The notes under the pieces: model-generated
What the model saw: the letters and a program-made list of their open reading frames with translations, nothing else
Databases searched by the model: none
What the model was told of the DNA's origin: nothing
Origin: Lentisphaeria bacterium UBA1776
Lineage (GTDB): Bacteria; Verrucomicrobiota; Lentisphaeria; Victivallales; Victivallaceae
Direction of reading: 5' to 3'
Assembly: GCA_002314605.1 (NCBI GenBank)
Contig: DCGO01000095.1
Coordinates: forward strand, 1 to 61,647
Length of the DNA stretch: 61,647 nt
Part shown: one piece after another, positions 1 to 61,647 of the stretch
Position numbering within the stretch: position 1 is the first letter of the stretch
Layout: every line of letters begins with the position of its first letter
Program-made: the position numbers and the translations under genes

Positions 1-747
1 ATGGAGACATCGGAGAACTTATCACATTTTTTTGCCAATTCAAGTGCCTCCTCGCACCGGCATCACTGTGATTTTACAGAAAATTCGTTACACAGACTTT
101 TCAGAACGGATCCGGAATGTCTTTTTCCGTCCCGGACAACGGTCTTTCTGATCCATGGATGGGGGGGGCGCGCCATATCCATGGGTAATCTTGCCCGGGC
201 TCTTGCGAGGCACGGTTACACGGTCTTCAACTACGACTATCCGACTTTCCGGAAGAATATTGAGGAGCACGCCCGGGTCTTTCTTGAAGCGTACCGGAAA
301 ACCCTGCGGACGGAAGCAATTGACGGAGAAGTGTATTTCGTGACTCACAGCATGGGAGGGCTGATTCTACGGTCCTCCATGGCGGAAATGACGGCAGAAG
401 AGTGCCGTCAGATCAAGTCCGTCGTGATGCTGGGGCCGCCGAACCGCGGGTCCGGGCTGGCGGTCATAGGGAGGAACGCTCTGGTCCGTTCCGTCAATGC
501 GTCTCTCGGGGACATGGGATTGGGGCGAAACGCGTATGTTCAGCGGATTCCGGCGCCTCTTTTTTTACCTCCTGCAGGGATCATTGCCGGAAAATATGAC
601 GGAAAAGTGACGGCAGAAAATACCCTGCTGCCGGAAGGGCAGCCCTGCTCTTTCACCATGGTGAACTGCACCCATCCCGGCTCGCGGAATCCGGCCCGCA
701 CCCTCCGGCCGATCCTCCATTTTCTGGAGAAAAAGTCGTTTCAATAA
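1..747 (+). CDS. alpha/beta-fold hydrolase (lipase/esterase-like)
   Basis: ORF 1..747. The translation has a nucleophile-elbow motif THSMGG (GxSxG) and an upstream HGWGG motif. The ATG is at base 1, so the true N-terminus could lie outside the window. Confidence 0.7.
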   Translation: METSENLSHFFANSSASSHRHHCDFTENSLHRLFRTDPECLFPSRTTVFLIHGWGGRAISMGNLARALARHGYTVFNYDYPTFRKNIEEHARVFLEAYRKTLRTEAIDGEVYFVTHSMGGLILRSSMAEMTAEECRQIKSVVMLGPPNRGSGLAVIGRNALVRSVNASLGDMGLGRNAYVQRIPAPLFLPPAGIIAGKYDGKVTAENTLLPEGQPCSFTMVNCTHPGSRNPARTLRPILHFLEKKSFQ

Positions 748-853
748 GTCCGGCGGCTTCCGGATGCGCTTCTGCGGGCAGGTCTGACGGCGGAATCCCC
801 GGTCATCCGGTCCTTTCTTCCGTTCAGATTGCCTTACCGGACGTCTCCAAAAT

Positions 854-1550
854 TCATTCCGGCCGCGGGATCTCCTCCGGAAGCCAGCCTCTGACCGCGG
901 CTTCGCGGATGCACTTCATGGCCCAGGTGTGGACCTGCGGCATGCAGTCCCGCAGCACGGCCATGCGTTTCTCCACCTGCTCCCGGCGGGGGCGGGGTCC
1001 GAATTCCGCTATGTGTGGGCGTCCGTCAGAGTGTTGTGCAGAAGGGGCTGCAGCCGGTCCTGACAGTTGGTGTATTTGGCATCTGCAGTTTCTGCCGCAT
1101 CGAATTCTTCCCAGAGGTCCCGCAGGTGCTTTCCCTGCCGGGGGGCAGTATGGCGTAGAGCCGGTCCGCTGCATCTTTCTCCCGCTCACTTTTATCCCGG
1201 TTTCCGGGAATGTCGTAAGCGAAGGTGTCTCCGGCATAAATTTCCACCAGATCGTGTACCGGCAGCATTTCCACCGCATGATGGACGTTTGGCTTCTCCA
1301 CGGCATACTCCGCAATAAGCAGCACCATGACAGCGATGTGCCACGAGTGTTCCGCGTCATTCTCCCGGCGGCTCCTGTCCAGCAGCACGGTCCGCCGGAG
1401 AACTCCGGTCATGGCGTCGATTTCCGCCGTGAATTTCAGCCGGGCATCCAGCTGTTCCAGACCGGAAGGGATGAATCTTGCTTCAAAATCCTTCGTCTTA
1501 ACCGACTTTGATCCATTCTCCGCCGCCGGCGGCGCTCCGGCAGATGGCAA
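854..1550 (-). pseudogene. HD-domain phosphohydrolase (YfbR/HD_3-like) interrupted by two frameshifts
   Basis: Three minus-strand frames together spell one HD-family protein. The frame of ORF 1026..1550 gives RRENDAEHSWH...HDLVEIYAGDTFAYD. My own translation of the third minus frame over about 1025-1140 gives RQGKHLRDLWEEFDAAETADAKYTNCQDRLQPLLHNTLTD. The frame of ORF 854..1360 gives REQVEKRMAVLRDCMPQVHTWAMKCIREAAVRGWL. The first shift is at a G6 run (plus strand 1140-1145). Confidence 0.7.
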
Positions 1551-2505
1551 AGCAAGCCTTGTGGGAGTTCACTGCCGAGGCCACATTGTGCTCGGAATCC
1601 CGGTCCTCGCGGAGGCAGGTGATAAAATGACTCAAAATCGCCGGAAACGGGTGATCATATACATCGCCGCTCTTTTTCACCCCCGTATTGACGGCGAAGA
1701 AATCCTTCTGTTCCTGAAAACACCGGAGGAAAAACCGGTCGTTCAGAATGGTCCCGTCTTCCCCGATAATGTGGATGTTGGCCGTGTAGGGAACGAAGCC
1801 GGCAAGACTGCAGGAGAACACCCCCTTCGCCCCGTTGGCGAAACGCACCTGCGCCGTCTCCACCGCCGGGTAATCGTACCAGTCTCCCGTCTGCAGCGCA
1901 TCTCCCCGGACCTCGGTAATGTCGCTTCCCAGAAGGAACCGCGCCAGATCCACCGAGTGGCACCCCCCCAGCACAAAGGCCCCGCCGGAACGCTTTCCCT
2001 CCCGCATCCATCCGCCCCGGTCCCGGCCGAACCAGTAATCCACGTTGGCCAGCAGAATCTTCCCAAGTTCCCCCCGGGCGATGAGCCGTTTCTGCAGAAG
2101 ACTCAGGGGATTGAACCGGAGGACAAGCCCCATGACGCTTTTGGTGTAACACGCCTGCAGAACGGCAGCAAGTCTCTCCAGCTCTTCCGCGTTGACGGCG
2201 GCGGGTTTTTCAAGGAACAGCTGTTTTCCGGCCCTGGCAGCCTGCATGGCTTCTTCTGCGTGAAGGTCATTCGGGGTACAGATGGAGACAATGTCCACTC
2301 TCGGATCGTTCAAAATGTCCTCAAACGCCGGAAAGACCGTGATCTCGTGAAGGTCGAACTCGGCGATCTTCTGCTGTACGCTTTCCGGACGCCGGCTCCC
2401 GATGCCGATGAGGCGGCAGTCGGGATTTTTCAGGTACGCTGCCAGGTGACCGCCGGCCACCCATCCGCATCCCCACAATGCACATCCGAATTTTCCGTTT
2501 TTCAT
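1498..2505 (-). CDS. Gfo/Idh/MocA-family NAD(P)-dependent oxidoreductase
   Basis: 335-aa ORF with an N-terminal Rossmann motif (ALWGCGWVAGGH) and family-typical length. Its ATG overlaps the dxs stop (ATGA). Confidence 0.8.
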   Translation of the reverse strand: MKNGKFGCALWGCGWVAGGHLAAYLKNPDCRLIGIGSRRPESVQQKIAEFDLHEITVFPAFEDILNDPRVDIVSICTPNDLHAEEAMQAARAGKQLFLEKPAAVNAEELERLAAVLQACYTKSVMGLVLRFNPLSLLQKRLIARGELGKILLANVDYWFGRDRGGWMREGKRSGGAFVLGGCHSVDLARFLLGSDITEVRGDALQTGDWYDYPAVETAQVRFANGAKGVFSCSLAGFVPYTANIHIIGEDGTILNDRFFLRCFQEQKDFFAVNTGVKKSGDVYDHPFPAILSHFITCLREDRDSEHNVASAVNSHKACFAICRSAAGGGEWIKVG

Positions 2506-4361
2506 GGTATTCTCCCGTTTACCTGTTTGACGATCTCAGCGGCCTTCGCCGCAATTTTTTCCGGGGTCAGTCCGAACTTTTCCCGCAGCTCCCGGACCTT
2601 GCCGAAAGGGATCACTTTGTCTGACGGCCAGCCAAAACAGTACGCGGGGACCGCATATTCCGCTGCGGCCCCCCCGAGACCTCCCGTCACCACATGATCT
2701 TCCAGTGTAAATACCGGCATCCGGGCGGCATATTCCATAAAAAGTTTTCCGTCAAAGGGTTTCACCGTAAAAGAGTGAACCACCGCCGCTGAAATGCCGT
2801 ACTCTTTTTCCAGAATCTCCGCCGCTTTCAGCGCCGTGTGAAGTTCCGCGCCGCAGCTCCAGAGGGCAAGTTCCGCCCCTTCCCGGCGGATCAGGGCTTT
2901 CCCCGGAATCAGCGGCATCACCGGAAGCAGCGGGTCGAAACCCTGTCCACTGGCGCCCCGGGGATAACGAACTGCAGCCGGTTTTTTCGATGCCACCGCC
3001 GCAAAGAGGGCATCCCGGAGTTCCTGCTCGTCCGCCGGGGTATAAATATCCAGATTCGGAAGAGACCGGAGGAAGGCCAGATCGTAGATCCCATGATGGG
3101 TGGGCCCGTCCTCCACCACCCCCGCCCGGTCAACAGCCAGCACCACCGGGAGATTTTGAAGACAGATATCGTGATACACTTCATCCAGCGCCCGCTGGAG
3201 GAATGTGGCGTAAATCGCCGCCACCGGATGCAGCCCACCCGCCGCCAGACCGGAGGCAAAGACCATTTCGTGCTCTTCGGCGATCCCCACGTCAAAGAAG
3301 CGGTCCGGGAATCTCTCCGCAAATTTTTCCAGCCCGGTCCCCAGTGCCATGGCCGCGGTAACCCCCACGATCTCCGGATATTTCTCCCCCAGGTGGATCA
3401 TGGTTTCGCCAAAGGCGGCGGAGAATCCTCCGCCGGAAGAGTTTTCCAATCCCCGCTCAAGGTCAAAGGGACCCACGCCGTGATAGCGTTCCGGCTCTTT
3501 TTCCGCCGGAGGATAGCCGTTCCCCTTTCGGGTGATCACATGCACCAGAGTGGGCCGGTGGGACTCCCGGGCCGCCGTCAGCATCCGCTCCAGCTCCGGG
3601 ATGTTGTGGCCGTCCACCGGTCCGAAATAGCGTATTCCCAGCTCTTCGAACCAGCCTCCCGGCAGGAAAACGCTTTTGGCGGATTCCTCAAACCGCCGGA
3701 CCGCATGGTACAGATCCGGAACCTTGCGGAGCATGGTTTTCGCCAGCGCCCGGAACCGGGAGTACCCCTTGCCGGAAATGATCCGGTTGAGATAGTGGGT
3801 AAGCCCTCCCACGTTCCGGGAAATGGACATGCGGTTGTCATTGAGGACGATCACCAGGGAACTCCGGTTTTCATCAATATTGTTCAGGCCCTCCAGCGAA
3901 ACACCGCAGGCCAGAGAGCCGTCCCCTACAATGGCGACTGCACGGGTATTTTTCCCCTGCCGCTTCGCCGCAGCCTCGATCCCGAGGGCCGCCGAAATGG
4001 CGGTCCCGGCATGGCCGCCGCCGATGGGATCGTATTCGGGGGATTCCGCCCGGGACTGAAAGGGCGCACATCCCCCCATGGTCCGGAGTTTCTGAAAAAG
4101 TTCTCCCCGGCCGGTCAGAAGTTTATGGGCGTATGCCTGGTGCCCCACATCCCAGACAAGTTTGTCTTCCGGTGTCAGAAAAACCCGGTGGAGGGCGATG
4201 GTCAGTTCCACCGTGCCCAGAGAGCTGGCCAGGTGTCCGCCGGTGCGGGAAACGGTCTGCAGGATCCTTGCCCGCAGCTCTCCGGCCAGCCGGGGCAATT
4301 CCCCGGCAGGGAGATCACGGACATCGGCGCCGCCGCGAATGGAAGAAAGGAGTTCCGGCAT
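2502..4361 (-). CDS. dxs: 1-deoxy-D-xylulose-5-phosphate synthase
   Basis: 619 aa. Shows typical DXS blocks GGHLASSLGTVELTIALHRVF, DKLVWDVGHQAYAHKLLTGR, the thiamine-diphosphate block GDGSLACGVSLEGLNN, and a transketolase-like C-terminal half. Confidence 0.95.
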   Translation of the reverse strand: MPELLSSIRGGADVRDLPAGELPRLAGELRARILQTVSRTGGHLASSLGTVELTIALHRVFLTPEDKLVWDVGHQAYAHKLLTGRGELFQKLRTMGGCAPFQSRAESPEYDPIGGGHAGTAISAALGIEAAAKRQGKNTRAVAIVGDGSLACGVSLEGLNNIDENRSSLVIVLNDNRMSISRNVGGLTHYLNRIISGKGYSRFRALAKTMLRKVPDLYHAVRRFEESAKSVFLPGGWFEELGIRYFGPVDGHNIPELERMLTAARESHRPTLVHVITRKGNGYPPAEKEPERYHGVGPFDLERGLENSSGGGFSAAFGETMIHLGEKYPEIVGVTAAMALGTGLEKFAERFPDRFFDVGIAEEHEMVFASGLAAGGLHPVAAIYATFLQRALDEVYHDICLQNLPVVLAVDRAGVVEDGPTHHGIYDLAFLRSLPNLDIYTPADEQELRDALFAAVASKKPAAVRYPRGASGQGFDPLLPVMPLIPGKALIRREGAELALWSCGAELHTALKAAEILEKEYGISAAVVHSFTVKPFDGKLFMEYAARMPVFTLEDHVVTGGLGGAAAEYAVPAYCFGWPSDKVIPFGKVRELREKFGLTPEKIAAKAAEIVKQVNGRIP

Positions 4362-4364
4362 GGC

Positions 4365-4622
4365 TTACAGGACCATCCGGACGCCGGGAATGGCTGCCAG
4401 ACGTTTCGGAACCGCCTCCAGCGCAGCCCGGTCCGGCATGGTCACCATGACTCCCAGCGTGCGGTAGCGCCCCCCGGCAGACGTGCGTCCCGGGGTCCAT
4501 TTTTCCGGCATGAGATATTCCTCCAGAACCGCTTGGGCGGAATGAAGGACGGCTTCATCGTCTCCATCGTAAATAATCCGCAGCGCGCAGCGGACGGGAA
4601 ATTTCAGTTCCTGTTCGGCCAT
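4365..4622 (-). CDS. DUF493 (YbeD-like) small protein
   Basis: 85 aa. Begins ..[14 protein letters not shown] and ends ..IPGVRMVL, like YbeD-family proteins as I remember them. Sits 3 nt upstream of dxs. Confidence 0.6.
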
Positions 4623-4708
4623 AAGGGGTTCCTTTCTCTTTTTCCGCCCAATAATATATCACGCCGAAACGGTTTTTTCCATAAAACAGGGAGGAATTGA
4701 GGAAAAGA

Positions 4709-4738
4709 TTGGAAAAAAAGATGTTCCGGTGCTATATT
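4709..4738 (+). promoter_or_regulatory. candidate sigma70-type promoter upstream of arnA
   Basis: TTGGAA (4709-4714), an 18-nt spacer, then TATATT (4733-4738), about 45 nt upstream of the arnA ATG. Pattern match only. Confidence 0.3.
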
Positions 4739-4782
4739 ATTACCGTTGTATTGTTTCGACAATCATTGACCAACAGAAAGTG

Positions 4783-6798
4783 ATGAAAACCATGGCAAAA
4801 GGCGTAAAAGGCGTGAAATGCGTAGTTTTGGCGTACCACAACATCGGACGCACGGGGATTGAGGCTCTGCTGAAAAGCGGGTACGAGATCAGCGCGGTCT
4901 TCACCCATCGCGACAACCCGAATGAAAACATCTGGTTCGACTCGGTCGCCGAGTTCGCCACCGCCAGGGGAATCCCGGTCTTCGCTCCCGAAGACATCAA
5001 CCATCCCATCTGGATCAACCGGATCCGTGCCATGAAGCCGGATTTCATTTTCAGCTTCTACTACCGGAATATGGTCAAGCAGGAACTGCTGGACATTCCC
5101 TCCAAGGGGGCGCTGAACCTCCACGGCTCGCTGCTTCCGAAGTACCGCGGCCGGGTGCCCATCAACTGGGCCATCATCAACGGGGAAAAAGAGACCGGCG
5201 TCACCTTGCACTACATGACCGCCAAACCGGACGCCGGGGATATTGTGGCCCAGAGCAAAGTTGCCATTACCGATGACGATACCGCCCGGACGCTGTTTGA
5301 CAAGATCGAGGCTGCCGCCGCCAAGCTCCTGGACAAGACGCTCCCCCTGCTGGCCGCCGGGAAAGCCCCCCGCAAGGCGCAGAAAAATTCCGCAGCCACC
5401 TATTTCGGCGGCCGCAAGCCTGCTGACGGCGAGATCGACTGGAAAAAGAGTGCCGCAGAAATCCGGAATCTTATCCGCGCAGTGACCCGGCCCTACCCCG
5501 GAGCCTTCACGTTCCTCGGCGACCGCAAGGGCTTCATCTGGAGCGCGGATGTGACCACCGGCAGGGGCAAGCCCGGCACGGTGATCTCCGGCAATCCATT
5601 GGTCATCGCCTGCGGCAAGGGCGCCCTCAGGATCACTGCGGCCCAGTGGGAGAGCGGCGTGTATGCCTCCGGCGCCCAGTTCGCCATCGACGGCAGTGTG
5701 GTGAAGAACATGGTCTTCTCCGGCAATGTCCGTCGTCTCCGGGAGATCAACCGCAAGAAGAGCGTCCTCATTCTCGGCGTGAATGGTTTCATCGGCAGTC
5801 ACTTGAGCGAGCGTCTGCTGGAATCCGGCAAATATGAGGTTTACGGTCTGGACCTCCGCAGCAACTACATCGACCACCTGCTGGACAAACCGGATTTCCA
5901 TTTCCGCGAAGGCAATATCGCCATTCACAGAGAGTGGATCGAGTACCAGATCAGCAAGTGCGACATCGTGCTGCCTTTGGTGGCCATCGCCACGCCCATT
6001 GAGTACACCCGGAACCCGCTCCGGGTCTTTGAGCTGGACTTCGAGGAAAACCTGCGGATCGTCCGCTACTGCGTGAAGTACAACAAGCGGATCCTCTTCC
6101 CCTCCACCAGCGAAGTTTACGGCATGTGTCAGGACAAGAATTTCGATGAAGACAATTCCGTGCTCATCACCGGCCCCATCCGCATGCAGCGCTGGATCTA
6201 CTCCACCAGCAAGCAGCTGCTGGACCGGGTGATCTGGGCCTACGGTGCCAAAGGACAGCTCAAGTTCACTTTGTTCCGGCCCTTCAACTGGATCGGACCC
6301 CGTCTGGACAGCCTGACCAGCGCCCGCATCGGTTCCAGCCGCGCCATCACCCAGCTCATCCTCAATCTGGTGCAGGGTTCGCCCATCCAGCTCATTGACG
6401 GCGGCGAGCAGAAGCGCTGTTTTGTGGACATCAAGGAAGGCGTGGAAGCCTTGTACCGGATCATCGAGAACAAGGACGGCATCTGCGACGGCAAGATCAT
6501 CAACATCGGCAATCCGGACAACGAGGCAAGCATCAAGGCTATGGCTGAAATGCTGGTGAAGAAGTTCGAGAAACATCCCCTCCGTTCCAAGTTTCCCCCC
6601 TTTGCGGGTTATGTGGTCCTGGAGTCCGGCGCCTTCTACGGCAAGGGGTATCAGGATGTTCAGCACCGCTGCCCCAGCATCCGCAATGCCAAGAAGTATC
6701 TGGACTGGGAGCCCTCCATCACGCTGGAAAAATCCATCGAGACCACGCTGGACTTCTTCCTGAACGAAGCCGTCAAATCCGGCGAATTCAGCAAGTAA
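4783..6798 (+). CDS. arnA: bifunctional UDP-glucuronate decarboxylase / UDP-L-Ara4N formyltransferase
   Basis: Formyltransferase half: [32 protein letters not shown]. Dehydrogenase/decarboxylase half: [69 protein letters not shown]. Start chosen at MKTMAKG (ATG 4783); 4792 is also possible. Confidence 0.93.
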
Positions 6799-6804
6799 TT
6801 TCCC

Positions 6805-7683
6805 ATGAAGGAGATTGCGCTCCGTATCGATGTGGACACCTACCGGGGTACCCGGGACGGTGTTCCCCGGCTCTGTGAGACGCTGGCAAAATACGGCGTC
6901 AAGGGAACCTTCTACTTTTCCGTAGGTCCGGACAATATGGGGCGCCACCTGTGGAGGCTCCTCAAACCGGCGTTTCTCTGGAAAATGCTCCGCACCAATG
7001 CGGCTGGGCTCTACGGGTTGGATATCGTCCTTATGGGGACGGCGTGGCCGGGGCCCCGGATCAGCAAACATCTGGCGGCGCAGATCCGCGCCGCCGCCGA
7101 AGCCGGTCATGAGGTGGGGTTCCATGCGTGGGATCACCACCGTACCCAGGCGAAGATCGACACCATGAGCGATGAAGAGATCCGGGAGGAATTCCGCCGG
7201 GGGCTTGCTGAACTGGAGCGGATTGTGGGTTTCGCGCCCCGCACCAGCGCCACGCCGGGCTGGCGGACGACGGAAAGACTGCTCCGGATCAAAACGGAGT
7301 TTCCCTTCGACTACAATTCCGACTGCCGGGGGTATGCGCCTTTCCGGCCGGAGATCCCCGGCGCGCCCCTGCAGATCCCGGTCACACTGCCCACTTACGA
7401 TGAGATCTGCGGTCGGGACGGGGTGAATGATGCCAATTACAACGACCGCCAGATCGCTCTCCTGCGGGAGGACAAATTGAATGTCCTCACCATCCATGCG
7501 GAGGCCGAAGGGGGCAAGTGCGCTGCCATGTTTGACGGGTATCTGGACCGGGTGCAGAAGTTGGGGTATCAGGTCATCCCGCTGGGCGAAGCAGCCAAAC
7601 GGTATGCGGATGCGTCCAAGGGCAGCTGCTCCCCGCAGCCCTTCCCGGGGAGGGAAGGCTGGCTCTCAGTTCAGGACAAATAA
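6805..7683 (+). CDS. arnD: 4-deoxy-4-formamido-L-arabinose-phosphoundecaprenol deformylase
   Basis: 292 aa. LRIDVDTYRGTRDGVPRL, FYFSVGPDNMGRHLWRLLKP, HAWDHH and IHAEAEG match the polysaccharide-deacetylase-type ArnD. Lies 6 nt after arnA. Confidence 0.9.
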   Translation: MKEIALRIDVDTYRGTRDGVPRLCETLAKYGVKGTFYFSVGPDNMGRHLWRLLKPAFLWKMLRTNAAGLYGLDIVLMGTAWPGPRISKHLAAQIRAAAEAGHEVGFHAWDHHRTQAKIDTMSDEEIREEFRRGLAELERIVGFAPRTSATPGWRTTERLLRIKTEFPFDYNSDCRGYAPFRPEIPGAPLQIPVTLPTYDEICGRDGVNDANYNDRQIALLREDKLNVLTIHAEAEGGKCAAMFDGYLDRVQKLGYQVIPLGEAAKRYADASKGSCSPQPFPGREGWLSVQDK

Positions 7684-7745
7684 CGCAACACTTCCGGCGG
7701 CGGACAAACGATCCGGCACCGGTTTTTTACACAGGAAGGTGCGTC

Positions 7746-8423
7746 ATGGAAAAGTACAAGCAGGATTTTATTGAGTTCATGATCGACTGCAATGTCCTCA
7801 AATTCGGGGATTTTGTGACCAAAAGCGGCCGGAAGACCCCGTTTTTCATCAACACCGGGTTTTACCGCACCGGTTCCCAGCTCCGGAAACTGGGGAGCTG
7901 CTATGCCAGGGCCATCAAAGAGGCTTTCGGACTGGATTTCGACGTGCTCTTCGGCCCCGCCTACAAAGGGATCCCCCTTTCCGTGACCGCGGCGGCGGCG
8001 CTGGCGGAAGACTATGGTACGGATGTGCGCTACTGCTCCAACCGCAAAGAGGTGAAGGATCACGGCGACAAGGGCATTCTGCTGGGAGGCCCCCTGGGGG
8101 ACGGGGACAAAGTGGTGATCATTGAAGATGTCACCACCGCAGGGACCTCCATTCACGAGACCATGCCCATTCTGCTGGCGCAGGGCAAAGTGAACGTTCT
8201 GGGACTGGTGGTCAGCGTGGACCGCATGGAGCGGGGGAACTCCGAAAAGAGCGCCCTGGCCTCCATTGCCGAAGAGTTCGGGATGAAGACCACATCCATT
8301 GTCAATATGCAGGAAGTGGTGGAACACCTCTACAACCGCCCGTACAAAGGGCGCATTGTGATCGATGATGCGCTGAAATCCGCCATCGATGCCTATTACG
8401 TCCAGTATGGCGCCAGGGTGTAA
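7746..8423 (+). CDS. pyrE: orotate phosphoribosyltransferase
   Basis: 225 aa. Has LKFGDFVTKSGRKTPFFIN, GPAYKGIPL and the PRPP-binding block VVIIEDVTTAGTS. Confidence 0.9.
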   Translation: MEKYKQDFIEFMIDCNVLKFGDFVTKSGRKTPFFINTGFYRTGSQLRKLGSCYARAIKEAFGLDFDVLFGPAYKGIPLSVTAAAALAEDYGTDVRYCSNRKEVKDHGDKGILLGGPLGDGDKVVIIEDVTTAGTSIHETMPILLAQGKVNVLGLVVSVDRMERGNSEKSALASIAEEFGMKTTSIVNMQEVVEHLYNRPYKGRIVIDDALKSAIDAYYVQYGARV

Positions 8424-8555
8424 ACAGAACTCTTGAGCGTCCATCACGGAGTTCCTGTCCGACCGTCCGGTGCCTCCTCCGGGCAGTTCCGCCTCCGCGC
8501 AGAACTTTCCTCCACCCCCTGCCGCTTTTTTGATTTTTCGGTAAAAACGGGTTGA

Positions 8556-11174
<2,619 letters not shown>

Positions 11175-11211
11175 CCGACATCCTGTCACAATCATTCGGG
11201 AGACATTTATC

Positions 11212-12297
11212 ATGGCAGACAAGAAACAGGACATCATCACTTCCGGCCGGGACAAGAATCTGGAGATCGCCATCAGCCAGATCGAAAAGCAGTTCGGCAA
11301 GGGCTCCATCATGCGCATGGGCGACGGCAAAGCCGCGCTGGGCGATGTACCGGTCATCAGTACCGGCAGCCTCGGACTGGATATTGCATTGGGGATCGGC
11401 GGCCTTCCCGCCGGGCGCATCATTGAGATCTACGGGCCGGAATCTTCCGGCAAGACCACCCTCTGCCTTCACGTGATCGCCAACGCCCAGGCCAAGGGGG
11501 GCAACTGCGCCATTATTGATGCTGAACACGCCATTGATCCCGGCTACGCCGAACGGATCGGGGTGAAGGTGAACGATCTGCTGATCTCCCAGCCGGACTG
11601 CGGGGAGGACGCCCTCAATATTGCAGACACGCTGGTGCGGAGCAATTCCATCGACGTGCTGGTCATCGACTCCGTTGCGGCGCTGGTGCCGAAGGCGGAG
11701 ATCGAGGGACAGATGGGAGACAGCCATGTAGGGCTGCAGGCACGGCTCATGTCTCAGGCACTGCGGAAGATCACCGGTGCCGCCAGCCGCAGCCGGACCT
11801 GCGTTATTTTCACCAACCAGATCCGGGAAAAGATCGGCGTCATGTTCGGCAATCCGGAAACGACCACAGGAGGCAACGCCCTCAAATTCTATGCTTCCGT
11901 CCGCATGGATATCCGCAAGACGACCGTCCTGAAGGACCCTGCCGGCAATATTTACGGCAACCGGGCCCGGGTGAAAGTGGTGAAGAACAAAATGGCGCCC
12001 CCCTTCAAAGTGGCGGAATTCGACATTTGCTACAACGAAGGGATCTCCCGGATCGGATCGATCCTGGATCTGGCGGTGGATATGGGACTTCTGGAAAAAC
12101 GCGGTTCCTGGTTCAGTTTTGAAGGCAATCAGCTTGGACAGGGCCGGGATCAGACCAAAATGCTGCTGGAAAAAGATCCGGAACTCTGCCGGAAACTGGA
12201 AGAAACGATCCGGGCAAAAGCTTTTGGTGCCGCCGACGGCAGCAGCAGGGAGACCTCCGCTCCGGAAATTGCTCCCGAACCCGCTGCCGGAGTCTGA
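11212..12297 (+). CDS. recA: recombinase A
   Basis: 361 aa. Has [13 protein letters not shown], the Walker A block [10 protein letters not shown], and [36 protein letters not shown]. Confidence 0.97.
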
Positions 12298-12303
12298 AGC
12301 ATC

Positions 12304-14853
12304 ATGGGACGCGGTCTCCAACCGGCGGCGGTCCTCTGTATTTTTCTGACGGCGGGATTCTCCGCCTCCGCCGTATCTTTGGAGCCGTCACTTGCCAAAG
12401 TGACGGACAATACGACGGTTCTCGTCCCCGACACCGCCGGCACAAGGCAGGATTCCGGCATGAATTACCCGGCACTCTGCCGTCTGGCAGAGCAGAACGG
12501 AGATTGGAACTCGGCGTGGAATTTTGCGGAACAGTGGGCGGCTTCGACGGACCCGGCTGTTCGCCGGCAGGGGGTGGAAAAACTGCTGGAGCTTTCGCTG
12601 CGGCGGATGGTCCGGAATCCCGAAAAACTGCTTCAGCAGGCGCAGGCCAGCGGTGTCTCTCCGGAAAACATCGCCCTCTGGAACGTCGGCAGACAGATTT
12701 CCGGCGGCGACTGCGCCGGTGCAGTGAAACAGCTGGAGCCGCTGATCGCTTCTCCGTCGCTGAACCGGAAACAGCTGATTGCCGGACTGAAACTGCTTTA
12801 TGCGGCGCAGATGGGGCAGAAAAAATTTTCGGAAGCCGCAGACATTGCCAGACGCAGGGAAGTGATTGAAGATTCTCCATCGGCAAAATTTGACGCCCTT
12901 GCCTGCCGGATCTACGCACTGTCGGAAGCCGGGCGCCTCCCTGAAGCCAGGGAACTCCTGACCACGGTTCAGGCTGGGTATCCGGCATTTTCGGAGACGC
13001 TGGCGGATCTGCAGATGCTGCTGGACGCCCGCAGCGGCAACTGGAAGGCATTTGAGAAGAATTTTACCGAACGCCGCGGCAAGGGTTCCGGCTGGTATTA
13101 TGCCGTCTGCCGGGCAGGAGCCATCCATGCGGAGACCTTGTCCAAGCCGGAGGAAGCCATCCGGTACCGCAGGGCTGCGCTGCAGGCTGCATCGGGAGAT
13201 TTCGAGCGGAAACAAGCCATGCTGGAGCTGCTGACTTTGCTGGACAAAAACCACCGGTGGGAAGAGCTGGCACAGGTCATTGCCATGTATCTGGAGTGGT
13301 ACCCGGAGTGTCCGGAACGGGAACGGCTGGAACGCCGGGCCGCCGGGTGTCTTTTCCGGGCGGGAAAGTACCCTGCAGGACGGCAGCTGTACGAGGAGAT
13401 CCTTGCCAGGGAAAATATCTCCGGCGGGAAACGGTTCGAAACTGCGGTGGAGGCGGCGGACCAGTGTGCCGTCCACCGGATGACTGCCGAGGAGCTGAAA
13501 TTCCGCCGAATGGCGATGCGTTACGCCCGGACGGCGGCGGAACGGCAGTCCGCCGGGTATCAGCTGGGAGCCTATTATGACCGGCATGGGAAACATCAGC
13601 TGGCGCTGGAAGCGTTTCGCGGAGCCATGCAGGAAACCGGCCCGCTGCAGGAAAAAGCCGGATTCGCCCGCTTGCAGACACTTCAGAAAGTCGGGATGTT
13701 CGCAGAAGCTCTTGCCGCTGCGGAAAAACTCACCCTCTCCAAAGATCCGGCTCTCCGGTGTGCGGCTTTCTATTATGTGGCCAAGCTTCATGAAAAGACT
13801 GAACGGCCGCGTCTGGCAGCGGACGAATATTTGGAATTTGTACGGAAATTTCCGCAGTCGGAACTGGCGGTCCCGGCGCTGTACAATGCGGCATTGATCG
13901 CCGAACAGCTGGGCGATTACGGAGAAGCGGCCAGGCGCTTCAGGGATTTCACGGCACGCTTTCCGAAGAATCCTCTGACCCCCAATGCCGGTTACCGGCT
14001 GATGCTCATGCTTGAGCGTTCCGGAAAAACCGATGAGGCGGAAAAGGCCGCAGAGGCTTTGACGGCGGCTTTTCCGGAATCGCCTTTCAGTGCCGCCGTG
14101 CTGTTTCATCTGGTGGACCGGGCCAAACTGGAGACCCGCTACGCCGTGGCGCTGGAACTTTTGAACCGGATCGAAAATCTTCCGCATCCGGGTGCAGGGA
14201 TTCTCCCCCGGGTACTGTACGACCGGGCGGTGATCCACGCCAAACTGGACAATCCCCGCAAGGCGCTGGAACTTCTGGACCGGCTGCTGACGGTCTATGC
14301 GGCGGATCCTGCGGCGGCGGATGCAGCGGAACTGGCCGGGTATCTCCACTGCCGTCAGGGGGAATATTTTCAGGCGGCGGCCTGTTACGGCCGGGCGGCA
14401 CAGCTCCGTCCGGCGGGACAGGTGGCGGCGGCCATGCTGGAGCGTCAGGCGGATGTTCTGTATGCCGCCGGGACCGAAAGCCGGAAACAGGAATGGCTCC
14501 AGCAGGCGGAAACGATTTACACCGGACTCCTGAAAAAAGGCGGCCATTACGCGTCGCTGGGGTTCAAACTGGGCCGCTGTCTGGAAGCGGAAGGGAAACT
14601 GCGGGCAGCGCAGAAACAGTTTGTCGAGGTGCTCTACCGTTCTGCGGCGGATCAGCAGAACAAGATTCCGCCGGACCGGGTGTGGTGCAGCAAGTCCCTG
14701 TACGCCGCCGTCCGGCTGTGCCGTCTCCGGAACAGTCTTGATGGTGCCCGGCAGGCCTGCCGTCTGCTGAGTCTGGCCAGGACCATGGGGCTGGAGGAAA
14801 ACGGCGAATACGAGACCCTTGAGCGGGATCTTCAGGCCAAATACAAACTTTAA
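12304..14853 (+). CDS. large secreted TPR-repeat protein
   Basis: 849 aa. Has an N-terminal signal-like segment (AAVLCIFLTAGFSASAVS) and many Ala/Leu/Tyr-rich helical repeat units (..AEALAAAEKL.., ..YNAALIAEQLGDYGEAARRF..). Starts 6 nt after recA. Confidence 0.7.
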   Translation: MGRGLQPAAVLCIFLTAGFSASAVSLEPSLAKVTDNTTVLVPDTAGTRQDSGMNYPALCRLAEQNGDWNSAWNFAEQWAASTDPAVRRQGVEKLLELSLRRMVRNPEKLLQQAQASGVSPENIALWNVGRQISGGDCAGAVKQLEPLIASPSLNRKQLIAGLKLLYAAQMGQKKFSEAADIARRREVIEDSPSAKFDALACRIYALSEAGRLPEARELLTTVQAGYPAFSETLADLQMLLDARSGNWKAFEKNFTERRGKGSGWYYAVCRAGAIHAETLSKPEEAIRYRRAALQAASGDFERKQAMLELLTLLDKNHRWEELAQVIAMYLEWYPECPERERLERRAAGCLFRAGKYPAGRQLYEEILARENISGGKRFETAVEAADQCAVHRMTAEELKFRRMAMRYARTAAERQSAGYQLGAYYDRHGKHQLALEAFRGAMQETGPLQEKAGFARLQTLQKVGMFAEALAAAEKLTLSKDPALRCAAFYYVAKLHEKTERPRLAADEYLEFVRKFPQSELAVPALYNAALIAEQLGDYGEAARRFRDFTARFPKNPLTPNAGYRLMLMLERSGKTDEAEKAAEALTAAFPESPFSAAVLFHLVDRAKLETRYAVALELLNRIENLPHPGAGILPRVLYDRAVIHAKLDNPRKALELLDRLLTVYAADPAAADAAELAGYLHCRQGEYFQAAACYGRAAQLRPAGQVAAAMLERQADVLYAAGTESRKQEWLQQAETIYTGLLKKGGHYASLGFKLGRCLEAEGKLRAAQKQFVEVLYRSAADQQNKIPPDRVWCSKSLYAAVRLCRLRNSLDGARQACRLLSLARTMGLEENGEYETLERDLQAKYKL

Positions 14854-14874
14854 ATCGGAAAATGGAGTTGCAAC

Positions 14875-15513
14875 ATGTTTTTTTATCAATTGCTGGTGGA
14901 CGGCGGGGCTGTCATGTGGCTCATTGCCATTGCTGCAGTGCTGGCGGGTGCAGTATTTCTGGTGAAAGCCTTTCAGTTTCACCGGGAGGAGATCAACATC
15001 CGTGAGCTGATCAGCGGTCTTGAAAATGTCCTGAAACGGGACGGTTTTGTGGAAGCCATCAGTTTGTGTGATAATACGCCGGGACCGGCGGCACGGGTGG
15101 TCGGGGCCGCCATTCTGGCGTTTCAGCGGGGGGATCGGGATCTGCAGCAGGCAGTGGACTGCGCGTGTCTGGAGGAACTGCCGAAGCTGGAACGTCATGT
15201 CGGACTTATCGGGACCATGGGATATATTGCGCCCCTTCTGGGTTTTTTCGGAACGATTCTCGGCATGATGCAGGCGTTTCAGACGATCCACCATACCCAG
15301 AGCGTATATCTTTCGGCGGCCCAGCTGGCCGGGTCGGTGAATATGGCGCTCATTACCACCGCATCTGGGCTGGCGGTGGCGATCCCGTGTTATGTGGCCT
15401 ACAATTTTCTGGTTTCCCGGATCAATACCATTTCGCTGGACATTGAACTTGCTTCCCGGGAAATGCTCGGGTTCATGGAGCGCCGCCGCGCCGAAAAAGG
15501 GGGCCGGCAATGA
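14875..15513 (+). CDS. exbB: MotA/TolQ/ExbB-family proton channel
   Basis: 212 aa with three predicted TM segments and the family block IGTMGYIAPLLGFFGTILGMMQAF...ALITTASGLAVAIPCYVAYN. Confidence 0.85.
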   Translation: MFFYQLLVDGGAVMWLIAIAAVLAGAVFLVKAFQFHREEINIRELISGLENVLKRDGFVEAISLCDNTPGPAARVVGAAILAFQRGDRDLQQAVDCACLEELPKLERHVGLIGTMGYIAPLLGFFGTILGMMQAFQTIHHTQSVYLSAAQLAGSVNMALITTASGLAVAIPCYVAYNFLVSRINTISLDIELASREMLGFMERRRAEKGGRQ

Positions 15514-15995
15514 TCGTTGACCGTCAGGATGGACCATCCCGGGCCGAGGTCCGGCGGTGGCGGCCCCGATACAAAGTTCTTTCCGGACTGCCGCCCATGG
15601 TACCGGCCATCGACATCTTTTTTCTGATCCTTTTTTTCTTTATGCTGTCCAGCTCCTTTGTCCAAGTGTCGGGGATCAAAGTGGATCTGCCGATGGCGGA
15701 GACCACAGTGTCGGCGGATATCGAGAAATTCATCGTCACCATTGCCTGGAGCGGCAGCGGCCCCAAACTGTTTTTCAACGACCACCCGGTGTCCCGGGAA
15801 ATGCTGAAGGAGCGCCTCGCCCGGGTCAGCGTGGTTTCCAAATCCGCCATGATCGTCATCCGGCCGGACCGGCGGGTGCCCTTTGAACCGGTGGCGGAAA
15901 TCATGGCTCTGGCGGAAAAGGCAAAGCTGGCCAGCTTCATCGCCGTAATGCCTCCCCGGACCGGGCCGGAAACGGTCTTCAATCAGGAAAAATAA
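15510..15995 (+). CDS. exbD: ExbD/TolR-family biopolymer transport protein
   Basis: 161 aa. Has a single N-terminal TM segment (IDIFFLILFFFMLSSSF) followed by GIKVDLP... and IVIRPDRRVPFEPVAEIMALAEKA. The start overlaps the exbB stop (ATGA). Confidence 0.8.
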   Translation: MIVDRQDGPSRAEVRRWRPRYKVLSGLPPMVPAIDIFFLILFFFMLSSSFVQVSGIKVDLPMAETTVSADIEKFIVTIAWSGSGPKLFFNDHPVSREMLKERLARVSVVSKSAMIVIRPDRRVPFEPVAEIMALAEKAKLASFIAVMPPRTGPETVFNQEK

Positions 15996-16004
15996 GCAGA
16001 TCTT

Positions 16005-16697
16005 ATGCGGAAAATACAAGCTTCGGACAATCCCTGGATCCACTCCACGACGGCGGCACTGCTGACGGCAGCGGCGGGGTTCGTGTTTTTCGGAGTGTTT
16101 TTCCGCTATGAGCCGCCGAAGGTCGCACCTCCGGTGCACCGGGCCGGCAAGGCATCGCTGCTGACCCTGCGTGCGGAAGACGAGGTCATGGGTCGCTGGC
16201 TGGAGGTCCACGATCCATCCCGGATCGCGCTGGGGCGCCCGCCGGTGATCAGAAAACGACCCTATCTCCCGCCGGATTCGACGAAACCGGATCCGCTGTA
16301 TGAACCGGAAGCACCCAGGGAACCGGTTCCCGTACCGTTTGTCATGGAAGGGGTATCCGCCGGGAATGTACCGAAATTTCATGCGCCTCTGCCGGTACCG
16401 GTTTTTCCGGCAATCCCGCCGGAGAATTTCCCGAAATTCACCGTCAACGGGATACGCGAAAAGCTGATCCTGCCGGATGATCTGCTCAAATTGGCGGCAT
16501 CCGTCAATGCAGGGACCGTGGAAATGCGCCTCGGGCAGGGGGTCCTGCCGGAAGAACGGCGCATTGAGGTCCTGCGTTCCTCCGGAAGTTCCAGAGTGGA
16601 CCGGATCCTGGCGGAGATCTTTGCATCGCGCCGTTTCCCGGAACTGCCCGCCAGACTGAAACTGGTTTGGGATTCCACAGGAGAAAAAGAACCATGA
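16005..16697 (+). CDS. TonB-like energy transducer (divergent)
   Basis: 230 aa. Has an N-terminal TM anchor and a Pro-rich spacer (EPPKVAPPV, EPEAPREPVPVPF, PLPVPVFPAIPPENFP). The C-terminal block VEMRLGQG...IEVLRSSGSSRVDRILAEIFASRRF resembles the TonB C-terminal SSG..LD..A motif. Confidence 0.5.
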   Translation: MRKIQASDNPWIHSTTAALLTAAAGFVFFGVFFRYEPPKVAPPVHRAGKASLLTLRAEDEVMGRWLEVHDPSRIALGRPPVIRKRPYLPPDSTKPDPLYEPEAPREPVPVPFVMEGVSAGNVPKFHAPLPVPVFPAIPPENFPKFTVNGIREKLILPDDLLKLAASVNAGTVEMRLGQGVLPEERRIEVLRSSGSSRVDRILAEIFASRRFPELPARLKLVWDSTGEKEP

Positions 16698-16930
16698 TCG
16701 GAGTAACATTTTCACAAGGGATCTTTGTGTATCTGGTACTGTGGCTGGCGCTGATCGCGGTGCTGTATCTGCGCAGCTCCAGGCGCAGGGCAAAGATCCA
16801 CAGTTCGCAGGTGGAAAGTCATCTTTTCAGCTGCGACCGCTGCCACTACGCATTTCTCAACAAGGATCAGATCAACCTGACCCGCTGCCCGCGCTGCAAT
16901 GCCATCTGCATCCGCCGCCGGGTGCGGTAG
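16694..16930 (+). CDS. small membrane protein with CxxC..CxxC zinc-ribbon
   Basis: 78 aa from ATG 16694, which overlaps the upstream stop (ATGA). Has one TM segment (IFVYLVLWLALIAVLYL), then CDRC followed by 17 residues and CPRC. Confidence 0.45.
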   Translation: MIGVTFSQGIFVYLVLWLALIAVLYLRSSRRRAKIHSSQVESHLFSCDRCHYAFLNKDQINLTRCPRCNAICIRRRVR

Positions 16931-16956
16931 AAAATTCAGAAAATATACAGGAGTGA

Positions 16957-17418
16957 ATGATGACCGCTGTGATCCGATTCAAGATGATGGAAGGCTGTGC
17001 TGATCTGGCTCCCGCCAAGGCCCATGCCGATGATGCCGCCTACGACCTCAGGAGCCGGGCCGATCTGGAAGCTGTGCCAGGGAGGAGCCTCCTGGTCCCC
17101 ACGGGACTCTTCCTGGAACTTCCGGCAGGGTACGAGGCCCAGATCCGGCCCCGGAGCGGGCTGGCCCTCAAGCATGACATCATGCTCACCAATTCTCCCG
17201 GTACGGTGGATGCCGGCTACCGGGGAGAAGTGGGGGTGATCCTCTACAATGGCGGCAGTGGACCTTTTGCGATCCGCCGGGGCGACCGCATCGCCCAGAT
17301 GGTCATTGCCAGGCTTGCCGATGTGGAACTGGTAACGGCGGAAACCCTTTCAGAAAGCGGTCGTGGGACCGGCGGATTCGGAAGTTCCGGCAAACAGGAA
17401 TTTTCCACAAAGGCGTAG
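16957..17418 (+). CDS. dut: dUTP diphosphatase
   Basis: 153 aa. Has [44 protein letters not shown] and [11 protein letters not shown]. Confidence 0.9.
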
Positions 17419-17425
17419 TCCGGTC

Positions 17426-18682
17426 ATGAACCGTTCCCGAAGATTCATGATGCTGCTGTATATTTGCGGCATCGTGCTTTATTTCTTCTGCAATCTCCAG
17501 CGTTCCGGAGTGCCGGGCTCCCTTTTCAATGAACTGCAGCTGGACTTGAGTCTCTCCGCCGGACAGGTGGCGGGACTTGGAACGGCTTTTATCTACACTT
17601 ACACTTTGAACCAGCTGATCGCCGGATACATGACGGACCGTTACGGCGGGATGCACGTAATGATGTTCGGGACCTTTTTCTTCTGTGCGGGAGGGATGTT
17701 TTTTCCGCTGGTGCAGTCGGTCTGGGCGGCGTATGCGGCCCGGGCACTTGTGGGATTCGGGGCAAGTTTCATGTATTTGGGAATGGTCAAATTTTCCGGG
17801 CGGCTTTTTCCCTCGATTTTCCCGCAAATGGTGGGTGCCGTTCTGCTGTGCGGCTACATGGGAAATATCGCCGCCAACGCGCCTCTGGCGTGGCTGTCCG
17901 GCCAATTCACCTGGCGGACGACTTTTCTGGCGGCGGGAGTGCTTGCAACGGTATTTTACGCCCTTTTTCTTTTGTTGCGGATGCAGGTGACACCGGAGCC
18001 GGTCTGCCGGGAACCTTTCAGTTTCAGGCCCGTCCTGGAATTTCTCCGCAAACGTCACAATATCTGGATTTGCCTTTTCAACGGCGTCAATTTTCCTCTT
18101 TATTTCATTCTGCAGACCATCCTCGGGAAAAAATTTCTGCAGGATTACTGCCAGATCAGCGGCGGTGCCGCCGCCATGGCCATGTCGGTCATGGCGGTGA
18201 CGGCGGCCGTCAGCGGCATGCTTGCGGCGATCCTGACGCGCCTTATCGGGAACCGGCGGCGGATTTTCTTTCAGGCGGCAGCCATTTACAATGTGGCGGC
18301 AATTCTGATATCCATGGCGGCGATCTGCTGCAACTGGAGGTCACCACTTTTGACGGGTCCCCTGATCCTTCTCGGACTCATGTCCAATTTTGCGCCGGTC
18401 AACGTGGCGCTCCTGTACGAGACCAATCGCCGGGATCTGAGCGGGATCGCAGTGAGTTTCAGCAATTTTACCAGCTACCTCGGAGTTTCCGTCTTCGGGA
18501 GTCTTGCCGGGTTTCTCATGGAAGTGACGCCCCCCGTATGGTCGGGAGGAATGCTTGTTTACAGCCGCACTTCTTATCTGGCGGTATTCGGGCTCTTTCT
18601 GGTTCTGGCCCTGATTTCGCTGTTATGCGTGTTTCCCCTCAAAGAGACCTACGGAAAGAATATCGCGTCACAGATCCGGTGA
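17426..18682 (+). CDS. MFS transporter
   Basis: About 418 aa from ATG 17426. Has roughly 12 hydrophobic segments and an MFS-like loop motif (GYMTDRYGG). Confidence 0.8.
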   Translation: MNRSRRFMMLLYICGIVLYFFCNLQRSGVPGSLFNELQLDLSLSAGQVAGLGTAFIYTYTLNQLIAGYMTDRYGGMHVMMFGTFFFCAGGMFFPLVQSVWAAYAARALVGFGASFMYLGMVKFSGRLFPSIFPQMVGAVLLCGYMGNIAANAPLAWLSGQFTWRTTFLAAGVLATVFYALFLLLRMQVTPEPVCREPFSFRPVLEFLRKRHNIWICLFNGVNFPLYFILQTILGKKFLQDYCQISGGAAAMAMSVMAVTAAVSGMLAAILTRLIGNRRRIFFQAAAIYNVAAILISMAAICCNWRSPLLTGPLILLGLMSNFAPVNVALLYETNRRDLSGIAVSFSNFTSYLGVSVFGSLAGFLMEVTPPVWSGGMLVYSRTSYLAVFGLFLVLALISLLCVFPLKETYGKNIASQIR

Positions 18683-18719
18683 CCGGGGATAAGCCTTCCG
18701 GCGGACAGCGGGAAACTGC

Positions 18720-19166
18720 TCAGCGGATCTTCCGGCAGATAATATCGGTGCCCCGGGCGATCTCCCGGATCTCCTCTTCCGAACAGGTGTCAAAATAGGA
18801 AGTGATGTATTCATTGATGCGGCTTTCCACTCCGGACAAAAATTCCTGTCCCTTGGAAGTAACATCGATGCGGACATTCCGCCGGTCCTCCGGGTTATCG
18901 GTCCGGTTCAGAAATCCCCGCTGGACAAGTTTATCCACAAAAAGCGACGCTCCGGCGCTGGTAAGTCCCGTGAGTTCCATGATCTTCCCCAAGTTGCAGG
19001 GCAGAATGAACCGAATGAGCATCAGGTTGAAAAACTGCCCCCGCAGAAGTCCGCAGGGATTGCGTTTCCACTCCGCCGCCAGAAGTTCCCTCCGGCGCAT
19101 TTCCAGCAGCCGGCAGCTGAGTTTGAACATCTCCAGATCCGGACGCTTTGATTTCGTTTCCGACAT
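18720..19166 (-). CDS. MarR-family transcriptional regulator
   Basis: 148 aa. Has a winged-helix block NLGKIMELTGLTSAGASLFVDKLVQRGFLNRTDNPEDRRNVRIDVTSKGQEF. Starts 20 nt downstream of the secretin gene on the same strand. Confidence 0.8.
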   Translation of the reverse strand: MSETKSKRPDLEMFKLSCRLLEMRRRELLAAEWKRNPCGLLRGQFFNLMLIRFILPCNLGKIMELTGLTSAGASLFVDKLVQRGFLNRTDNPEDRRNVRIDVTSKGQEFLSGVESRINEYITSYFDTCSEEEIREIARGTDIICRKIR

Positions 19167-19186
19167 AAAAAGCCCTCCCCGCAGAA

Positions 19187-21220
19187 TTATCGGTAGCCCT
19201 TGGTTTCATCGTTGATTTTGGAGTGAATGTCTTCCAGACGATTCTCCCGGTCGGCACGGTCGGCATCCAGTCCGTACTGCTGGAAGAACATGTTGCCCAC
19301 CCGGCTGGTCATACCTTTGTTGACACTCTTGATGATCTTGCCCAGATGGTTACGGACATCGGCCCCCATCTGCTCATCCTCTCTGCTGTATTCCACTTCG
19401 GCGATCAGCACAAGCTGGGACTGCTTGATGGACTCGGTTTCCGTTGAGAATACCCGGCCGATGACCGGCAGATCCTTGAAGAACGGCAGCCCCGCCGTGC
19501 CGCGGACGGATTCGGATTTTTTGAGACCGCCGATGACGAAAGTCTTGGCGTCATACCCGATCTGGACCGTGGTGCTGACATTGGACTCGCTCCGGCGGGC
19601 GGAGCCGTCGGCATTCCAGCCCAGAAGGGAAATGCAGGAGAGGGACACATTCAGCTTGGCGGCATTGCCGGTTACAACCGGAGTGGCCCTGAGATCGAAC
19701 TGGAACCCGTCCGTGACCATAGGATACTGGAGCCAGCCGTGAATGATGCCGGGGGAACAGTTCATGGTGTTGCCGTCGGTGTTGTACCAGGCGGCGGTTA
19801 CGGGAGTCGCAGTACCGTCGGCATTGTATTTGAGATAGCCGGTAAGATACTTGGCCATGGCATCGGTCTTGGAATTGTCCTTGTACGCCACGGCGGAATA
19901 GTCCCCGTAGGTATTGGTGCCGGTCTGGGTACCCATCATGCGCATGGTGTAACCCATGGGAACCATCATGGCGGAACTTCCGGCATTTTTGTAAAAGTCC
20001 TTCAGATCCTGATAAGACATGATCTTGGTGATGGCTTCCCGCTGGATGGTATCCGGATTGGGATCCGTGTAAGTGAATTCAGTGCACGCTTCGGCGATGG
20101 AACTGGCTCCGGCAGTGTAAAAGGTCCGGTCGTAAAAAAAACCGGAATTGACCTGCATGTGACTGGGCTTGCGGTTCTGGGCTACCAGAATGCCGCTGGC
20201 CACGCATTTTGCCTTTCCGATGCTGGTCATGAAATCGAGATAGCGTGTATTCCATTTTGGGTTGAAATTCCAGTAGTCCACAGAGTTGCTTCCGGTCCGC
20301 TGGGCACCGCTGGCATAAAAGGTGCCCCAGTTGCGGCTGGTGACGGTCCCGGCGGAAAAGAGGTCCACACCTTCATTGTTTTTCCAGCTCTGGAAATCCA
20401 CGCCGATACGGTCGTCGTTTTCTGCATAGATCTCCAGGACCCGGTAGGAGATCTTCACTTCCGGGATCTGCCGGTCATATTTCTCCAGCATGGCCTGCAT
20501 GTCATGCCAGTTCCAGTTGGGGGCCTTGATGATCAGGGCATTCAATTCCGCATCCACCACAATTTCCCCGGGCTTCACGGCAAACTGGGGATCCAGGTCC
20601 GATGACCCCACCTTGAGAAGCATGTCACGGAGATTGGATGCCCGGCTGATCTTCGGAAAATAGAGCCGGACTTCCGCGTCCGGCAGAAAGGACAGCCCCG
20701 GCCGGTCCAGTTTGGCCACAATGGCATCCAGGCCCTTGCCGTCTTTGGAATCGGCAAAACGGTAGGCTTCCGCCGAGACCATGACGATCCCGGTGCCGTC
20801 CTTGTATTTAAGGGCAGTGGCTTCCACCGGACTGGCGTTCACCGTCCGGGCCCAGACCGCCGCAGAGAGATAGCTCCGGACCGCATAGGGATCGGCGTGT
20901 TTGAGCACATAGGCTTTGGTGATGACATAGGGGTCCGTATTGTCGCGGATCACATGGACCTGACGGGTATCCTCCTTCACATTGATTTTCAGCTGTGCCT
21001 GAACATGACTGGGAGCATAGCCGCCGGTGGGATCGTCATTGTCCGCACGGGGAGTACCGGCAATGGCATTGGGAGTCAGCATGATCTCCCGGGAGCCCTG
21101 CTGATTCGGGTTGATGATCACGGTGCGAGGCTGCTGTTTCTCCTGCTGCATGTTCTGGCAGCCGTTCAACAGGAGCGCCGCAGAGGAAAAAAGTGAAATC
21201 GAAGAAAATGCATGTTTCAT
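19187..21220 (-). CDS. secretin-family outer-membrane channel, lipoprotein form
   Basis: 677 aa with a lipobox (ALLLNGC). The N-domain-to-secretin junction reads IPEVKISYRVLEIYAENDDRIGVDF. The C-terminal secretin signature reads FVIGGLKKSE..GLPFFKDLPVIGRVFSTETESIKQSQLVLIAEVE. Confidence 0.7.
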   Translation of the reverse strand: MKHAFSSISLFSSAALLLNGCQNMQQEKQQPRTVIINPNQQGSREIMLTPNAIAGTPRADNDDPTGGYAPSHVQAQLKINVKEDTRQVHVIRDNTDPYVITKAYVLKHADPYAVRSYLSAAVWARTVNASPVEATALKYKDGTGIVMVSAEAYRFADSKDGKGLDAIVAKLDRPGLSFLPDAEVRLYFPKISRASNLRDMLLKVGSSDLDPQFAVKPGEIVVDAELNALIIKAPNWNWHDMQAMLEKYDRQIPEVKISYRVLEIYAENDDRIGVDFQSWKNNEGVDLFSAGTVTSRNWGTFYASGAQRTGSNSVDYWNFNPKWNTRYLDFMTSIGKAKCVASGILVAQNRKPSHMQVNSGFFYDRTFYTAGASSIAEACTEFTYTDPNPDTIQREAITKIMSYQDLKDFYKNAGSSAMMVPMGYTMRMMGTQTGTNTYGDYSAVAYKDNSKTDAMAKYLTGYLKYNADGTATPVTAAWYNTDGNTMNCSPGIIHGWLQYPMVTDGFQFDLRATPVVTGNAAKLNVSLSCISLLGWNADGSARRSESNVSTTVQIGYDAKTFVIGGLKKSESVRGTAGLPFFKDLPVIGRVFSTETESIKQSQLVLIAEVEYSREDEQMGADVRNHLGKIIKSVNKGMTSRVGNMFFQQYGLDADRADRENRLEDIHSKINDETKGYR

Positions 21221-21226
21221 GATGAA

Positions 21227-22675
21227 TCACTCCAGATCTTTGCGGAAGGGGTTTTCGATACGGCGCCGGACATCCCGGGTCATACTGGCCGGATCGACGG
21301 GTTTGCTGTTGTTGACATCCTGGGGATGGGCTTCCGCCGTCACCACGATGTAAGTCCGTTCCCGGATGGTGGTCACGGTGCTGAAAAGATATTTGATGAC
21401 GGGGATCCGGCAGAGGATGGGGAGCCCCAGAGTCTGCTCCACGTCATTCTCCTTTTCATAGACAGTCAGAACCTTTTCCACACCGAAGGCCAATGTGGCG
21501 CTGCCCTCCATGATGCTGGAGTTGCTCAACTCCGCTCCGGTGTTGCCCCGCTCCACCACGTTCTTGAAATTCATGGAGTAGCTGAAAAGCACGTTGCCTC
21601 TGCCGTTGTTTCCCAGACAGATGAAGGGATTGAAAATGGTTGCCGACAGCACCGGGGGATCGGCATGCTTGATGCCGTATTCATCTTCGTAATAACTCTT
21701 GCCCACGGAGGTGCGCCCCAGGGTGTTTTTGAAGATGTTCTGGTATTCCGGATACATGGAGATCCGGTAAATGAAGGGGGCCGTATCCGGTTTGGCTGTC
21801 TGCAGCATGAGGAGACTGCGGTAATCCGTTTCATCGCGGACGGGGGTGTTGATCATGGTGAGTCCGGCATTGGCGGCCACGTTGGCGTTGCCGGACTGCT
21901 GAAGACAGCGGATGAAACTCATGTCGATCTGGGGAGCGGTGAAGAATCCGCCGAACCCCCAGGAAGTGCTGGCATTGATGGCAGTATCCGCAAGCCCCTG
22001 GATCACCTGATCCACCGAGAGGTGTCCGGCGTTGTAGGCGGCGTTGAGGAGATTTACACCGGGACCGTTTTTCCAGGCCAGATAGTCAAAACCCCAGTCC
22101 TTCAGATCGCTGTCCCGGATCTCATAGTAGTTGAGCCTGAGGCTGATCTGGGGGATCGGACGGTCCAGCCGGGCGAGAAAGTTCAGCGTCCGGGTGGCGG
22201 CGTTCATCTGGTCGCGCCAGAAGATCGTATTGGTTTCGGCATTTACATAAGCGGCTCCGACGCTGGACCCGGTGGACTGATCGATGATTTCCCGGAACTG
22301 TCTGGCTGCACGGAATTTCGGAGCATACGCCACATGGGCGATGCCGGTGCCTTCCAGACCGGGCCGGTCAATGGTACGGACCAGATCGTCCACCATGGGG
22401 AGAAAATCTTTTCCGGTGGAGACCATGATGGCATTGCCGTTTTTGCCGTCCACGGTGGTGACCCGGCGGACTTCGGAATTGAAGCTGTACCGCTTGACGG
22501 CGGAGTTGATGAAGGGCAGCAGTTCCTGCGCATCGGCGTGCCGCAGTTCATAGACCCGGGTGGCATACCGGACCTGAGCGTCATCCTGCCGCAGGTGGAT
22601 GGTCCGCACCTCGGCGGGCGCCGCACCCAGCACCGTGCAGACGATGCCGAGCAGAATCAAACCGTATTTTTTCAT
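21227..22675 (-). CDS. secretin-family outer-membrane channel (second paralogue)
   Basis: 482 aa with a signal peptide (LLGIVCTVLGAAPAEV). The junction reads IPQISLRLNYYEIRDSDLKDWGFDY. The C-terminal signature reads GLPILCRIPVIKYLFSTVTTIRERTYIVVTAEAH. Its stop lies 6 nt upstream of the next secretin's start. Confidence 0.7.
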   Translation of the reverse strand: MKKYGLILLGIVCTVLGAAPAEVRTIHLRQDDAQVRYATRVYELRHADAQELLPFINSAVKRYSFNSEVRRVTTVDGKNGNAIMVSTGKDFLPMVDDLVRTIDRPGLEGTGIAHVAYAPKFRAARQFREIIDQSTGSSVGAAYVNAETNTIFWRDQMNAATRTLNFLARLDRPIPQISLRLNYYEIRDSDLKDWGFDYLAWKNGPGVNLLNAAYNAGHLSVDQVIQGLADTAINASTSWGFGGFFTAPQIDMSFIRCLQQSGNANVAANAGLTMINTPVRDETDYRSLLMLQTAKPDTAPFIYRISMYPEYQNIFKNTLGRTSVGKSYYEDEYGIKHADPPVLSATIFNPFICLGNNGRGNVLFSYSMNFKNVVERGNTGAELSNSSIMEGSATLAFGVEKVLTVYEKENDVEQTLGLPILCRIPVIKYLFSTVTTIRERTYIVVTAEAHPQDVNNSKPVDPASMTRDVRRRIENPFRKDLE

Positions 22676-22751
22676 AAAACTTCTCCCGGGGAAAAAAACT
22701 GGCCCGGCCGGGGAACCGGCCTGAACTCTGTAATGAATGGAAAGGGAAAAT

Positions 22752-23189
22752 TTAAAGGAAGTTGAATCCGAGGATCGCGATTTCCTTATCGGAGGTCTTT
22801 CCGGTGATGATCCGGAAGAGCGCCTCGCTGTGGATGATCTTCTTGTCTTTGTCGATCCGCTCGAAACGGATTTTCCAGATGTGGGGCGTCACTGCCACAA
22901 ATTCCAGACTGGTAAGATACTGGAAGGAGATGGGCTGTCCCAGCGTTTCCACAATGTATCCCCGGGTGCTGTTGAATTTCTTTTCATCGAAGCGCGCCCG
23001 CTGTTCTTCCGGCAGAAGCTCGACGAATTCCGACGGATTGTTTTTCAGAAACGCCATCAGAAGTTCCCGGCAGAGCGTCAGCTCTTTGCCGGCATTTTTC
23101 GGCAGTGCCCGCTCCGGAGGCTGTTCCAGGATAGTGGTACAGCCCGCCAGCAGTGCCGCCGCAATCGCAAGCAGGAACAAATGTTTCAT
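22752..23189 (-). CDS. small lipoprotein of unknown function
   Basis: 146 aa from ATG 23189, with lipobox MKHLFLLAIAAALLAGC. It is the first gene of the secretin operon. No family recognised by eye. Confidence 0.55.
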   Translation of the reverse strand: MKHLFLLAIAAALLAGCTTILEQPPERALPKNAGKELTLCRELLMAFLKNNPSEFVELLPEEQRARFDEKKFNSTRGYIVETLGQPISFQYLTSLEFVAVTPHIWKIRFERIDKDKKIIHSEALFRIITGKTSDKEIAILGFNFL

Positions 23190-23446
23190 GCAAAACCTCT
23201 TTGAATTTGAAATGCTTTTGACAAAAATGTCTTTGCATGAAAGATAATATACCATCTTTCTCCTGAAATGCAAGCTCCGATGCGAAAATTTGAAAAAAAA
23301 GGTCCGCAAGTGCCGCAGGCTCCAGCGCGGGCACACGCCTGTCAGCCGGACAAAATTCAGCGGTCAACAGGTCATTCTGTTCTTGACTTTTTCTGTTCCT
23401 GCGTTACATTTTGGAGTGCGCAAAATTCAACAGGGAGATTGCAGAC

Positions 23447-24547
23447 ATGCCTTTTGATAATGGAAGTATCAGCGTCACTTTTTTTGAGCTTCAGGAACCT
23501 TTGCCGGAAGATCTGGCGGGAAAAATGTCCGTCTATCGGGCCGGAACGCTGGACAGCGTCAGCAAAGATCCGGATGAAGATGCCCAGCTGGGCTGGGTGG
23601 CCCGTCATATTCTTGATTCGGAGATCAATGATGTCACCATTCACCGGGGGCGGATGATCTCCATGATGCTCCGCAAAGCCAAGCGTCAGGTCCCTTCCTC
23701 GCTGCTGCAGGCCATCTGCCGCAAGGATGAACAGAAGTATCTCTCCGAGAAACAGGCGGATTTCGTGCCTTCCAAGGTGCGCAAAGCCATCAAACAGGAG
23801 GCTGTCGAAAAACTTCTGCCCATGATGCCGCCCACCCTTTCGGCCATACCGTTTGCGGCGGACCCGGCGAACAACATTCTCTACCTCGGCACCGGGTCCC
23901 AGGCGGGAATCGACCTCTTCATCGAGGAATTCCGCCGTGCTGCCGGGACGGAACCGCTGCAGTGGACACCCGCTTCCATTCTGGAAAAAGATCATCAGAC
24001 CACGGAAAGCAGTTTTCCTGCCATTTCCTTCTGCGGGACGCGGGAAACGGAGCCGGTGATCGGCCGGGATTTTCTGACATGGCTCTGGTACTTCAGTGAA
24101 AAGGGCGGCAAGGCCGACTGCGGCAGCGACGGTGAATTTGAACTCCTGATCGAGGCCCCTCTGGTCTTTGCCGATTCCGGCGAAGCCAACGGTGCCGAGG
24201 AGACCGTGGTCAAAAAAGGCAACAGTCCCCAGCGGAGCGCGGAAGCCAAAGCCGCACTGGCCACCGGCAAAAAACTCAAGAAGGCCGCCTTCACCATGGC
24301 CCGGGGTCAGGAACTCTGGCACGGGACCTTTGATGCCGATCACTTCACCTTCAGCGGGCTCAAACTTCCCGACGGGGAGATGATGGCACCGGACGAGCGT
24401 TTCCAGGAACGCATGGAGTTCCTTCTCCTCTTCAAAAATGCCTGGGGCGCTTATTTCCGGACCTTTGCCGAAACCATGCTGGGCGGCGGCCTGGCCGGGG
24501 AAGAAGCCAAATTGAAAAAATGGGCATCCAGCCGCGACGCGGTATAG
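23447..24547 (+). CDS. rdgC: recombination-associated protein RdgC-like
   Basis: About 366 aa from ATG 23447. The layout resembles RdgC: an N-terminal ..SVTFFEL.., an acidic loop, QLGWV, LSEKQ..VPSKVRKAIKQEAVEKLLP, and LYLGTGSQAGIDLF. Confidence 0.7.
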   Translation: MPFDNGSISVTFFELQEPLPEDLAGKMSVYRAGTLDSVSKDPDEDAQLGWVARHILDSEINDVTIHRGRMISMMLRKAKRQVPSSLLQAICRKDEQKYLSEKQADFVPSKVRKAIKQEAVEKLLPMMPPTLSAIPFAADPANNILYLGTGSQAGIDLFIEEFRRAAGTEPLQWTPASILEKDHQTTESSFPAISFCGTRETEPVIGRDFLTWLWYFSEKGGKADCGSDGEFELLIEAPLVFADSGEANGAEETVVKKGNSPQRSAEAKAALATGKKLKKAAFTMARGQELWHGTFDADHFTFSGLKLPDGEMMAPDERFQERMEFLLLFKNAWGAYFRTFAETMLGGGLAGEEAKLKKWASSRDAV

Positions 24548-24565
24548 CGCCCGAAAAGAAAAGTC

Positions 24566-25249
24566 ATGCACAGCTTCTGGGTGGACAAGTGGCCGGAGAC
24601 AGGATCGGTCTTCCGGCTGGCAAAACAGGAGGAGGAACATCTCTTCCGGATCCTGCGGCCCCGCATGGGGGAGCGCGTCCGCCTGCTGTCCGGAGACGGT
24701 CTTGCCGGCACCGCCGAAATTTCCGGTGTCAGGGAGCTGAAACTGCTGGAGGTCACACCGGAAGCGGCCCCGGAACTGCAGCTGATCCTCTGCTGCGCGG
24801 CACCCCGCCGCCAGAAACTGGATCTGCTGCTCAAGCAGGCCGTGGAACTGGGGGTGTCGGCGATTCACCTGATGCATTGTGCACGGTCGGTGGCCAAACC
24901 GGAAGGAGCGGACCGCTGGCAGACGCTGATGCAGGAAGCCTGCAAGCAGTCAGGCAATCCTTTTCTTCCGGAAATCTTTGTCCACCCCTCCCCCGGATCG
25001 GCACTGGCGGCTCTGGCCGGATGCCGGCTGTATTACGGGGCTGTGGTGCCGCCGGAGGAACCCATGCCGGAGATTCCGGCACGGGGCAAAGCGGTTTTTC
25101 TGGCCGGTCCGGAGGGAGGATTCACCGTGGAGGAGGAAACGTTGTTTGCGGCACACGGAGCCAAAGGGATCAGTCTCGGGCCGTGGATCCTGCGGCTGGA
25201 AACCGCGGCTGCGGCGGGACTGGCGGTATTGAGGGCGCTTGGAAGATGA
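24566..25249 (+). CDS. rsmE: 16S rRNA (uracil1498-N3)-methyltransferase
   Basis: 227 aa. Has FWVDK...EEEHLFRILRPRMGERVRLLSGDG, a central RRQKLDLLLKQAVELGV, and a C-terminal GPEGGFTVEE..SLGPWILRLETAA. Confidence 0.8.
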   Translation: MHSFWVDKWPETGSVFRLAKQEEEHLFRILRPRMGERVRLLSGDGLAGTAEISGVRELKLLEVTPEAAPELQLILCCAAPRRQKLDLLLKQAVELGVSAIHLMHCARSVAKPEGADRWQTLMQEACKQSGNPFLPEIFVHPSPGSALAALAGCRLYYGAVVPPEEPMPEIPARGKAVFLAGPEGGFTVEEETLFAAHGAKGISLGPWILRLETAAAAGLAVLRALGR

Positions 25250-25929
25250 GAACTTTTCTGACTTTTGGGGCGGTGATCCTTCTGCTTTCCGGCTGCGGCG
25301 GAAATTCCTCCCGGGATCCCCGGATGGTTCTGGCCGAGAAATGCCGGACCGAAGGAGATTTTCCGGCTGCGGAACGGCAGATCCGGCGGTATCTGGATTC
25401 CCATCCGGACAACGCCGATGCACATCTCCGGCTGGCATCGCTGTACGATGAATCCCTGGGGGACCCGCTGGGAGCGGCCTATCATTACCGGGAATATCTC
25501 CGGCTTGCTCCCGGTTCCGGCCGTCAGGAAGCCGTGCGCAAGTGGCAGACGGACGCGGTCCGCAGGTGCGTCCCGGTTAAGGAACCGGACGCCAATCCGA
25601 AGGAACTTGCCCGGCTCCGGCGGGAAAACGAGGAGTTGAAGCGCCTTGCTTCAGAACTGGAAAAGAAACTGCTTGTCAATTCCGCTCCGGTTCCGGCATC
25701 CGCAGCTCAGGCTCCCGCAGTATCCCCGGCGCCGCCGGCTCCGGCTCCGGCTCCGGCAAACGAAGAAGTGATCTATGTCGTCAGATCCGGGGATAATCTG
25801 AGCCGGATCGCCCGGAAATTCTACGGCAGTTCCACAGCGATCGCCCCCATTGCGGAAGCCAATCATCTGACGCCAAAAAGTGTCCTTTTTATCGGTCAAA
25901 AGCTTAAAATTCCTAAAAAATCGAGGTAA
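25246..25929 (+). CDS. lipoprotein with TPR-like segment and C-terminal LysM domain
   Basis: 227 aa from ATG 25246, which overlaps the rsmE stop (ATGA). Has lipobox LLLSGC, a coiled segment, a Pro/Ala linker, and a LysM block YVVRSGDNLSRIARKFYGS...IAEANHL....LFIGQKLKIP. Confidence 0.75.
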   Translation: MRTFLTFGAVILLLSGCGGNSSRDPRMVLAEKCRTEGDFPAAERQIRRYLDSHPDNADAHLRLASLYDESLGDPLGAAYHYREYLRLAPGSGRQEAVRKWQTDAVRRCVPVKEPDANPKELARLRRENEELKRLASELEKKLLVNSAPVPASAAQAPAVSPAPPAPAPAPANEEVIYVVRSGDNLSRIARKFYGSSTAIAPIAEANHLTPKSVLFIGQKLKIPKKSR

Positions 25930-25932
25930 AAC

Positions 25933-26445
25933 ATGAAAATTCTGATGCGTGCGGCAATTCTGTCCGCAGCGGTTTTGTCCGGCGGATGCTGGATGATGCA
26001 GGAGCCGGCGTCCCGGCAGACGGAACTGTATGATCTGAACATCCCCGCCAGCCCGGTCAGGGGACCGGAGGTGCGGCGGATCGTCAATCTTTCGCCTTCC
26101 GGGGTGAAAATGCTCTGCCGCGAGCAGGACGGCCGGATCACCGAGAACCGGAATGTCTGCTGGGTTCAGACGCCGGAAGCCATGCTGCGGCGGTATTTCG
26201 CCTGTGCTTTCCGCAACTCCGCCGGAGGACATGTGGAACTGACCCTGCTGCGTTTTGAACTTGACCGGAAGGCAAATCAGGCGGTAATCGCGCTGGAAGC
26301 AAGGTTTTCCGGCAGGGCCGCCGTACAATACCTGGAGGCGAAAGCACCGCTGCAGAATGCCGGCGGCATCGCCGCCGCCGACGCCATGAGCAAATGTGCC
26401 GCAGAACTGGTCAGCCGGATTTCAGCAATTACACAGGAGAAATAA
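25933..26445 (+). CDS. lipoprotein, possibly PqiC/DUF330-like transport-auxiliary component
   Basis: 170 aa with lipobox AAVLSGGC. The pattern ..LYDLNIP.., ..VCWVQTPEAMLRRYFACAF.., ..ELTLLRFEL.. is reminiscent of YmbA/PqiC-type lipoproteins. The assignment is weak. Confidence 0.4.
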   Translation: MKILMRAAILSAAVLSGGCWMMQEPASRQTELYDLNIPASPVRGPEVRRIVNLSPSGVKMLCREQDGRITENRNVCWVQTPEAMLRRYFACAFRNSAGGHVELTLLRFELDRKANQAVIALEARFSGRAAVQYLEAKAPLQNAGGIAAADAMSKCAAELVSRISAITQEK

Positions 26446-26447
26446 CT

Positions 26448-27143
26448 ATGGAACGCCTCAACATTCCCCCGAGCAATCACATCAAGGTCCTGGGCGGTCA
26501 GGGCTGGGTCGGTCTGATCGACCACCTGGGTACGGAATCGACCATCGTCAATGCCGCACGGGTGTCGTTCGGCAAAATCAGGAGCACCATGGAGGAGCGG
26601 GATGTGGCGCTGCTCAACTATCTGATTGCAAACCGGCACACCAGCCCGCTGGAACATGTGGTTTTCACATTCAGCGTCCACTGTCCGCTTTTTGTCCGCG
26701 GCCAGTGGCACCGGCACCGCACCTGGAGCTATAACGAGATTTCCCGGCGCTATACCGAGATCGATCTGGAATTCTACACCCCGGAAAAACTCCGACGTCA
26801 ATCGGAAAACAACCGTCAGGCATCCTTTGCCGATCCGGATTTTGAAGACACCGAATTGCGGAAACTCATTGACGAAAGCAACCGGACCAGTCTTGCGCTG
26901 TATGAGAAACTCCTTGCCGGCGGCGTCTGCCGGGAACAGGCCCGGGGGGTTCTGCCGCAGAATATGATGACCACTTTCTGGGCTACCGTGGATCTGTCCA
27001 ATCTGCTCCATTTCCTGCAGCTCCGTGACAGTGAACACGCCCAGTTTGAGATCCGGGAATACGCCGTTGCCATGCGGGAACTGATCCGTCCGGTGGTCCC
27101 CCATGTCGTGGAATATTTCGAACAGCACATGCTGGGCAGGTGA
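26448..27143 (+). CDS. thyX: FAD-dependent thymidylate synthase
   Basis: 231 aa from ATG 26448. Has RHTSPLEHVVFTF and the ThyX signature QWHRHRTWSYNEISRRY. Confidence 0.92.
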   Translation: MERLNIPPSNHIKVLGGQGWVGLIDHLGTESTIVNAARVSFGKIRSTMEERDVALLNYLIANRHTSPLEHVVFTFSVHCPLFVRGQWHRHRTWSYNEISRRYTEIDLEFYTPEKLRRQSENNRQASFADPDFEDTELRKLIDESNRTSLALYEKLLAGGVCREQARGVLPQNMMTTFWATVDLSNLLHFLQLRDSEHAQFEIREYAVAMRELIRPVVPHVVEYFEQHMLGR

Positions 27144-27250
27144 TACGCTTCCGCCGGAATTGTAAAAAAAACACCATCGGGACTTGAAAAAAACTCCGAT
27201 GGGGTTATGTTTCCCGATATACGGTACAGACTACTCTTTTGGGGACCATT

Positions 27251-28990
27251 ATGGCAAGAGATTCGGAATATATTCTTGAGCTGCTTCTGGATTACGGACT
27301 GGTGAATGAGGAGCAGATCAGCCAGGCCAAGGCGGAATCCAAGTCGGTGGACGGCAGCCTCGACCCGGTGGACCTGCTTCAGAAACTGGGATATCTGAAG
27401 TCGGAGGACCTGACCGCAATGCTGGCACAGCATTACGGCATGGAGATCATGGATCTCAAAAAATACGAGATCCCGGATGAAGTGGTCCAGGCGCTGACAC
27501 CGGATATTGTTCATCACTACAACGTGGTCCCGGTCATGCGGCACGGCGACATGCTGACCGTGGCCATGAGCGACCCGACGGATCTGGAAACATTGGACTC
27601 CATCCGTTACTATCTGGGGCGGGATGTGGAAGCGGTGGTTGCCGATCCGGGGCAGATCAAGCAGCTGATCGACAAATATTATCCCACCGCCGGTGCCGGC
27701 GGCAGCGTGGAAAACCTGATCGAGACTCTGGGGGAGGAGAGCAACGATTTTCTGGTGGAGACCGGCGCGGATACTTCCGGCGGCGGCACCATCGGCGGAG
27801 CGGAGACGGTGGGGGAAGAGACTGCACCGGTGATCAAACTGGTGCACATGCTGATCATTGAGGCATACAAGGCCAAGGCATCGGATATTCACCTGGAACC
27901 CATGGAAAAACGCTACCGGGTCCGCTACCGTATTGACGGGGCCTTGCGGGAGGTGGAAGGGCCTCCCAAATTCATGCAGGCAAGTTTCACCAGCCGCGTC
28001 AAGATCATGAGCCGGCTGGATATCACCGAAAAACGCATCCCCCAGGACGGACGTATCAAGATGCGCGTCAACGACAAGGATATCGACCTGCGTGTTTCCA
28101 GTATCCCCACCACCCACGGCGAAAGTATCGTCATGCGTATTCTGGACCGGGCCAGCATCCAGCTGGACATCCCGAAACTGGGGTTCTATGCGGACGACCT
28201 GGAACTGGTGAACGGGATCATCAACATGCCGGACGGGATCTTCCTCGTCACCGGGCCCACGGGGTCCGGCAAGACCACCAGTCTGTACGCATTTCTGAAC
28301 ACCATCAATACCGTGAGCCGAAAGATCATCACCGTGGAGGACCCGGTGGAATACCAGCTGGACGGTATCAACCAGGTGCAGGTGGACCGGGCCATTGAAA
28401 TGACTTTTGCCGCAGCACTGCGCGCCATGCTCCGTCAGGCGCCGAACATCATCATGGTGGGAGAGATCCGAGACCTGGAAACGGCGGAAATCGCCATCAA
28501 CGCCTCGCTTACCGGACACCTGGTGTTCAGTACCCTGCACACCAACGATGCCCCCGGCACCATCGCCCGACTGGTGGATATGGGGGTCAAACCATTTCTG
28601 GTGGCCTCTTCCGTGCGTGCGGTCATGGCCCAACGGCTGGTGCGCCGGATCTGCAAGAACTGCAAGAAACCTTACAGCCCGAGCAAATATGAGATTCAGC
28701 TTCTGGGGATGACCCAGGAGTATCTGGACAGTCACCAGTTCTACAAGGGTACCGGCTGCGACAAGTGCGGCCGCACCGGATACAAGGGCCGGGTGGGTAT
28801 TTACGAGATTTTCATGGTCACCGAAGATCTGGCCAAGCTCATTTTCCGCAACGAACCCAGCAGTACGATCCGGGAAGCCGCCCGGCGGAACGGCATGCGT
28901 TCTCTGCGGGATGATGCCATCCGCAAGGCGGAAGCCGGGACGACCACGCTGGAAGAGGTAATCTACACGACCCTCATGGACGAAAACTGA
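27251..28990 (+). CDS. GspE/PilB-family type IV filament assembly ATPase (copy 1)
   Basis: 579 aa from ATG 27251. Has a T2SSE_N-like N-terminus, the Walker A block [43 protein letters not shown], and a tetracysteine cluster CKNC...CDKC. Confidence 0.9.
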   Translation: MARDSEYILELLLDYGLVNEEQISQAKAESKSVDGSLDPVDLLQKLGYLKSEDLTAMLAQHYGMEIMDLKKYEIPDEVVQALTPDIVHHYNVVPVMRHGDMLTVAMSDPTDLETLDSIRYYLGRDVEAVVADPGQIKQLIDKYYPTAGAGGSVENLIETLGEESNDFLVETGADTSGGGTIGGAETVGEETAPVIKLVHMLIIEAYKAKASDIHLEPMEKRYRVRYRIDGALREVEGPPKFMQASFTSRVKIMSRLDITEKRIPQDGRIKMRVNDKDIDLRVSSIPTTHGESIVMRILDRASIQLDIPKLGFYADDLELVNGIINMPDGIFLVTGPTGSGKTTSLYAFLNTINTVSRKIITVEDPVEYQLDGINQVQVDRAIEMTFAAALRAMLRQAPNIIMVGEIRDLETAEIAINASLTGHLVFSTLHTNDAPGTIARLVDMGVKPFLVASSVRAVMAQRLVRRICKNCKKPYSPSKYEIQLLGMTQEYLDSHQFYKGTGCDKCGRTGYKGRVGIYEIFMVTEDLAKLIFRNEPSSTIREAARRNGMRSLRDDAIRKAEAGTTTLEEVIYTTLMDEN

Positions 28991-29004
28991 TCGAGGTAAA
29001 GATT

Positions 29005-30705
29005 ATGCTTGATACCGAAAGTTTGGCACTCATTGACCTGCTGATCAACGAACGGGGGGCCGACAATCCGGCGCTGAAGGATCAGCTCAAGGAAGTGGAG
29101 GAAGAACACGCCCGCTCCGGAAAGCCGGTGCTGGAGATCATCGAGAACTACGGGATCTTCAAACGCAAGGAGATCCTGGATATGATAGCGGAAAGTCTGG
29201 GCTCCTATGTCTGGACCACTTTCGATACGGAGGATATTGAGCTGGAGGTCATCAAGAAAGTTGACCAGAATACCGCCCGGAGTTACAAAATCATCCCGCT
29301 GAAGATCGATGAGAGCGGCACGATGCTGCTTGCCATGCGGAATGCACTGGACTTTCAGACAGTGGAATCTCTGCAGTTCATTCTGAACGTGACCATCCAG
29401 CCGGTGGTGGTGGACCCGGATGTGCTGGACGCCCAGCTGGACCGTTATTACCCGGAGAAAACCGACAATGTCCACGACATTCTGGAAGTACTGAAAGACA
29501 GTGCCGAAGGGGAGAAGGTGGACGAAAAGGACATTGAGTCCATGGCCAACGATGCGCCGGTGGTGAAATTCGTGGATGTGGTCATGCAGCAGGCTATCCG
29601 GGACAAGGCGTCGGATATCCATTTCGAGCCCTTTGAGAAAGAATTCCGCATCCGTTACCGGGTGGACGGCGCGCTGTACGAAATGCCCCAGCCGCCGAAA
29701 AGTCTGGCGGTCCCGGTCATCAGCCGCGTGAAAATCATTTCCGGACTGAATATTTCCGAGCGCCGCCGCCCGCAGGACGGCCGTATCGAGCTCAGGGTCA
29801 ACGGCAAACCCATTGACATGCGTGTATCGTGTCTGCCCACAAGCTACGGGGAATCCGTGGTGCTCCGGGTGTTGGACCGGTCGGTGGTGAATCTGGATCT
29901 GGATGCCCTCGGCATGGAACCGGCGCTCCTCAATAAACTCCGGGAGATCATCCATCTGCCCAACGGGATTTTGCTGGTGACCGGTCCCACAGGGTCCGGC
30001 AAGACCACAACATTGTATTCGGCGCTGCGGGAAATCAACGTGGTTTCCGACAAACTGCTGACCGCCGAAGACCCGGTGGAGTACGATATCGAAGGGATCG
30101 TGCAGGTCCCCATCAACGATGCCGTGGGCATGACCTTCGGCAAAGCGCTGCGGGCCTTTCTGCGGCAGGACCCGGACCGGATCCTGGTGGGAGAGATCCG
30201 CGACTTCGAAACTGCCCAGATCGCCATTGAAGCGGCCCTGACGGGACACTTCGTCTTCAGTACACTGCATACCAACGATGCCGCCAGTACGGTGACTCGA
30301 CTGGTGGATATGGGGGTGGAACCCTTCCTCATCTGTTCTTCCGTGTCCGGGATTCTGGCCCAGCGGCTGATCCGCCGGGTCTGTTCGGAGTGCAAGACCA
30401 GTTACGTTCCAACCGATCAGGACCTCAAGCGGCTGCGCATCGACCGTTCGGAAATCGGCGACCACCTGTTTTATTACGGCAAGGGGTGCAGTGTCTGTCA
30501 CGGTACCGGATACAAGGGCCGGAAAGCCATCTGCGAACTTCTGGTGGTCAATCAGGAGATCCGGGACCTTATTTTTGCAGGGGCCCCGCACACCGCCATC
30601 CGGGACAAGGCGAGGGAACACGGAATGCGGACAGTCCGGGAAGACGGTCTGCAGGCGATCTTCAACGGCGAGACATCCGTGGACGAGGTCGTCCGCTATA
30701 CATAA
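29005..30705 (+). CDS. GspE/PilB-family type IV filament assembly ATPase (copy 2)
   Basis: 566 aa with the same architecture: [47 protein letters not shown]...CSVC. Starts 14 nt after copy 1. Confidence 0.9.
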   Translation: MLDTESLALIDLLINERGADNPALKDQLKEVEEEHARSGKPVLEIIENYGIFKRKEILDMIAESLGSYVWTTFDTEDIELEVIKKVDQNTARSYKIIPLKIDESGTMLLAMRNALDFQTVESLQFILNVTIQPVVVDPDVLDAQLDRYYPEKTDNVHDILEVLKDSAEGEKVDEKDIESMANDAPVVKFVDVVMQQAIRDKASDIHFEPFEKEFRIRYRVDGALYEMPQPPKSLAVPVISRVKIISGLNISERRRPQDGRIELRVNGKPIDMRVSCLPTSYGESVVLRVLDRSVVNLDLDALGMEPALLNKLREIIHLPNGILLVTGPTGSGKTTTLYSALREINVVSDKLLTAEDPVEYDIEGIVQVPINDAVGMTFGKALRAFLRQDPDRILVGEIRDFETAQIAIEAALTGHFVFSTLHTNDAASTVTRLVDMGVEPFLICSSVSGILAQRLIRRVCSECKTSYVPTDQDLKRLRIDRSEIGDHLFYYGKGCSVCHGTGYKGRKAICELLVVNQEIRDLIFAGAPHTAIRDKAREHGMRTVREDGLQAIFNGETSVDEVVRYT

Positions 30706-30738
30706 TTTTGCAACAGGTTCAACAGGGAGAATTTTCTG

Positions 30739-31812
30739 ATGATTGAGATGGCGGATCTTCTGCAGTTTTGCGTGGACGAGGGGGCAAGCGACCTGCATAT
30801 TGAGGTGGGGGCGCCTCCCAGCGTCCGGTTGCACGGGGATATTACCCAGCTTGAACTGCCGCCGCTGACGCCGGAGGATTCGGAGCATCTCCTGAAATCC
30901 ATTGCTTCGGATGCCCATCTGCAGCAGATCCAGGCGGAGGGAACTGCGGACTTCGGGGTCGGGTTCGGGGATCAGGCCCGGTTCCGTGTCAGCGCTTTCC
31001 GGCAGAAAGGCTGCTTCGGGATCATTCTGCGCCAGATCCCAAACCAGCTGCTGACCTTTGAACAGCTCGGGCTGCCCGGCGCGGTAAAGGATCTCCTGTG
31101 GCGGCCCCGGGGGCTGGTGCTGGTGACCGGTCCCACCGGATCCGGCAAATCCACCACACTGGCCAGCATGATCAATATCATCAATACCGAGCGGGCCTGC
31201 AACATCATTACCATTGAGGACCCCATTGAATTCTACCACCAGCACAAAAAAAGTCTGGTCATGCAGCGGGAGGTGGGGGTGGATACCACCAGTTTTTCCG
31301 AAGCGCTGCGCCGGGCGCTGCGTCAGGACCCGGATGTGATTCTGGTGGGGGAAATGCGGGATATTGAGACGATCGGCGCAGCGGTTTCAGCGGCGGAAAC
31401 AGGACACCTGGTGTTCGGCACGCTGCACACCACCGGTGCGGCCCGGACGGTGGACCGGATCGTGGATGCCTTCCCGACCAATCAGCAGGAGCAGATCCGC
31501 ACCCAGCTGGCCAGTTCGCTGGTGGGGGTCATTTCCCAGCAGCTTCTGAAACGCTGCGACAAATCCGGCCGGGTCGCCGCCTTTGAGATCATGGTGAACA
31601 CGCCGTCCATTCAGGCGCTGATCCGGGACAACAAGACCTTCCGGATCACCTCGGAACTGCAGACCGGGGCCAAATTCGGGATGAACACCATGGATTCCCA
31701 CCTTGTGGAACTTTTCCGGGCGGGAAAGATCGATTATCCGGAAATGATTACCCACGCCCAGGACCAGGATGCCGTAATTGAGAAACTCCGGGCCGAAGGG
31801 GATCTGAAGTAA
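30739..31812 (+). CDS. pilT: PilT-type retraction ATPase
   Basis: 357 aa with no N-terminal T2SSE_N domain. Has [62 protein letters not shown] and [17 protein letters not shown]. Confidence 0.9.
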
Positions 31813-31833
31813 CACAGGAAAGGAGCCTCGCAA

Positions 31834-33090
31834 ATGCCTCATTATCTTTATACAGCCGTGAATGCTTCCGGCAAGGAGCAGAAGGGCAAGATCCAGGCGG
31901 CCAGTCCGGAGGAAGCAGCCGAGCTTCTGAAGAAACAGCAGCTCTTCATCACCTCCATCAAGGACGCTGATGCCAAAAAAAACGCCCCCGCCGCCAAAAA
32001 AGGCAAGGCCAAGGGCGGTGCCATGAACATTTCTCTGGGGGCCCCCGTCATCAAGAAAAAGGAGCTGGTGGTGCTGACCCGGCAGCTGGCGACATTGCTG
32101 GATGCGGGACTGCCCCTTATCCGTTCACTGCGGACACTGGAGCGGCAGGCCAAAAACCCCGTTGTGGCCAAGGTTCTCAATTCAGCGGCGGAAACCGTGG
32201 AAGGCGGCGCCACTTTTGCCGAAGCGCTGGCCAAGCACCCGAAATCCTTCGATAAACTCTATCTCAACATGATCCGTGCCGGAGAGGCGTCGGGTGCCAT
32301 GGAAGTCATTCTGAACCGTCTGGCGACCTTCATGGAAAAAGCCTCCAAGATCGCCGGCAAAGTCAAGTCCGCCATGATCTACCCGGCGGTGGTGCTCTCC
32401 ATCGCCGGTCTGGTCACCGCCGGTTTGATGGTATTCATCGTGCCGAACTTCCAGAAGATCTTCGGTGAACTCCTTGGTCCGAAGGAACCCATGCCGGCCA
32501 TTACCCAGCTGGTCATGAATACCAGTAAGCTCATGAAGGAGCAGGGGTGGATCTTTCTGGTGGCCGGTGCGGTTATCATCGTGCTGTACAAAATCGTCAA
32601 CAGCAATAAATACGGCAAGTGGGGCATCGACTGGGTCAAGTACAATATGCCGCTTTTCGGGCCTTTGATTTCGCGGACGGCCATTTCCCAGTTTGCCCGT
32701 ACCCTGGGCACGCTGATGAGTTCCGGCGTGCCGGTGCTGAATGCGCTTATCATTGTCCGGGATACCGCCGGCAATGAGGTGGTGACCACCGCCATTCAGA
32801 AAGTCCACGATGCGGTGAAGGAAGGTGAAGGCATTGCCGGCCCCCTGGGTGCCACCGGAATCTTTCCCGCCATGGTGATCAGTATGGTGGAAGTCGGCGA
32901 AGAGACAGGTAAGCTTCCCGACATGCTTGACCGTATTGCCGATACCTACGATGAAGAAGTTGACAATGCTGTGGGAGCCCTGACAAGTATGATCGAACCC
33001 CTGATGATCGTGGGACTGGCAGTGGTCGTGGGTACCATCGTTGTGGCGCTCTTCCTCCCGCTGACCAAGCTGATCGAAAAACTGGGTTGA
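31834..33090 (+). CDS. GspF/PilC-family inner-membrane platform protein
   Basis: 418 aa with two repeated T2SSF-type modules (..LATLLDAGLPLIRSL.. and ..LGTLMSSGVPVLNAL..) and three TM segments. Confidence 0.9.
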   Translation: MPHYLYTAVNASGKEQKGKIQAASPEEAAELLKKQQLFITSIKDADAKKNAPAAKKGKAKGGAMNISLGAPVIKKKELVVLTRQLATLLDAGLPLIRSLRTLERQAKNPVVAKVLNSAAETVEGGATFAEALAKHPKSFDKLYLNMIRAGEASGAMEVILNRLATFMEKASKIAGKVKSAMIYPAVVLSIAGLVTAGLMVFIVPNFQKIFGELLGPKEPMPAITQLVMNTSKLMKEQGWIFLVAGAVIIVLYKIVNSNKYGKWGIDWVKYNMPLFGPLISRTAISQFARTLGTLMSSGVPVLNALIIVRDTAGNEVVTTAIQKVHDAVKEGEGIAGPLGATGIFPAMVISMVEVGEETGKLPDMLDRIADTYDEEVDNAVGALTSMIEPLMIVGLAVVVGTIVVALFLPLTKLIEKLG

Positions 33091-33091
33091 T

Positions 33092-33826
33092 ATGCAGCTT
33101 CTGAATGTCGGGAACACCCGGATCACGGCGGCGGAATATGAAGGGGAGATCATCCGCAATATCCGCAGTACACTGACCCGGGATTACCGGATCCCTGAGG
33201 GGGACGAGCTGATTCTGGCGGCCTCGGTGGTTCCGAAATTTTCGGACCGGCTGGTCCGGCGGGGCAATGTCTTTCTCCTGCAGAACATTCATGCCGCCGC
33301 CTGCGGGCTGGATCTTTCCGCCGTGGATGCTTCCACATTGGGGGCGGACCGGCTGGCCAATGCCATTGAACTGGTCTGTCAGGCAAAACTTCCCGCCATG
33401 ACCATTGATCTGGGAACCGCCATCAACTGCGAAATCGTGGATCGGAATGGTTTTTTCCGCGGCGGCGCCATTGCCCCGGGGCGGCGGATGATGCTCCAGA
33501 GTCTGTATGGAGGAACGGCGCAGCTGCCGGAGCTTTCCGTCCGGCAGGAACTGCGGGAAATGCCCGGGACCAACACCCGGGAAACGATTTTCTTCGGCGT
33601 GGATCAGGCTGTGGCGGGAATGATCCGCCGCTGGATCGGGTGCGTGGCGGAAATGCTTCACGAAATGCCCCGGGTGGTGGCGATTGGCGGAGATGCCCCG
33701 CTCTACATTCCCCTGATTCCGGAACTGGAATCCGGCGGAGAGGATTTTACCCTCCGCGGGCTTCTCCGGGGCTGGGACCGGTCGCTGCCCGGACTGGCGC
33801 ACCGGACCGGCGGTGAGGTCAAATGA
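33092..33826 (+). CDS. coaX: type III pantothenate kinase
   Basis: 244 aa. Has LLNVGNTRI, GADRLANAI, IDLGTAINCEIV, GGAIAPG and GTAQLPE. The start is 1 nt after the platform-gene stop. Confidence 0.85.
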   Translation: MQLLNVGNTRITAAEYEGEIIRNIRSTLTRDYRIPEGDELILAASVVPKFSDRLVRRGNVFLLQNIHAAACGLDLSAVDASTLGADRLANAIELVCQAKLPAMTIDLGTAINCEIVDRNGFFRGGAIAPGRRMMLQSLYGGTAQLPELSVRQELREMPGTNTRETIFFGVDQAVAGMIRRWIGCVAEMLHEMPRVVAIGGDAPLYIPLIPELESGGEDFTLRGLLRGWDRSLPGLAHRTGGEVK

Positions 33827-34479
33827 GCGTTCTTCGCGGATTTTTGTATGCGCTTCTCCTGGCAGTCGTTCCGGCGGCAGCGGGAAAGGAGGCTCTGCCG
33901 GTAACCCGCAGTGTATGTCTGGTGAAAGGCGGGAACGGCAGCGGCTCCGGGTTCTTTGCCGCATTTGACGGGCAAAGCGTTTTCATCACCAACAACCATG
34001 TTCTGCTGGGGCTGAAGGATCCGAAAATCGTGGACATCAATGGAAGGGAGTACCCCTTTGACAAAGTCTATGCCTCTCCGGACCGGGATCTGGCGGTGGT
34101 GCTTCTCCGCAGGGAGAACAGTGCCGACATGCCGGATCTGCAGATCCATTCCCGTCCGGATATGCTCAAGCTGAATACCGGAGCGGCCGCCTACGGCAAC
34201 AGTCTGGGAGACGGGGTGGTGGTCAGAGCGCCCGGGAGGTTTCTCGGTATCGGACCGGAAGTGATCGAGGTGGATGCGCCCTTTGTTTCCGGAAACAGTG
34301 GAGGCCCCGTGCTGGAGGAGAGCTCCGGAAAGGTCATCGGGGTGGCGACCTACTGCAGGATCCTGCGTTCCGGTAACGCCACCACCATAGGATCCCGGTT
34401 TTCCTCCGGGAAATACAATACGGCGATCCGGCGTTTTGCCACCCGGCTGGACGGACTGAAACTGAAAGATTTCCAGTAG
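33823..34479 (+). CDS. secreted trypsin-like (S1-family) serine protease
   Basis: 218 aa with a signal peptide (FLYALLLAVVPAAAG). The catalytic triad context is TNNHVL, DRDLAVV and GNSGGPVL. The ATG overlaps the coaX stop (ATGA). The ORF ends at a TAG that is in frame with the next ORF. Confidence 0.8.
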   Translation: MSVLRGFLYALLLAVVPAAAGKEALPVTRSVCLVKGGNGSGSGFFAAFDGQSVFITNNHVLLGLKDPKIVDINGREYPFDKVYASPDRDLAVVLLRRENSADMPDLQIHSRPDMLKLNTGAAAYGNSLGDGVVVRAPGRFLGIGPEVIEVDAPFVSGNSGGPVLEESSGKVIGVATYCRILRSGNATTIGSRFSSGKYNTAIRRFATRLDGLKLKDFQ

Positions 34480-34569
34480 GTCACTCTCCTTGATATCCGG
34501 CAGGATCAGGTTGCGGCAGAGCCCATCAGCCGTGCCCATCGTGAGGTCCTGCAGCTGACCGGTCAGCCG

Positions 34570-35559
34570 ATGACGGAGCGGATCTTCGTCCGCCGTCTCA
34601 GTGAGATCCTCAGCAGAAATCCCGTTTGGAACATGCCGCTGAAATGGCATACGGAGTATCTCCGCAAAGATACCCTTGACAAGCTCAAACTCCTGATCAT
34701 GCTCCGGAACATGCTGGAACCGGAACGGAAAACCGCTCTCCCCGAAAATCCGGATGTGGAAAATTCCATCCGCAGAATCTGGCAGAAATATCTGCCGGAA
34801 ACCACCTTCAGGACGGTTTCTCCGGCAAACCGGAAGTGTTTTTTCTGCAATGGATTCGGCAAGATCCGCCAGAATGTTCAGGAAACCGGAAATTCCCGGC
34901 GCAGACTGCAGAGTTCTTTCCGCATGGTGCCCTGTTCCCTGTGCGGAGCTTCCGGCAAAACGGCGGCTCCGCCTTGTGAGATCGCCGTGCCTCCGGCGGG
35001 ATTCCATCAGGAATTGGGAAAGGTGCTGAAAGTTGAACCTCATAAAATCGGTCCTTTCCGGCTGGGAGAGGACTGCGGAAATTTTCCGCCGTTTTACAGT
35101 TCAAGATCCCGCCGGATTTTGCGGACGGGGGTCTATTCCGTCTGTCGCTTTGCCGGCAACCATGCCATCCGCAATGCAGTGGAGACCCGTTTCTGGCTGG
35201 TGGGGAAAAAACTGCTCCGGATCGATGTGATCCTTCCTGTCACAGATGCCCGGCAGATCGCCGACACCAGAGCCAATCTCCGGGTCGAATTTGCCGATTT
35301 CACCCATGCATCCTCCCGGACAGTGCTGTTAATGAGGTGTGCGGACCTTCTGCGTATTCAATTTTCCCCAGGGATGCTGCGGAATCTGAATGCCTCTTTC
35401 CAGAACGATCTTTTCGGACTCTACTGTCCGGAAATACCGGGAATTTCCGCGCAGGCCCCCGCCACAGGGAAACGGCTGCTGGCGGTGATTTTCCAGCACC
35501 AGGCATGGGAAGGGTGCATGGGACTCCGGCGGCAGATAAACAGGGGATATGTCTTCTGA
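34570..35559 (+). CDS. hypothetical protein with DnaJ-type CxxCxGxG zinc-finger pair
   Basis: 329-aa ORF containing CFFCNGFG and CSLCGASG. No other family recognised. It is in the same frame as the preceding protease ORF, and only the TAG at 34477-34479 separates them. Confidence 0.5.
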   Translation: MTERIFVRRLSEILSRNPVWNMPLKWHTEYLRKDTLDKLKLLIMLRNMLEPERKTALPENPDVENSIRRIWQKYLPETTFRTVSPANRKCFFCNGFGKIRQNVQETGNSRRRLQSSFRMVPCSLCGASGKTAAPPCEIAVPPAGFHQELGKVLKVEPHKIGPFRLGEDCGNFPPFYSSRSRRILRTGVYSVCRFAGNHAIRNAVETRFWLVGKKLLRIDVILPVTDARQIADTRANLRVEFADFTHASSRTVLLMRCADLLRIQFSPGMLRNLNASFQNDLFGLYCPEIPGISAQAPATGKRLLAVIFQHQAWEGCMGLRRQINRGYVF

Positions 35560-35565
35560 CCGGCA

Positions 35566-36369
35566 TCACACCGGCGGCTGCCGGTGATGAACCTTGAAAT
35601 AAAGTTTGCGGGCGGTGCGTTCCACGTCGCGCCAGAACCGGCGGTGCTGATGCAGGGCTTTGCCGAGACCGGTCATTTCATATTCCCGGACAAACCGCAG
35701 AAGATCCCGGGAACTCAGCCCGGCATCCATGCTGGAAAAATACAGTCCGGCCACATCTTTCACCAGATACCGGTAAGGCACCTCAGACCGGATCTGGGCC
35801 CGGTGAAGGTCAATGACGAAAAGCTGCGGCACCGGAGAATTGACCGTGTCCTTCTTCAGAAGATAGTGACAGATGTAACAGTCCCGGTGATTGACACCTC
35901 CCCGGTGCATGATGCCGGTCATACTGCCAAGCTGCCGGATGACGGCACAGCGCCGGGAATAGGGAAGGGCCCTTTCTCCGGTGAATCCGGCCAGATCCTC
36001 CAGACTGATGACCCCGGTCAATTCTTCGGTGATGAGGAAGGATTCCCGGCCCGCCGGGTTCCAGCGGCGCACTCCGCAGCCTGCCGCAGTCATGGTATCC
36101 ACCCCCAGAGCTTCCAGTTTCCGGATGGCCCGGTATTCATTGCCGGCATCGGTAACCGGTTTTTTCCCCTGCAGAACATCCTTCAGATATTCCTTCCAGC
36201 CGATTCCCCGGTGAAGTTTTGCGAAGTACCCCTTGCCATGGATCTCGAACCGGAGGGTCCGGCGGCTCTTCACCTCTCTGTATGACGGCCCGGAAAGGGC
36301 AAAGGCCGCCTCAAAGGGATCTTTGCCCCGCCACAGTTCCTCCAATTCCGGCGAAAGAAAAAGCATCAT
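35566..36369 (-). CDS. waaP: LPS core heptose(I) kinase
   Basis: 267 aa from ATG 36369. Has LWRGKDPFEAAF, RRTLRFEIHGKGYFAKLHRG, SFLITEELTGVISLED, GVNHRDCYICHYLL, VIDLHRAQIR and AGLYFSSM, which closely resembles enterobacterial WaaP as I remember it. Confidence 0.85.
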   Translation of the reverse strand: MMLFLSPELEELWRGKDPFEAAFALSGPSYREVKSRRTLRFEIHGKGYFAKLHRGIGWKEYLKDVLQGKKPVTDAGNEYRAIRKLEALGVDTMTAAGCGVRRWNPAGRESFLITEELTGVISLEDLAGFTGERALPYSRRCAVIRQLGSMTGIMHRGGVNHRDCYICHYLLKKDTVNSPVPQLFVIDLHRAQIRSEVPYRYLVKDVAGLYFSSMDAGLSSRDLLRFVREYEMTGLGKALHQHRRFWRDVERTARKLYFKVHHRQPPV

Positions 36370-37502
36370 GATTCCTGTTCCTGTTTTCCGCCGTTTCCGG
36401 CAAGAGATTCTTCCATGATATCCGCCACGGCTTCCGCCCGGCGGTAAAGGTCCGCGGAAACACCGTACCGGAGCGCCCGTGAGCGACACTCCGGCAGTGC
36501 CTCCAGAAATTTTTTCAGCAGAAGATTCCACGACTGCTGATCAAACGGTTCCTCAAGCACCATCCCGCCGGCGGACCGGACCAGCGGCGCGTAGCCGCAG
36601 ACACCGGATGCGATGACCGGAAGTCCTGCGGCGGAAGCTTCCGCCAGAACATTGCCGGCGGCTTCCCTGCGTGCCGGGTGGGCCATGCCGTCGGCGGCAA
36701 AAAGCAGGTCCGGCACATCGTCCCGGGGCCCGGCAAAATGAACACGGTCCGACACATGGAGCGCTTCGGCAAGTTTTTTGAAATACCGTTTTTTTTCCCG
36801 TCCGGCCACCAGAAGATGCACGTTTTCCGGCAGATCCGGCCAGGCGGAGATATTCCGGTCCACGCCCTTGGTCCGGAACCCGGAACCGATCTCCAGCAGC
36901 AGCACGGCATTTTCCGGAATGCCAAATTCCTTTCGGATCCTCTTCCGGGCACGGGCCGTGATCTCCGGATCATCCGGACGGCGGCAGGCCGGGGAGATCC
37001 CTGGGGGAAGGAGCCGGAACCGGCAGTCCTGCGTGTGATAAACGGCCTGATATTCCCGCTGCTGTCTCGCGGTAAGAGCAAGGATCCGGGTCCGGGAAAG
37101 CGGAGAAAAGACCGCTTCCTCCATTCGGGAATAAATCCGGATCCGGGGCAGCAGAAATTTTTTCAGCCGTCCGCCCGGATGGTCCATTGCAAAACAGCTG
37201 TCGGCGGCAAAATACATGTCCAGTCCGGCCATGCGATTGAATCCCAGCACCAGATCCGGCCGAAGGTCCTCCATCCGGCGGCGGAAACGCTCCTGAAAGA
37301 GCCATGCCCCCCGGTGGTTGGACACCGCCCGGCAGGGGATCTGCTGCAGATCAATATTTTCCGGCACCGGGCCCTCCCAGCCGGAACAGCAGACACTGAT
37401 CCGGTGTCCCCGCCTCCGGCACTCTTCGAGGATCCGGAGAAAATCCGTCTGCAGTCCGCCATGGGGAAAATAGCGGAAGAGCGTCAGAACAAAATGAGCC
37501 AT
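36366..37502 (-). CDS. waaG: LPS core glucosyltransferase I (GT4 family)
   Basis: 378 aa from ATG 37502. Has LFRYFPHGGLQTDFLRI, MAGLDMYFAADSCF, LLEIGSGFRTKGVDRNI, REAAGNVLAEASAAGLPVIASGVCGYA and EEPF. The stop overlaps the waaP start. Confidence 0.85.
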   Translation of the reverse strand: MAHFVLTLFRYFPHGGLQTDFLRILEECRRRGHRISVCCSGWEGPVPENIDLQQIPCRAVSNHRGAWLFQERFRRRMEDLRPDLVLGFNRMAGLDMYFAADSCFAMDHPGGRLKKFLLPRIRIYSRMEEAVFSPLSRTRILALTARQQREYQAVYHTQDCRFRLLPPGISPACRRPDDPEITARARKRIRKEFGIPENAVLLLEIGSGFRTKGVDRNISAWPDLPENVHLLVAGREKKRYFKKLAEALHVSDRVHFAGPRDDVPDLLFAADGMAHPARREAAGNVLAEASAAGLPVIASGVCGYAPLVRSAGGMVLEEPFDQQSWNLLLKKFLEALPECRSRALRYGVSADLYRRAEAVADIMEESLAGNGGKQEQES

Positions 37503-37698
37503 GGAATTCCTCCGGAAGGTGGCAATTCTTCTGCAAAAAAATAGCACATTTGGAAAAAAATACCAGCCGAAGCGGAAAAAAAACGAAAAAAATAAAATTT
37601 GCTGTGGAAATTTCTCCGATTTGCAGTACATTACACGTCAGGAAAGTTATCCAACAGGACAGGGGGAAAGTCCTCCGCAAAATCATGGAGAGTCAAAA

Positions 37699-38283
37699 AT
37701 GAGTTTCTGGCACAAAGTTTCAGGTGGATTTACCGCTGCATGCGTTTTGGCGGTTCTGGCGTCCGGCTGCGTGGACAACAGCATTCCGGATGATATGCCG
37801 TCTCTGCCGCCGGCCCAGGCGGACAGCGCGGGACTTGCCGGAGGTGCCTCAGATCTCTCCAAGGGCGGCGCCTGGGGCGATGGAGCAAATGCGGCCAGTC
37901 TGGGCAAAAACGGAGAGTGGACTCCGGTTGATCCCGGCAACAACCTCGGATTTCCCATCGTCTATTTCGGGTTTGATACGGATGAGCTGGCTCCCGGCGA
38001 GACGGCCAAACTGGACAAGGTTGTCGGTTACCTCACCAATCAGGCATCTCTCGGACTGATCATCGAGGGGCACTGCGACCAGCGCGGTACCGAAGAGTAC
38101 AACCGGGCACTGGGAGACCGCCGGGCCAATTCCATCCGGTCGTATCTCGTGAATGCCGGCATCGCCGACAGCCGGATCAAGACGGTGAGCTACGGCGCCG
38201 ACCGGCCGGCCAAGGACGGCACCGGAGAGGCGGTCTGGAGCAAGAACCGCCGCGGCGTTCTGGTCCCGGCACGAATGCGCTGA
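37699..38283 (+). CDS. pal: peptidoglycan-associated lipoprotein (OmpA-family)
   Basis: 194 aa from ATG 37699 with lipobox LAVLASGC. The OmpA-like block reads VYFGFDTDEL......IIEGHCDQRGTEEYNRALGDRRANSIRSYL...SYGADRP. Confidence 0.88.
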   Translation: MSFWHKVSGGFTAACVLAVLASGCVDNSIPDDMPSLPPAQADSAGLAGGASDLSKGGAWGDGANAASLGKNGEWTPVDPGNNLGFPIVYFGFDTDELAPGETAKLDKVVGYLTNQASLGLIIEGHCDQRGTEEYNRALGDRRANSIRSYLVNAGIADSRIKTVSYGADRPAKDGTGEAVWSKNRRGVLVPARMR

Positions 38284-38323
38284 ATATTTTGACTGCAAGC
38301 GCATAACACAAGCGATGATGAAC

Positions 38324-38375
38324 TGCCGTCCGGTGCCATTCAGTGCAGCGGGCGGCGGTTTGCATGAAGACGGCA
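38324..38375 (+). other. imperfect extended hairpin in the metK 5' leader
   Basis: TGCCGTC (38324-38330) pairs with GACGGCA (38369-38375). An inner helix pairs TTCA(G)TGCA (38339-38347) with TGCATGAA (38361-38368), with one bulged G. No U-tract follows. Confidence 0.25.
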
Positions 38376-38400
38376 CAGCCCATTGCGGAAAGAAGTTATT

Positions 38401-39594
38401 ATGAGCAAAATCAAAGCAACTCATGTGTTTACCTCCGAGTCGGTGTCCGAGGGACACCCGGACAAAATCTGTGACCAGATCTCCGATGCGATCCTGGATG
38501 CGTGTCTTGTGCAGGATCCGGAAAGCCGGGTGGCCTGCGAAACGCTGTGTACCACCAATCTGGTGGTGATTTCGGGAGAGATCACCACCAAGGCCAAAGT
38601 CAACTGGCAGGAGGTCGCTCTGGATACCATCCGGGAGATCGGTTATACGGAACCCGGCCTCGGATTTTCCGTGGATGATGTGAAAGTCATGGTATGTATC
38701 CACCGGCAGTCACCGGATATTTCCCAGGGGGTGACGGCAGGGGCAGGCAGGTTCAAGGAACAGGGAGCCGGGGATCAGGGGATGATGTTCGGCTACGCCA
38801 GCAGCGAAACGACGGAGCTGATGCCCGCGCCCATCCTTTACGCGCACAAGATTGTGGAGGAACTGGCCCGTCTGCGCAAAACGGAACCGGAGAAATACGC
38901 TTATCTGCGGCCGGATGCCAAAAGTCAGGTCTCCATCCGTTACACAGACGGCAGACCGGTTGGCGTGGAGACCATTGTGCTCTCCCACCAGCATACGCCG
39001 GATGCCGATATGCAGGTGCTGGAGAAACTGGTGAAACGGGTGGTGAAAAAGGTCATTCCACCTGAACTCCTGTCCGGCAAGGTGAAATATTACGTCAATC
39101 CCACCGGGCGCTTCGAACTTGGCGGACCCGCCGGGGATACGGGGCTGACCGGACGGAAGATCATTGTGGACACTTACGGCGGCGTGGGTTCCCACGGCGG
39201 CGGCGCCTTTTCCGGCAAGGATCCCAGCAAAGTGGATCGTTCGGCGGCTTACATGTGCCGGTATATCGCCAAGAATATCGTGGCGGCCAAACTGGCGGAC
39301 AAGTGTGAAGTTCAGGTGGCCTACGCCATCGGCGTGGCGGACCCCCTGTCGGTGAATGTGGATACTTACGGTACCGGAAAACTCAAGGATGACGCCGAAC
39401 TTGAAAAGATCATCCGCAAGGTGTTCAATCTGAAGCCGGCGGAAATCATCCGGCAGCTGGGATTGAAAAAACCGGGAAAGACCTGGTGTTATCATGATTC
39501 CGCCCGTTACGGACATTTCGGCCGTGCGCAGTTCCCTTGGGAAAAGTGCGACAAGGTCAAGGTCCTGCAGACGGCGGCAAAGTCCGTCAAATGA
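38401..39594 (+). CDS. metK: S-adenosylmethionine synthetase
   Basis: 397 aa from ATG 38401. Has [57 protein letters not shown]. Confidence 0.97.
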
Positions 39595-40577
39595 ACCGGC
39601 CCCGGATTCTCGGTATCGGCAGTGCGCTTATTGATACGCTCCTGCCGGTGGATGACGCATTTCTCGCAAATCATGTTCCCGGCGGCAAGGGCGGCATGGT
39701 CTGTGCATCCCGTACAGAGCAGGACCGCTGGATCGGTCTCGCCGGCAGGGAGCCGGTCCGGGCGGCCGGAGGAGCGGCCGACAATACGTTGATGGCGCTG
39801 GGACACCTGGGGGCGGACACCGTTCTTTTCGCCAAAATCGGTCATGATCCGGATGGGGAATTTTACCGCAGGAAACTCCTGGAATCCAATGTGGAGCCGC
39901 GTCTTGTTATGAGCGGGAGTTCCGGCACGGGGCGGTGTCTTGAACTGGTGACGCCGGACGGGGAACGCACCATGCGCACCTGCCTCGGAGCATCCGGTGA
40001 ACTGACCCCGGAAGAGGCGGACAGGATTGATTTTTCCGGATTCGGGCTGGTTTATTTTGCCGGGTATCTCTTTTCCAACATGCCCGTTCTGGAGAAGATT
40101 CTCGATAAGGCCCGGCGGGCAAAATGTCTGGTCGCCATGGATCTGGCCAGTTTCGAGGTCATGGAGACATTCCGAAAAGAGGTCCTGCAGGCTTTGAAGT
40201 GTGATATTGACATGGTTTTCGGCAACGAAGAAGAAACATCCGTGCTGACCGGGCCCGGCAAAAGTGCCGAAGCCATGGCGCTGGAACTTGGGAAACTCTG
40301 TAAAGTGGCCGCCGTCAAGAGGGGGCCGCAGGGCTCCTGTGTCTCCGTGGACGGCCGCCTTACGGTGGAAAAAATCACGCCGGTTCACGCCGTGGACACC
40401 ACTGCGGCGGGGGACAACTGGGCGGCGGGGTTTCTGTACGGCTGCATGCTGGGCAAAACGGATGCCGTCTCGGCCCGGATGGGGTCCATGGTTTCCGCCG
40501 AAGTCGTGCAGGTCTATGGTTCGGAAATGCCGGAAACAACGTGGGAAAAATTACGTGCGAAAATAGGAGAGCTTTAG
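39591..40577 (+). CDS. PfkB-family carbohydrate/nucleoside kinase (likely adenosine kinase)
   Basis: 328 aa from ATG 39591, which overlaps the metK stop (ATGA). Has GIGSALIDT and the C-terminal PfkB signature [16 protein letters not shown]. The adenosine kinase role is inferred from its position between metK and ahcY. Confidence 0.7.
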
Positions 40578-40579
40578 CC

Positions 40580-41986
40580 ATGGAGTATCAGGTCAAAGAT
40601 ATTTTGCTGGCCGACTTCGGCCGCAAAGAGCTGGAAATTGCCGAAAAGGAGATGCCCGGCCTGATGGCCGCCCGGGCCAAGTATGCCCGGGAACAGCCCC
40701 TGAAAGGGGTCCGGATCTCCGGAAGTCTGCACATGACCATTCAGACGGCCATGCTCATTGAGACGCTGGCGGCCCTGGGAGCGGATATCCGCTGGGCCAG
40801 CTGCAACATTTTTTCCACGCAGGACCATGCGGCGGCGGCCATTGCCAGAGACGGGATCCCCGTTTTCGCATGGAAGGGGGAGACGTTGGAGGAATACTGG
40901 GATTGCACTTACCGTGCGCTCACCTGGCCGGACGGGACGGGACCGGACCAGATCGTGGACGACGGCGGCGATGCCACGCTTCTCATCCACCGGGGCTGTC
41001 AGGCGGAGGACAATCCGGCCATGCTGGATATCCCGACCGATGTTGAGGAAATGAAGATCATCAATGCGCTTCTCAGGAAGGTATTGAAGGCGGATCCCCG
41101 GCACTGGCACAAGGTTGCCGGACGTGTCCGGGGTGTTTCCGAGGAAACCACCACGGGGGTCCACCGCCTGATTCAGATGGCGCAGAAAGGCGAGCTGCGT
41201 TTTCCGGCCATCAATGTCAACGACTCCGTGACCAAAAGCAAATTCGACAATATTTACGGCTGCCGGCACTCTCTTACCGATGGAATCAAGCGGGCGCTGG
41301 ATGTGATGATCGCCGGCAAGGTCGCCATGGTCTGCGGCTACGGCGAAGTGGGCAAGGGCTGTGCAGAGGCCATGGCGGCGGAACGGGCCCGGGTCCTGGT
41401 AAGTGAGATCGATCCCATCTGTGCATTGCAGGCCTGCATGGCCGGACTTCAGGTCTGCACGGTGGAAGATGCGCTGCCGGTGGCGGACATCTATGTTACG
41501 ACCACGGGCAACTGCCGGATCATCACCGCCGAACACATGGCGAAGATGCGGGATCAGGCCATTGTCTGCAATATCGGCCACTTTGACAACGAGATCGAAG
41601 TGGCGGAGCTGAACCGTTATCCGGGAATCGTCCGGACGGAGATCAAAGGCAGTTTCTGCCCGGTGAGCCGTTATACCTTCCCGGACGGCCACGCCATCTA
41701 TCTCCTGGCCGAGGGGCGGCTGATCAACCTCGGGTGCGCCACGGGGCACCCGTCCTTCGTCATGTCCTGCAGCTTCACCAATCAGGTCCTGGCCCAGATC
41801 GATATCGCCCGGAACCCGGAGCGGAAGGCGGGGGTTTATCTGATCAGCAAAAAGCTTGATGAGGAAGTGGCCAGGCTCCACCTGGCAAAACTGGGGGCGA
41901 AGCTCACGCATCTGACGCAGGAACAGGCCGATTACATCGGAGTTCCGGCGGACGGCCCCTTCAAATCGGAAAGTTACCGGTACTGA
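40580..41986 (+). CDS. ahcY: adenosylhomocysteinase
   Basis: 468 aa from ATG 40580. Has [72 protein letters not shown] and NIGHFDNEI. Confidence 0.97.
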
Positions 41987-41988
41987 AA

Positions 41989-42582
41989 ATGATTTTCGGC
42001 AGCAAAGAGCGTTATGTAGTGCACACCCTGGGAGATGAGGTGCTGCGGAAGAAAGCGGCGCCGATCCCGGCGGTGACCCCGGAGATCCGGGCTCTGGCGG
42101 ACCGGATGATCCGGACCATGCGGGTTTTTGACGGGATCGGGCTGGCGGCCCCCCAGATCGGGGAATCGCTGCAGCTGGTGGTCATTGAGATCCCCCCGGA
42201 TGCCATGGAAGGAAACCCGACGCCCGGCGAGGCGCTGCTGTACCCGAAGATGCCCCTTACGCTCATCAATCCCCGGATCCTTGAGCGCAGCGCGGAACTG
42301 GCGGCGCGGGACGAAGGGTGTCTGAGTCTGCCGGATATTTTTGCCCCGGTGATCCGGCCGGCCCGGGTGGTGCTGGATACGGACCTCATCACCGGCGAAC
42401 ATGTGACCCTGGAGTGCGGCGGTCTTTTGGGGCGCTGCATCCAGCATGAACTCGATCACCTGGACGGGGTGGTTTTTTCCGACCGGGTGGACGGCAAAAG
42501 TCTCCCGGTGATCCTCCCCGAACTCCGGCGCCTGGAGAAATACGGTGCCAGACACCACTATCTGCGCGTCATCACCAGGTAG
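41989..42582 (+). CDS. def: peptide deformylase
   Basis: 197 aa with the three deformylase motifs GIGLAAPQIG, EGCLSLP and QHELDHLDG. Starts 2 nt after ahcY. Confidence 0.93.
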   Translation: MIFGSKERYVVHTLGDEVLRKKAAPIPAVTPEIRALADRMIRTMRVFDGIGLAAPQIGESLQLVVIEIPPDAMEGNPTPGEALLYPKMPLTLINPRILERSAELAARDEGCLSLPDIFAPVIRPARVVLDTDLITGEHVTLECGGLLGRCIQHELDHLDGVVFSDRVDGKSLPVILPELRRLEKYGARHHYLRVITR

Positions 42583-42714
42583 TTTTTCCGGCGGGGTTCC
42601 CTGCATGGAAGTGCTTCCGCTGACGGGACAAAAGGCCGCATTTTGCGGAAGAATACTTTGTTTTTTTCTCAAATCCACTTATATTAAGCTTCAGGCAATT
42701 ACACAGGAGGAATT

Positions 42715-44091
42715 ATGCCGAAGATCACGTTTATGGGTGCGGGAAGCACGGTATTCGCCAAGAATGTTCTCGGGGACTGCATGTGCCGGGAGTCGCTGCA
42801 GGATTCGGAGATCGCGCTGTACGATATTGACGGGGACCGCCTCAAGGAATCCATGACCGTCCTGAATGCCCTGAATGCCAACATCAACAGAAAACGGGCG
42901 AAGATCACCCCTTACCTCGGTACCTCCAATTGCCGGAAGGCCCTCAAAAATGCGGATTTCGTGGTCAACGCCGTTCAGGTCGGCGGCTATGAGCCCTCCA
43001 CCGTCATTGATTTCGAGATCCCGAAAAAATACGGTCTGCGCCAGACCATTGCGGATACGCTCGGAATCGGCGGGATCTTCCGGGCTTTGCGGACCATCCC
43101 GGTCATGCTGGATTTCGCCCGGGACATGGAAGCGGTCTGCCCCGATGCGTGGTTTCTCAATTACACCAACCCCATGGGCATGCTCACCGGCGCTATGCTC
43201 CGGGGGACATCCGTCAAGACGGTCGGGCTCTGTCACAGCGTTCAGGTCTGCATCGACTCCCTCCTGCGTCCCCTCGGGTTCATTGACGAGGATCAGGCCG
43301 GAAAAGGGATCACCGCCGCAGATCTGGGTTATACCGGTCTCATTGCGGGGATCAACCACATGGCGTGGCTCCTTACCCTCAGGAAGGACGGCAAAGACAT
43401 CTATCCGGCCATCCGCAAAGAAGCGGCGAAATTCGTCAAAAAGGAGCGGGGACACCTGAAACATCCCGAAAAGTGCGGTGCCAATCTGGTCCGGCTGGAA
43501 ATGCTGAACCGCTTCGGATTTTACGTCACCGAATCCAGCGAACACAATGCAGAGTATGCGCCCTACTGGATCAAAAAGGCATACCCGGAACTCATCCGTG
43601 AATTCGGCATTCCGCTGGATGAATACCCCCGCCGGTGCGTGTCCCAGATCGAAGGCTGGAAAAAGCAGTACCTCGAGATCTGCGCCAAAGGCAAAGTCAC
43701 CCACAAAGTCTCCCGGGAATACGGTTCTCTCATCATGGATGCCATTACGGCCGACCGGCCCTTCCAGTTCGGCGGCAACGTGCTGAACCGGGGATTCATT
43801 GAAAATCTTCCCGCCGATGCGGTGGTGGAAGTGCCGTGTCTGGCGGACGCCAACGGGATCCGGGGGACCCATGTGGGGCGGCTGCCGGTCCAGTGTGCAG
43901 CCATGAATATGACCAACATCAATGTCCAGCTTCTTGCCGTTGAAGCGGCCCTGACCCTCAAAAAGGATTACATCTACCAGGCCGCCATGCTGGATCCCCA
44001 TACGGCGGCGGAACTCTCCATTGACGATATTGTCGCCATGTGCAACGATCTTATCAAGGCACACGGGAGCATGCTGCCCAAGTATAAATAA
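42715..44091 (+). CDS. glycoside hydrolase family 4 (NAD/Mn-dependent alpha-glucosidase/galactosidase-like)
   Basis: 458 aa. Has an N-terminal Rossmann block KITFMGAGSTVFAKNV plus NYTNPMGMLT and GLCHSVQ typical of GH4. AGGAGG lies 5 nt before the ATG. Confidence 0.85.
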   Translation: MPKITFMGAGSTVFAKNVLGDCMCRESLQDSEIALYDIDGDRLKESMTVLNALNANINRKRAKITPYLGTSNCRKALKNADFVVNAVQVGGYEPSTVIDFEIPKKYGLRQTIADTLGIGGIFRALRTIPVMLDFARDMEAVCPDAWFLNYTNPMGMLTGAMLRGTSVKTVGLCHSVQVCIDSLLRPLGFIDEDQAGKGITAADLGYTGLIAGINHMAWLLTLRKDGKDIYPAIRKEAAKFVKKERGHLKHPEKCGANLVRLEMLNRFGFYVTESSEHNAEYAPYWIKKAYPELIREFGIPLDEYPRRCVSQIEGWKKQYLEICAKGKVTHKVSREYGSLIMDAITADRPFQFGGNVLNRGFIENLPADAVVEVPCLADANGIRGTHVGRLPVQCAAMNMTNINVQLLAVEAALTLKKDYIYQAAMLDPHTAAELSIDDIVAMCNDLIKAHGSMLPKYK

Positions 44092-44132
44092 GGGGGGATC
44101 AAGCCGCCTGAACCGCCCGGCTCAATGCCGGC

Positions 44133-44150
44133 GCGGTATCAAGATACCGC
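44133..44150. terminator. hairpin between convergent genes (candidate bidirectional terminator)
   Basis: GCGGTAT-caag-ATACCGC, a perfect 7-bp stem with a 4-nt loop, between the GH4 stop (44091) and the minus-strand pilin stop (44150-44152). No strong U-tract. Confidence 0.35.
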
Positions 44151-44635
44151 TAATTGGTGATGTCGTCGGCGTTATTGGCGGTATTGTCCGGGCCAATGGA
44201 GCGAACCGTGAAAGCCTTGTGATTTGCGGTATCGGGAGAGGTGTAGAGAAGTTTGTTTCCCCAGGCATCGCAGAGTTCGCCATCGGCATCAATGTACTGC
44301 CGCAGGGATTCCAGATCCAGCATCTTGCGGAAATCTTTGACGTACCTTTCCGGCACATTGCCCCAGCGGATGTTGAGCGCGTTGTCCGCAATGTCGGCAC
44401 CGCCGGTGTCCAGCAGCTGAATGTGGTTCCCGGTTCCCAGTGCAGTCGAATAAAACCCGTGCTTGACCTTGCCGGACTCCAGGGCGGCTTCGATTTGCTT
44501 GATGACGGCCCGGGTGGCGGATTCCCTGGCGGAATTGTTGGCGTAGGAGTAGCCCCCGATGGCAATCCCGGCCAGGACCGCCAGCAGCGCCACCACCATC
44601 ACGATTTCAATCAGGGTGAAAGAAAATTTTTTCAT
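44150..44635 (-). CDS. GspG-like (major-type) pseudopilin, second copy
   Basis: 161 aa. Has the N-terminus MKKFS-FTLIEIVMVVALLAVLAGIAIG with Glu at +5, then DAWGNKLLY and SIGPDN..NNADDITN, which resemble the GspG DPWGNPY and GPDG..DDI motifs. Confidence 0.75.
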   Translation of the reverse strand: MKKFSFTLIEIVMVVALLAVLAGIAIGGYSYANNSARESATRAVIKQIEAALESGKVKHGFYSTALGTGNHIQLLDTGGADIADNALNIRWGNVPERYVKDFRKMLDLESLRQYIDADGELCDAWGNKLLYTSPDTANHKAFTVRSIGPDNTANNADDITN

Positions 44636-44646
44636 AAATAAAGTTC

Positions 44647-45255
44647 CTATTTTTTCTTTTTTTCTTCGACAAATTTCGGCTGTTTGGCCTTGGCGGCGGC
44701 TTCCTGAGCATTCAGGCGCTCAAGGACGGCTTTTTTGATGTCGGCAAGATTGTTCATCCGCTTGACGTTGGTGCATTTGACGGGGCGGCGGCTGACCGCC
44801 CAGTACTCCTTGGCGGTCTTGTTGTAATAGTCGTACCACTGACGGTATTCCTGACTGGCGGTCTGTTTATTGGCGGCCAGAAACCCGAGCTGGATCTTGG
44901 CTTTCAGCAGGGCTTCGGCATAGGCGATGTTCTGTTTGACCCAGCGGCGGGAAAGGCCGGAATCGGATTCGAGAAAATAATACTTGTCGAACCGCTTCAA
45001 ATCCAGAATGTCGAAGCGGAGTTTCGGGACCGTCACATTTTTCCCCTGCAGAAAATCCTTGGAAATGGCGGAAATCTGCAGTTTCAGATACTCGTCGGAA
45101 AGGGCGCTCTTCACCCACTGGAGTTCCATGCCGGAAAAGGTTTTGGGAACGTCCGGCGGGATCTCCACCGCCGCCTTCTTCTTCCCCCGGGGGGCGGCGG
45201 CCAGAGTGAGCGCCAGCATCAGAAGCAGCAGGAGTGAAAAAAGATGTTTCAGCAT
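44647..45255 (-). CDS. secreted Lys-rich protein of unknown function
   Basis: 202 aa with a signal peptide (LLLLLMLALTLAAAP) and a very basic C-terminal tail (AAKAKQPKFVEEKKKK). No family recognised. Embedded between the GspK-like and GspG-like genes with 11-12 nt gaps. Confidence 0.5.
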   Translation of the reverse strand: MLKHLFSLLLLLMLALTLAAAPRGKKKAAVEIPPDVPKTFSGMELQWVKSALSDEYLKLQISAISKDFLQGKNVTVPKLRFDILDLKRFDKYYFLESDSGLSRRWVKQNIAYAEALLKAKIQLGFLAANKQTASQEYRQWYDYYNKTAKEYWAVSRRPVKCTNVKRMNNLADIKKAVLERLNAQEAAAKAKQPKFVEEKKKK

Positions 45256-45267
45256 GGTTGATGATCC

Positions 45268-48261
45268 TTAATCCAGCGGTTCCAGCCGCAAAAGTTTGAC
45301 TTTCCGGTTTGCGGCATCGGTGCCGATTTCGGCGTAGAAGCGCACGGTTCCGGTGATCTCGTCAAAATAAACCCCGTTGTTTCCAATCTCAAATTTTCCG
45401 GAATAGACTGTGGCCGTTTCCGCAGCCGCACCGGGATTGTCCGGCCGCTGTTTGCTGACGGAGAAGCCGGCGGTGGTTCCGATATCCCGGATGGACTGCG
45501 CCGCCAGGATCAGCGTCACCGGGTCCGGGGGCCGGGGATAAAAGCTGACCAGACCGGATACCAGTGCGGGAATGGTTTCCTGCTGGGCGTCCGTAGTTGG
45601 GGCGACCTGGCCGTAGGCATTGTACAACTTCTGACCGCTGGCGGGGGAATAATTGACCAGTTCCGCCCGGCTGAAGAATTTCAGATCCGGCGTCGCAGCT
45701 GTATCCCGTCGGGCCAGAATATTTCCGGCGGCAACCGCCTGTGTTTCCCCAATGGCGGTCCCGGCATATTCATAATTCCAGTGATCCGGCCAGTTCCAGA
45801 CCAGTCCCCGGAAAAGTCCGGCATAAAGCAGGGTGCTTTCCACGGTATTTGCCCCAGGCGGATTGTTGATACAGAGCCGGTGGGGGACTTGGACCCGGGG
45901 GGTGAGTTTGACCTGGTCCAGAATCCCGGCATCCCCCTGTGCATAGGTATCCCCCTCATCTTCCATGCCGGAAAGAGGTGTGTCCGTGGGGACCCTTCTG
46001 GTGGCCCTTAAGTTGAGGGTCTGCCACTTGGCGGCACGGTGAATGCCTCCCAGTTCCGCAAAAGACTGCATGGGAGCGTTGCGGATATAAGCGCTGGAAA
46101 TATTTTCCGGCAATGCCGCCGATTCCATGTCCTTGTCGGCAACGGCTCCGGCACTGTTGGCCGGGTTGCAGAAATCGTTTTTGGTTTTGAACGTAAACTT
46201 TATTCCCATGGCGGCTTCGCTGCCCGCCGCGGTCCCGGTCCCGGTCCCGGTCCCGGAAACCGTTTCCGGACCGTCTCCAGATCCCGTCCCCATGGAAGCG
46301 GGGACTTCCACCGGACGCCAGTTCATGGAGGCAACCTCGGTTTGGGACCCCTGATACAGGTTTTCCCGGGGATCATCCGCCTCAAATCCGATATGGGGAT
46401 AGAAGGTCAGGGATTCATCGCTGCTGAAGGATGTATTGAGAAGCGTTGTTCCGTCTCCAAATTGCTCAAAAACCAGATCCCGGACATAATCAACACTGCC
46501 GTCGGATGTTTTCAGATGCACATTGCTGATGGAAAGTTTTTTGATTTTGACCTTGGCGTTCAGAGGGGCCGTCAATTTTATAGTGCTTTGCGGGGTGGAG
46601 AAATTCAAAGACCCGAGGGTAATGGAATTTCCTGCCGCATCGGTCAGAACCAGATTGGCATCGGGAGTTCCGTTGAGCGACAGGATTTTGTACGCATAGC
46701 GCCCGTCTGCGGTCCAGGCGGAGGCGGAACCGCTCAGGGGAATGGAAAATGCACACTTGACTTCCTGAATACGCTTTGCGTCCGCGATGGTCTGTTCCCC
46801 GTCAATGATCTCCACGGTAAACGAAAACTCCCCGGCAATGGACACATCCATATCCGGCATGGTTTCTTCATACATATTGAAGACCTCCACCGCCGCAATG
46901 CGGAGGCCGATGTCATAGCTGTACTCGTACTGGTATTGCGGCGGCTGGCCGTCGGTACCGGGAAAAGCCGTCTCCTGACGCCGGAGCGAAATGGAGGGCC
47001 CGATCATGATCTCATTGATGTACGGGGTCTTTTCATTGCCGGTATAGGTGGGAGGCGTGGTTTCCCAGTCAGCGGAATCCGAGGTGGCAATGCTGTCGGT
47101 ATCGCAGTAGTCGATCAGATTGGCGGCGATCTGCTTCCTTCTGGCGGTCAGGGTGGGATAACTTCCCTTGTCCTTGTGGATCCGGCGCAGGGCGGGGATG
47201 CTGTCAGCCGTTTTCGTGACGTCCCCCACACCCAGCACCGGCAGTGTCATACCTTCTCCGAGAAGCCGCAGGACCAGAGCGTCACTGTTTTTAATATTGC
47301 TCTCGTTACCCAGTTGCTCCCAGTCCGTCCGGGTCAGGTCGAAGCGGTGATATTTGACGTGACTTCCCGGAGTGTTGGGGTTAAAATCCTGTTTGTTGTA
47401 CGCATTGGCGTTGGCCGTGGTGTCCACGTACATATAAACTTCCTCCTCCGTGCCGCTCGGCGGCAGGAACCGGCGGATCACATTGCGCATGCCCAGGGAC
47501 AAGCTGGTCCTGCCGTTGAACATGTCCTGAAAAGTGCTGTAATCGTTGGCCCGGGCGGAATCCTGCTCTTGGCATGTTGTTTTGATGGACTCTTCCGAAG
47601 CGAAACGGTTGTCCAGATCATCCAGCTGCGTTTTCTGCCAGTCCGTCGGATTGGTCAACGTGGTATCCAGATTCAATTCCCGGATACCGAATCCCCGCCG
47701 TCTGGTCCATGTGCTTTTCGTATTCGTGGGAGAAAGGGCCGGATTTCCCCGCAGGATCTCCGAAAAATTCACCGAGCCGGTGGGGAGGATCCAGTAGGCG
47801 TACCGGCCGATGATGGTCGCATTATTGGCCCGGCGGCCGTCGGCATTGTACCCGCTCCAGAGATACTGCCACTGTTCCAAACCGGAAGCCCGGCGCTCTG
47901 TATTGTCGATGGTGGCGGTCAAAAGACTGGTGGCGGGGGTACTCAATTGATCGTTCCGGCCGGCGGCCGGGACATCCTCTTCGCCGGCTTTGAAAACCTC
48001 GGAATTGATGGAGCTCTTCAAATTGCCGATGCCGTCGGCGTCCCCTTGCTGCAGATAGTAGCGCATCAGCATCATGACCCGGTTGACGGCGGAGCGCCCC
48101 AGGAGATTCGCCTGGGTGCGGAAGCGGTAGGCGGCGGCGGTCTTCTGGGAAAGCAGCGTATTGGTGATGAAGGCGATCCCGGTGGCCAGGAGGAGGCTCA
48201 AGATCCCCAAAGAGAGCAGCAGAGCCACTCCATCCTGGCGGTGTTCTGCACGATATTTCAT
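45268..48261 (-). CDS. giant GspK-like minor pseudopilin
   Basis: 997 aa. The N-terminus HRQDGVALLLSLGILSLLLATGIAFI.. is a GspK-style hydrophobic segment without Glu+5. The gene lies directly after the J-like gene (TAATG overlap). A late block reads IRNAPMQSFAELGGI. Confidence 0.65.
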   Translation of the reverse strand: MKYRAEHRQDGVALLLSLGILSLLLATGIAFITNTLLSQKTAAAYRFRTQANLLGRSAVNRVMMLMRYYLQQGDADGIGNLKSSINSEVFKAGEEDVPAAGRNDQLSTPATSLLTATIDNTERRASGLEQWQYLWSGYNADGRRANNATIIGRYAYWILPTGSVNFSEILRGNPALSPTNTKSTWTRRRGFGIRELNLDTTLTNPTDWQKTQLDDLDNRFASEESIKTTCQEQDSARANDYSTFQDMFNGRTSLSLGMRNVIRRFLPPSGTEEEVYMYVDTTANANAYNKQDFNPNTPGSHVKYHRFDLTRTDWEQLGNESNIKNSDALVLRLLGEGMTLPVLGVGDVTKTADSIPALRRIHKDKGSYPTLTARRKQIAANLIDYCDTDSIATSDSADWETTPPTYTGNEKTPYINEIMIGPSISLRRQETAFPGTDGQPPQYQYEYSYDIGLRIAAVEVFNMYEETMPDMDVSIAGEFSFTVEIIDGEQTIADAKRIQEVKCAFSIPLSGSASAWTADGRYAYKILSLNGTPDANLVLTDAAGNSITLGSLNFSTPQSTIKLTAPLNAKVKIKKLSISNVHLKTSDGSVDYVRDLVFEQFGDGTTLLNTSFSSDESLTFYPHIGFEADDPRENLYQGSQTEVASMNWRPVEVPASMGTGSGDGPETVSGTGTGTGTAAGSEAAMGIKFTFKTKNDFCNPANSAGAVADKDMESAALPENISSAYIRNAPMQSFAELGGIHRAAKWQTLNLRATRRVPTDTPLSGMEDEGDTYAQGDAGILDQVKLTPRVQVPHRLCINNPPGANTVESTLLYAGLFRGLVWNWPDHWNYEYAGTAIGETQAVAAGNILARRDTAATPDLKFFSRAELVNYSPASGQKLYNAYGQVAPTTDAQQETIPALVSGLVSFYPRPPDPVTLILAAQSIRDIGTTAGFSVSKQRPDNPGAAAETATVYSGKFEIGNNGVYFDEITGTVRFYAEIGTDAANRKVKLLRLEPLD
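46231..46254. repeat. hexanucleotide microsatellite (GGTCCC)x4 inside the GspK-like gene
   Basis: Four perfect tandem copies read directly from the sequence. They encode (Gly-Thr)4 in SGTGTGTGTAAG on the minus strand. Confidence 0.9.
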
Positions 48262-49037
48262 TAAAACACCCCTAAGTAAATGATCCGGACAAATTCGTAT
48301 TCGTTTTCCTGACGGAACTGCAGCTGGGCGGCGTTTTCCGTCCCGGCCCCCCGCTGCGCGATCCAGGTGTCAAAGGCGTTCTTCGGCATCATTTTCAGGG
48401 TGATCTGCACCGCATGGGGGAACACTCTTGAGGAATACGCGCCGGAGTTCAGGATGTTGAACCCGCTTCCGAAGAGCCGGAATCGGAGTTCCGTAATATG
48501 CCCGACAATGGTTTCCGTGTTATTGGTGAAAACAGTGGATGCCGGACAGGCGGCAGCATTGATGAAATTCGTATTCCCGTTGTCGTTGGCCACCTTCAGC
48601 ACCTGATCGGCGATCACGCCGTTGTCAAGTTTGTTTTCCAGCCAGAAAGACATGTAAAACGCCTTCTGAAATTCCGTTGCCGATGTATGGGAGGAGGGAT
48701 AAAAGGGGGAGTTCCGTGAAAGGTTCACCGGGAAGATCAGCCGCCCGGAGGTATTGTTGTCCGCCGTGGCGCCGAACCAGAAGATCTCCTGATTGTAGGT
48801 GTCGCCGGCTGCCTGATAATAAACGCTCTGCAGTGCGCTGGACATCAGGTCCATGGCGATCCGGGCGTCCGCATACATGTTGTTTTTATCGTCCGTCCGG
48901 CTCCACAGTTTCTGGGTGTCCGTAAAGAATCCAATCACCATCATCATCATGATGGAAAAAATCGCCATGGCGACGATCAGCTCCACCAGGGTAAAGGAGG
49001 ATTTCCGGAACCTGTGTTGAATTTTTCTCATGGTCAT
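48261..49037 (-). CDS. GspJ-like minor pseudopilin
   Basis: 258 aa. Has the N-terminus ..RFRKSS-FTLVELIVAMAIFSIMMMMVIGFF (Glu+5) and sits in the J position of a G-H-I-J-K array. Confidence 0.7.
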   Translation of the reverse strand: MTMRKIQHRFRKSSFTLVELIVAMAIFSIMMMMVIGFFTDTQKLWSRTDDKNNMYADARIAMDLMSSALQSVYYQAAGDTYNQEIFWFGATADNNTSGRLIFPVNLSRNSPFYPSSHTSATEFQKAFYMSFWLENKLDNGVIADQVLKVANDNGNTNFINAAACPASTVFTNNTETIVGHITELRFRLFGSGFNILNSGAYSSRVFPHAVQITLKMMPKNAFDTWIAQRGAGTENAAQLQFRQENEYEFVRIIYLGVF

Positions 49038-49039
49038 GA

Positions 49040-49600
49040 TCAGGCTCCGTAGTCGTAAAGATCAAACCGGTAAATCTGCTTTTCCCGGTCGGCATAAGGT
49101 TTCGTCAGGGGGTAGCTCACTTCGATGAAAATGATTGCGGAACCGGTGGTCATGGAAACCGGAGCCGCCTGGCCCGGAACATGGATGAAATTGCTTTCCC
49201 TCCAGACTCTGGCTTCGGCGGCGAAATCCACCACCGATGCACCATTCACCGTATGGCTCTGCTCATACTTGAAAAGCCCCGCCGTCCCGCAATAGAATAC
49301 CGGCGTATTGGGAATATTGGTCCAGCCGATGGAGGCCGGTTCGCCCGGTTTTGCGGTAGGAAGTCCGTTCAGCAGGGTACTGGAGCGGGGAGAGGTCCCG
49401 GACCGCTGCCACTGATCGCGGATGCTGGTTTCCAGATATCCGGCAAAATACAGCGCCGCATCGGGAACGCTGTTGTCGGCGGTGGCGCTGTTGGTGGCAT
49501 TCAGCCCCACCGGGAAGAGGACCAGGATGCTGGACATGCCGATGGCGATGACCCCCAGCGCCAGCATGATCTCGATCATATTGAAGAACTGCTTTTTCAT
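49040..49600 (-). CDS. GspI-like minor pseudopilin
   Basis: 186 aa. Has the N-terminus MKKQF-FNMIEIMLALGVIAIGMSSILVLFP (Glu+5). The start overlaps the H-like stop (ATGA). Confidence 0.65.
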   Translation of the reverse strand: MKKQFFNMIEIMLALGVIAIGMSSILVLFPVGLNATNSATADNSVPDAALYFAGYLETSIRDQWQRSGTSPRSSTLLNGLPTAKPGEPASIGWTNIPNTPVFYCGTAGLFKYEQSHTVNGASVVDFAAEARVWRESNFIHVPGQAAPVSMTTGSAIIFIEVSYPLTKPYADREKQIYRFDLYDYGA

Positions 49601-50268
49601 TTGATCCTGCCGTTTTCATCAATTTCGGAAACCAGGGCACGACCGGTAAAACGGTTGACGGTGACGGCCATGACGTTGGCGGTGGCATTGCTGCCGCTCC
49701 GCTGGCTCTTATAGATATAATTGCCGTTGGACAATGTGGCCTCCCCCACGCCGATGTAGAAATTCTGATTGGGAGCGACCACGTTCCCGTAGGCGGCGTA
49801 CACGATCCCGGGGCGGGAAGCCGTCGCTCGCCCGACCACCCCGGTGATCGTCTGCAGTGCCGAGGTTCCCGGCGCGGCTCCGTTGGTGGGAAACGAGGGC
49901 TGCGTCCCTTCGCCGCCGTTGTCGAAGATCAGCATCTGGGCGTCTTCCTTCAGCGGGACCCAGTCGGAACCCTCCACCCATCCTTGAAATGCATAAGTAT
50001 TGGAAACATAGCAGTTCCGCAGCGCCTGCGTGTCGGTGAGGCCGGAAACGGTACCGCCCAAGTCAATCACCGTCGCCACGTATTTCCGGTCGTTGATGGC
50101 CCGGGCCTGGGCGAGGTCGAGAGTGTTTTTGATGAGGCCGCAGGTCACGGCCACGCTGTTCCCGTGCATCAAGGCTGAAAAGGCCGGCAGCGCCATGGCC
50201 GCCAGCATGGCCGCCAGCGCCATCACCACCATGATCTCAATTAACGTATAATGCCGAACCTCTTTCAT
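49597..50268 (-). CDS. GspH/FimT-like minor pseudopilin
   Basis: 223 aa from ATG 50268. Has the N-terminus MKEVRH-YTLIEIMVVMALAAMLAAMALPAF (Glu+5). The ORF track extends to a GTG at 50301. Confidence 0.7.
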   Translation of the reverse strand: MKEVRHYTLIEIMVVMALAAMLAAMALPAFSALMHGNSVAVTCGLIKNTLDLAQARAINDRKYVATVIDLGGTVSGLTDTQALRNCYVSNTYAFQGWVEGSDWVPLKEDAQMLIFDNGGEGTQPSFPTNGAAPGTSALQTITGVVGRATASRPGIVYAAYGNVVAPNQNFYIGVGEATLSNGNYIYKSQRSGSNATANVMAVTVNRFTGRALVSEIDENGRIK

Positions 50269-50288
50269 ACGGCCCCTGCTGTTCCGCT

Positions 50289-50990
50289 TTACTTTTCCCA
50301 CCCGCGGACATCGTCGGTCTGGGAAGTGCCGCCGTTGTCGGAATTGAAACTGCCGTTATCGGCGCCATTGGGGCCGTAAGAGTAGATGAACACTTTGCCG
50401 TGCAGCACCAGATTGTTTCCGTCATAATTGGCCGGCGGATTCAGAACCTGGGCGGCGGGGATATAGACCTTTTCCGAACTGTCGGTGCAGATATTGATGT
50501 CATAGGGATTTCCCCACGGGTCGCGCCAAAGTGTGCTGTCATCGCCGGAACTGTAATCCGCCCGGGGATCCAGATACTTGATGTTGCGGATATTGAAATT
50601 CTTGTCGGAAGAAGTCACATCCCGGGGAACCGACAATTCCCGGATCAGGGCATTGTACTGGGTCGAGGAACTGCCGTTGTAGCGGACTACATGGACCGTA
50701 TTGCTGCTGTATGCAGTGGCATTTCTTGCAATGGCGCCGCCATTCACGTTGTAACTCGAATTGACTCTCAAGATCGTCTTGTAATCCCGCTCCACGCCGG
50801 AGAGGGCCATCTTGATGGCACTCATGTCCGCCTTCGCCTGAGTGATCATGCCCCTGGTCTTCGCACTCTGGATCGCCGGAATACCCAAGCCGGCAAGCAG
50901 CACGATGATCCCGATCACCACCAGCAGCTCCACCAGCGTAAACGCCGATCTCTGTTGCATGATGTGTTGAGATGTGTAACCCGTCTTCAT
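50289..50990 (-). CDS. GspG-like major pseudopilin, first copy
   Basis: 233 aa with GGGAGG 6 nt upstream of ATG 50990. Has the N-terminus ..MQQRSA-FTLVELLVVIGIIVLLAGLGIPA (Glu+5) and RDPWGNPY. Confidence 0.8.
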   Translation of the reverse strand: MKTGYTSQHIMQQRSAFTLVELLVVIGIIVLLAGLGIPAIQSAKTRGMITQAKADMSAIKMALSGVERDYKTILRVNSSYNVNGGAIARNATAYSSNTVHVVRYNGSSSTQYNALIRELSVPRDVTSSDKNFNIRNIKYLDPRADYSSGDDSTLWRDPWGNPYDINICTDSSEKVYIPAAQVLNPPANYDGNNLVLHGKVFIYSYGPNGADNGSFNSDNGGTSQTDDVRGWEK

Positions 50991-51020
50991 TTCAAGCCTC
51001 CCGAGGATTGTTTTCTATAT

Positions 51021-51359
51021 TTATTTCATCTTCAATTCAGATTGCAATTGCCGCAACAGCGGCTGCAGGGGCGGCAAATCCTTTTGAATCGTTTCCCAAA
51101 CCAAAGAATAATCCGTCTGCACATAATCGTGAATCAGAACATTACGCATTCCGGCCATCACCCGCCACGGGATTTCCGGGTGGGAATCCCGGACTTTTTC
51201 TGAAACCCGGCCGGCGGCTTCCCCGATGATCAGAAAATTATAGGATACCGCGTCCTGTTCCAAAACAGACTGCAAAAATTCCTCTTTGCCGCAAGCCGTT
51301 TCACGGATCCTGGCAATGGCGGCCAGAATATGACCGATACGTTGTTCATCTGTAATCAT
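51021..51359 (-). CDS. hepT: HepT (DUF86) RNase toxin of a type VII toxin-antitoxin pair
   Basis: 112 aa from ATG 51359. Has the Rx4HxY motif in GMRNVLIHDY. The start overlaps the mntA stop (ATGA). Confidence 0.85.
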   Translation of the reverse strand: MITDEQRIGHILAAIARIRETACGKEEFLQSVLEQDAVSYNFLIIGEAAGRVSEKVRDSHPEIPWRVMAGMRNVLIHDYVQTDYSLVWETIQKDLPPLQPLLRQLQSELKMK

Positions 51360-51649
51360 AACAGGATCATATCCTTTTGAACACAGGAGCCGAAAACCGG
51401 ATCCCGCAAAGCGGATGAGGGAATCACGTCCACCTTGCACTGCAGCATATCCGCCAAAGCCAGCTGCATATTCACCTGATCGAACAACGAGGCTTTTTCG
51501 GAAAAATCCGCCAAAATATCCACATCGCTTTTCGGAGTTTCCTCCCGGCGCGCACAGGACCCGAACACATAAACCTTCCGGGCATGGTGCAGCCTGGCGA
51601 TCCGGTTGATCTCCGCCTTCATCTGACAGATTTTATCAAGTTGACACAT
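51356..51649 (-). CDS. mntA: MNT-type nucleotidyltransferase antitoxin
   Basis: 97 aa from ATG 51649. Has the nucleotidyltransferase motif VFGSCARREETPKSDVDIL (GSx..SDxD). Confidence 0.85.
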   Translation of the reverse strand: MCQLDKICQMKAEINRIARLHHARKVYVFGSCARREETPKSDVDILADFSEKASLFDQVNMQLALADMLQCKVDVIPSSALRDPVFGSCVQKDMILL

Positions 51650-51768
51650 CCTGCCGTCAAGCCTTTCCGGTAATGGCGAAACATTCGCGCGGCCAGGCAG
51701 AACCCTCCAGCCGCCGCGACACATGCCCGGGCGGCATCCCGCCGGAGCGGCACGTTTGCCGTCGCTAT

Positions 51769-51797
51769 ATTGTACGTCAGGAAGGGGGAGATTGCAA
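51769..51797 (-). promoter_or_regulatory. candidate sigma70-type promoter for mntA-hepT (and possibly the pseudopilin operon)
   Basis: On the minus strand: TTGCAA (51797-51792), a 17-nt spacer, then TACAAT (51774-51769). Confidence 0.45.
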
Positions 51798-51838
51798 GCG
51801 GCAATCGGATATTTTTTGAAAGAATTTTGGAAAAAAGC

Positions 51839-51866
51839 TTGAAAAAGCGCCGGGGAACGCTAAAAT
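51839..51866 (+). promoter_or_regulatory. candidate sigma70-type promoter for the DUF1559-type pilin-like gene
   Basis: TTGAAA (51839-51844), a 16-nt spacer, then TAAAAT (51861-51866), about 45 nt before ATG 51913. Confidence 0.45.
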
Positions 51867-51912
51867 ATGGGAAGATGTTTTGCAGAAACATGTTTCAGGA
51901 AAGGATCGAGAG

Positions 51913-52638
51913 ATGAAGAGAGAACAATATACCCTGATCGAGCTTCTGGTGGTGATCGGGATCATTGCCCTGCTGGCGGGACTGCTGCTGCCGGCTTTGA
52001 ATTCCTCGCGGATCTCCGCCCGGGCGGCGGCCTGCATCAGCAACCAGAAACAGGTTGTGACCGCCATCATCCAGTCCATCAGCGGCAACAAGGACCGTTT
52101 CTATTCTCCGAGATATGACGGAACGAACAATGGGGCAAGTGATGCCACGGTCCGCTGGAGCGCCCGGCTCTACAACCGGAAGTATCTGCAGGACTACAAG
52201 ACCATGCGGTGCACGGAGACCATATTCCCCCCCCCAAGTCAGGGGTCGTACCGGGAAGATGCATTTACCTACGGTGCGGTGTATCACGATGCGGCGGTCA
52301 CCACCGGCTTTGATTTCCGGGGGACCCGGTGTCTGACCACTTCCGGCGGGGATGATGTGCCGCCCACCAAACTCATGCTGGGCGGCTGTTCCATGAATTC
52401 CAACCACGGAGGCGGCGCACTGCTGGATCTGAGTCAATCGGCAACCAGTTCGAATTCTTACGGCACGCTCTCTCTGGCGCACCGGGACAGTGTCAACATG
52501 TTCTTCCTTGACGGCCGGGTGGCACCGGTGAACAAAGCCGAACTGGATGCGAACAGCACGGGCCGGACGCTCTATTATCCCACCACCGCCAACGGCCCCG
52601 CCGGCCTGGTGCCGGCGCGCTACAACAACGGCAAGTGA
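51913..52638 (+). CDS. prepilin-type N-terminal domain protein of the DUF1559 (H-x9-DG) class
   Basis: 241 aa from ATG 51913. Has MKREQ-YTLIELLVVIGIIALLAGLLLPALNSSRISARAAACISNQKQ and, near the C-terminus, AHRDSVNMFFLDGRV. Confidence 0.8.
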   Translation: MKREQYTLIELLVVIGIIALLAGLLLPALNSSRISARAAACISNQKQVVTAIIQSISGNKDRFYSPRYDGTNNGASDATVRWSARLYNRKYLQDYKTMRCTETIFPPPSQGSYREDAFTYGAVYHDAAVTTGFDFRGTRCLTTSGGDDVPPTKLMLGGCSMNSNHGGGALLDLSQSATSSNSYGTLSLAHRDSVNMFFLDGRVAPVNKAELDANSTGRTLYYPTTANGPAGLVPARYNNGK

Positions 52639-52666
52639 TCTCACATATTTCCCAAGGATCCGTGAT

Positions 52667-53620
52667 ATGATGAAGCAGACATTTCTTTTTGCGGCACTGG
52701 CCGTATTCTCCTCTCTGTTTTTCTGCGGCTGCGGCGATGCTTCCGGAGAAAAGACAAAGATCGGCATTTCCATCCCCGCCGCCGACCACGGCTGGACCGG
52801 CGGATGCGTCTATTGGGCCAATCAGGCCAAAAAGAGTATTGAGAAGGCTCATCCGGATCTGGAGGTCATCGTTTCCACCGCCCGGGACGCGGCCGAACAG
52901 GTGGATAAAGTTGAAAATCTGATGGTCCAGGGGATCAAAGCCCTGGTCATCCTCCCCCATGAACCCGGGCCGCTCACCGGCGTCTGCGAGCAGGCCAGAG
53001 CCAAAGAGATCAAACTCATCACCGTTGACCGGGGACTCTCAAAGGATATTGCGGATGTGGTGGTCGCCGGAGACAATCCCGGATTCGGCCGGGCCGGAGC
53101 GGCGGCCATTGCCAGGGCCCTGAACGGCAAAGGCGATATCGTGATGATGGAAGGCATCCCCTGCGTGGTCAATTCCGACCGGGTCAACGCTTTCCGCGCC
53201 GAGATCGCCAAATATCCCGATATCCGCATTCTGGACAGCCAGTCCGCCGGATGGGATACCGCAAAAGGGCTGAAGCTCATGGAGAATTTCCTGCAGAAAT
53301 ACCCGAAGATCGATGCGGTGTGGACCGGGGATGACGATGTTCTCCTGGGGGCGCTCAAGGCTTACGAGGAATCCAAACGCAGGGACGTGAAAGCCTTTGT
53401 GGGCGGCGCCGGCGCCAAACTTGTGGTGAAAATGGTTCTGGACAGGCACCCGCTGGTTCCCTTTGACGTCACCTACCCCCCCCGGATGGTGGAGGTCGGA
53501 GCCCAAATGGCATTGAAGCTCCTGGCTCAGGAGATCACCCCGAAGAAACAGATCGTCCCCGCCGAGATCATTGACCCGGCCAATGCTCAGAAGTACTATT
53601 TCCCCGACTCGGTCTTCTGA
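52667..53620 (+). CDS. periplasmic sugar-binding lipoprotein (ribose/xylose-type PBP fold)
   Basis: 317 aa from ATG 52667 with lipobox SLFFCGC. Has KIGISIPAADHGWTGG, the alternating beta-alpha pattern ..GIKALVILPHEP.., ..KLITVDRGL.. and ..VWTGDDDVLLGALKA. Confidence 0.8.
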   Translation: MMKQTFLFAALAVFSSLFFCGCGDASGEKTKIGISIPAADHGWTGGCVYWANQAKKSIEKAHPDLEVIVSTARDAAEQVDKVENLMVQGIKALVILPHEPGPLTGVCEQARAKEIKLITVDRGLSKDIADVVVAGDNPGFGRAGAAAIARALNGKGDIVMMEGIPCVVNSDRVNAFRAEIAKYPDIRILDSQSAGWDTAKGLKLMENFLQKYPKIDAVWTGDDDVLLGALKAYEESKRRDVKAFVGGAGAKLVVKMVLDRHPLVPFDVTYPPRMVEVGAQMALKLLAQEITPKKQIVPAEIIDPANAQKYYFPDSVF

Positions 53621-53720
53621 CCTTCCGGACCGCCCCCGCCGGAACACTTCCCGTTGAGAAAGTCCGGCACGGGGCACCCTTTTCAGAACCGGCGGAAAGG
53701 TTGAAACAGGCGCCGGAAGT

Positions 53721-54860
53721 TCAGCGTCCGAGGCGTTTCCAGACCGGTTCCATATCCACGATCTCTCCGGTCCTGGCCGCCTGATCGATGGCCAGCGCAA
53801 AAACGGCGCTCTGCAGTCCCTCGTCACCGCTGCACCTGGGCGGTTCGCCGTGGATCATGGTCCGGAGCAGCTCCTGCATGATGTGGGCGTCGCCGCCGCC
53901 GTGGCCGTCGCATTCCTCAAAGGTCAGGGTGTTCACCGCACTGTCGCCGATATTTTTCCAGCTGATGGTCCTGCCGTAAAGGTCCAGGCGCATGGTCCCT
54001 TCGGTCCCGCAGAAGACCATCCGGCGTTCCGGGATCGTGCTGAGCATGGAGCAGCAGAAGGAGACATGGACCCCGTTGCGGAACTCCGCGGCGGAAACAA
54101 GATTGTCATGCAGATCGGAGTCCGCATTGAAGGGCGTTTCGATCCGGTGAGGGTCCCACCAGCAGATGAAAGCCTCTTTGCCGTATTTTTTCTCCAGAAC
54201 GCGGTTTTCCGGGGTGAAGAAACTCCTGCCGTGGAACGCCGCGATCTTTGCGGGGAGGGAGCCGGTGAACCACTCAATAAGATCCAGATCGTGACAGCAT
54301 TTCTCCAGAATATGGGGCCCGGCGTATCTGGTCAGCCGACGCCAGTTGCTCATGATGTAGCCGCCGTGAGCCGGACGGATATTTTCATTGGCCTCAATGG
54401 AAACCAGTTTCCCGAGGGTCCCGGACTGCAGGATCTCCCGGGCCTTCCGGTAAATATCCGCATAACGCAGTACAAACCCCGTGGCAAACTGCAGATTGCA
54501 CGATTTCCATGCATCGTAAATGGTCTGGCAGTCTTCTATGGTTGTTGCCAGCGGTTTTTCGGAAAAAACGTTTTTCCCGGCGGAAAAAGCCCGGACAATG
54601 TCATCTTTGTGGGCGTAATTCGGCGAAAAGATCATGCTCCAGTCCACATCGCACGAAAGAGCCTCCTCCCAGCCGGAACAGATTTTTGCGTCCGGGAAAT
54701 TCCAGCACTGGAATGCGCTTTCCCGGGCGACCGCCTGATCTGGGTCGTAAACCGCGACGATCTCGACCCGGTCCGCTCCATGGGCAAGCAGCTGGCGGAT
54801 AACGTCTCTTGCCCGGTTTCCCGTTCCGGAAACGGCGATTCTGATTTTCCTGTCCATCAT
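53721..54860 (-). CDS. Gfo/Idh/MocA-family oxidoreductase
   Basis: About 379 aa. AGGAGG lies immediately upstream of ATGATG (54860/54857). Has the Rossmann N-terminus KIRIAVSGTGNRA and the EKP motif (VFSEKPLA). Confidence 0.8.
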   Translation of the reverse strand: MMDRKIRIAVSGTGNRARDVIRQLLAHGADRVEIVAVYDPDQAVARESAFQCWNFPDAKICSGWEEALSCDVDWSMIFSPNYAHKDDIVRAFSAGKNVFSEKPLATTIEDCQTIYDAWKSCNLQFATGFVLRYADIYRKAREILQSGTLGKLVSIEANENIRPAHGGYIMSNWRRLTRYAGPHILEKCCHDLDLIEWFTGSLPAKIAAFHGRSFFTPENRVLEKKYGKEAFICWWDPHRIETPFNADSDLHDNLVSAAEFRNGVHVSFCCSMLSTIPERRMVFCGTEGTMRLDLYGRTISWKNIGDSAVNTLTFEECDGHGGGDAHIMQELLRTMIHGEPPRCSGDEGLQSAVFALAIDQAARTGEIVDMEPVWKRLGR

Positions 54861-55231
54861 GATCCTCCTGTGACTCAAAGTTTATCCGGAATTCTGACAA
54901 CGGAATGCGTGTCCGGCATCCGGAAATCCGGGATGCTCATCCCGGGGATGCCGCATCATCTTCCGCATTGCGGTTCAAAAAACAACGGGAGAGAATATAC
55001 AGACGCACCGGGATTTTTGCAAATCTTTTCCGCCGGAACCGTATGAAAATATATGGTAATCCAAAAAAAGAACGGGACCGCACCGGGACCGCATTTTCCG
55101 GAATATGGCTGAAATAAGCGTTTCCGGCATTGAAAATGTTTGTTTTCTGCATGGAAAAATCGGAAAAAAGGGGTACATTATCCGATGTGTATATTCAGGG
55201 ATAGAGCTTTACCGGGAAAGGAGTGCCGAAG

Positions 55232-56563
55232 ATGTCGTTTCTGAAAATCGTAATGGTGGGAGGCGGCAGCTACAACTGGCTCCCGACTTTGCTGGGCGAT
55301 CTGGTCCAGACCCCGGAACTCAAGGGCAGCGAGATCTGGCTCCTGGACCCCCTGACGGATAATGCCCGGGAATTGAAGGCCGCCATCGAAAAGGCCGACG
55401 GTAATGACCCCGATTTCAAATTCATCGTCACCGCCGATGAGGATGAAGCCTTCCGGGGTGCGGATTTCGTGGTGATCACCATTTCCACCGGCGGTCTGGA
55501 AGCGATGCGGCAGGATATCGCCATTCCGGAGAAATACGGCATTCTGCAGACTGTCAGCGATTCCACCGGACCCGGGGGCTGGGCGCGGAATATCCGGAAT
55601 TACAAAATTTTCCGGGACATGGCGCAGAAGATCGAACGCCTTTCTCCCAACGCCGTCATTCTGAACTATTCCAACCCCATGGCGGGCCTTACCGGCGTGA
55701 TCGCCCGGCACACCCGTCTCCGTCATGTGGGACTCTGCCACGGCCTTTTCAGCGTTTACTGGGCCATGGGCCGGATCTTCGGCGTTCCCGAAGAGGATAT
55801 CCGGGTGCGTTTCGCCGGGGTCAATCACTTCTTCTGGGTCACGGAGATGTCTCTGAAGGGACAGGACGGTCTGGCCCTCCTGGAGGAGAAACTCAAGGCA
55901 GCTTCCATGGATGAACTCATCACCAACGGCAGCGACATCGTCCCGGACCACAAGGGAGAAAGCCATCTTCTGGCGGAGGCCTTCTTCAGAAAATACCATG
56001 CCCTCACCTATTTCGAGGACCGGCACACCAGTGAATACATGCCGGGGATCCTGAACGATCCGGCTAAAATGGAGGAGCTCAAACTCATCCGGACCTCCAT
56101 TGAGACCCGTTACGAAAAAGTGAAGAAAAACCGGGCATATACCCTAAAAATGGCCTCCGGCGAAAAGGGGCTCTTCAAACGCAGCCGGGAAACCGCCATC
56201 GACATCATCACCGCCATTGCCTGCAGCCGGAATTTCGCCGATGTGATGAATCTGGTGAACGTGGGACAGATCAGCAATCTCCCCATGGGGGCGGTGGTGG
56301 AGACCATGGGCTGCGTCCGGGACGGCTTCCTGGAACCCATCGCCTACGGCGCGCTGCCGGAAGAACTGGCAAAACTTACGGCCCCCCACTGCACGGTGCA
56401 GAAGATGACCATCGATGCTCTGGCGGAAGGAAACCGCGGGATGCTGCTGGAGGCGCTGCTGCTGGATCCGGCATCGTCATCGCTGCCGAAGGACCGGGTC
56501 TGTGCCATGGCCGAAGAGCTTTACGAGGCCAACCGGCCCTGGTTCCCGGAAAATCTGAAGTGA
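55232..56563 (+). CDS. glycoside hydrolase family 4 paralogue
   Basis: 443 aa from ATG 55232, with AAGGAG upstream. Has KIVMVGGGSYNW, NYSNPMAGLTG and GLCHGLF, paralleling the GH4 gene at 42715. Confidence 0.8.
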   Translation: MSFLKIVMVGGGSYNWLPTLLGDLVQTPELKGSEIWLLDPLTDNARELKAAIEKADGNDPDFKFIVTADEDEAFRGADFVVITISTGGLEAMRQDIAIPEKYGILQTVSDSTGPGGWARNIRNYKIFRDMAQKIERLSPNAVILNYSNPMAGLTGVIARHTRLRHVGLCHGLFSVYWAMGRIFGVPEEDIRVRFAGVNHFFWVTEMSLKGQDGLALLEEKLKAASMDELITNGSDIVPDHKGESHLLAEAFFRKYHALTYFEDRHTSEYMPGILNDPAKMEELKLIRTSIETRYEKVKKNRAYTLKMASGEKGLFKRSRETAIDIITAIACSRNFADVMNLVNVGQISNLPMGAVVETMGCVRDGFLEPIAYGALPEELAKLTAPHCTVQKMTIDALAEGNRGMLLEALLLDPASSSLPKDRVCAMAEELYEANRPWFPENLK

Positions 56564-56599
56564 CCGGCAAAAAAACCGCAGGAAAGGAGCGTGCATTAA

Positions 56600-58900
56600 A
56601 TGGGACTTCTAGACTGGAGTATTGTCATCGTTTTTCTGATCTTCATCGTATGGATGGGCATTTATTCCATGCGGTATGTCCGGAGCATCACCGATTATCT
56701 GGCCTGCGGCCGGGTCTGCGGGCGGTACGTCATTTCGGTAGCGGACGTGGCCAACGGGCTGGCGGTGGTGGTCATGATCGGCGCGGTGGAAGCCGGCTAC
56801 AAGAGCGGCGTCATGTACGGTTTCTGGAGCAGCATCAGCCTGCCGCTGGGCATGTTCATGGGGCTGGCCGGGTTTGTGACCTACCGCTTCCGGCAGACCA
56901 AAGCCATGAGTTTCGGGCAGTTCATCGAAATGCGTTACAGCCGGGGACTGCGGATCTTCGCCTCGACCCTGCGGGCCATTGCCGACATGCTGGCCAATAT
57001 GATTCTGCCGGCGCTGGCGGGAAGGTTCTTCATGTATTTTCTGGATCTTCCGGCATCTTACAATCTCTTCGGTTTTCAGATTTCCACCTTCATGACCATC
57101 ATGCTGGTGTGTCTGACACTGGCCATTTCCATGATCCTCTTCGGGGGAAGTGTGACGCTGGTCATCACCGATACCATTCAGGGCTTGTTCGCCTATCCCA
57201 TTCTGGCCGTTTTCGTGATCTTCGTACTGCTGAAATTTTCGTGGAGCAGTGAAGTTCTGCCGGTGCTTTCCGACCGGGTCAGCGGCGAAAGTTTTCTGAA
57301 CCCCTACGATATTGAGAATCTGCGTGATTTCAACGTCTTCTATCTCTTTGTCGCGCTTTTCAGTTCGGTCCTGAACCGCGGCGTCGGGTTGGGAGCCGGC
57401 GGCGGGACCAGTGCCGCCAAAAGCGCCCACGAGCAGAAAATGGCCGGTGTGCTGGGGACCTGGCGGGGCGGGTTCATGAGCATCTTTTATGCCATGCTGG
57501 TGCTGACGGTCATCGTGTTCATGAATCACAAGGATTTTTCCGCAGAATCCACGGAATGCCGGAAATATCTTTCCACCCGGATCACCAAAGAACTGGTTCC
57601 GGATCAGAAGATCCGGCAGAAGATCCTGACCAGGATCGACGCCATCCCTGCCCACAATCATACCATCGGCAAGGACAAGCCCCTGTCGCTGAAGGATAAC
57701 CTTGACACCCCCTATCTGAACGTCATTTCCGACGTGGCCAAAGAAAATCCCGATGCCGATATCCGGGGACAGGTGCCGCAGTTCCGGACCCTCTTCCATC
57801 AGCTGATGCTGCCGGCCATCATGCGGAAACTGCTTCCCCCCGGACTGATGGGCCTCTTCTGCATGCTGATCATTCTGATGATCATTTCCACCGATGACAG
57901 CCGCATCTACAGTGCGTCCCTTACACTGTCTCAGGATCTGGTGCTGCCGCTCCTGAAGGAGCCGCCCTCCCAGAAAAAGCATATCCTGATCATCCGGCTG
58001 GTCACGGTGGGGGTGGGAGTGTTTTACCTGTGCGGATCGCTGTTCATGTCCCAGCTGGAATATGTGACCATGTTTGTTCACATCATGTACGGGCTCTGGT
58101 GTGCGGGGGCCGGGATCATGGTTCTGGGGGGACTTTATTCCCGGTTCGGGACCACTGCCGGAGCCTGGGCCTCGCTCCTCTCCGGGTCCGGCGTGATGCT
58201 TACCGGCGTCATCATCCAGCGGAACTGGGCCGACTGGGTCTATCCGTGGATGGAAAGTGCAGAACTGGTGGCCCCTGTGGGCAATTTTCTCCAGTGGATC
58301 TCCAGTCCGCTGAACCCCTATGTGGTCTGGTCCATCAATCCGTACAAGTGTCCGATCAACGCGCCGGAGTTCAGTTTCATCGCCATGGTGACCAGCGTCT
58401 GTTTCTACTGCATTGTTTCGGCCCTGACCTTTCGCCGGCCCTTCAATCTGGACCGGATGTTGCACCGCGGCAGATACAATACCGACAACGAAGTGAAGGT
58501 GGTATCCGTCTGGACCTGGAAAAATGTGTTCAGCAAGCTCATCGGCATCACCAATGAATACACCCGGGGGGACAAGATCATCGCCTGGAGCGTCTTCATC
58601 TACACCTTCGGATTGGGCTTCTGCCTCTTTCTGGGGATCGTCGTCTGGAACTGTTTTGATTCCTGGCCGCTTAAATGGTGGGGCAACTATTATCTGATCC
58701 GCACCCTGCTCATTCCCGCCGTCATTGCCGTTGTCTCCACGGTGTGGTTCTTCATCGGCGGTCTTATCGACCTGAAAAAGATGTTCCGCGACCTGAAAAA
58801 CCGGGTGGTGGACAACGATGACAACGGCGTGGTCACCGGCCACGTTTCCCTGAGCGACAAAAAGAAATTCGACAAGATCGACGGCGGCGAAGGAAAATAA
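56600..58900 (+). CDS. sodium:solute symporter (SSS) family transporter, long form
   Basis: 766 aa with many TM segments. Has an SSS-like N-terminus (LDWSIVIVFLIFIVWMGIYS..ITDYLACGR) and extra C-terminal TM segments. Confidence 0.8.
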   Translation: MGLLDWSIVIVFLIFIVWMGIYSMRYVRSITDYLACGRVCGRYVISVADVANGLAVVVMIGAVEAGYKSGVMYGFWSSISLPLGMFMGLAGFVTYRFRQTKAMSFGQFIEMRYSRGLRIFASTLRAIADMLANMILPALAGRFFMYFLDLPASYNLFGFQISTFMTIMLVCLTLAISMILFGGSVTLVITDTIQGLFAYPILAVFVIFVLLKFSWSSEVLPVLSDRVSGESFLNPYDIENLRDFNVFYLFVALFSSVLNRGVGLGAGGGTSAAKSAHEQKMAGVLGTWRGGFMSIFYAMLVLTVIVFMNHKDFSAESTECRKYLSTRITKELVPDQKIRQKILTRIDAIPAHNHTIGKDKPLSLKDNLDTPYLNVISDVAKENPDADIRGQVPQFRTLFHQLMLPAIMRKLLPPGLMGLFCMLIILMIISTDDSRIYSASLTLSQDLVLPLLKEPPSQKKHILIIRLVTVGVGVFYLCGSLFMSQLEYVTMFVHIMYGLWCAGAGIMVLGGLYSRFGTTAGAWASLLSGSGVMLTGVIIQRNWADWVYPWMESAELVAPVGNFLQWISSPLNPYVVWSINPYKCPINAPEFSFIAMVTSVCFYCIVSALTFRRPFNLDRMLHRGRYNTDNEVKVVSVWTWKNVFSKLIGITNEYTRGDKIIAWSVFIYTFGLGFCLFLGIVVWNCFDSWPLKWWGNYYLIRTLLIPAVIAVVSTVWFFIGGLIDLKKMFRDLKNRVVDNDDNGVVTGHVSLSDKKKFDKIDGGEGK

Positions 58901-58927
58901 GCCGGACTTCCGGCCGCAGGAGGCTGT

Positions 58928-61600
58928 ATGCGCGAAGAAGAGTTGAAGGATCTGGCCGGAACTCACGATCTCTCGCTGCCGGACTGGGGGCCCTATTCCC
59001 GGAAACTGTTCGGGCTGGCCCACATTACCGGCAGGGACGGCTGGCGCTTCGACGCAGCCATGATCCCCGCAGTGGCGGGCAGGTGTTTCCATGTGCCGGA
59101 CGCTCTGGGGGACTCCGGATATCTCCCGTGGCGGGTCTGCAATGAGCTTTCCGGTTACACCTGGCGCCACCAGATCGAGTGGAAGGACCGCATCTATACC
59201 GAAAACTTCGCGGCGCAGTTGAGCGAAAACACCTGGATCGTCCAGGTGACGGGGCACAACCGCACCCGGGAGCGGACATGTCTGACTTTCCACTGGAACT
59301 GCCGCTTTGATGCGCCGGTCAGGGTCCCTGCCGTCCCCCGTCTTCCGGCAGGGAGTGTCTGGGCGGACGCTCTTGATTTCCTTGATTTCACCCGGAAGAT
59401 CCCCCGGTTTGACGATGCCATGGTCAGCGACGCCCGCCGCCGGGGGGAAATGATCCGGCCCGGTGCTGTCAGAAACGCCTGCATCCGGCTTCAGGCCGCC
59501 ACCGGCGACCGCATCCGCCTGGCGTTTCCCGGCAAGCCGGTTGCAAGGGGGCCCGTTCCGGCAGTACTCCGGTATTTTGCGGATGCGCCTGCCGTGGTCC
59601 GGATCAACGGAACGGAACTTGCCATTGACCCGGAAGACTGTCTTCAGGAATTTCTCCTTGAAATTGCGCCGGAGATCACCATGGAGAGCCTATCCGGAAG
59701 CATCGATGCGGACGGGATCGCGCTGGATGTCCGGAGGGACGGCTGCTTCTTTGCTCCCGCATGGCATGATCATGATATCGAGTTCACTCTTGGCCCGGTG
59801 CCGGGTTCCGCCATTTTCCGCCATCCGTTTCTCCGGGAGGCACACGGGTTTTACTGGGGGGACAAAACGATGACTCCCCGGCTCTTCCGGGTGCCGGACA
59901 TGATCGCGGCCTATCACCATGATTTCGGGAAGATCGCCCATACTTTCCGGAGTTCCATCGGAGGGCTCTCCGTCAACAAAGAAGCCTTCGGGAAACCTCC
60001 GGCGGGGGAGCCGGACTGGGAGACTTTCGCCGACATTGCCGTGCCGCCGCAGATCCTGGAACCCCGCGAAAGTTTCAGCTGTTACGGGGTCTTCACTTCC
60101 GGTACGCCGGAAGAGGTGGAGGATCAGCTCCGCCGCATCGCCGGGGAGCGGAAGCATTTTCCCTTGCTGGTCAGACAAGCCCGAACCGGGCTCATTTCCT
60201 TCCGTTCCACTCCCGCCGGCAGAAAATACCGTTTCGGGCAGGAGCGGATGCTTGCGGTGGTCATGACCAATCTTCTTTATCCGGTGCAGTGCTGCGGAAA
60301 ATTCATCCGCCACCACTCTCCGGGAAAATGCTGGAACAGCCTTTACACCTGGGATTCCGGCTTTCATGGTCTGGGCCTTCTGGAAGTCAGCCGGAAGCGG
60401 GCGGCGGAGAGTCTGAATGTCTATCTCACGCCACCGGAGGACCGGGAACACGCCATGATCCATCACGGGAGTCCCCTGCCGACCCAGTTTTATCTCTTCA
60501 TGGAACTCATGAACCGGGGGGCCTCCATGGAAACGGCGCAGTATTTCTACCCCAGGCTGAAGCACTGCTACGATTTTTTTGCCGGTCGTGCACCCGGCTG
60601 CACCATCCGGGGAAGAAGCGGACACGGTCTGCTCCGGGGATGGGATTACTTCGACAATTCCGGCGGCTGGGACGATTATCCGCCGCAGGTCCGGGTCCAC
60701 CGGAAACAGTGGAAGGACATCGCCCCCGCAGTGCTGACCAGTCACTTCATCCGCATGGGGAAGATCCTGCTGACCACGGCGGAAGAGCTGGGGCTCGACA
60801 GGGACCTTCCGCAGTACCTGGAAGACGGAACCGAGGCGGCGGAACTGCTGCAGAAGTATTCCTGGGACCCGGACGAAGGGATCTTCAGCTATGTCCGCCA
60901 CGATGAAAAGGACCGTCCCTGCGGGATCTTCCGCCATGAATCGGGCCGCAATTTCAATTTCGGTCTGGACGGGGCCTCGCCCCTGATCGCGGGGATCTGT
61001 ACAGGAGAGCAGGCCGGGCGACTGTGGTCCATGCTGGAGGATTCGGAGCGGTGCTGGACCCAGGCGGGGCTTTCCACCGTGGACCGTACCGCCCCCTATT
61101 ACCGGGAGGATGGCTACTGGAACGGCGGGGTGTGGATGCCCCACCAGTGGTTTTTCTGGAAAGCGGCGCTGGATTGCGGCAAGGGAGAATTTGCCAGACG
61201 CATCGCCCTGACGGCGCTGGACCTCTGGGAGAAGGACGTGCGGAGTTCCTACGCCTGTCACGAACACTTTCCGGTACTCTCCGGACTGGGGGGGGGCTGG
61301 CACCATTTTGCCGGGCTTTCCGCTCCGGTGCTGTCGTGGTTCTCGGCCTATTTCGTCCCGGGGCGGCTTTCCGGGGGGATGGACTGCACCATCCGGGATG
61401 TGGTCTGGGAGAAGCCGGTCCTTTCGGCCCGCATCCGGGTCGCGGAGGGAAGCGGCAGATCTTCCCTGATCGCCGTGACCGGCAAAGAGGATGCGCAGGT
61501 TTATTTCAACGGAAAGGCGGTTCCGGCGGAGATGCCTGTCCCGGGCACGGTGGAATTCACCCTGCCCCGTGGAGCTGCGGGTAAACTGGAAATTCAATAA
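58928..61600 (+). CDS. large glycoside hydrolase, (alpha/alpha)6-barrel GH63/MGH1-like C-terminal domain
   Basis: 890 aa. The C-terminal part has W/D-rich blocks (WDSGFHGL, GWDYFDNSGGWDDYP, DGYWNGGVWMPHQWFFWKAAL, HEHF) reminiscent of GH63/GH37-type six-hairpin glycosidases. The family call is tentative. Confidence 0.5.
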   Translation: MREEELKDLAGTHDLSLPDWGPYSRKLFGLAHITGRDGWRFDAAMIPAVAGRCFHVPDALGDSGYLPWRVCNELSGYTWRHQIEWKDRIYTENFAAQLSENTWIVQVTGHNRTRERTCLTFHWNCRFDAPVRVPAVPRLPAGSVWADALDFLDFTRKIPRFDDAMVSDARRRGEMIRPGAVRNACIRLQAATGDRIRLAFPGKPVARGPVPAVLRYFADAPAVVRINGTELAIDPEDCLQEFLLEIAPEITMESLSGSIDADGIALDVRRDGCFFAPAWHDHDIEFTLGPVPGSAIFRHPFLREAHGFYWGDKTMTPRLFRVPDMIAAYHHDFGKIAHTFRSSIGGLSVNKEAFGKPPAGEPDWETFADIAVPPQILEPRESFSCYGVFTSGTPEEVEDQLRRIAGERKHFPLLVRQARTGLISFRSTPAGRKYRFGQERMLAVVMTNLLYPVQCCGKFIRHHSPGKCWNSLYTWDSGFHGLGLLEVSRKRAAESLNVYLTPPEDREHAMIHHGSPLPTQFYLFMELMNRGASMETAQYFYPRLKHCYDFFAGRAPGCTIRGRSGHGLLRGWDYFDNSGGWDDYPPQVRVHRKQWKDIAPAVLTSHFIRMGKILLTTAEELGLDRDLPQYLEDGTEAAELLQKYSWDPDEGIFSYVRHDEKDRPCGIFRHESGRNFNFGLDGASPLIAGICTGEQAGRLWSMLEDSERCWTQAGLSTVDRTAPYYREDGYWNGGVWMPHQWFFWKAALDCGKGEFARRIALTALDLWEKDVRSSYACHEHFPVLSGLGGGWHHFAGLSAPVLSWFSAYFVPGRLSGGMDCTIRDVVWEKPVLSARIRVAEGSGRSSLIAVTGKEDAQVYFNGKAVPAEMPVPGTVEFTLPRGAAGKLEIQ

Positions 61601-61647
61601 ACGGAGGAGCCGATTTCAAAAGTTTGTTATTGTCCGAAATTTTGTGA

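Follow-up and report, generated by a model that had tools for sequence, protein, structure and literature searches.

The H-I-J-K order of the minor pilin genes of T2SS is also that of the fimU-pilVWX genes of T4aP, and in P. aeruginosa the minor-pilin operon (fimU-pilVWX-pilY1-pilY2-pilE) goes on with genes for a large protein, a small protein that is not a pilin and, last, a further pilin. PVC-type genomes contain the stand-alone Verru_Chthon cassette (TIGR02596/02598/02599/02600), a four-gene set encoding three pilin-like proteins and one very large protein. As a rule, T4aP genes are spread over several loci (PMC6668835). [quoted passage not shown]

We analyzed a 61,647-nucleotide stretch (the window) of chromosomal DNA from an uncultured gut bacterium of the Lentisphaeria (Victivallaceae, PVC superphylum), the taxon being taken from homologue matches. 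The window probably holds three modules of this lineage's type IV filament machine: a motor (locus B), an outer-membrane channel (locus A) and a filament-tip set (locus C). Every gene listed in the original prediction was recovered where it had been placed (Table 1), and the family matches of these genes are strong enough to rule out chance. Its view that the three loci add up to one machine was found to be plausible, with one locus each for the motor, the conduit and the initiation of the filament, and we infer that the three work jointly. We lean towards a deep-branching PVC variant that stands between textbook T2SS and T4aP and is no fusion of both; the variant is little studied, but the kind of machine is well known.

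Table 1. Features of the three modules in the window (positions in nucleotides)
Feature	Position	Strand	Evidence
MarR-family regulator, last gene of secretin operon	18720..19166	-	Pfam MarR 6e-10
Sec1, lipidated secretin, 677 aa	19187..21220	-	Pfam Secretin E=3e-13, 50 bits, passes cut-off; lipobox LLNGC
Sec2, divergent secretin paralogue, 482 aa	21227..22675	-	Sec signal peptide, without lipobox
NTF2-like lipoprotein, 145 aa, first gene of secretin operon	22752..23189	-	AF2 + Foldseek
PilB1, extension ATPase (PilB/GspE-like), MshEN N-domain	27251..28990	+	Pfam T2SSE E=5e-141
PilB2, second extension ATPase, MshEN N-domain	29005..30705	+	T2SSE E=2.5e-137
PilT, retraction ATPase	30739..31812	+	TIGR01420 468 bits vs cut-off 319
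PilC/GspF, inner-membrane platform	31834..33090	+	Pfam T2SSF E=9e-64
G2, GspG-like pilin, more canonical than G1, 161 aa	44150..44635	-	Pfam T2SSG 28 bits vs cut-off 21
u202, orphan secreted/periplasmic helical protein after K997	44647..45255	-	Conserved signal peptide ending AAP
K997, giant K-like tip-candidate protein, 997 aa	45268..48261	-	GspK N-terminus match E=0.006, residues 9-73 only
J-like minor pilin, 258 aa	48261..49037	-	N_methyl 2e-7
I-like minor pilin, 186 aa	49040..49600	-	Pilin-type N-terminus FNMIEI
H-like minor pilin, 234 aa	49597..50301	-	Weak N-terminal matches to GspH and Verru_Chthon D
G1, GspG-like pilin, 233 aa	50289..50990	-	N_methyl 21.4 bits; GspG N-terminus 1.2e-9

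The motor genes lie in the order pilB1-pilB2-pilT-pilC. They resemble the T4aP of Myxococcus and Geobacter in their pilB-pilT-pilC order, in the full-length PilB architecture, in a PilT above its family cut-off and in being part of a multi-locus system, but PilB is duplicated. The Geobacter and Myxococcus PilB proteins were the top PDB matches of PilB1, and the PDB PilT matches of the window PilT reached E=1e-102. Over its full length, PilB1 scored 669.6 bits as PilB (cut-off 675.65) and 629.6 bits as GspE (cut-off 630.25). The ATPase core gave 430 bits for PilB versus 412 for GspE, and the platform gave 387 bits for PilC and 386 for GspF, each below its cut-off. The original prediction had read the machine as a hybrid or streamlined system; a hybrid of T2SS and T4aP was not borne out, because the ATPases, the platform and the secretins score almost equally with both systems, which also share the H-I-J-K order, so that the hybrid appearance is mostly a naming effect. 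PilC identity was 63-85% in 80 Lentisphaeria genomes. Of 70 Lentisphaeria genomes, 28 have a pilT orthologue in the motor operon and 42 do not; with pilT missing from 60% of these operons, retraction is perhaps no core property of the machine.

Locus C has the order G1-H-I-J-K997-u202-G2, in which the genes of three small pilin-like proteins, the K-like protein and an orphan stand between two GspG-like genes. This G-H-I-J-K-like order, the DPWGNPY motif of the GspG-like subunits and their Pfam T2SSG match are T2SS features, whereas T4aP have PilA-like fibre subunits. G1 combines a prepilin N-terminus with WRDPWGNPYD, and the last residue of its leader is Ala, not Gly; Gly was found at -1 in only 9 of 190 prepilin leaders, a further difference from T4aP. 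G2 matched GspG at 3.4e-12 and has the same position in the related locus L003. The I-like protein had no family match in Pfam or NCBIfam, and none of the GspH/I/J/K models reached its cut-off on the cassette proteins. The letters H, I, J and K are putative labels, given only from N-terminal motifs and gene order.

The N-terminus of K997 contains an invariant G|VALL, including G10 and A12, and has no Glu5; GspK likewise has G|VAL and no Glu5. K997 has 242 homologues, and its AF2 model (pLDDT 82, pTM 0.81) shows a large body preceded by an N-terminal helix of 70 residues. Neither fold search nor profile search gave a PDB match, and the lack of a PilY1 or PilX fold match sets K997 apart from T4aP, although the succession of large protein, small non-pilin and final pilin is analogous to that of the P. 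aeruginosa operon. No Pfam, NCBIfam or PDB match was obtained for u202, for which a search of 1.84 billion representatives returned only 19 clusters; its position is the same in L003 and L005. In the Verru_Chthon cassette, too, the gene of a protein of about 1000 aa comes after three small pilin-like genes; both cassettes stand alone in PVC-type genomes, and the N-termini of the J-like and H-like proteins matched its proteins C (9e-14) and D. However, these scores were well under the cut-offs (51.5 vs 256.5 bits and 24 vs 70), K997 did not match protein A, and the window cassette, which includes u202, lies between two GspG-like genes. Further prepilin-type genes adjoin sugar-use genes in the window and in the related loci L003 and L010.

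The two PilB paralogues could also mean two filaments instead of one. Two machines would then share parts: one PilB, with PilC and the G-K cassette, would build a T2SS-like secretion pseudopilus, and the other PilB, with PilT, a retractile pilus of other prepilin-like proteins, such as the products of DUF1559/SBP_bac_10-type genes like 51880-52638. The extension ATPases are both intact and 44% identical, PilB2 has intact Walker A/B, His box and tetracysteine motifs, and the tandem pair is kept together across the class (75 of 82 related motor loci); these facts, pilT as a variable add-on and the extra prepilin-type genes beside sugar-use genes all fit two machines. We nonetheless consider this unlikely, since the motor operon has a single platform gene, no second PilC was found within 10 kb in 80 genome loci, and neither ATPase is clearly nearer to GspE or to PilB.

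Locus A consists of the NTF2-like lipoprotein, Sec2, Sec1 and MarR, and is kept as an operon in the relatives L009 and L010, in both of which the lipoprotein is upstream of Sec2 and the MarR gene holds the same position. The MarR gene is 20 bp downstream of Sec1 and just outside the start that the original prediction had set for this locus. Sec1 has a conserved C-terminal tail beyond the secretin domain, and its lipobox Cys is near-invariant in 24 homologues. PilQ, MshL and GspD were the top family matches of the secretins, and Sec1 matched GspD and PilQ PDB chains weakly and equally. Sec2 scored 27.2 bits with Secretin_N and 21.3 bits with Secretin, both under the cut-offs, but it is a full-length paralogue of Sec1 (BLASTP 3e-17; hhalign against the Sec1 family 98.4%, 430 columns), and the same sub-threshold matches were seen again in three Sec2 orthologues. 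The secretins differ from that of T4aP in being duplicated, without an AMIN domain and without adjoining pilMNOP. The lipoprotein had no Pfam, NCBIfam or PDB sequence match; its AF2 model (pLDDT 87.6) retrieved NTF2/ketosteroid-isomerase/CaMKII-hub folds in Foldseek (E~3e-5), and those of its 139 homologues that have a source name are from Lentisphaeria.

About 55 ORFs of the window were scanned with Pfam and NCBIfam, and no GspC/L/M, PilM/N/O/P or Peptidase_A24 was detected; tblastn of the window with GspC/L/M/O and HofM/N/O/P from E. coli and a PilD from Lentisphaeria was also negative, in agreement with the earlier view that a canonical alignment subcomplex and prepilin peptidase are missing from the 61 kb. 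The absence of GspC/L/M, together with PilT, two ATPases, two secretins and three operons in place of one gsp cluster, distinguishes the window from T2SS. The reduced T2SS of Chlamydiae is similar, being also 'generic' and without GspLM and minor pilins (PMC6668835). In Plim_0410-0401, from a PVC relative, lineage-specific unknowns likewise follow T2SS genes and stand where canonical assembly parts would be (PMC10632474), but that is a single operon of a different phylum, and the likeness is one of arrangement.

The missing parts had been supposed to be either encoded elsewhere or replaced by unassigned proteins of the loci. The first idea gained support for the peptidase: in the relatives L069, L074 and L082, pilC-coaX is followed at a distance of about 1.5 kb by the gene of a canonical PilD (A24_N_bact 2e-33, Peptidase_A24 2.5e-15), suggesting that the peptidase is probably encoded elsewhere in the genome. 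The second was not upheld, as none of the candidates fits. The lipoprotein (22752-23189) is NTF2-like and has no PilP/GspC-HR or known pilotin fold. The helical orphan u202 (44647-45255) is unlike the bitopic PilN/O/GspL/M because the only hydrophobic segment that it has is the signal peptide, in which a cleavage-like AAP motif is conserved. The region 33823-35559 encodes a trypsin-like protease and a Zn-finger protein, neither of which adjoins the motor operon even in the closest relative.

If standard gsp and/or pilMNOPQ-pilD loci lay elsewhere, the three loci would be mere dispersed pieces of ordinary systems, with nothing streamlined. The canonical PilD of relatives and the usual scattering of T4aP genes (PMC6668835) agree with this explanation, but we think it improbable. 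In the Lentisphaeria secretin operon (L009, L010), a lipoprotein and a second secretin stand at the place of pilMNOP; the equivalog cut-offs for GspD/E/F/G/H/I/J/K and PilB/C/Q were all missed; the prepilin leaders lack Gly at -1; and 2.47 Mb of related loci gave no similarity to GspC/L/M or HofM/N/O/P, although this is a weak test.

In the single machine that we favor, module B would provide the motor together with its platform in the inner membrane, module A, which has its own regulator, would form the outer-membrane channel, and module C would supply GspG-like fibre subunits and a tip/initiation complex built on the giant K-like protein. Pilin-like proteins would be taken up by the inner membrane, and their short leaders would be cut by a PilD-type peptidase encoded elsewhere, which must tolerate residues other than Gly at -1. 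Assembly on PilC would be primed by the H-I-J-K set, G-like subunits would be polymerised towards the secretin, driven by PilB1 and PilB2, and in this clade PilT could depolymerise the fibre. The role of the machine is likely to be secretion, surface display or capture, tied to glycan use. Its oddities are the tandem secretin paralogues, the two extension ATPases, the giant tip protein without a PDB match and the non-Gly leaders.

The original prediction took the three separate loci as atypical, yet multi-locus encoding is usual in T4aP (PMC6668835). It also proposed a check of their synteny: in Lentisphaeria relatives each module is a free-standing operon with no other module less than 10 kb away, and the closeness of the three in the window is therefore incidental. 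That the secretin module serves a different kind of export, such as nozzles for exopolymer ('slime'), a Tad-like system or a phage-like one, is very improbable: it never adjoins motor or cassette, has its own MarR regulator, and a part in slime secretion has been ascribed to secretins (PMC12475490), but any surface function in a diderm with PilB, PilC and GspG-like subunits requires a secretin, the class-wide identity of Sec1 across Lentisphaeria/Victivallaceae (58-75%) is close to that of PilC, and the top family matches are PilQ, MshL and GspD. The cassette's H-I-J-K core was seen again in 80 distant loci, the H-like gene in 50 of them, the I-like in 55, the J-like in 45 and the K-like in 74, and the full seven-gene form only in L003. 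Cassette and motor share a genome in the MAG CAYODJ01, with loci L005 and L022, and also occur together on contig CALXOD010000016.1, where about 95 kb separates them.

The gene content of the three loci agreed with the original prediction, but its interpretation, a hybrid or streamlined filament system, was supported only in part. The secretin operon (locus A) and the cassette of pilin-like genes (locus C) are composed as described, and the motor operon (locus B, pilB1-pilB2-pilT-pilC) encodes, as listed, two PilB/GspE-type ATPases with MshEN N-domains, PilT and one T2SSF platform protein. Taken together, these genes encode a type IV filament machine of a real and conserved PVC variant that has yet to be characterised. 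Its most surprising items are paired secretins, a giant candidate tip protein without a PDB match, and non-Gly prepilin leaders.

Features of the window and related loci, with their positions
Feature	Contig or locus	Positions	Strand	Length (aa)	Remarks
ArnA-like fused formyltransferase/epimerase, then polysaccharide deacetylase	window	4729-7683
Lipoprotein	window	22752-23189	minus	145	locus A, first
Sec2	window		minus	482	locus A, second; secretin-like
Sec1	window		minus	677	locus A, third; lipobox secretin
MarR	window		minus		locus A, fourth
Lipoprotein-like ORF	window	25933-26445		170	shares 52 nt with called thyX start
Lipoprotein-like ORF and thyX start	window	25933-27143
CoaX (type III pantothenate kinase)	window	33092-33826			begins 1 nt past pilC stop codon
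Trypsin-like protease	window	33823-34479
Zinc-finger-motif protein	window	34570-35559		329	two CxxCxGxG-type motifs; no family match; found only in L001, the locus of this organism
Pilin-like genes of locus C	window	44150-50990	minus		order G1, H-like, I-like, J-like, K997, u202, G2
G1	window		minus	233
u202	window	44647-45255	minus	202
G2	window		minus	161
HepT/MntA (type VII) toxin-antitoxin pair	window	51021-51724			directly upstream of cassette; ORF calls share 85 nt
Sixth pilin-like gene	window	51880-52638		252	prepilin-type
Prepilin-type gene with Peripla_BP_4 sugar-binding protein gene	window	51880-53620
Same prepilin/Peripla_BP_4 pair	L003	5323-7003
PilD	L069	12783-13634			canonical prepilin peptidase
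PilD orthologues	L074, L082	near 12800-13636			same place as in L069
Lone pilB-like gene and H-I-J-K-type cassette	L103	945-12712	opposite strands		~5 kb apart
Cassette	CALXOD010000016.1	0.3-2.9 kb
pilC	CALXOD010000016.1	near 97.6 kb

We compared the core parts with models of both canonical systems. PilB1 and PilB2 are 44% identical, and Walker A/B, the His box and the tetracysteine motif are intact in both. PilB1, which has the full-length PilB architecture, scored 669.6 bits on the PilB model, just below the cut-off of 675.65, and 629.6 bits on the GspE model (cut-off 630.25), on which PilB2 reached 602.4. With the ATPase core alone, the scores were 430 bits for Geobacter PilB, 415 for Myxococcus PilB, 412 for Vibrio GspE and 384 for Thermus PilF. 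We do not claim that PilB1 binds c-di-GMP, as its MshEN domain reached only 18.6 of the 38 bits required. The platform protein gave 387 bits on the PilC model (cut-off 700) and 386 on GspF (cut-off 424), and passed only the family model T2SSF. Sec1 is a secretin by Pfam (PF00263, 50 bits versus 27.5) and gave much the same score, about 55-59 bits, with the PilQ, MshL and GspD models, including 58.9 on PilQ (cut-off 284) and 54.6 on the GspD equivalog (cut-off 351); no AMIN domain was found in the secretins by Pfam. PilT (30739-31812) scored above its NCBIfam cut-off. The window combines PilB and PilT ATPases with a PilC platform, as does a T4aP, and the PilT orthologue within the motor operon does not fit the T2SS, which has no retraction ATPase. 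All candidates for a major subunit that the window offers are GspG-like, and none is a PilA-type major pilin.

These scores do not bear out a fusion of T2SS with T4aP, because PilB1, the platform and Sec1 score about equally on the models of both. The gene orders are common ones: H-I-J-K is shared by T2SS and the core minor pilins of T4aP, and pilB-pilT-pilC is a common T4aP operon. Many systems beyond the model phyla have been classed as 'generic', and Chlamydiae, another phylum of the PVC group, have a T2SS without recognisable GspLM and minor pilins (Denise et al. 2019, PMC6668835). For these reasons, the mixed labels are what a deep-branching lineage yields when proteobacterial models are used to score it, and do not indicate a fusion.

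In the cassette, G2 passed Pfam T2SSG (28 versus 21 bits) but reached only 46.6 of the 88.85 bits required by the GspG equivalog, and G1 carries WRDPWGNPYD without a T2SSG match. The similarity of the following proteins to GspH/I/J/K was N-terminal only, with every score under its cut-off, and the I-like protein had no match in the scan with these models. K997, whose gene comes after that of the J-like protein, matched the GspK model at E=0.006 over residues 9-73 only. Its N-terminus has an invariant G|VALL and is missing Glu5, as in GspK and PilX. The structure model of K997 (pLDDT 82, pTM 0.81) has an N-terminal helix of 70 residues and a large body rich in beta structure. Neither Foldseek nor a 62-sequence profile found relatives of K997 in the PDB, and a PilY1 or GspK fold was supported by neither search. 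We read K997 as a candidate giant tip/initiator subunit that acts like GspK or PilX, with no membership of either family implied. The cassette resembles the Verru_Chthon cassette of PVC bacteria in architecture and N-termini only; the window proteins stayed below the Verru_Chthon cut-offs (C, 51.5 versus 256.5; D, 24.3 versus 70) or, for A and B, gave no match.

The prediction that locus A holds two secretins was confirmed by profile-profile comparison. Sec2 fell under the Pfam thresholds, and the same weak matches were seen in two orthologues or more. Alignment of Sec2 with the Sec1 family by hhalign gave 98.4% probability over 430 columns, including the GLP..P(V/I)IG..FS motif, and hence the two are old paralogues. 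Both have a conserved C-terminal tail beyond the secretin domain. Two relatives have the lipoprotein-Sec2-Sec1-MarR operon as well, each time among unrelated neighbouring genes; upstream of the secretin they carry the NTF2-like lipoprotein and Sec2, whereas in T4aP the genes for PilM/N/O/P usually accompany pilQ. The AF2 model of the window lipoprotein (pLDDT 87.6) is an NTF2-like alpha+beta cone, the best PDB matches of which were ketosteroid-isomerase-like proteins and CaMKII hub domains. The lipoprotein could be a lineage-specific secretin partner.

We then asked whether the three loci are conserved, and whether they belong together, in 80 genome loci and 80 distant metagenome loci. Each locus is a conserved, free-standing operon among relatives, but the loci are not near one another. 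The seven-gene cassette was found at 52-63% identity in one related locus (L003) and in reduced form in two others (L005, L007), and its H-I-J-K core recurs across the 80 metagenome loci (H in 50, I in 55, J in 45, K in 74). The motor operon pilB1-pilB2-(pilT)-pilC was present in 75 of 82 loci. Of 70 Lentisphaeria genomes (loci L011-L090), 28 have a true pilT orthologue flanked by pilB2 and pilC; pilT is not in the operon in the other 42, including Victivallis vadensis, where the gap between pilB2 and pilC is 21-173 bp. In none of the 160 loci was pilC less than 10 kb from a secretin or cassette gene, or a secretin less than 10 kb from a cassette; nor did they contain a fused 'Rosetta stone' operon. 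One case came near, a lone pilB-like gene close to an H-I-J-K-type cassette in L103, which is from a low-GC (34%) metagenome lineage. Because no such proximity exists in the 160 related loci, the clustering of the three loci within a 32-kb part of the window is incidental. Co-occurrence in the same genome was seen twice, in the MAG CAYODJ01, which holds both L005 and the motor locus L022, and on contig CALXOD010000016.1. The motor genes of CAYODJ01 are ~70% identical to those of the window and its cassette proteins only 25-40%, which could result from fast evolution or from a paralogous cassette.

As predicted, no GspC/L/M, PilM/N/O/P or Peptidase_A24 was detected in the window by Pfam, NCBIfam or tblastn. 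Searches of the window and 170 related loci with E. coli GspC/L/M by tblastn found none, and tblastn with HofM/N/O/P was negative for PilM/N/O/P; both are weak tests. The proposal that local proteins (the lipoprotein, u202 and the products of 33823-35559) replace the missing parts fared less well, as the evidence so far makes none of them a credible substitute. The predicted fold of the lipoprotein argues against a PilP, GspC-HR or pilotin, as it is neither the PilP/GspC beta-sandwich nor a known pilotin fold. A signal peptide, a conserved AAP cleavage-like motif and a helical body rule out u202 as a bitopic PilN/O/GspM-like protein; it had no Pfam or PDB match, and its relatives formed only 19 clusters among 1.84 billion. 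Even in the relative nearest to the window, with motor genes of 85-89% identity, the trypsin-like protease is not conserved beside the motor operon, which speaks against a substitute leader peptidase, and the zinc-finger-motif protein is missing at the equivalent position, which speaks against a machine part. CoaX has an ASKHA fold, and its gene is translationally coupled to pilC; it was considered as a PilM analogue and rejected, since it keeps the PanK-III motifs and since in relatives a nucleotidyltransferase-like gene (mannose-1-phosphate guanylyltransferase-like by eye) separates pilC from coaX. The coaX gene lies downstream of pilC in 65 of the 82 related loci. The first phosphate motif of CoaX is N-(V/I)-G-N-T, not D-x-G-N-T, in the window and in L030, L035 and L069.

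In model systems, cleavage by PilD is considered to require Gly at -1. The six pilin-like genes of the window have A, H, F, S, S and Q at this position, ahead of Phe/Tyr+1; the proteins keep +1 Phe/Tyr, +5 Glu and the hydrophobic helix, and do not have a canonical class III signal peptide. An invariant Gly is kept only by the 997-aa K-like protein. The window and related loci (L003-L170) yielded 190 distinct N-termini, found with a motif that requires Glu+5. Only 9 of these had Gly at -1, where Pro, Arg, Phe, Asn, Lys and Tyr were each commoner, and 179 had Phe+1. In a control, the same scan of the E. coli gsp operon found Gly at -1 in 4 of 4. Because Gly at -1 is so rare here, the leaders point to a peptidase of relaxed specificity or to different processing, as far as the sequences can tell. 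Pfam and NCBIfam scans and tblastn found no Peptidase_A24 in the window. An E. coli GspO query picked up a single locus, L069, in which a canonical PilD (A24_N_bact 2e-33, Peptidase_A24 2.5e-15) is encoded. Orthologues with 66-70% identity were present in L074 and L082, and in these three Victivallaceae MAGs PilD lies ~1.5 kb downstream of pilC-coaX. PilD was absent from the window and the other loci compared, and the gene that separates pilC from coaX in relatives was ruled out as PilD, being the nucleotidyltransferase-like one. The lineage thus has PilD, and the genome of the window most likely encodes it elsewhere.

Two SBP_bac_10/N_methyl proteins adjoin GH130 and GH42 genes in the secretin locus L010. 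Such adjoining sugar-binding and glycosidase genes hint that pilin-like proteins are linked to glycan use. The GspG-like subunits, the dispensability of pilT in many relatives and the prepilin genes beside sugar genes suggest that the machine secretes proteins or displays them at the surface in connection with glycan use, and that retraction was added to it in this clade. [quoted passage not shown]

A broader proposal, to which we give rather low odds, is that a separate class of type IV filament machine may exist in Lentisphaeria, and perhaps also in other PVC bacteria that are free-living, and that it does without PilMNOP/GspCLM altogether. It would combine a hetero-oligomeric outer-membrane channel of two secretin paralogues and the NTF2-like lipoprotein, two extension ATPases, a giant tip protein of novel fold as primer, and a PilD of relaxed -1 specificity, which would allow the machine to assemble or display the many modular prepilin-like proteins of the lineage for glycan capture. 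Few envelope nanomachines have been studied as well as type IV filament machines, but nearly all of this work concerns Proteobacteria and a small number of other phyla. If true, the absence of PilMNOP/GspCLM, the paired secretins and the non-Gly cleavage would reveal what the textbook machine can do without, broaden the specificity known for prepilin peptidases, and offer a handle on protein export and display by abundant gut and marine PVC glycan degraders. The cultured strain zth2 and Victivallis vadensis make the proposal testable.

The literature on Lentisphaeria pili, T2SS and the Verru_Chthon cassette was searched and yielded nothing specific. Homologues of the window proteins were metagenomic, and their labels, where a source was given, were Lentisphaeria or Victivallaceae. 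Scanning species genomes with the platform protein retrieved 80 Lentisphaeria/Victivallaceae/Victivallales genomes, the nearest being a MAG from roe-deer caecum (85% identity); the platform protein of V. vadensis DSM 14823 was 71% identical. Promoter and terminator scans showed no excess over chance expectation. The window has a GC content of ~58% and carries chromosomal core genes (dxs, gyrB, recA, an exbB/exbD-TPR cluster, dut, thyX, metK/ahcY-type genes and def). The pair of ArnA-like and deacetylase genes suggests an aminoarabinose-type sugar modification, and the true start of thyX probably lies further downstream than called.

Follow-up and report, generated by a model that had tools for sequence, protein, structure and literature searches.

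Two full-length secretin paralogues kept as an adjacent gene pair in Lentisphaerota: a possible two-subunit outer-membrane channel

In this study, we identified a pair of adjacent genes, designated A and B, that encode two full-length secretin paralogues in 61.6 kb of DNA from a gut Lentisphaerota (Victivallales) genome (this whole stretch is referred to as the window), and an A-type gene was found directly followed by a B-type gene in each of the 112 informative loci of Lentisphaerota genomes and metagenomes, an informative locus being a contig long enough to test adjacency. Secretins, which serve type II and type III secretion, type IV pili, competence systems and filamentous phages, are the classic case of a giant homo-oligomeric gate in the outer membrane. 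It appears rather probable that A and B are ancient paralogues acting as one obligate unit for a type IV filament machine. The more specific proposal, that the Lentisphaerota secretin channel is an obligate hetero-oligomer of these two ancient proteins, either mixed within one ring or stacked as two, is a plausible but tentative one.

Identification of the secretin gene pair

Gene calling in this GC-rich window was settled by GC3, against antisense shadow ORFs. The pair and its junction, with the protein-coding features taken from the ORF list and translation, are as follows:

21227..22675, minus strand: secretin paralogue A, 482 aa
19187..21220, minus strand: secretin paralogue B, 677 aa
21221..21240, minus strand: A-B junction, with the last codons of A including GGAG, the TGA stop, a 6-nt spacer and the B ATG at 21220

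A sequence-only reading of this DNA had described two co-directional ORFs separated by 6 nt, and both were found exactly at these positions. The spacer is ttcatc, and a GGAG Shine-Dalgarno sequence lies 9 nt upstream of the B ATG and adjoins the TGA stop of A. Across the loci compared, the A-B spacing was between -4 and +39 nt in 112 of 114 pairs. Given this tight spacing and the Shine-Dalgarno sequence by the A stop, A and B are probably translationally coupled. The motifs quoted in the sequence-only reading for the N-domain-to-secretin junction and the C-terminal signature are all present in the translations (IPQISLRLNYYEIRDSDLKDWGFDY and GLPILCRIPVIKYLFS...TYIVVTAEAH in A; IPEVKISYRVLEIYAENDDRIGVDF and GLPFFKDLPVIGRVFS...QLVLIAEVE in B), as is the lipobox of the window copy of B (AALLLNGC, Cys21). 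The exact window protein A was absent from the public assemblies looked up, and genomic context was taken from its homologues instead.

A and B are secretin paralogues of each other

Homology between the two proteins extends over their full length. In a BLASTP alignment they were 24% identical across 278 aa (E 3e-17), with a further match at the C-terminus, and profile-profile comparison (hhalign) gave a probability of 98.8% (E 1.3e-16) over 444 aligned columns. In a rough neighbour-joining tree based on a fast-setting MAFFT alignment, which was used only for the separation of the two clades, the A clade and the B clade were separate and each was deeply diversified. The families are large, with 537 cluster representatives.

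Protein A has a plain signal peptide, N domains at residues ~37-106 and ~115-172, a secretin core at ~176-452 and a short tail, which in the AlphaFold model contains no helical S-domain-like region. In B, an N-terminal linker of ~75 aa with a conserved PGTPR...YAPSxVQAQL motif precedes N domains at ~99-171 and ~183-248, a secretin core at ~254-612 and a helical C-terminal tail (613-677). The long insertion that had been noticed within the secretin domain of B is real; it lies at residues ~355-500, and B orthologues are hypervariable there. A split secretin could be ruled out, as A and B each span N domains and a complete secretin core.

The AlphaFold monomer models are of low to moderate confidence (pLDDT 61.9 for A and 53.5 for B). 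Each contains two beta-alpha-beta-beta-alpha units corresponding to ring-building N domains, and these were matched by Foldseek to the N domains of GspD, XcpQ and EscC. The model of A aligned over ~490 columns to GspD, InvG, PilQ and pIV (E down to 6e-13). All 40 of its PDB matches at E <= 1e-3 were secretins, with 8co1 at the top and BfpB-BfpG (9u5s) among them, and so were all 29 for B (best E 7e-13). TM-scores against secretins were low (0.2-0.3), owing to the flexibility and modest confidence of the monomer models. The secretin signatures noted earlier in both copies were borne out, each protein keeping the full secretin fold and a C-terminal motif (G-x-P...P...S) that is invariant in the alignments of both families.

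In Pfam searches, B scored above the cut-off for Secretin (50.0 vs 27.5 bits) and reached 17.6 bits for Secretin_N, and A scored just under the cut-offs for both Secretin_N (27.2 vs 28.2 bits) and Secretin (21.3 vs 27.5 bits). A precomputed PF00263 match is present in some close A homologues and in most deep A-like relatives. The C-terminal domain profile, the N domains and the full-length fold together place the proteins in the secretin superfamily (PF00263 and PF03958). Assignment to GspD (TIGR02517; A 39.3 and B 54.6 bits against a cut-off of 351) or to PilQ (TIGR02515; A 29.2 and B 58.9 bits against 284) failed, and the Pfam scan revealed no STN/N0 or AMIN domain in A or B.

The position of A just below both Pfam gathering thresholds could be taken as a sign that it is a decaying or non-functional duplicate, and the best match of its profile among PDB sequences, the secretin core of phage f1 pIV (E 1.2e-3), might point to a remnant of a filamentous prophage with a pIV-like gene. 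However, A is intact in every locus and conserved to a degree similar to that of B (mean column identity of 62% and >100 invariant positions in an alignment of 54 orthologues), and it retains the full secretin fold, so that neither copy is degenerate. Together with the A-then-B order in the genome loci described below, its conservation and fold effectively refute the idea that A is a degenerate pseudogene. In addition, the pair is not flanked by phage genes and the A family diverges in step with host lineages; a filamentous-phage origin was rejected on the strength of this lack of phage genes nearby and of an apparently vertical inheritance. Overall, decay or a prophage origin is a very improbable explanation of the pair.

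Conservation of the pair

In the genome set, A was followed by B in 81 of 85 non-redundant loci, and the remaining four were cut by a contig end. Three of the 81 were reached via deep A-like relatives, and HMM typing assigned the same order to them. The metagenome set, scanned with a profile from a narrowed alignment of distant A-like proteins, contained the pair in 31 of 38 distant A-like loci, with the other seven truncated and no counter-examples. Adjacency thus holds in very distant members of the family, and the genes around the pair are otherwise not conserved across loci. Whether the pair is kept in relatives, as the sequence-only reading had asked, was answered by this short-then-long adjacency in a fixed order. 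In one lineage (loci L100 and L102), the arrangement is A1-B1-A2-B2, with A1 and A2 52% identical and B1 and B2 also 52% identical, which indicates that the pair was duplicated as a unit.

Work by Dandekar and colleagues from 1998 reportedly found that gene order kept over large evolutionary distances predicts physical interaction. The fixed adjacent order observed here fits co-function of A and B in one channel. The sequence-only reading had named two outcomes that would refute its idea, a copy that is degenerate or fails as a secretin and paralogues that each sit by a system of their own; both were checked, and neither was observed.

Genes next to the pair and the lipid anchor of B

Three further features lie beside the secretin genes in the window:

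22752..23189, minus strand: small conserved lipoprotein, 145 aa, MKHLFLLAIAAALLAGC followed by TTILEQPP, first gene of the module
22701..22719, minus strand: terminator-like GC hairpin and then a T run, between the lipoprotein gene and A (pattern scan only)
18720..19166, minus strand: MarR-family regulator, 148 aa, 20 nt downstream of B, Pfam MarR 39.3 bits, last gene of the module

The lipoprotein gene, whose ATG at 23189 has AAAGAGG just upstream, precedes A in most of the Victivallales loci, and its lipobox Cys is invariant in an alignment of 27 members. No significant match to this protein was found in Pfam, NCBIfam or PDB and it could not be placed in a known pilotin family; weak hints of an NTF2-like protein were obtained (DUF3887, DUF4864 and DUF4440; de novo NTF2 E 0.29). 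Its character as a small lipoprotein and its position by the secretin genes are pilotin-like, which makes it a candidate pilotin or assembly factor. The hairpin upstream of A may act as an attenuator; the number of hairpin-type matches in the region was not above the shuffled expectation. In the majority of Victivallales loci, the MarR gene follows B; in a single divergent clade, it precedes A. In the window, the promoter region of the module would lie at 23190-23410.

The sequence-only reading had also suggested that the lipidated paralogue might serve as a built-in pilot, that is, the pair would exist because B carries or anchors the non-lipidated A to the outer membrane. In favour of this suggestion, the window copy of B has a canonical lipobox and the long linker, A has a plain signal peptide and a tail without an S-domain-like helix, and self-piloting liposecretins such as HxcQ are known. 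As the reason for the pair it was weakened. The lipobox is present on B in most Victivallales loci but is missing in a minority of the 81 genome loci, and nearly all distant B-type proteins have a plain signal peptide in its place, and still the pair persists; B lipidation as a universal reason for the pair was rejected on these grounds. Moreover, a separate small lipoprotein gene precedes the pair in Victivallales, and B keeps every feature of a pore-forming secretin. It is therefore improbable that piloting by B explains the pair. The lipobox and the large insertion of B appear to be derived features, and they are not universal.

Type IV filament genes in the window

Two operons related to type IV filament machines were found in the window:

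27239..33090, plus strand: operon of two PilB/GspE genes, PilT and PilC/GspF, putative inner-membrane partner machine
44150..50990, minus strand: pseudopilin/pilin operon, with a GspG-like protein of 161 aa and three proteins with a prepilin N-methylation motif

The first operon encodes PilB/GspE-type ATPases of 583 and 566 aa (44% identical), a PilT-family ATPase of 357 aa and a PilC/GspF platform protein of 418 aa. It is located 4.5 kb from the secretin pair, and the ORFs scanned in the window include no secretin besides A and B; based on this proximity and this absence of a further secretin, we tied the pair to the PilB/PilT/PilC machine, which is likely its inner-membrane partner. The pseudopilin operon, which also encodes proteins of 997, 202 and 186 aa without a family match, lies 21.5 kb from the pair and is presumed to be linked to it. 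Other loci mostly have no type IV filament genes within 10 kb of the pair, with L069 as a clear exception.

The presence of two PilB/GspE paralogues together with PilT also bears on a different explanation, namely that A and B form two independent homo-oligomeric channels, side by side and co-regulated, for different type IV filament outputs, such as a secretion pseudopilus versus a retractile pilus or DNA uptake. The solved secretins to which A and B were matched are all homomers, and the two proteins are distinguished by their targeting signals, the insertion and the tail, as would be expected for specialised channels. On the other hand, channels of different machines normally sit with their machines and are gained or lost independently, and in the informative loci neither partner was ever found alone or beside a separate system of its own; gene order does not vary, the two genes are closely spaced and their duplication took place as a unit. 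In addition, only one PilC platform gene is near the pair. We consider two separate channels unlikely, albeit the most serious of the competing explanations.

A possible two-subunit channel

Under the reading that A and B work as one unit, the two genes would be transcribed together and probably coupled in translation, so that similar amounts of both proteins would be made. The proteins would then co-assemble into a single outer-membrane conduit, either a mixed ring or two coaxial rings, which would serve the Lentisphaerota type IV filament machine (in the window, PilB, PilB', PilT and PilC plus the pseudopilins). In the Victivallales branch, the module may have gained the upstream small lipoprotein, likely with a role as pilotin or in assembly, as well as the lipid anchor of B and the MarR regulator, which probably controls the operon.

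The solved secretins are homo-oligomers with symmetries from C12 to C15, and the odd symmetries among them rule out a strict 1:1 alternation of A and B. Several observations speak against a two-subunit channel: with cores only ~24% identical and a large insertion in B, a mixed barrel is less easy to envisage; the two PilB-type ATPases in the window could mean two functional modes or two channels; and in most relatives the pair is not beside any type IV filament genes.

If the two-subunit reading is true, A-B would be the first natural heteromeric secretin, and the outer-membrane gate of a type IV filament machine could change from homomer to heteromer by duplication. Two divergent secretin subunits that are always co-inherited challenge the assumption of one gene for one ring. 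The A-B lineage would also offer a natural system for how subunit asymmetry relates to gating and symmetry, for the evolution from homomeric to heteromeric rings, and for the routing of secretins to the outer membrane by a lipid anchor, a separate lipoprotein or neither. In public records, A- and B-type proteins are mostly named "hypothetical". With such names, and with A below Pfam thresholds, the outer-membrane component of these gut and rumen bacteria may be overlooked or miscounted when secretion systems are searched for automatically.

Comparison with known systems

A and B share with the homo-oligomeric GspD/PulD/EpsD and PilQ proteins the superfamily, a signal peptide, ring-building N domains, a C-terminal secretin core and the G-x-P-x-L...P-x-x-G-x-x-F motif, and these proteins are their best structural matches; in the window, a PilB/PilT/PilC machine and pseudopilins are also located near the pair. 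In contrast to the single gene of GspD or PilQ, two paralogous subunit genes always occur together here and lie outside the operon of the machine, and the proteins have no detected N0/STN or AMIN domain and reach only 29-59 bits against NCBIfam cut-offs of 284-351.

Liposecretins include HxcQ of P. aeruginosa, BfpB and TcpC. B resembles them in having a lipobox and then a long flexible linker before the N domains, whereas its lipobox is not shared by all orthologues and B is always accompanied by a non-lipidated paralogue.

The outer-membrane complex of the Deinococcus radiodurans type II secretion system (8co1), the top structural match of A, provides a case of a secretin complex made of several different proteins; the abstract of its report names a belt (DR_1364) and a cap (DR_0940) as the subunits added to the secretin and does not present either of them as a second secretin (PMC10828601).

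No description of a secretin pair like A-B was found in the searchable literature, and RhcC1/RhcC2 of the rhizobial type III secretion system was the sole case of heteromeric or paralogous secretins found there; papers otherwise retrieved on paired or heteromultimeric secretins were unrelated and dealt mostly with ion channels. Searches for secretins in Lentisphaerae or Victivallis returned mostly papers on gut hormones and the microbiome (the Victivallis mention in PMC6617341 concerns a lipase homologue, not secretins), and those for type IV filaments of the PVC group returned nothing relevant. RhcC1/RhcC2 is a precedent for secretin function from two secretin-derived genes, in which a large portion of the C-terminus has disappeared from RhcC1, and RhcC2 was co-opted from a Tad locus (Abby and Rocha 2012, PMC3459982). 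Those two are complementary and of different origin, whereas A and B are both full length, mutual paralogues and adjacent.

Finally, the related pIV secretins of phages f1 and IKe are said to form mixed multimers (work of Kazmierczak and colleagues, 1994), and in this respect two different secretin polypeptides could enter one multimer. However, that case involves artificial co-expression of close homologues, whereas A and B are a naturally paired and divergent two-gene system.

Identification of the two secretin genes

The sequence-only reading had claimed two co-directional secretin ORFs separated by 6 nt, and both were found exactly at the positions claimed, with all of the quoted peptide motifs present in their translations:

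21227..22675, minus strand: secretin paralogue A (482 aa, non-lipidated), co-directional with B
19187..21220, minus strand: secretin paralogue B (677 aa, lipobox-bearing), co-directional with A
19700-20160: insertion in the secretin core of B (residues about 355-500)

The 3' end of A (...CTGGAG TGA) is followed by six bases (TTCATC) and then by the ATG of B; GGAG adjoins the A stop codon, 9 nt upstream of the B start codon. Codon-position GC content (GC3 0.72-0.75) marked A and B as real genes and showed a long plus-strand ORF overlapping A to be an antisense shadow.

B passed the Pfam Secretin model at 50 bits, and A scored slightly below the cut-offs of both Secretin_N (27.2 bits) and Secretin (21.3 bits); the Pfam scan revealed neither an N0/STN nor an AMIN domain in these proteins. 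Both matched the NCBIfam GspD, PilQ, MshL and SctC models with scores far below all cut-offs. Neither is orthologous to any named secretin type. A and B belong to the secretin superfamily but lie outside the GspD/PilQ/MshL/SctC equivalog families. Pairwise BLASTP aligned 278 aa of A and B at 24% identity (E 3e-17) and also matched the two at the C-terminal motif, and profile-profile comparison based on 54-sequence alignments, one per family, extended over 444 columns, nearly the full length of A (probability 98.8%, E 1.3e-16). Against PDB sequences, the top matches were GspD for the B profile (E about 5e-9) and phage f1 pIV for the A profile (E 1.2e-3).

AlphaFold2 monomer models had modest confidence (pLDDT 61.9 for A and 53.5 for B), as is expected for subunits of large rings. 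All Foldseek matches in PDB at E <= 1e-3 were secretins (40 for A and 29 for B; best E 6e-13 and 7e-13), including GspD, EpsD, ExeD, PulD, XcpQ, InvG, PilQ, BfpB and pIV, with alignments covering nearly the entire protein. Both copies are secretins and paralogues of each other. A orthologues share more than 100 invariant positions, including the C-terminal G417-x-P419...R423-x-P425...Y429...S432, whose equivalent is invariant in B orthologues. These positions and the secretin-only Foldseek matches imply that A is not degenerate and, together with its pairing in other loci, effectively exclude a pseudogene or prophage origin.

A has a plain signal peptide and two N domains, of which the first begins at the N-terminus of the mature protein (RTIHLRQDDAQ...). 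Its secretin core is compact (about 176-452) and ends in a short tail without structure. B begins with the lipobox LLNGC (Cys21) and a low-confidence linker of ~75 residues that carries a PGTPR...YAPSxVQAQL motif, the YAPSxVQAQL portion of which reappears in several distant B-type proteins; two N domains, the insertion-bearing secretin core and a helical C-terminal tail follow. Part of the insertion was modelled confidently (pLDDT in the 80s) as a small alpha/beta domain. It is hypervariable among B orthologues: proteins of 530-553 aa have almost none of it, whereas in others it exceeds 150 aa, and in some it is longer than in the window B. It is a lineage-variable elaboration outside the conserved core.

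Conservation of the pair

Homologues of A and B came from Lentisphaeria, Victivallales and Victivallaceae MAGs, largely of animal gut and rumen, and were mostly annotated as "hypothetical protein". The top relatives were only 71-75% identical, so the window probably stems from a species with no close sequenced relative in the searched collections. To type the fetched loci, all stop-to-stop ORFs were scored against HMMs derived from the alignments of A and of B. Exactly one A-type gene, followed immediately by one B-type gene on the same strand, was found in 81 of the 85 non-redundant genome-derived loci, and in the remaining four the contig stops right after A. Three of these 81, reached via relatives of a deep A-like protein, encode an A-type protein of 465-472 aa and then a B-type protein of 530-685 aa, with clearly different scores for own-type and other-type HMMs (284-359 versus 40-60 bits upstream and 348-407 versus 45-67 bits downstream). 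A metagenome scan seeded with distant A-like proteins yielded 31 further A-then-B loci and seven cut off after A, with no counter-example to this order among them. Among these loci, conservation as a pair held without exception wherever the contig permits a test.

Of 114 pairs, 112 had a spacing between -4 and +39 nt (most commonly +6, +3, +22, +18, -1 and -4). Flanking genes vary by locus (e.g. PBP/Mur ligase, phosphate ABC transporter and nitrogenase genes), and the preserved element is the pair itself, not its neighbourhood. Two metagenome loci, L100 and L102 (about 5958-12804), the latter from a 343-kb contig, have the arrangement A1-B1-A2-B2. Identity is 52% within A1/A2 and likewise within B1/B2 (A/B, 23-26%), so the pair was duplicated as a unit and none of the four genes has been lost. 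B2 of these loci may have a lipobox (MILSGC), and B1 has none.

Exhaustive searching with the A-profile HMM retrieved 537 cluster representatives at E <= 1e-3, of which 59 reached E <= 1e-30. Proteins of the A and B types form separate, deeply branching clades, implying an old duplication. In two giant representatives, P0350 (3396 aa) and P0382 (3510 aa), 12-14 separate stretches matched the A profile, and in each the top-scoring stretch falls within the N-terminal half of the profile; these proteins may contain long arrays of secretin-N-like domains.

Neighbouring genes

18720..19166: MarR-family gene, 20 nt after B, downstream of the pair as in most Victivallales loci
22701-22719, minus strand: terminator-like GC hairpin and T run between the lipoprotein gene and A (pattern match only)
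22752..23189: small lipoprotein gene, which precedes the pair in most Victivallales loci
23411-24547, plus strand: RdgC-like gene, divergent from the module
27239-33090, plus strand: two PilB/GspE-type ATPases, a PilT-family ATPase and a PilC/GspF platform protein
44150-50990, minus strand: seven-gene pseudopilin operon

The small lipoprotein has an invariant lipobox Cys and a conserved mature N-terminus (C-T-x-I-x-E-L-P); family and PDB searches gave nothing significant, only weak NTF2-like hints. In a divergent Victivallales clade (L069, L073-L076, L079, L081-L084) this gene is mostly not detected, being absent or barely detectable, MarR precedes A and does not follow B, and B mostly lacks the lipobox. 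Both neighbours are missing from the most distant pairs. The hairpin could act as an attenuator that limits transcription of the secretin genes by read-through, although such matches in the region were not above shuffled expectation. About 220 nt (23190-23410) separate the module from the RdgC-like gene, and the two share this intergenic region; the sole sigma-70-like promoter match in the region faces the RdgC-like gene.

Besides the secretins, the window carries other type IV filament genes, at 27239-33090 and 44150-50990. The two PilB/GspE-type ATPases (27239-30705; 583 and 566 aa, 44% identical) both have an MshEN N-terminal domain and thus represent a second duplicated ring-forming component near the duplicated secretin. 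They are followed by the PilT-family ATPase, which clears its NCBIfam cut-off, and one PilC/GspF gene. The pseudopilin operon encodes a GspG-like protein and three proteins with a prepilin N-methylation motif; its products of 997, 202 and 186 aa had no Pfam or NCBIfam match. No secretin besides A and B was found among the scanned window ORFs, a scan that covered the window from about 17 kb onwards except for a few short stretches.

One complex or two channels

It is firmly supported that, over a wide evolutionary range, two full-length conserved secretin paralogues have behaved as one unit in their inheritance, order and spacing, and even in duplication. Conserved gene order with tight spacing classically predicts that the products interact physically. 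We infer that A and B act together physically, based on their strict order and tight spacing amid an otherwise scrambled neighbourhood, the fact that neither was ever found alone, the duplication as a unit and the single platform gene nearby. That they form one complex is slightly favoured. However, every solved secretin ring is homomeric, many with odd symmetry, the A and B cores are divergent and two assembly ATPases are present. Two independent, co-regulated channels are a possible but rather doubtful arrangement. In addition, the secretin census covers the scanned window ORFs, and further secretins may be encoded elsewhere in the genome.

The sequence-only reading had proposed either a hetero-oligomeric or stacked channel or B as a built-in pilot for A. 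This interpretation was supported in part: the idea of a joint unit gained from the pairing, order, spacing and unit duplication. Piloting of A as the reason for lipidated B is quite improbable, since the pair persists where the B lipobox is missing (a minority of Victivallales loci and nearly all distant pairs) and a separate lipoprotein gene is available for that role.

Comparison with known secretin systems

The lipobox of B is not new in itself, as HxcQ, BfpB and TcpC are known lipidated secretins. The searchable literature yielded no description of two full-length secretin paralogues that form an obligate pair, although absence there is not proof of novelty. On the sequence comparisons made here, A-B is a two-paralogue secretin module conserved across the Lentisphaerota relatives examined, and it merits structural and biochemical test. 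In the T2SS of Deinococcus, the secretin complex is described as including a cap and a belt as separate components (PMC10828601). Two genes derived from secretins, RhcC1 and RhcC2, serve the rhizobial T3SS; they are complementary parts of different origin (PMC3459982), whereas A and B are full-length paralogues.

Follow-up and report, generated by a model that had tools for sequence, protein, structure and literature searches.

Which molecules are secreted or bound by a type IV filament depends on the tip of the pseudopilus or pilus, and in Thermus thermophilus wide PilA4 pili and narrow PilA5 pili reportedly come from one machine. In the T2SS block of E. coli K-12 (b3328-b3332), only one gspG gene precedes H-I-J-K. 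In the T4aP, FimU-PilVWXE and PilY1 prime assembly and make up the tip (PMC5979040, PMC7541494), and the absence of Glu5 is a published hallmark of the tip subunits GspK and PilX (PMC7541494). Verru_Chthon (TIGR02600 A, TIGR02598 B, TIGR02599 C and TIGR02596 D) is a cassette of four genes that was defined by computation in Verrucomicrobia and has an unknown function (NCBIfam/TIGRFAM). Here we compare these systems with a pseudopilin operon of an uncultured Lentisphaeria bacterium from gut or rumen, found in a 61,647-nt stretch of DNA analyzed as a whole (hereafter, the window).

Seven tightly packed genes, in the order G1-H-I-J-K-F-G2, occupy positions 44150-50990 of the minus strand (Table 1). 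The first-pass annotation had described them as one operon with tight junctions, and the ORF coordinates, lengths and gaps or overlaps of at most 20 nt were all confirmed. Read from the sequence, G1 and H are separated by 20 nt, H and I overlap at ATGA, I and J are 2 nt apart, J and K overlap at TAATG, and the K/F and F/G2 gaps are 12 and 11 nt. Between the operon genes there were no terminator-like sites beyond chance, and no predicted terminator separates F from G2. A GGGAGG ribosome-binding site lies 6 nt ahead of the G1 ATG and is stronger than that of G2. Three independent metagenome contigs carry the identical gene set and orthologous operons are present in many Lentisphaerota genomes, so the seven ORFs are real genes rather than chance reading frames. 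By all sequence signs, they would be co-transcribed as one operon; a search for sequencing runs that contain the locus returned none.

Table 1 Features of the pseudopilin operon and of related or adjacent genes in the window
Feature	Position	Strand	Description
Secretin	19187-21220	-	Pfam Secretin; likely outer-membrane conduit (with the Secretin_N protein)
Secretin_N-domain protein	21227-22675	-	Separate gene preceding the secretin; Pfam Secretin_N
PilB/GspE-like ATPase 1	27239-28990	+	Pfam T2SSE with MshEN
PilB/GspE-like ATPase 2	29005-30705	+	Pfam T2SSE with MshEN
PilT	30739-31812	+	TIGR01420, 468 bits (cut-off 319)
PilC/GspF	31834-33090	+	Pfam T2SSF
G2	44150..44635	-	161 aa, canonical-size GspG-type pseudopilin, contains DAWGNKLLY...SIGPDN...DDITN
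F, Sec-signal-peptide protein	44647..45255	-	202 aa, N-terminal signal peptide
K-like giant cap protein	45268..48261	-	997 aa
J-like minor pseudopilin	48261..49037	-	258 aa
I-like minor pseudopilin	49040..49600	-	186 aa
H-like minor pseudopilin	49597..50268	-	223 aa from the gene callers' ATG
G1	50289..50990	-	233 aa, GspG-like pseudopilin, contains RDPWGNPY
HepT toxin-antitoxin partner	51021-51359	-	Pfam HepT-like
MNT toxin-antitoxin partner	51356-51649	-	Pfam NTP_transf_2/Polbeta
Divergent prepilin-type protein	51913..52638	+	241 aa, C-terminal H-X9-DG motif

Profile comparisons place both end genes in the GspG family, as the first-pass annotation had proposed. The G2 family aligned colinearly with 143 of the 145 residues that make up E. 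coli GspG (hhalign; P99.5, E 3.8e-22), and also with XcpT (2kep) over the C-terminus. G2 itself exceeded the gathering cut-off of Pfam T2SSG (PF08334; 28.0 bits, cut-off 21) and fell below the equivalog cut-off of TIGR01710 (46.6 bits, cut-off 88.85). For G1, the Pfam search returned N_methyl only, with no T2SSG match of its own, and the match to TIGR01710 GspG covered the N-terminus and was also below the cut-off (38.3 bits). Six of eight G1 orthologues did match Pfam T2SSG (best E 7.2e-6), and the G1 family aligned with E. coli GspG over the N-terminal 65 columns (hhalign; P98.7) and over the C-terminal DPWGN...GPNG...DD..W block (P87.5, E 3.6e-6), with inserts between the aligned parts; relative to GspG, G1 has ~80 extra residues within its globular part. 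Compared with the related locus L004, G1 and G2 show similar conservation (68% and 65%) and are the best-conserved operon proteins. G2 is a compact GspG-type protein of full length and the more widespread of the two, and G1 is an insert-bearing paralogue with a narrower distribution; either of them could be the major subunit.

The leaders of both proteins keep Phe1 and Glu5 of the class III signal and lack its Gly at -1, which is replaced by Ala in G1 (...QQRSA/FTLVE; the slash precedes +1) and by Ser in G2 (MKKFS/FTLIE). None of G1, G2, H, I and J has the canonical Gly, and of the 243 cassette pilins in related loci just 9 have it at -1. Maturation of these five proteins by a prepilin peptidase is therefore putative.

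The three genes downstream of G1 encode putative minor pseudopilins. H was taken from the ATG used by gene callers (MKEVRHY/TLIE), as the 234-aa GTG ORF overlapping G1 probably does not mark the true start. Its family profile aligned with E. coli GspH over 87 columns (P94.9) and with FimU (4ipu; E 0.0012), and H had sub-threshold scores against TIGR01708 GspH (24.5 bits, cut-off 80) and TIGR02596 Verru_Chthon D (24.3 bits, cut-off 70). J (...RKSS/FTLVE) matched Pfam N_methyl (30.7 bits) and was below the cut-offs of TIGR02599 Verru_Chthon C (51.5 bits, cut-off 256.5) and TIGR01711 (19 bits, cut-off 64.85); the top-scoring partner of its family profile was E. coli GspJ (60 columns, P94.8), so that H and J each score best or longest in hhalign against the pseudopilin after which they are named. 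I (MKKQF/FNMIE), with 71 family ORFs across related loci, had no match to GspI by profile search or hhalign and none in the PDB, and showed faint matches only to Verru_Chthon B (14.9 bits, cut-off 51.4) and PilV. Its assignment is weak and comes from position and a pilin-type N-terminus.

K is about three times as long as GspK. Its N-terminus is pilin-type (G/VALLLS), with Gly at -1 and no Glu5, as expected for a tip subunit of the GspK/PilX kind; across the family G11 is invariant, position +5 is L or F, and Gly is found at -1 in 78 of 92 members. Weak N-terminal matches to T2SS_GspK were obtained for 22 of 26 K-family members, and 7 of the 26 matched Verru_Chthon_A at E <= 0.01 (best E 7e-10), with no such match for the window's own K, which also scored below the cut-off of NF037980 (16 bits, cut-off 130). 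Among the E. coli pseudopilins the family scored best against GspK, over an hhalign span of 21 columns. The AF2 model (pLDDT 74) has a helix at residues 3-71 followed by a large, mostly beta-rich body, and no fold or sequence match to K was found in the PDB. No Pfam domain was detected in K, or in its 26 relatives except for one PilX_N match; the PilY1 (PilC beta-propeller) domain and the type I signal peptide were both missing, the N-terminus being a pilin-type rather than a Sec signal. The assignment of K as GspK-like is weak. Taken together, the H/I/J/K names given in the first-pass annotation depend mostly on gene order, size and N-terminal features, and none of the four proteins reached a curated family cut-off.

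The small protein encoded after K was rightly regarded as a component of the operon. F is all-alpha with a Lys-rich tail, and its AF2 model (pLDDT 89) has seven helices after the Sec signal peptide. No match was found in Pfam or NCBIfam and no significant match to PDB folds; 63 representative clusters were detected among 1.84 billion proteins. F lies directly 3' of K in 33 related loci, and K and F are duplicated together in three loci (L033, L052 and L051), of which L033 has the order K-F-K-F-K-F with K copies 47-48% and F copies 39-42% identical. Such repeated co-duplication argues for a specific K-F relationship, and we infer that F is a periplasmic partner of K. Neither K nor F has structural relatives in the PDB, so their proposed roles are drawn from position and co-duplication.

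To place the gene order in context, we profiled 79 related Lentisphaerota loci plus 4 contigs. H-I-J-K was nearly universal. G2 was upstream of H-I-J-K in 15 loci, with G1 between G2 and H in 7, and the usual orders were G2-G1-H-I-J-K-F or G2-H-I-J-K-F. The G2+G1 pair was kept across a subclade whatever the gene order, and G2 occurred without G1 in L045, L049, L050, L059, L071, L080 and L082. The G1...G2 bracket was confined to the window, L004, L083, L085 and L086, and a 3' G2 to the window's clade (K identity 39-59%) plus two unrelated loci. A G gene at each end is therefore no general design, since distant relatives have both G genes at the 5' end or G2 alone there; the gene orders indicate that G2 moved from an ancestral 5' position to the 3' end in one clade, as a lineage-specific rearrangement rather than a functional bracket. 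Within that clade, the terminal G2 does belong to the operon, given its short distance from F with no predicted terminator between and a position kept down to 39% K identity. Both the terminal G gene and F recur in relatives, the former at the 3' end only in this clade and two unrelated loci, and F is missing exactly in the clade with longer K (about 1100-1245 aa). As a gene-order variant, the two-ended arrangement is of modest significance; the giant K with its small partner F is the more unusual part.

Candidate machine genes are encoded 11-25 kb from the operon in the same window. PilT is accompanied by PilB- and PilC-like genes (27239..33090), as in a T4aP machine, and the PilB and GspE profile scores in this cluster were 670 and 630 bits, each just under its cut-off. 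The secretin and the Secretin_N protein are two separate genes (19187..22675), the second with its own signal peptide, with sub-threshold matches to PilQ, MshL and GspD. The coupling of the operon to these secretin, ATPase, PilT and platform genes is an assumption. Further machines and pilins may be encoded outside the window. Immediately upstream of G1, by 30 nt and on the same strand, an MNT/HepT pair is missing from the orthologous operons L004, L083 and L085; the pair was probably inserted where the operon's promoter lies, and it is possibly co-transcribed with the pseudopilin genes. A promoter-like site was found at 51797-51769 on the minus strand. Orthologues of the divergent 241-aa prepilin-type protein adjoin G1 in L004, L008, L009, L083 and L085.

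We consider it probable, with some reserve, that the operon encodes the complete filament module of one type IV filament machine that resembles a T2SS and has some T4P features. By analogy with the T2SS and the T4aP, H, I, J and the Glu5-less K would nucleate assembly on the inner-membrane platform, with K forming the cap. F, exported by Sec, may serve K in the periplasm as a chaperone or tip accessory, and G2 would polymerize beneath as the shaft. G1, with its extra residues on the surface, could be an adaptor that joins the H-I-J-K complex to the G2 shaft, or could itself be another subunit of the shaft.

The first-pass annotation had instead suggested G1 and G2 as two alternative major subunits, one H-I-J-K tip priming two filaments or two segments of one. 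In such a model each of the tandem ATPases, paralogous and side by side in the window, might drive one filament, by analogy with Thermus. The shared Phe1, Glu5 and C-terminal GspG block, the high conservation of both proteins and the persistence of the pair in a subclade fit this idea, and the filament structures of Thermus PilA4 and PilA5 (PDB 6xxd and 6xxe) provide a precedent. Against it, the two genes are in one tightly packed operon with no apparent separate regulation, one G is enough, because many related cassettes hold G2 without G1, and the large inserts and narrower distribution of G1 better fit an accessory role. We therefore regard alternative major subunits as unlikely.

Quite unlikely, in our view, is a T4aP-style minor-pilin operon comparable to fimT-fimU-pilV-pilW-pilX-pilY1-pilY2-pilE, in which the true major pilin is encoded elsewhere, G2 is a PilE-like low-abundance connector, K combines PilX and PilY1, and F is a PilY2-like accessory. 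The PilT family ATPase with its PilB- and PilC-like neighbors is consistent with it, as is a gene order paralleling that of Pseudomonas (H-like, I, J, Glu5-less K, large tip protein, small ORF, terminal pilin). Most cassettes of the clade with a K of ~1100 aa lack a nearby G-type gene, which means that the shaft subunit need not come from the cassette. However, G2 is a full-length homologue of GspG, to our knowledge the major subunit of all T2SSs studied so far; no PilY1/beta-propeller domain was detected for K in Pfam, with PilX_N in just 1 of 26 relatives; and in Victivallaceae the cassette adjoins T2SS-type genes, with a T2SSC-like protein, an N0-bearing GspD, GspE and GspF 5-9 kb downstream of K in L047, L057 and L067. 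A role of F as secreted substrate, or as a periplasmic hitch-hiker unrelated to the machine, rather than as a structural partner of K would fit its Sec signal peptide and its lack of a pilin motif or known domain, but is very improbable given its strict position after K in 33 loci, the repeated K-F co-duplication and its absence exactly where K is longer.

The experimentally uncharacterized cassette occurs across the phylum, and its cap is three times as large as usual and has a partner protein that duplicates with it. Gut and rumen Lentisphaerota are rich in glycoside hydrolases, and the cassette may explain how they export or capture substrates. Its conserved pair of GspG paralogues could reveal whether T2SS-type shafts can be heteropolymers, and the near-total lack of Gly at -1 challenges the textbook rule of prepilin peptidase recognition. 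A more far-reaching reading, to which we give little weight, is a distinct Lentisphaerota filament subtype with a ~1000-aa pilin-anchored GspK-like cap, a dedicated periplasmic partner F, K-F modules open to multiplication and swapping, a two-GspG heteropolymeric shaft and a Gly(-1)-independent prepilin peptidase. If so, the two tandem ATPases and PilT would drive extension and retraction of a single filament, which would work as a secretion piston and also as an adhesive pilus.

Compared with the canonical T2SS block, for which the contrast of one G followed by H-I-J-K drawn in the first-pass annotation is fair, the locus shares the G-H-I-J-K order with overlapping or near-touching genes, a G2 that matches GspG from end to end, profiles of H and J whose best or longest alignments are with GspH and GspJ, and a K without Glu5. 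It differs in having two G paralogues, a K three times longer with no detectable GspK alpha-domain, and an extra secreted F after K; its genes are not embedded in a gspC-O operon, its G, H, I and J proteins lack Gly at -1, and curated cut-offs were missed throughout except Pfam T2SSG for G2.

Verru_Chthon likewise comes from the PVC superphylum and combines three prepilin-type proteins with one very large protein; H, I and J weakly match D, B and C, respectively, and 7 of 26 K relatives match A. The window's scores are far under the cut-offs (24 vs 70, 15 vs 51, 52 vs 256), and the G paralogues and F are outside that definition, which points to a distant relationship short of membership. As for Thermus PilA4/PilA5, general knowledge and the PDB entries suggest that two major-pilin-like paralogues could share one machine; in the window, G1 and G2 are in one operon and two filaments are not in evidence.

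Relative to T4aP minor-pilin/PilY1 operons, the large protein starts with a pilin-type N-terminus and lacks the PilY1 domain, the pilin encoded last is of the GspG type, and F has no detectable relation to known families in Pfam, NCBIfam or PDB folds. Shared with them is PilT, encoded in the window. The fimU-pilVWXY1Y2E operon of Pseudomonas aeruginosa also encodes a priming/tip complex in which four minor pilins are combined with a large tip protein, and it too ends in a pilin gene on its 3' side, and Myxococcus clusters 1-3 provide several interchangeable tip modules per genome, comparable to the K-F triplication in L033 (PMC7541494, PMC5979040).

Inspection of the ORF listing and direct reading of the gene junctions confirmed the seven co-directional minus-strand genes that the first-pass annotation had placed at 44150-50990, with GspG-like pseudopilin genes (G1 and G2) at the two ends and a gene for a secreted protein (F) after K. 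The seven ORFs are real genes, and three independent metagenome contigs carry the identical gene set. Going from G1 towards G2, the first two genes are 20 nt apart, H and I overlap by ATGA, I and J are 2 nt apart, J and K overlap by TAATG, and gaps of 12 nt and 11 nt separate K from F and F from G2. A longer GTG-initiated ORF for H is probably spurious, the ATG being the start taken by the gene callers. A scan for promoter sites revealed no separating site at the F/G2 junction. A 9/12 promoter match within the 3'-terminal part of K (45392-45364) is no more than chance would give, and a promoter-like site lies upstream of the MNT gene (51797-51769).

Coordinates of the operon genes, their neighbors and the secretin genes
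Feature	Coordinates	Strand	Length	Remarks
G1	50289-50990	-	233 aa	ORF listing
H-like	49597-50268	-	223 aa from ATG	ORF listing and gene callers' start
I-like	49040-49600	-	186 aa	ORF listing
J-like	48261-49037	-	258 aa	ORF listing
K-like	45268-48261	-	997 aa	ORF listing
F	44647-45255	-	202 aa	ORF listing
G2	44150-44635	-	161 aa	ORF listing
MNT/HepT toxin-antitoxin pair (nucleotidyltransferase / HEPN RNase)	51021-51649	-		ends 30 nt before G1
Prepilin-type protein, C-terminal H-X9-DG motif (DUF1559-like)	51913-52638	+		divergent neighbor of G1
Secretin and Secretin_N protein	19187-22675	-		type IV filament machine genes

To assign the pseudopilins, the G1, G2, H, I, J and K families were each compared with E. 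coli GspG, GspH, GspI, GspJ and GspK, and GspG was the best partner for both G1 and G2. G2 passes the Pfam T2SSG threshold (28 bits vs 21), and its family profile aligned with 143 of the 145 residues of E. coli K-12 GspG (P99.5, E 3.8e-22), taking in DPWGN...PG...YDLLSAGPDG...DDITNW. The curated matches of G1 (Pfam, NCBIfam) are confined to its N-terminus, and six of eight G1 orthologues match T2SSG. The G1 family aligned with GspG at the N-terminus (P98.7) and, separately, over the C-terminal DPWGN / YS.GPNG.D / DD..W block (P87.5, E 3.6e-6), with about 80 extra residues between the two parts. C-terminal-only alignments were required, as full-length hhalign of G1 against G2 aligned the N-terminal 70 columns only. 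These T2SSG matches and GspG alignments indicate that both end genes encode GspG homologues, as first proposed; G2 is of the canonical GspG type and G1 an insert-bearing paralogue.

In the same comparison, J scored highest against GspJ (60 columns, P94.8) and H gave its longest alignment with GspH (87 columns, P94.9), while I could not be assigned to any of the five. H also matches FimU (4ipu, E 0.0012). Weak NCBIfam matches link H, I and J to the Verru_Chthon cassette proteins D, B and C, respectively; T2SSG for G2 aside, Pfam and NCBIfam searches with all seven proteins returned N-terminal or sub-threshold matches only. PDB profile searches with the seven families hit mainly the shared pilin helix, and gave no useful match for I, K and F. 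No relevant paper on Lentisphaerota pseudopilins or the Verru_Chthon cassette turned up in the literature library searched.

Gly at -1 is the canonical prepilin-peptidase requirement. It occurs in only 9 of 243 G1, G2, H, I and J family proteins (window and loci L004-L082), the usual residues being R, S, H, N, K, Y and F, and this near absence suggests that the Lentisphaerota cleavage rule may be relaxed or different. The K family has retained it in 78 of 92 members.

To profile the cassette in related Lentisphaerota, 79 loci were fetched with the K alignment and their ORFs were classified by phmmer and iterated HMMs built from the proteins of the window. H-I-J-K was found in nearly every sufficiently long locus, and 15 loci have a G2-type gene upstream of the cassette. 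Five loci (L005, L017, L019, L020 and L069) read G2-G1-H-I-J-K-F, another five (L033, L045, L049, L050 and L059) G2-H-I-J-K-F, and L071, L080 and L082 G2-H-I-J-K, without F; in L008 and L009 an opposite-strand H-X9-DG pilin-like gene stands between G2 and G1. Among cultured relatives, Lentisphaerota strain zth2 (CP071032; L045) has G2, H, I, J, K and F and lacks G1, and Victivallis vadensis DSM 14823 (L065) has a related H-I-J-K cassette. The G1-H-I-J-K-F-G2 bracket was detected in the window and in L004, L083, L085 and L086 (K identity to the window 53%, 57%, 53% and 39%, respectively), and a downstream G2 also in two unrelated loci, L063 and L075. Thus, of the terminal G2 highlighted in the first-pass annotation, the pairing with G1 is kept in a subclade but the position is not conserved, which makes the bracket a rearrangement fixed in the clade of the window. 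The flanking of the cassette by two GspG-like genes is a variant of gene order.

K relatives number in the hundreds, every one from Lentisphaeria or Victivallales metagenome bins (gut, rumen and sediment), which places the origin of the window in an uncultured Lentisphaeria bacterium. Among E. coli GspG-K, K scored highest against GspK, though weakly (21 columns); 22 of 26 K relatives match the GspK N-terminus and seven match Verru_Chthon_A (best E 7e-10). K retains Gly at -1, and its +5 position is Leu or Phe in place of Glu; the absence of Glu5 is the hallmark of the GspK and PilX tip subunits (PMC7541494). In the AF2 model (pLDDT 74), an N-terminal helix of 70 residues leads into a large beta-rich body. 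Neither Foldseek nor profile searches found a fold or sequence relative of K in the PDB. Foldseek returned only low-TM, spurious beta-rich matches, leukocidins and Ail among them, which were discarded as meaningless. A low-complexity Gly/Thr/Ser linker at residues 660-686 (GTGSGDGPETVSGTGTGTGTAAGSEAA; pLDDT below 50) divides the beta-rich middle from a conserved C-terminal region with the motifs AYIRNAPMQS..ELG.IHR..KWQTLNL and GD.GILDQVKLT. These motifs may loosely resemble the helix-hairpin-helix motif and the NVNTA motif known from GspK.

F carries a Sec signal peptide and no domain known to Pfam or NCBIfam. Its AF2 model is all-alpha and confident (pLDDT 89), and Foldseek against the PDB gave no significant match, only generic helical bundles (best E 0.2). 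An exhaustive profile search of 1.84 billion proteins placed the F family in 63 representative clusters; word-indexed searches with F, or with a 31-member F alignment, returned 10-11 close relatives only. F is not universal in the cassette: it lies directly 3' of K in 33 loci, a subclade with K of ~850-1060 aa, and is missing where K is ~1100-1245 aa. In the complete chromosome of a Victivallaceae MAG (L033; OY761536.1, 9956-20857) the order is G2-H-I-J-K-F-K-F-K-F, with pairwise identities of 47-48% among K copies and 39-42% among F copies. Since K-F pairs are also repeated in L052 and L051, K and F behave as a co-duplicating unit, and the tandem modules of L033 look like interchangeable tip modules.

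The MNT/HepT pair is absent from the orthologous operons of L004, L083 and L085, and therefore seems to have been inserted between the operon and the divergent promoter region. The H-X9-DG protein is a conserved neighbor of G1 (L004, 452-1210; L008, 5295-6128; L009, 5605-6870); in the window, L083 and L085 its gene is paired with one for a periplasmic sugar-binding protein. Downstream of the operon is a convergent GH4 gene. Carbohydrate-use genes surround the operon (42715-44091 and 52547-61600), comprising two GH4 genes and genes for a sugar-binding protein, a GFO/IDH/MocA oxidoreductase, an SSF transporter and a GH63-like gene, and GH78 rhamnosidase and GH106 genes lie downstream in L083 (12064-17638) and L085 (9224-11749). 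Such neighbors could be a clue to what type of substrate is handled.

The filament machine genes of the window, 11-25 kb from the operon, include PilC/GspF, a PilT-family ATPase that exceeds its cut-off and, in tandem, two PilB/GspE-type ATPases carrying MshEN domains. Such a pair of adjacent assembly ATPases is unusual. The secretin region is not one gene split by an in-frame stop, as the second ORF begins with its own signal peptide. The cluster (19187-33090) also holds RdgC, ThyX and a TPR-LysM protein of FimV/TsaP-like composition. In L047, L057 and L067, all from Victivallaceae, the cassette is followed within 5-9 kb by genes for a T2SSC-like protein, an N0-bearing GspD, GspE and GspF, and the cassette-machine linkage thus recurs. 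T2SS core genes do not always flank the cassette, however: this holds for some Victivallaceae and fails in L008, L009, L017, L020 and L045. In other relatives the cassette is flanked on one side by xseA and a site-2-protease-like gene and on the other by a MurD-like gene and rdgC; in the window, rdgC is beside the secretin.

It is possible that G1 and G2 are two alternative major subunits, as first envisaged, which would fit the pair of ATPases and the fact that both genes are equally conserved, but their co-transcription, as inferred here, speaks against it, as do the many cassettes in which G2 alone suffices. On a third reading, the operon would be a fimU-pilVWXY1Y2E-like minor-pilin operon with the major pilin encoded elsewhere.

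Of more interest than the bracket are the giant K cap, the co-duplicating K-F module, the conserved GspG paralogue pair and the near-absent Gly at -1. The system belongs to the type IV filament / T2SS pseudopilin module. On the model of the T2SS and T4aP systems studied to date (PMC7541494, PMC5979040) and of GspG-K, we propose that H-I-J and the Glu5-less K would nucleate the filament, with K as its cap and F as a periplasmic partner specific to K; G2 would be the shaft subunit, and G1 either an adaptor or another subunit of the shaft. Read in reverse, the ancestral gene order (G2-G1-H-I-J-K) is the tip-to-shaft order of assembly, which mildly favors G1 as the adaptor.

Follow-up and report, generated by a model that had tools for sequence, protein, structure and literature searches.

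The six pilin-like proteins encoded in the window, by which we mean the whole stretch of 61,647 nucleotides analysed here, lack Gly at position −1 of their N-terminal motif, and this absence is a trait of the lineage, not an artefact of gene calling. The best explanation is that they belong to a system of a Victivallaceae (Lentisphaeria) bacterium that includes a secretin, the PilB-PilB-PilT-PilC machinery, and a G-H-I-J-K set. We give a probability of roughly 0.55 to the reading that the six genes encode genuine T2SS-pseudopilin-like class III subunits, which PilD would cut with a requirement at −1 that is relaxed when +1 is aromatic. The textbook rule of cleavage after Gly−1 probably fails in this lineage.

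The host is a gut Lentisphaeria (Victivallaceae) bacterium. Six ORFs encode the [FY]x[LM][IV]E motif followed by a hydrophobic helix, and scanning the window in all six frames revealed exactly these six motifs and none besides. Seven genes of one strand form an operon in the order G1-H-I-J-K-X-G2. The pilin-like genes and their operon neighbours are the following:

51880–52638, forward strand: HX9DG-type pilin-like protein; likely start Met at 51913, leader MKREQ; −1 Gln (codon 51925–51927), then YTLIELLVVIGII
50289–50990, reverse strand: GspG-like pseudopilin G1; likely start Met at 50960, leader MQQRSA; −1 Ala (codon GCG at 50943–50945)
49597–50301, reverse strand: GspH-like minor pseudopilin; likely start Met at 50268, leader MKEVRH; −1 His (codon 50251–50253)
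49040–49600, reverse strand: GspI-like minor pseudopilin; leader MKKQF, then FNMIE; −1 Phe (codon 49586–49588)
48261–49037, reverse strand: GspJ-like minor pseudopilin; −1 Ser (codon 48996–48998), then FTLVELIV
45268–48261, reverse strand: GspK-like large minor pseudopilin of 997 aa; N-terminus MKYRAEHRQDG/VALLLSLG
44647–45255, reverse strand: conserved operon member of 202 aa with a Sec-type signal peptide, matching no family
44150–44635, reverse strand: second GspG-like pseudopilin, G2; leader MKKFS; −1 Ser (codon 44621–44623)

The −1 residues named in the original prediction (A, H, F, S, S, and Q) were all confirmed; one of them, the Ala of G1, is a known natural alternative, and the other five proteins have neither Gly nor Ala. 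The remaining features of the motif are intact. Position +1 is F or Y and position +5 is E in 6/6 proteins, both being invariant in the alignment of orthologues. The leaders have five to six residues, with Lys/Arg (14 residues in the J-like protein), and the helices are at least 88% hydrophobic. Among orthologues, the −1 residue is H, P, P, and H in the GspH-like proteins, F, F, Y, and Y in the GspI-like ones, S, G, S, and S in the GspJ-like ones, and S, G, P, and S for G2. The 202-aa gene keeps its operon position in two relatives (L173 and L175), and the full pseudopilin operon is confined to closer relatives: when the metagenome loci were searched by tblastn for orthologues of H, I, J, and K, only homologues of G1, G2, and the HX9DG gene emerged.

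Mis-started or mis-registered ORFs, or decaying pseudogenes, could in principle produce such N-termini, and the longest ORFs do begin upstream of the probable true Met in 3/6 cases. This account is scarcely credible. The −1 residue is independent of the choice of start codon, and internal Met codons give leaders of 5–6 residues for G1, H, and HX, in agreement with the orthologues. The I-like and G2 ORFs begin with MKKQF and MKKFS, with an in-frame stop just before or no earlier start codon, so that their leaders are free of any Gly. These results exclude the mis-started ORFs or overlooked upstream Gly that the original prediction had offered as its own refutation. The GC3 of the genes (0.72–0.77) indicates real coding sequence, and the operon with its motifs recurs in other species as well as in four independent assemblies of this one.

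The pattern extends well beyond this locus. Among 325 non-redundant Lentisphaeria-like pilin N-termini, Gly accounts for 4% and Ala for 3.7% of the −1 residues (0.59 bits), the commonest being Asn, Ser, Arg, and Thr. A chance pattern is excluded because Gly or Ala occupies this position in 32/32 distant control homologues of other lineages (3.37 bits), and Gly does so in all of the E. coli GspG-K proteins. The PilFind rule, which permits [GAS] at −1 (PMC3244431), would still pass three of the six proteins of the window (A, S, S) and fits only 22% of the N-termini of the lineage. The composition of −1 among the 325 is nonetheless non-random, with N/S/T/D/G/P at 55% (33.5% in the background), aliphatic or aromatic residues at 9.5% (30% in the background), and Glu in 0/325, even if p-values overstate independence because these N-termini are mutually related. 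No pilin-like match in the named Victivallaceae genomes has Gly at −1.

The homologues of G1 (n = 119) illustrate how narrowly this variation is confined. Their −1 residues are N (28), H (17), T (17), Y (15), S (11), P (8), D (8), K (5), G (3), and others, and those at 65–71% identity are no exception, with −1 still varying freely (K, P, H, N, G, D). In the same proteins, positions +1 to +25 are nearly invariant, and Glu+5 is invariant in the alignment. Lentisphaeria-like leaders consist of Met plus 3–6 residues, with Lys/Arg at −3 and −4. These alignments point to strong constraint on Phe+1, Glu+5, and the short basic leader. We found no published description of Gly-less pilins of this lineage in the literature on Lentisphaerae and Victivallis prepilins or pseudopilins, H-X9-DG, DUF1559, and Planctomycetes prepilin-type cleavage.

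The seventh subunit behaves differently. The statement that none of the pilin-like proteins has the canonical Gly holds for the six, but the operon also encodes a GspK-like subunit with an invariant one (codon 48229–48231), conserved in 120/120 homologues. This protein lacks Glu+5, and its N-terminus follows the same pattern as that of E. coli GspK (EQRG/VALLIVL). The conservation of this Gly implies that a peptidase-type site is still selected in the same lineage. The specificity at −1 would thus be better described as conditionally relaxed, not shifted, since the GspK-like protein keeps Gly, with the proviso that the correlation between aromatic +1 and the state of −1 comes from one family (K).

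The gene at 51880–52638 belongs to a very large family, whose cluster representatives number 139,756 at E ≤ 0.001. It encodes the H-x9-DG motif (AHRDSVNMFFLDG), also present in 130/150 of the best cluster representatives, and did not match the TIGR04294 model. Glu+5 is found in 148/150 representatives of the family and Gly at −1 in only 7/145 of the best ones; the only Gly-bearing representative that carries a name is itself from Victivallaceae, and names thus did not separate taxa by their −1 residue. The HX9DG gene and G1 are divergently paired at many Lentisphaeria loci.

Standard profiles recover these proteins only in part. With Pfam N_methyl (PF07963, cut-off 21.2), J (30.7) and G1 (21.4) score above the cut-off, G2 (19.9) and H (17.9) below it, and the I-like and HX9DG-type proteins have no match. 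With TIGR02532 (cut-off 16.3), G2, J, H, and G1 score 17.4–18.3, HX 16.1–16.2, and I 12.6. All scores against the NCBIfam equivalogs of GspG, H, I, J, and K are far under the cut-offs, including the partial TIGR01710 (GspG) matches of the two G-like proteins (46.6 and 38.3 vs 88.85) and the weak GspK match of the 997-aa protein (16.1 vs 130). Among the pseudopilin models, only Pfam T2SSG gives a match above its cut-off, for G2 (28 bits, cut-off 21). The GspH-like protein matches GspH and Verru_Chthon D weakly, and the GspI-like protein matches Verru_Chthon B and PilV very weakly. The Verru_Chthon scores are 51.5 vs 256.5 for C (J-like), 24.3 vs 70 for D, and 14.9 vs 51.4 for B, with no match to A in the search with TIGR02596/02598/02599/02600, and the resemblance is limited to the N-terminal helix. 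Most orthologues lack a precomputed Pfam domain.

The window also encodes an assembly machinery, whose ATPases and platform protein were recognised by Pfam T2SSE, MshEN, and T2SSF:

27239–28990 and 29005–30705, forward strand: two PilB/GspE-type ATPases
30739–31812, forward strand: PilT-type ATPase
31834–33090, forward strand: PilC/GspF platform protein
19187–21220 and 21227–22675, reverse strand: two tandem secretin genes (Pfam Secretin, Secretin_N)

The gene order pilB-pilB-pilT-pilC-coaX is kept in 80 Victivallaceae/Lentisphaeria genomes, and in one relative (L173) the secretins adjoin the pseudopilin region. The window has no recognisable GspC, L, or M. It had also been claimed that the window contains no A24-type peptidase gene, and this was borne out by scanning the coding ORFs against Pfam, by the gene table of a contig of the same species, and by phmmer and jackhmmer searches of all six-frame ORFs with E. 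coli and Lentisphaeria A24 queries. A pilD gene would be expected after pilC, but only 3/80 related genomes have an A24 gene within 10 kb, and this proximity looks incidental because A24 follows aroE in those three genomes. Samples that also contain this species did not lead to the window organism's own A24 gene. Two candidates, P0142 (JGI 3300020112) and P0149 (SRR1221442), were rejected on their GC content (63–65% vs 56–58%) and tetranucleotide correlation (0.85 vs 0.98 for contigs of the same species).

Elsewhere in the lineage, A24 enzymes, a family of GxGD aspartyl proteases, are common. About 40 Lentisphaeria clusters contain A24 proteins that combine PF06750 with PF01478 and retain the two catalytic Asp and all four Cys of the methyltransferase domain; their sources among named MAGs are Victivallaceae, Lentisphaeria, and Lentisphaerota. 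The linkage between aroE and A24 is conserved, with A24 usually downstream, and one contig (L063) that carries an A24 gene also encodes a pilin-like protein whose −1 residue is Pro. The comparison of the cognate peptidase with PilD/GspO that was suggested with the original prediction was run on these lineage enzymes: the catalytic residues are intact, and there are substitutions beside both Asp. The Lentisphaeria enzymes have GWGDVK[FY] beside the catalytic Asp vs the canonical G[GFLM]GDVKL, and further lineage-specific residues at V201, A127, W132, A148, L216, and P220, the 'Lentisphaeria' and 'other' groups being split here by E-value rank, with names on only a few members. The link between the substitutions beside the active site and specificity at −1 is only suggestive.

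Taken together, these sequence comparisons are consistent with a class III signal peptide that would have lost, in this lineage, the need for Gly or Ala at −1. Residues that are polar or cap helices would now nearly all be tolerated there (Asn, Ser, Thr, Arg, His, Pro, Asp, and others), while the leader would remain short and basic, and Phe/Tyr+1, Glu+5, and the hydrophobic helix would be kept. A bifunctional PilD-type A24 enzyme, encoded elsewhere in the genome and typically downstream of aroE, would act on these leaders, cutting between −1 and Phe+1 and methylating Phe+1. Its P1 pocket may be relaxed if P1' is aromatic; a subunit with an aliphatic +1 and no Glu+5, such as the GspK-like protein, would still need the canonical Gly. 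Between the relaxed or shifted specificity proposed at the outset, the relaxed one fits best the lineage-wide loss, the constraint on Phe+1, Glu+5, and the short basic leader, and the intact A24 enzymes with their substitutions. Mutagenesis of the P. aeruginosa PilD system reportedly showed that residues other than Gly or Ala at −1 block processing, and to our knowledge Pro, Asp, or Lys at P1 is unprecedented for a bacterial A24 enzyme. We hold as tentative, at slightly less than even odds, the broader proposal that the whole class (Lentisphaeria/Victivallales) has rewired recognition, such that PilD cuts with essentially any polar P1, even Pro, Asp, or Lys, recognises the aromatic P1' and the helix, and needs Gly only for GspK-type substrates with an aliphatic P1'.

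The strongest competitor, which we nevertheless regard as unlikely, is that the leaders are uncleaved. The proteins, especially those of the HX9DG family, would then be pilin-derived membrane or periplasmic proteins anchored by their N-termini, the basic stub of five residues would stay in place with −1 free to drift, and only the GspK-like protein would be a true substrate. Canonical PilD cuts after Gly or Ala and requires one of them (PMC3244431), the information at −1 is nearly nil, the GspK-like protein alone retains Gly (120/120), and 139,756 HX9DG representatives are hard to reconcile with all of them being filament subunits. However, Phe+1 and Glu+5 are essentially invariant, and in known pilins these residues matter for N-methylation and for pairing with the free N-terminus. 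The length of the leader is under tight constraint (about 5–7 residues), and the composition of −1 is N-cap-like and non-random, with Glu avoided. Uncleaved leaders would also leave the major pseudopilins G1 and G2 unprocessed despite an otherwise complete machinery of secretins, ATPases, and platform protein.

Processing by a protease other than PilD, or cleavage elsewhere in the leader or helix instead of at −1/+1, seems more improbable still. Two observations favour it: 77/80 genomes have no A24 gene near the pilin or machinery genes, and a Trypsin_2 peptidase gene lies behind pilC-coaX in the window. The latter was rejected as an alternative processing enzyme, being found at that position in 0/80 related loci. 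Canonical A24 genes are, moreover, widespread in the lineage, and the leaders show no other conserved small residue or motif.

Gly−1 has been treated as the one indispensable feature of prepilin processing and is built into the 'GFxxxE' domain, Pfam N_methyl, and the [GAS] rule of PilFind. Should an entire class of gut- and environment-associated bacteria use hundreds of Gly-less pilin-like proteins per genome, its repertoire of pilins, pseudopilins, and HX9DG proteins would be systematically under-annotated; here the model scores lie right at the cut-offs, and for most orthologues no Pfam domain is precomputed. If the proposed rewiring is true, these would be the first A24 peptidases of bacteria whose specificity does not depend on P1, and they would offer a natural system to map what the 'invariant' Gly−1 does. 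The comparison of Lentisphaeria and canonical PilD would then give a testable handle on how A24 GxGD proteases pick the scissile bond, with a built-in contrast between G/H/I/J-type subunits without Gly and K-type subunits with an invariant one.

Among known systems, the closest is the T2SS (E. coli gsp, Klebsiella pul), with which the locus shares the G-H-I-J-K order, the short basic leader, Phe+1, Glu+5, the hydrophobic helix, a K subunit without Glu+5 that starts G/VALL as in E. coli, and a secretin, GspE-type ATPase, and GspF in the window. It differs by having A, H, F, and S at −1 where E. coli G, H, I, and J have Gly, by a K three times larger (997 aa), by two G-like genes and the extra 202-aa gene, and by the presence of a PilT-type and two PilB-type ATPases. 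The H-X9-DG and DUF1559-type families of PVC bacteria share the H-x9-DG motif of the 51880 gene, and the H-, I-, and J-like genes best match, if weakly, D, B, and C of the Verru_Chthon cassette (TIGR02596/8/9), but the scores are far under the cut-offs and the sampled distant relatives that are not Lentisphaeria-like keep Gly/Ala. The substrates of archaeal PibD, described as having broad substrate specificity, and of Gram-positive ComC naturally have Ala, and sometimes Ser, at −1. They accept only small residues there, whereas this lineage often has Asn, Arg, His, Tyr, Pro, Asp, or Lys. Finally, the Lentisphaeria homologues of PilD/GspO (MEROPS A24A) have the same PF06750 and PF01478 domains, CxxC...CxxC and GxGD motifs, and both catalytic Asp, but their gene is linked to aroE, not to pilBC, and the lineage's substrates lack Gly/Ala at −1.

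Six open reading frames between positions 44150 and 52638 carry [FY]-x-[LM]-[IV]-E near the N-terminus, and hydrophobic residues make up at least 88% of the helix behind it. Scanning the 61.6-kb window in all six frames revealed no seventh match, and confirmed the original prediction that none of the six has Gly at the residue preceding the predicted cleavage site (position -1). The pseudopilin operon is listed here in its minus-strand order, followed by the gene with an H-x9-DG motif (HX9DG), which lies opposite G1 and is divergently transcribed, and by the associated machinery:

50289-50990, minus: G1, GspG-like, 233 aa, Ala at -1
49597-50301, minus: H-like, 234 aa, His at -1
49040-49600, minus: I-like, 186 aa, Phe at -1
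48261-49037, minus: J-like, 258 aa, Ser at -1
Next in order, minus: K-like, 997 aa, weak GspK match
44647-45255, minus: secreted protein, 202 aa, Sec-type signal peptide, between the K-like gene and G2
44150-44635, minus: G2, 161 aa, Pfam T2SSG over threshold, Ser at -1
51880-52638, plus: HX9DG-type pilin-like gene, Gln at -1
19187-22675, minus: two tandem secretins, 677 and 482 aa
27239-33090, plus: two PilB/GspE-type ATPases, a PilT-type ATPase and PilC/GspF

The six pilin-like frames are real genes, since their GC3 is 0.72-0.77 and four assemblies made independently from this species carry the gene set too. The residue at -1 does not depend on the start codon chosen. Gly is absent from the entire I-like (MKKQF) and G2 (MKKFS) leaders, and in G1, H-like, and HX9DG an internal Met gives a leader of 5-6 residues, as in the orthologues. 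Mis-started or mis-registered frames, the refutation that the original prediction had envisaged, can thus be discarded, and an artefact is effectively ruled out as the source of the missing Gly. Long antisense frames shadow real genes window-wide (e.g., 12388-15537(-), and 46039-48264(+), which faces the K-like gene); these artefacts arise from the GC content of 58% and are recognised by GC1 > GC3.

The host is a gut Victivallaceae (Lentisphaeria). Its PilC shares 85% identity with the protein from MAG RGIG3837 (roe-deer caecum), and the best 80 genome matches are all Victivallaceae, Victivallales, or Lentisphaeria, Victivallis vadensis among them. In these 80 genomes (L005-L084) the gene order is conserved: a tandem pair of PilB/GspE-type ATPases, then PilT (in many loci), PilC, and coaX, the type III pantothenate kinase gene downstream of pilC (window 27239-33826(+)). 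In many of them an additional gene of ~1.2 kb separates pilC and coaX; the V. vadensis copy is a nucleotidyl-transferase-like frame. The secretin pair adjoins a MarR regulator (18720-19166), and in the relative L173 the same pair and MarR lie just ~7 kb from the pseudopilin operon. Every relative with the operon (L173, L175) has conserved the 202-aa protein, which gave no family match, at the same place between K-like and G2. HX9DG is divergently paired with a G1 homologue in many Lentisphaeria loci (L097-L145; window 51880-53620(+)), including loci without H-I-J-K, and in the window and close relatives a periplasmic sugar-binding protein gene (Peripla_BP_4) lies 3' of it. A HepT-like/nucleotidyltransferase (MNT) toxin-antitoxin pair (51021-51724(-)) separates HX9DG from the G1 operon; it looks like a recent insertion because it is found in the same-species contigs L001-L004 and is missing at the equivalent position in L173 and L175. 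The genes flanking the pilin cluster include glycoside hydrolases (GH4, rhamnosidase, GH63-like).

The loss of Gly at -1 is a lineage trait. Among 119 G1 homologues, -1 is N28 H17 T17 Y15 S11 P8 D8 K5 G3 plus others; across the homologues, close ones with 65-71% identity to G1 included, it varies freely (K/P/H/N/G/D), and the next ~25 residues hardly vary at all. The motif occurs in 145 of the nearest 150 HX9DG representatives (50%-identity clusters), with Phe at +1 in 143, Gly at -1 in 7, and a leader mostly of Met plus 3-6 residues. No pilin-like match in named Victivallaceae genome loci has Gly at -1. Pooled Lentisphaeria-like N-termini (n=325, non-redundant) hold 0.59 bits at -1 (Gly 4.0%, Ala 3.7%). 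Soil and marine contigs whose G1 homologues are all distant (26-35% identity) gave 32 non-redundant N-termini, and each of them has Gly (20) or Ala (12), which amounts to 3.37 bits. Position -1 is nevertheless not wholly free in the Lentisphaeria-like set: Asn reaches 21.5% (background 3.8%), the helix N-cap residues N/S/T/D/G/P 55% (33.5%), and aliphatic or aromatic residues only 9.5% (30%), and Glu is absent (0/325), with p-values that are only indicative because the 325 sequences are related.

The claim of missing Gly holds for the six [FY]...E N-termini, but not for a seventh pilin-like protein that had been overlooked, the K-like product of this operon. Its N-terminus (MKYRAEHRQDG|VALLLSLG) has the canonical Gly before an aliphatic +1 and lacks Glu at +5, just as E. 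coli GspK does (EQRG|VALLIVL). Each of the 120 homologues retrieved has this Gly, whereas across four species -1 reads A/H/N/D in G1, H/P/P/H in H-like, F/F/Y/Y in I-like, S/G/S/S in J-like, and S/G/P/S in G2. For this reason, selection for the canonical type of peptidase site appears to persist in the lineage when +1 is aliphatic, and not when it is Phe or Tyr. Classical GspK is about one third the size of the K-like protein, which contains a low-complexity Gly/Thr/Ser stretch (GTGSGDGPETVSGTGTGTGTAAGSEAA; residues 658-684, 46210-46290(-)).

In agreement with the original prediction, Pfam scans of the coding frames and phmmer/jackhmmer searches of the six-frame ORFs detected no A24 (PilD/GspO-type) prepilin peptidase gene in the window. 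Such a gene lies within 10 kb of pilC in 3 of the 80 related genomes, in the order pilC-coaX-aroE-A24. Used as a query, the pilC-linked protein retrieved ~40 Lentisphaeria-type clusters (37-67% identity), all with PF06750 and PF01478, several of them named prepilin peptidase and from Victivallaceae, Lentisphaeria, or Lentisphaerota MAGs. In every neighbourhood inspected (L063:11851-13634, L087, L089, L178, L180, L183) the gene is directly downstream of aroE (shikimate dehydrogenase), not beside pilB/pilC; contig L063 also encodes a pilin-like protein whose -1 residue is Pro. No A24 gene could be assigned to the window organism itself; two candidates from shared samples were rejected because their GC and tetranucleotide profiles differ. 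The Lentisphaeria alignment retains the four Cys and both catalytic Asp. Lineage-specific residues flank the active site (GWGDVK[FY] vs G[GFLM]GDVKL; also V201, A127, W132, A148, L216, P220), in a comparison with other A24 proteins that is approximate because the grouping followed E-value rank.

What the sequences establish are the -1 statistics, a PilD that is present and conserved across the lineage, and the K-type contrast. The best-supported reading, with a probability of roughly 0.55, is that the signal peptides belong to the usual class III kind and are cut by a PilD with a relaxed requirement at P1 (-1) when P1' (+1) is aromatic. The enzyme would cleave between -1 and +1, the K-type subunit would still need its Gly, and the active-site substitutions may be responsible for the relaxation. 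The main rival, that the Phe+1 proteins are never cleaved, seems unlikely, given that Phe+1 and Glu+5 are invariant and leader length is constrained; moreover, it would leave a complete machine with its major GspG-like subunits unprocessed. A different protease, or a shifted cleavage site, is more doubtful still: it finds no positive support, and related loci do not keep the neighbouring Trypsin_2 gene.

In published work the residue preceding the PilD cut is Gly or Ala, and PilFind permits [GAS] at -1 (PMC3244431), a pattern that only 22% of Lentisphaeria N-termini fit. A targeted full-text literature search found no account of a Gly-less -1 in Lentisphaerae or in H-X9-DG/DUF1559 families, which does not in itself prove novelty. 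One practical consequence is under-annotation, since the Pfam N_methyl and TIGR02532 scores of the window proteins sit at thresholds and most orthologues have no precomputed Pfam domain. The gene order in the operon is G-H-I-J-K, as in E. coli gsp. The pilin-like proteins probably work like T2SS pseudopilins, but the six lack Gly at -1, one defining feature of the family motif, and scores are under the equivalog cut-offs.
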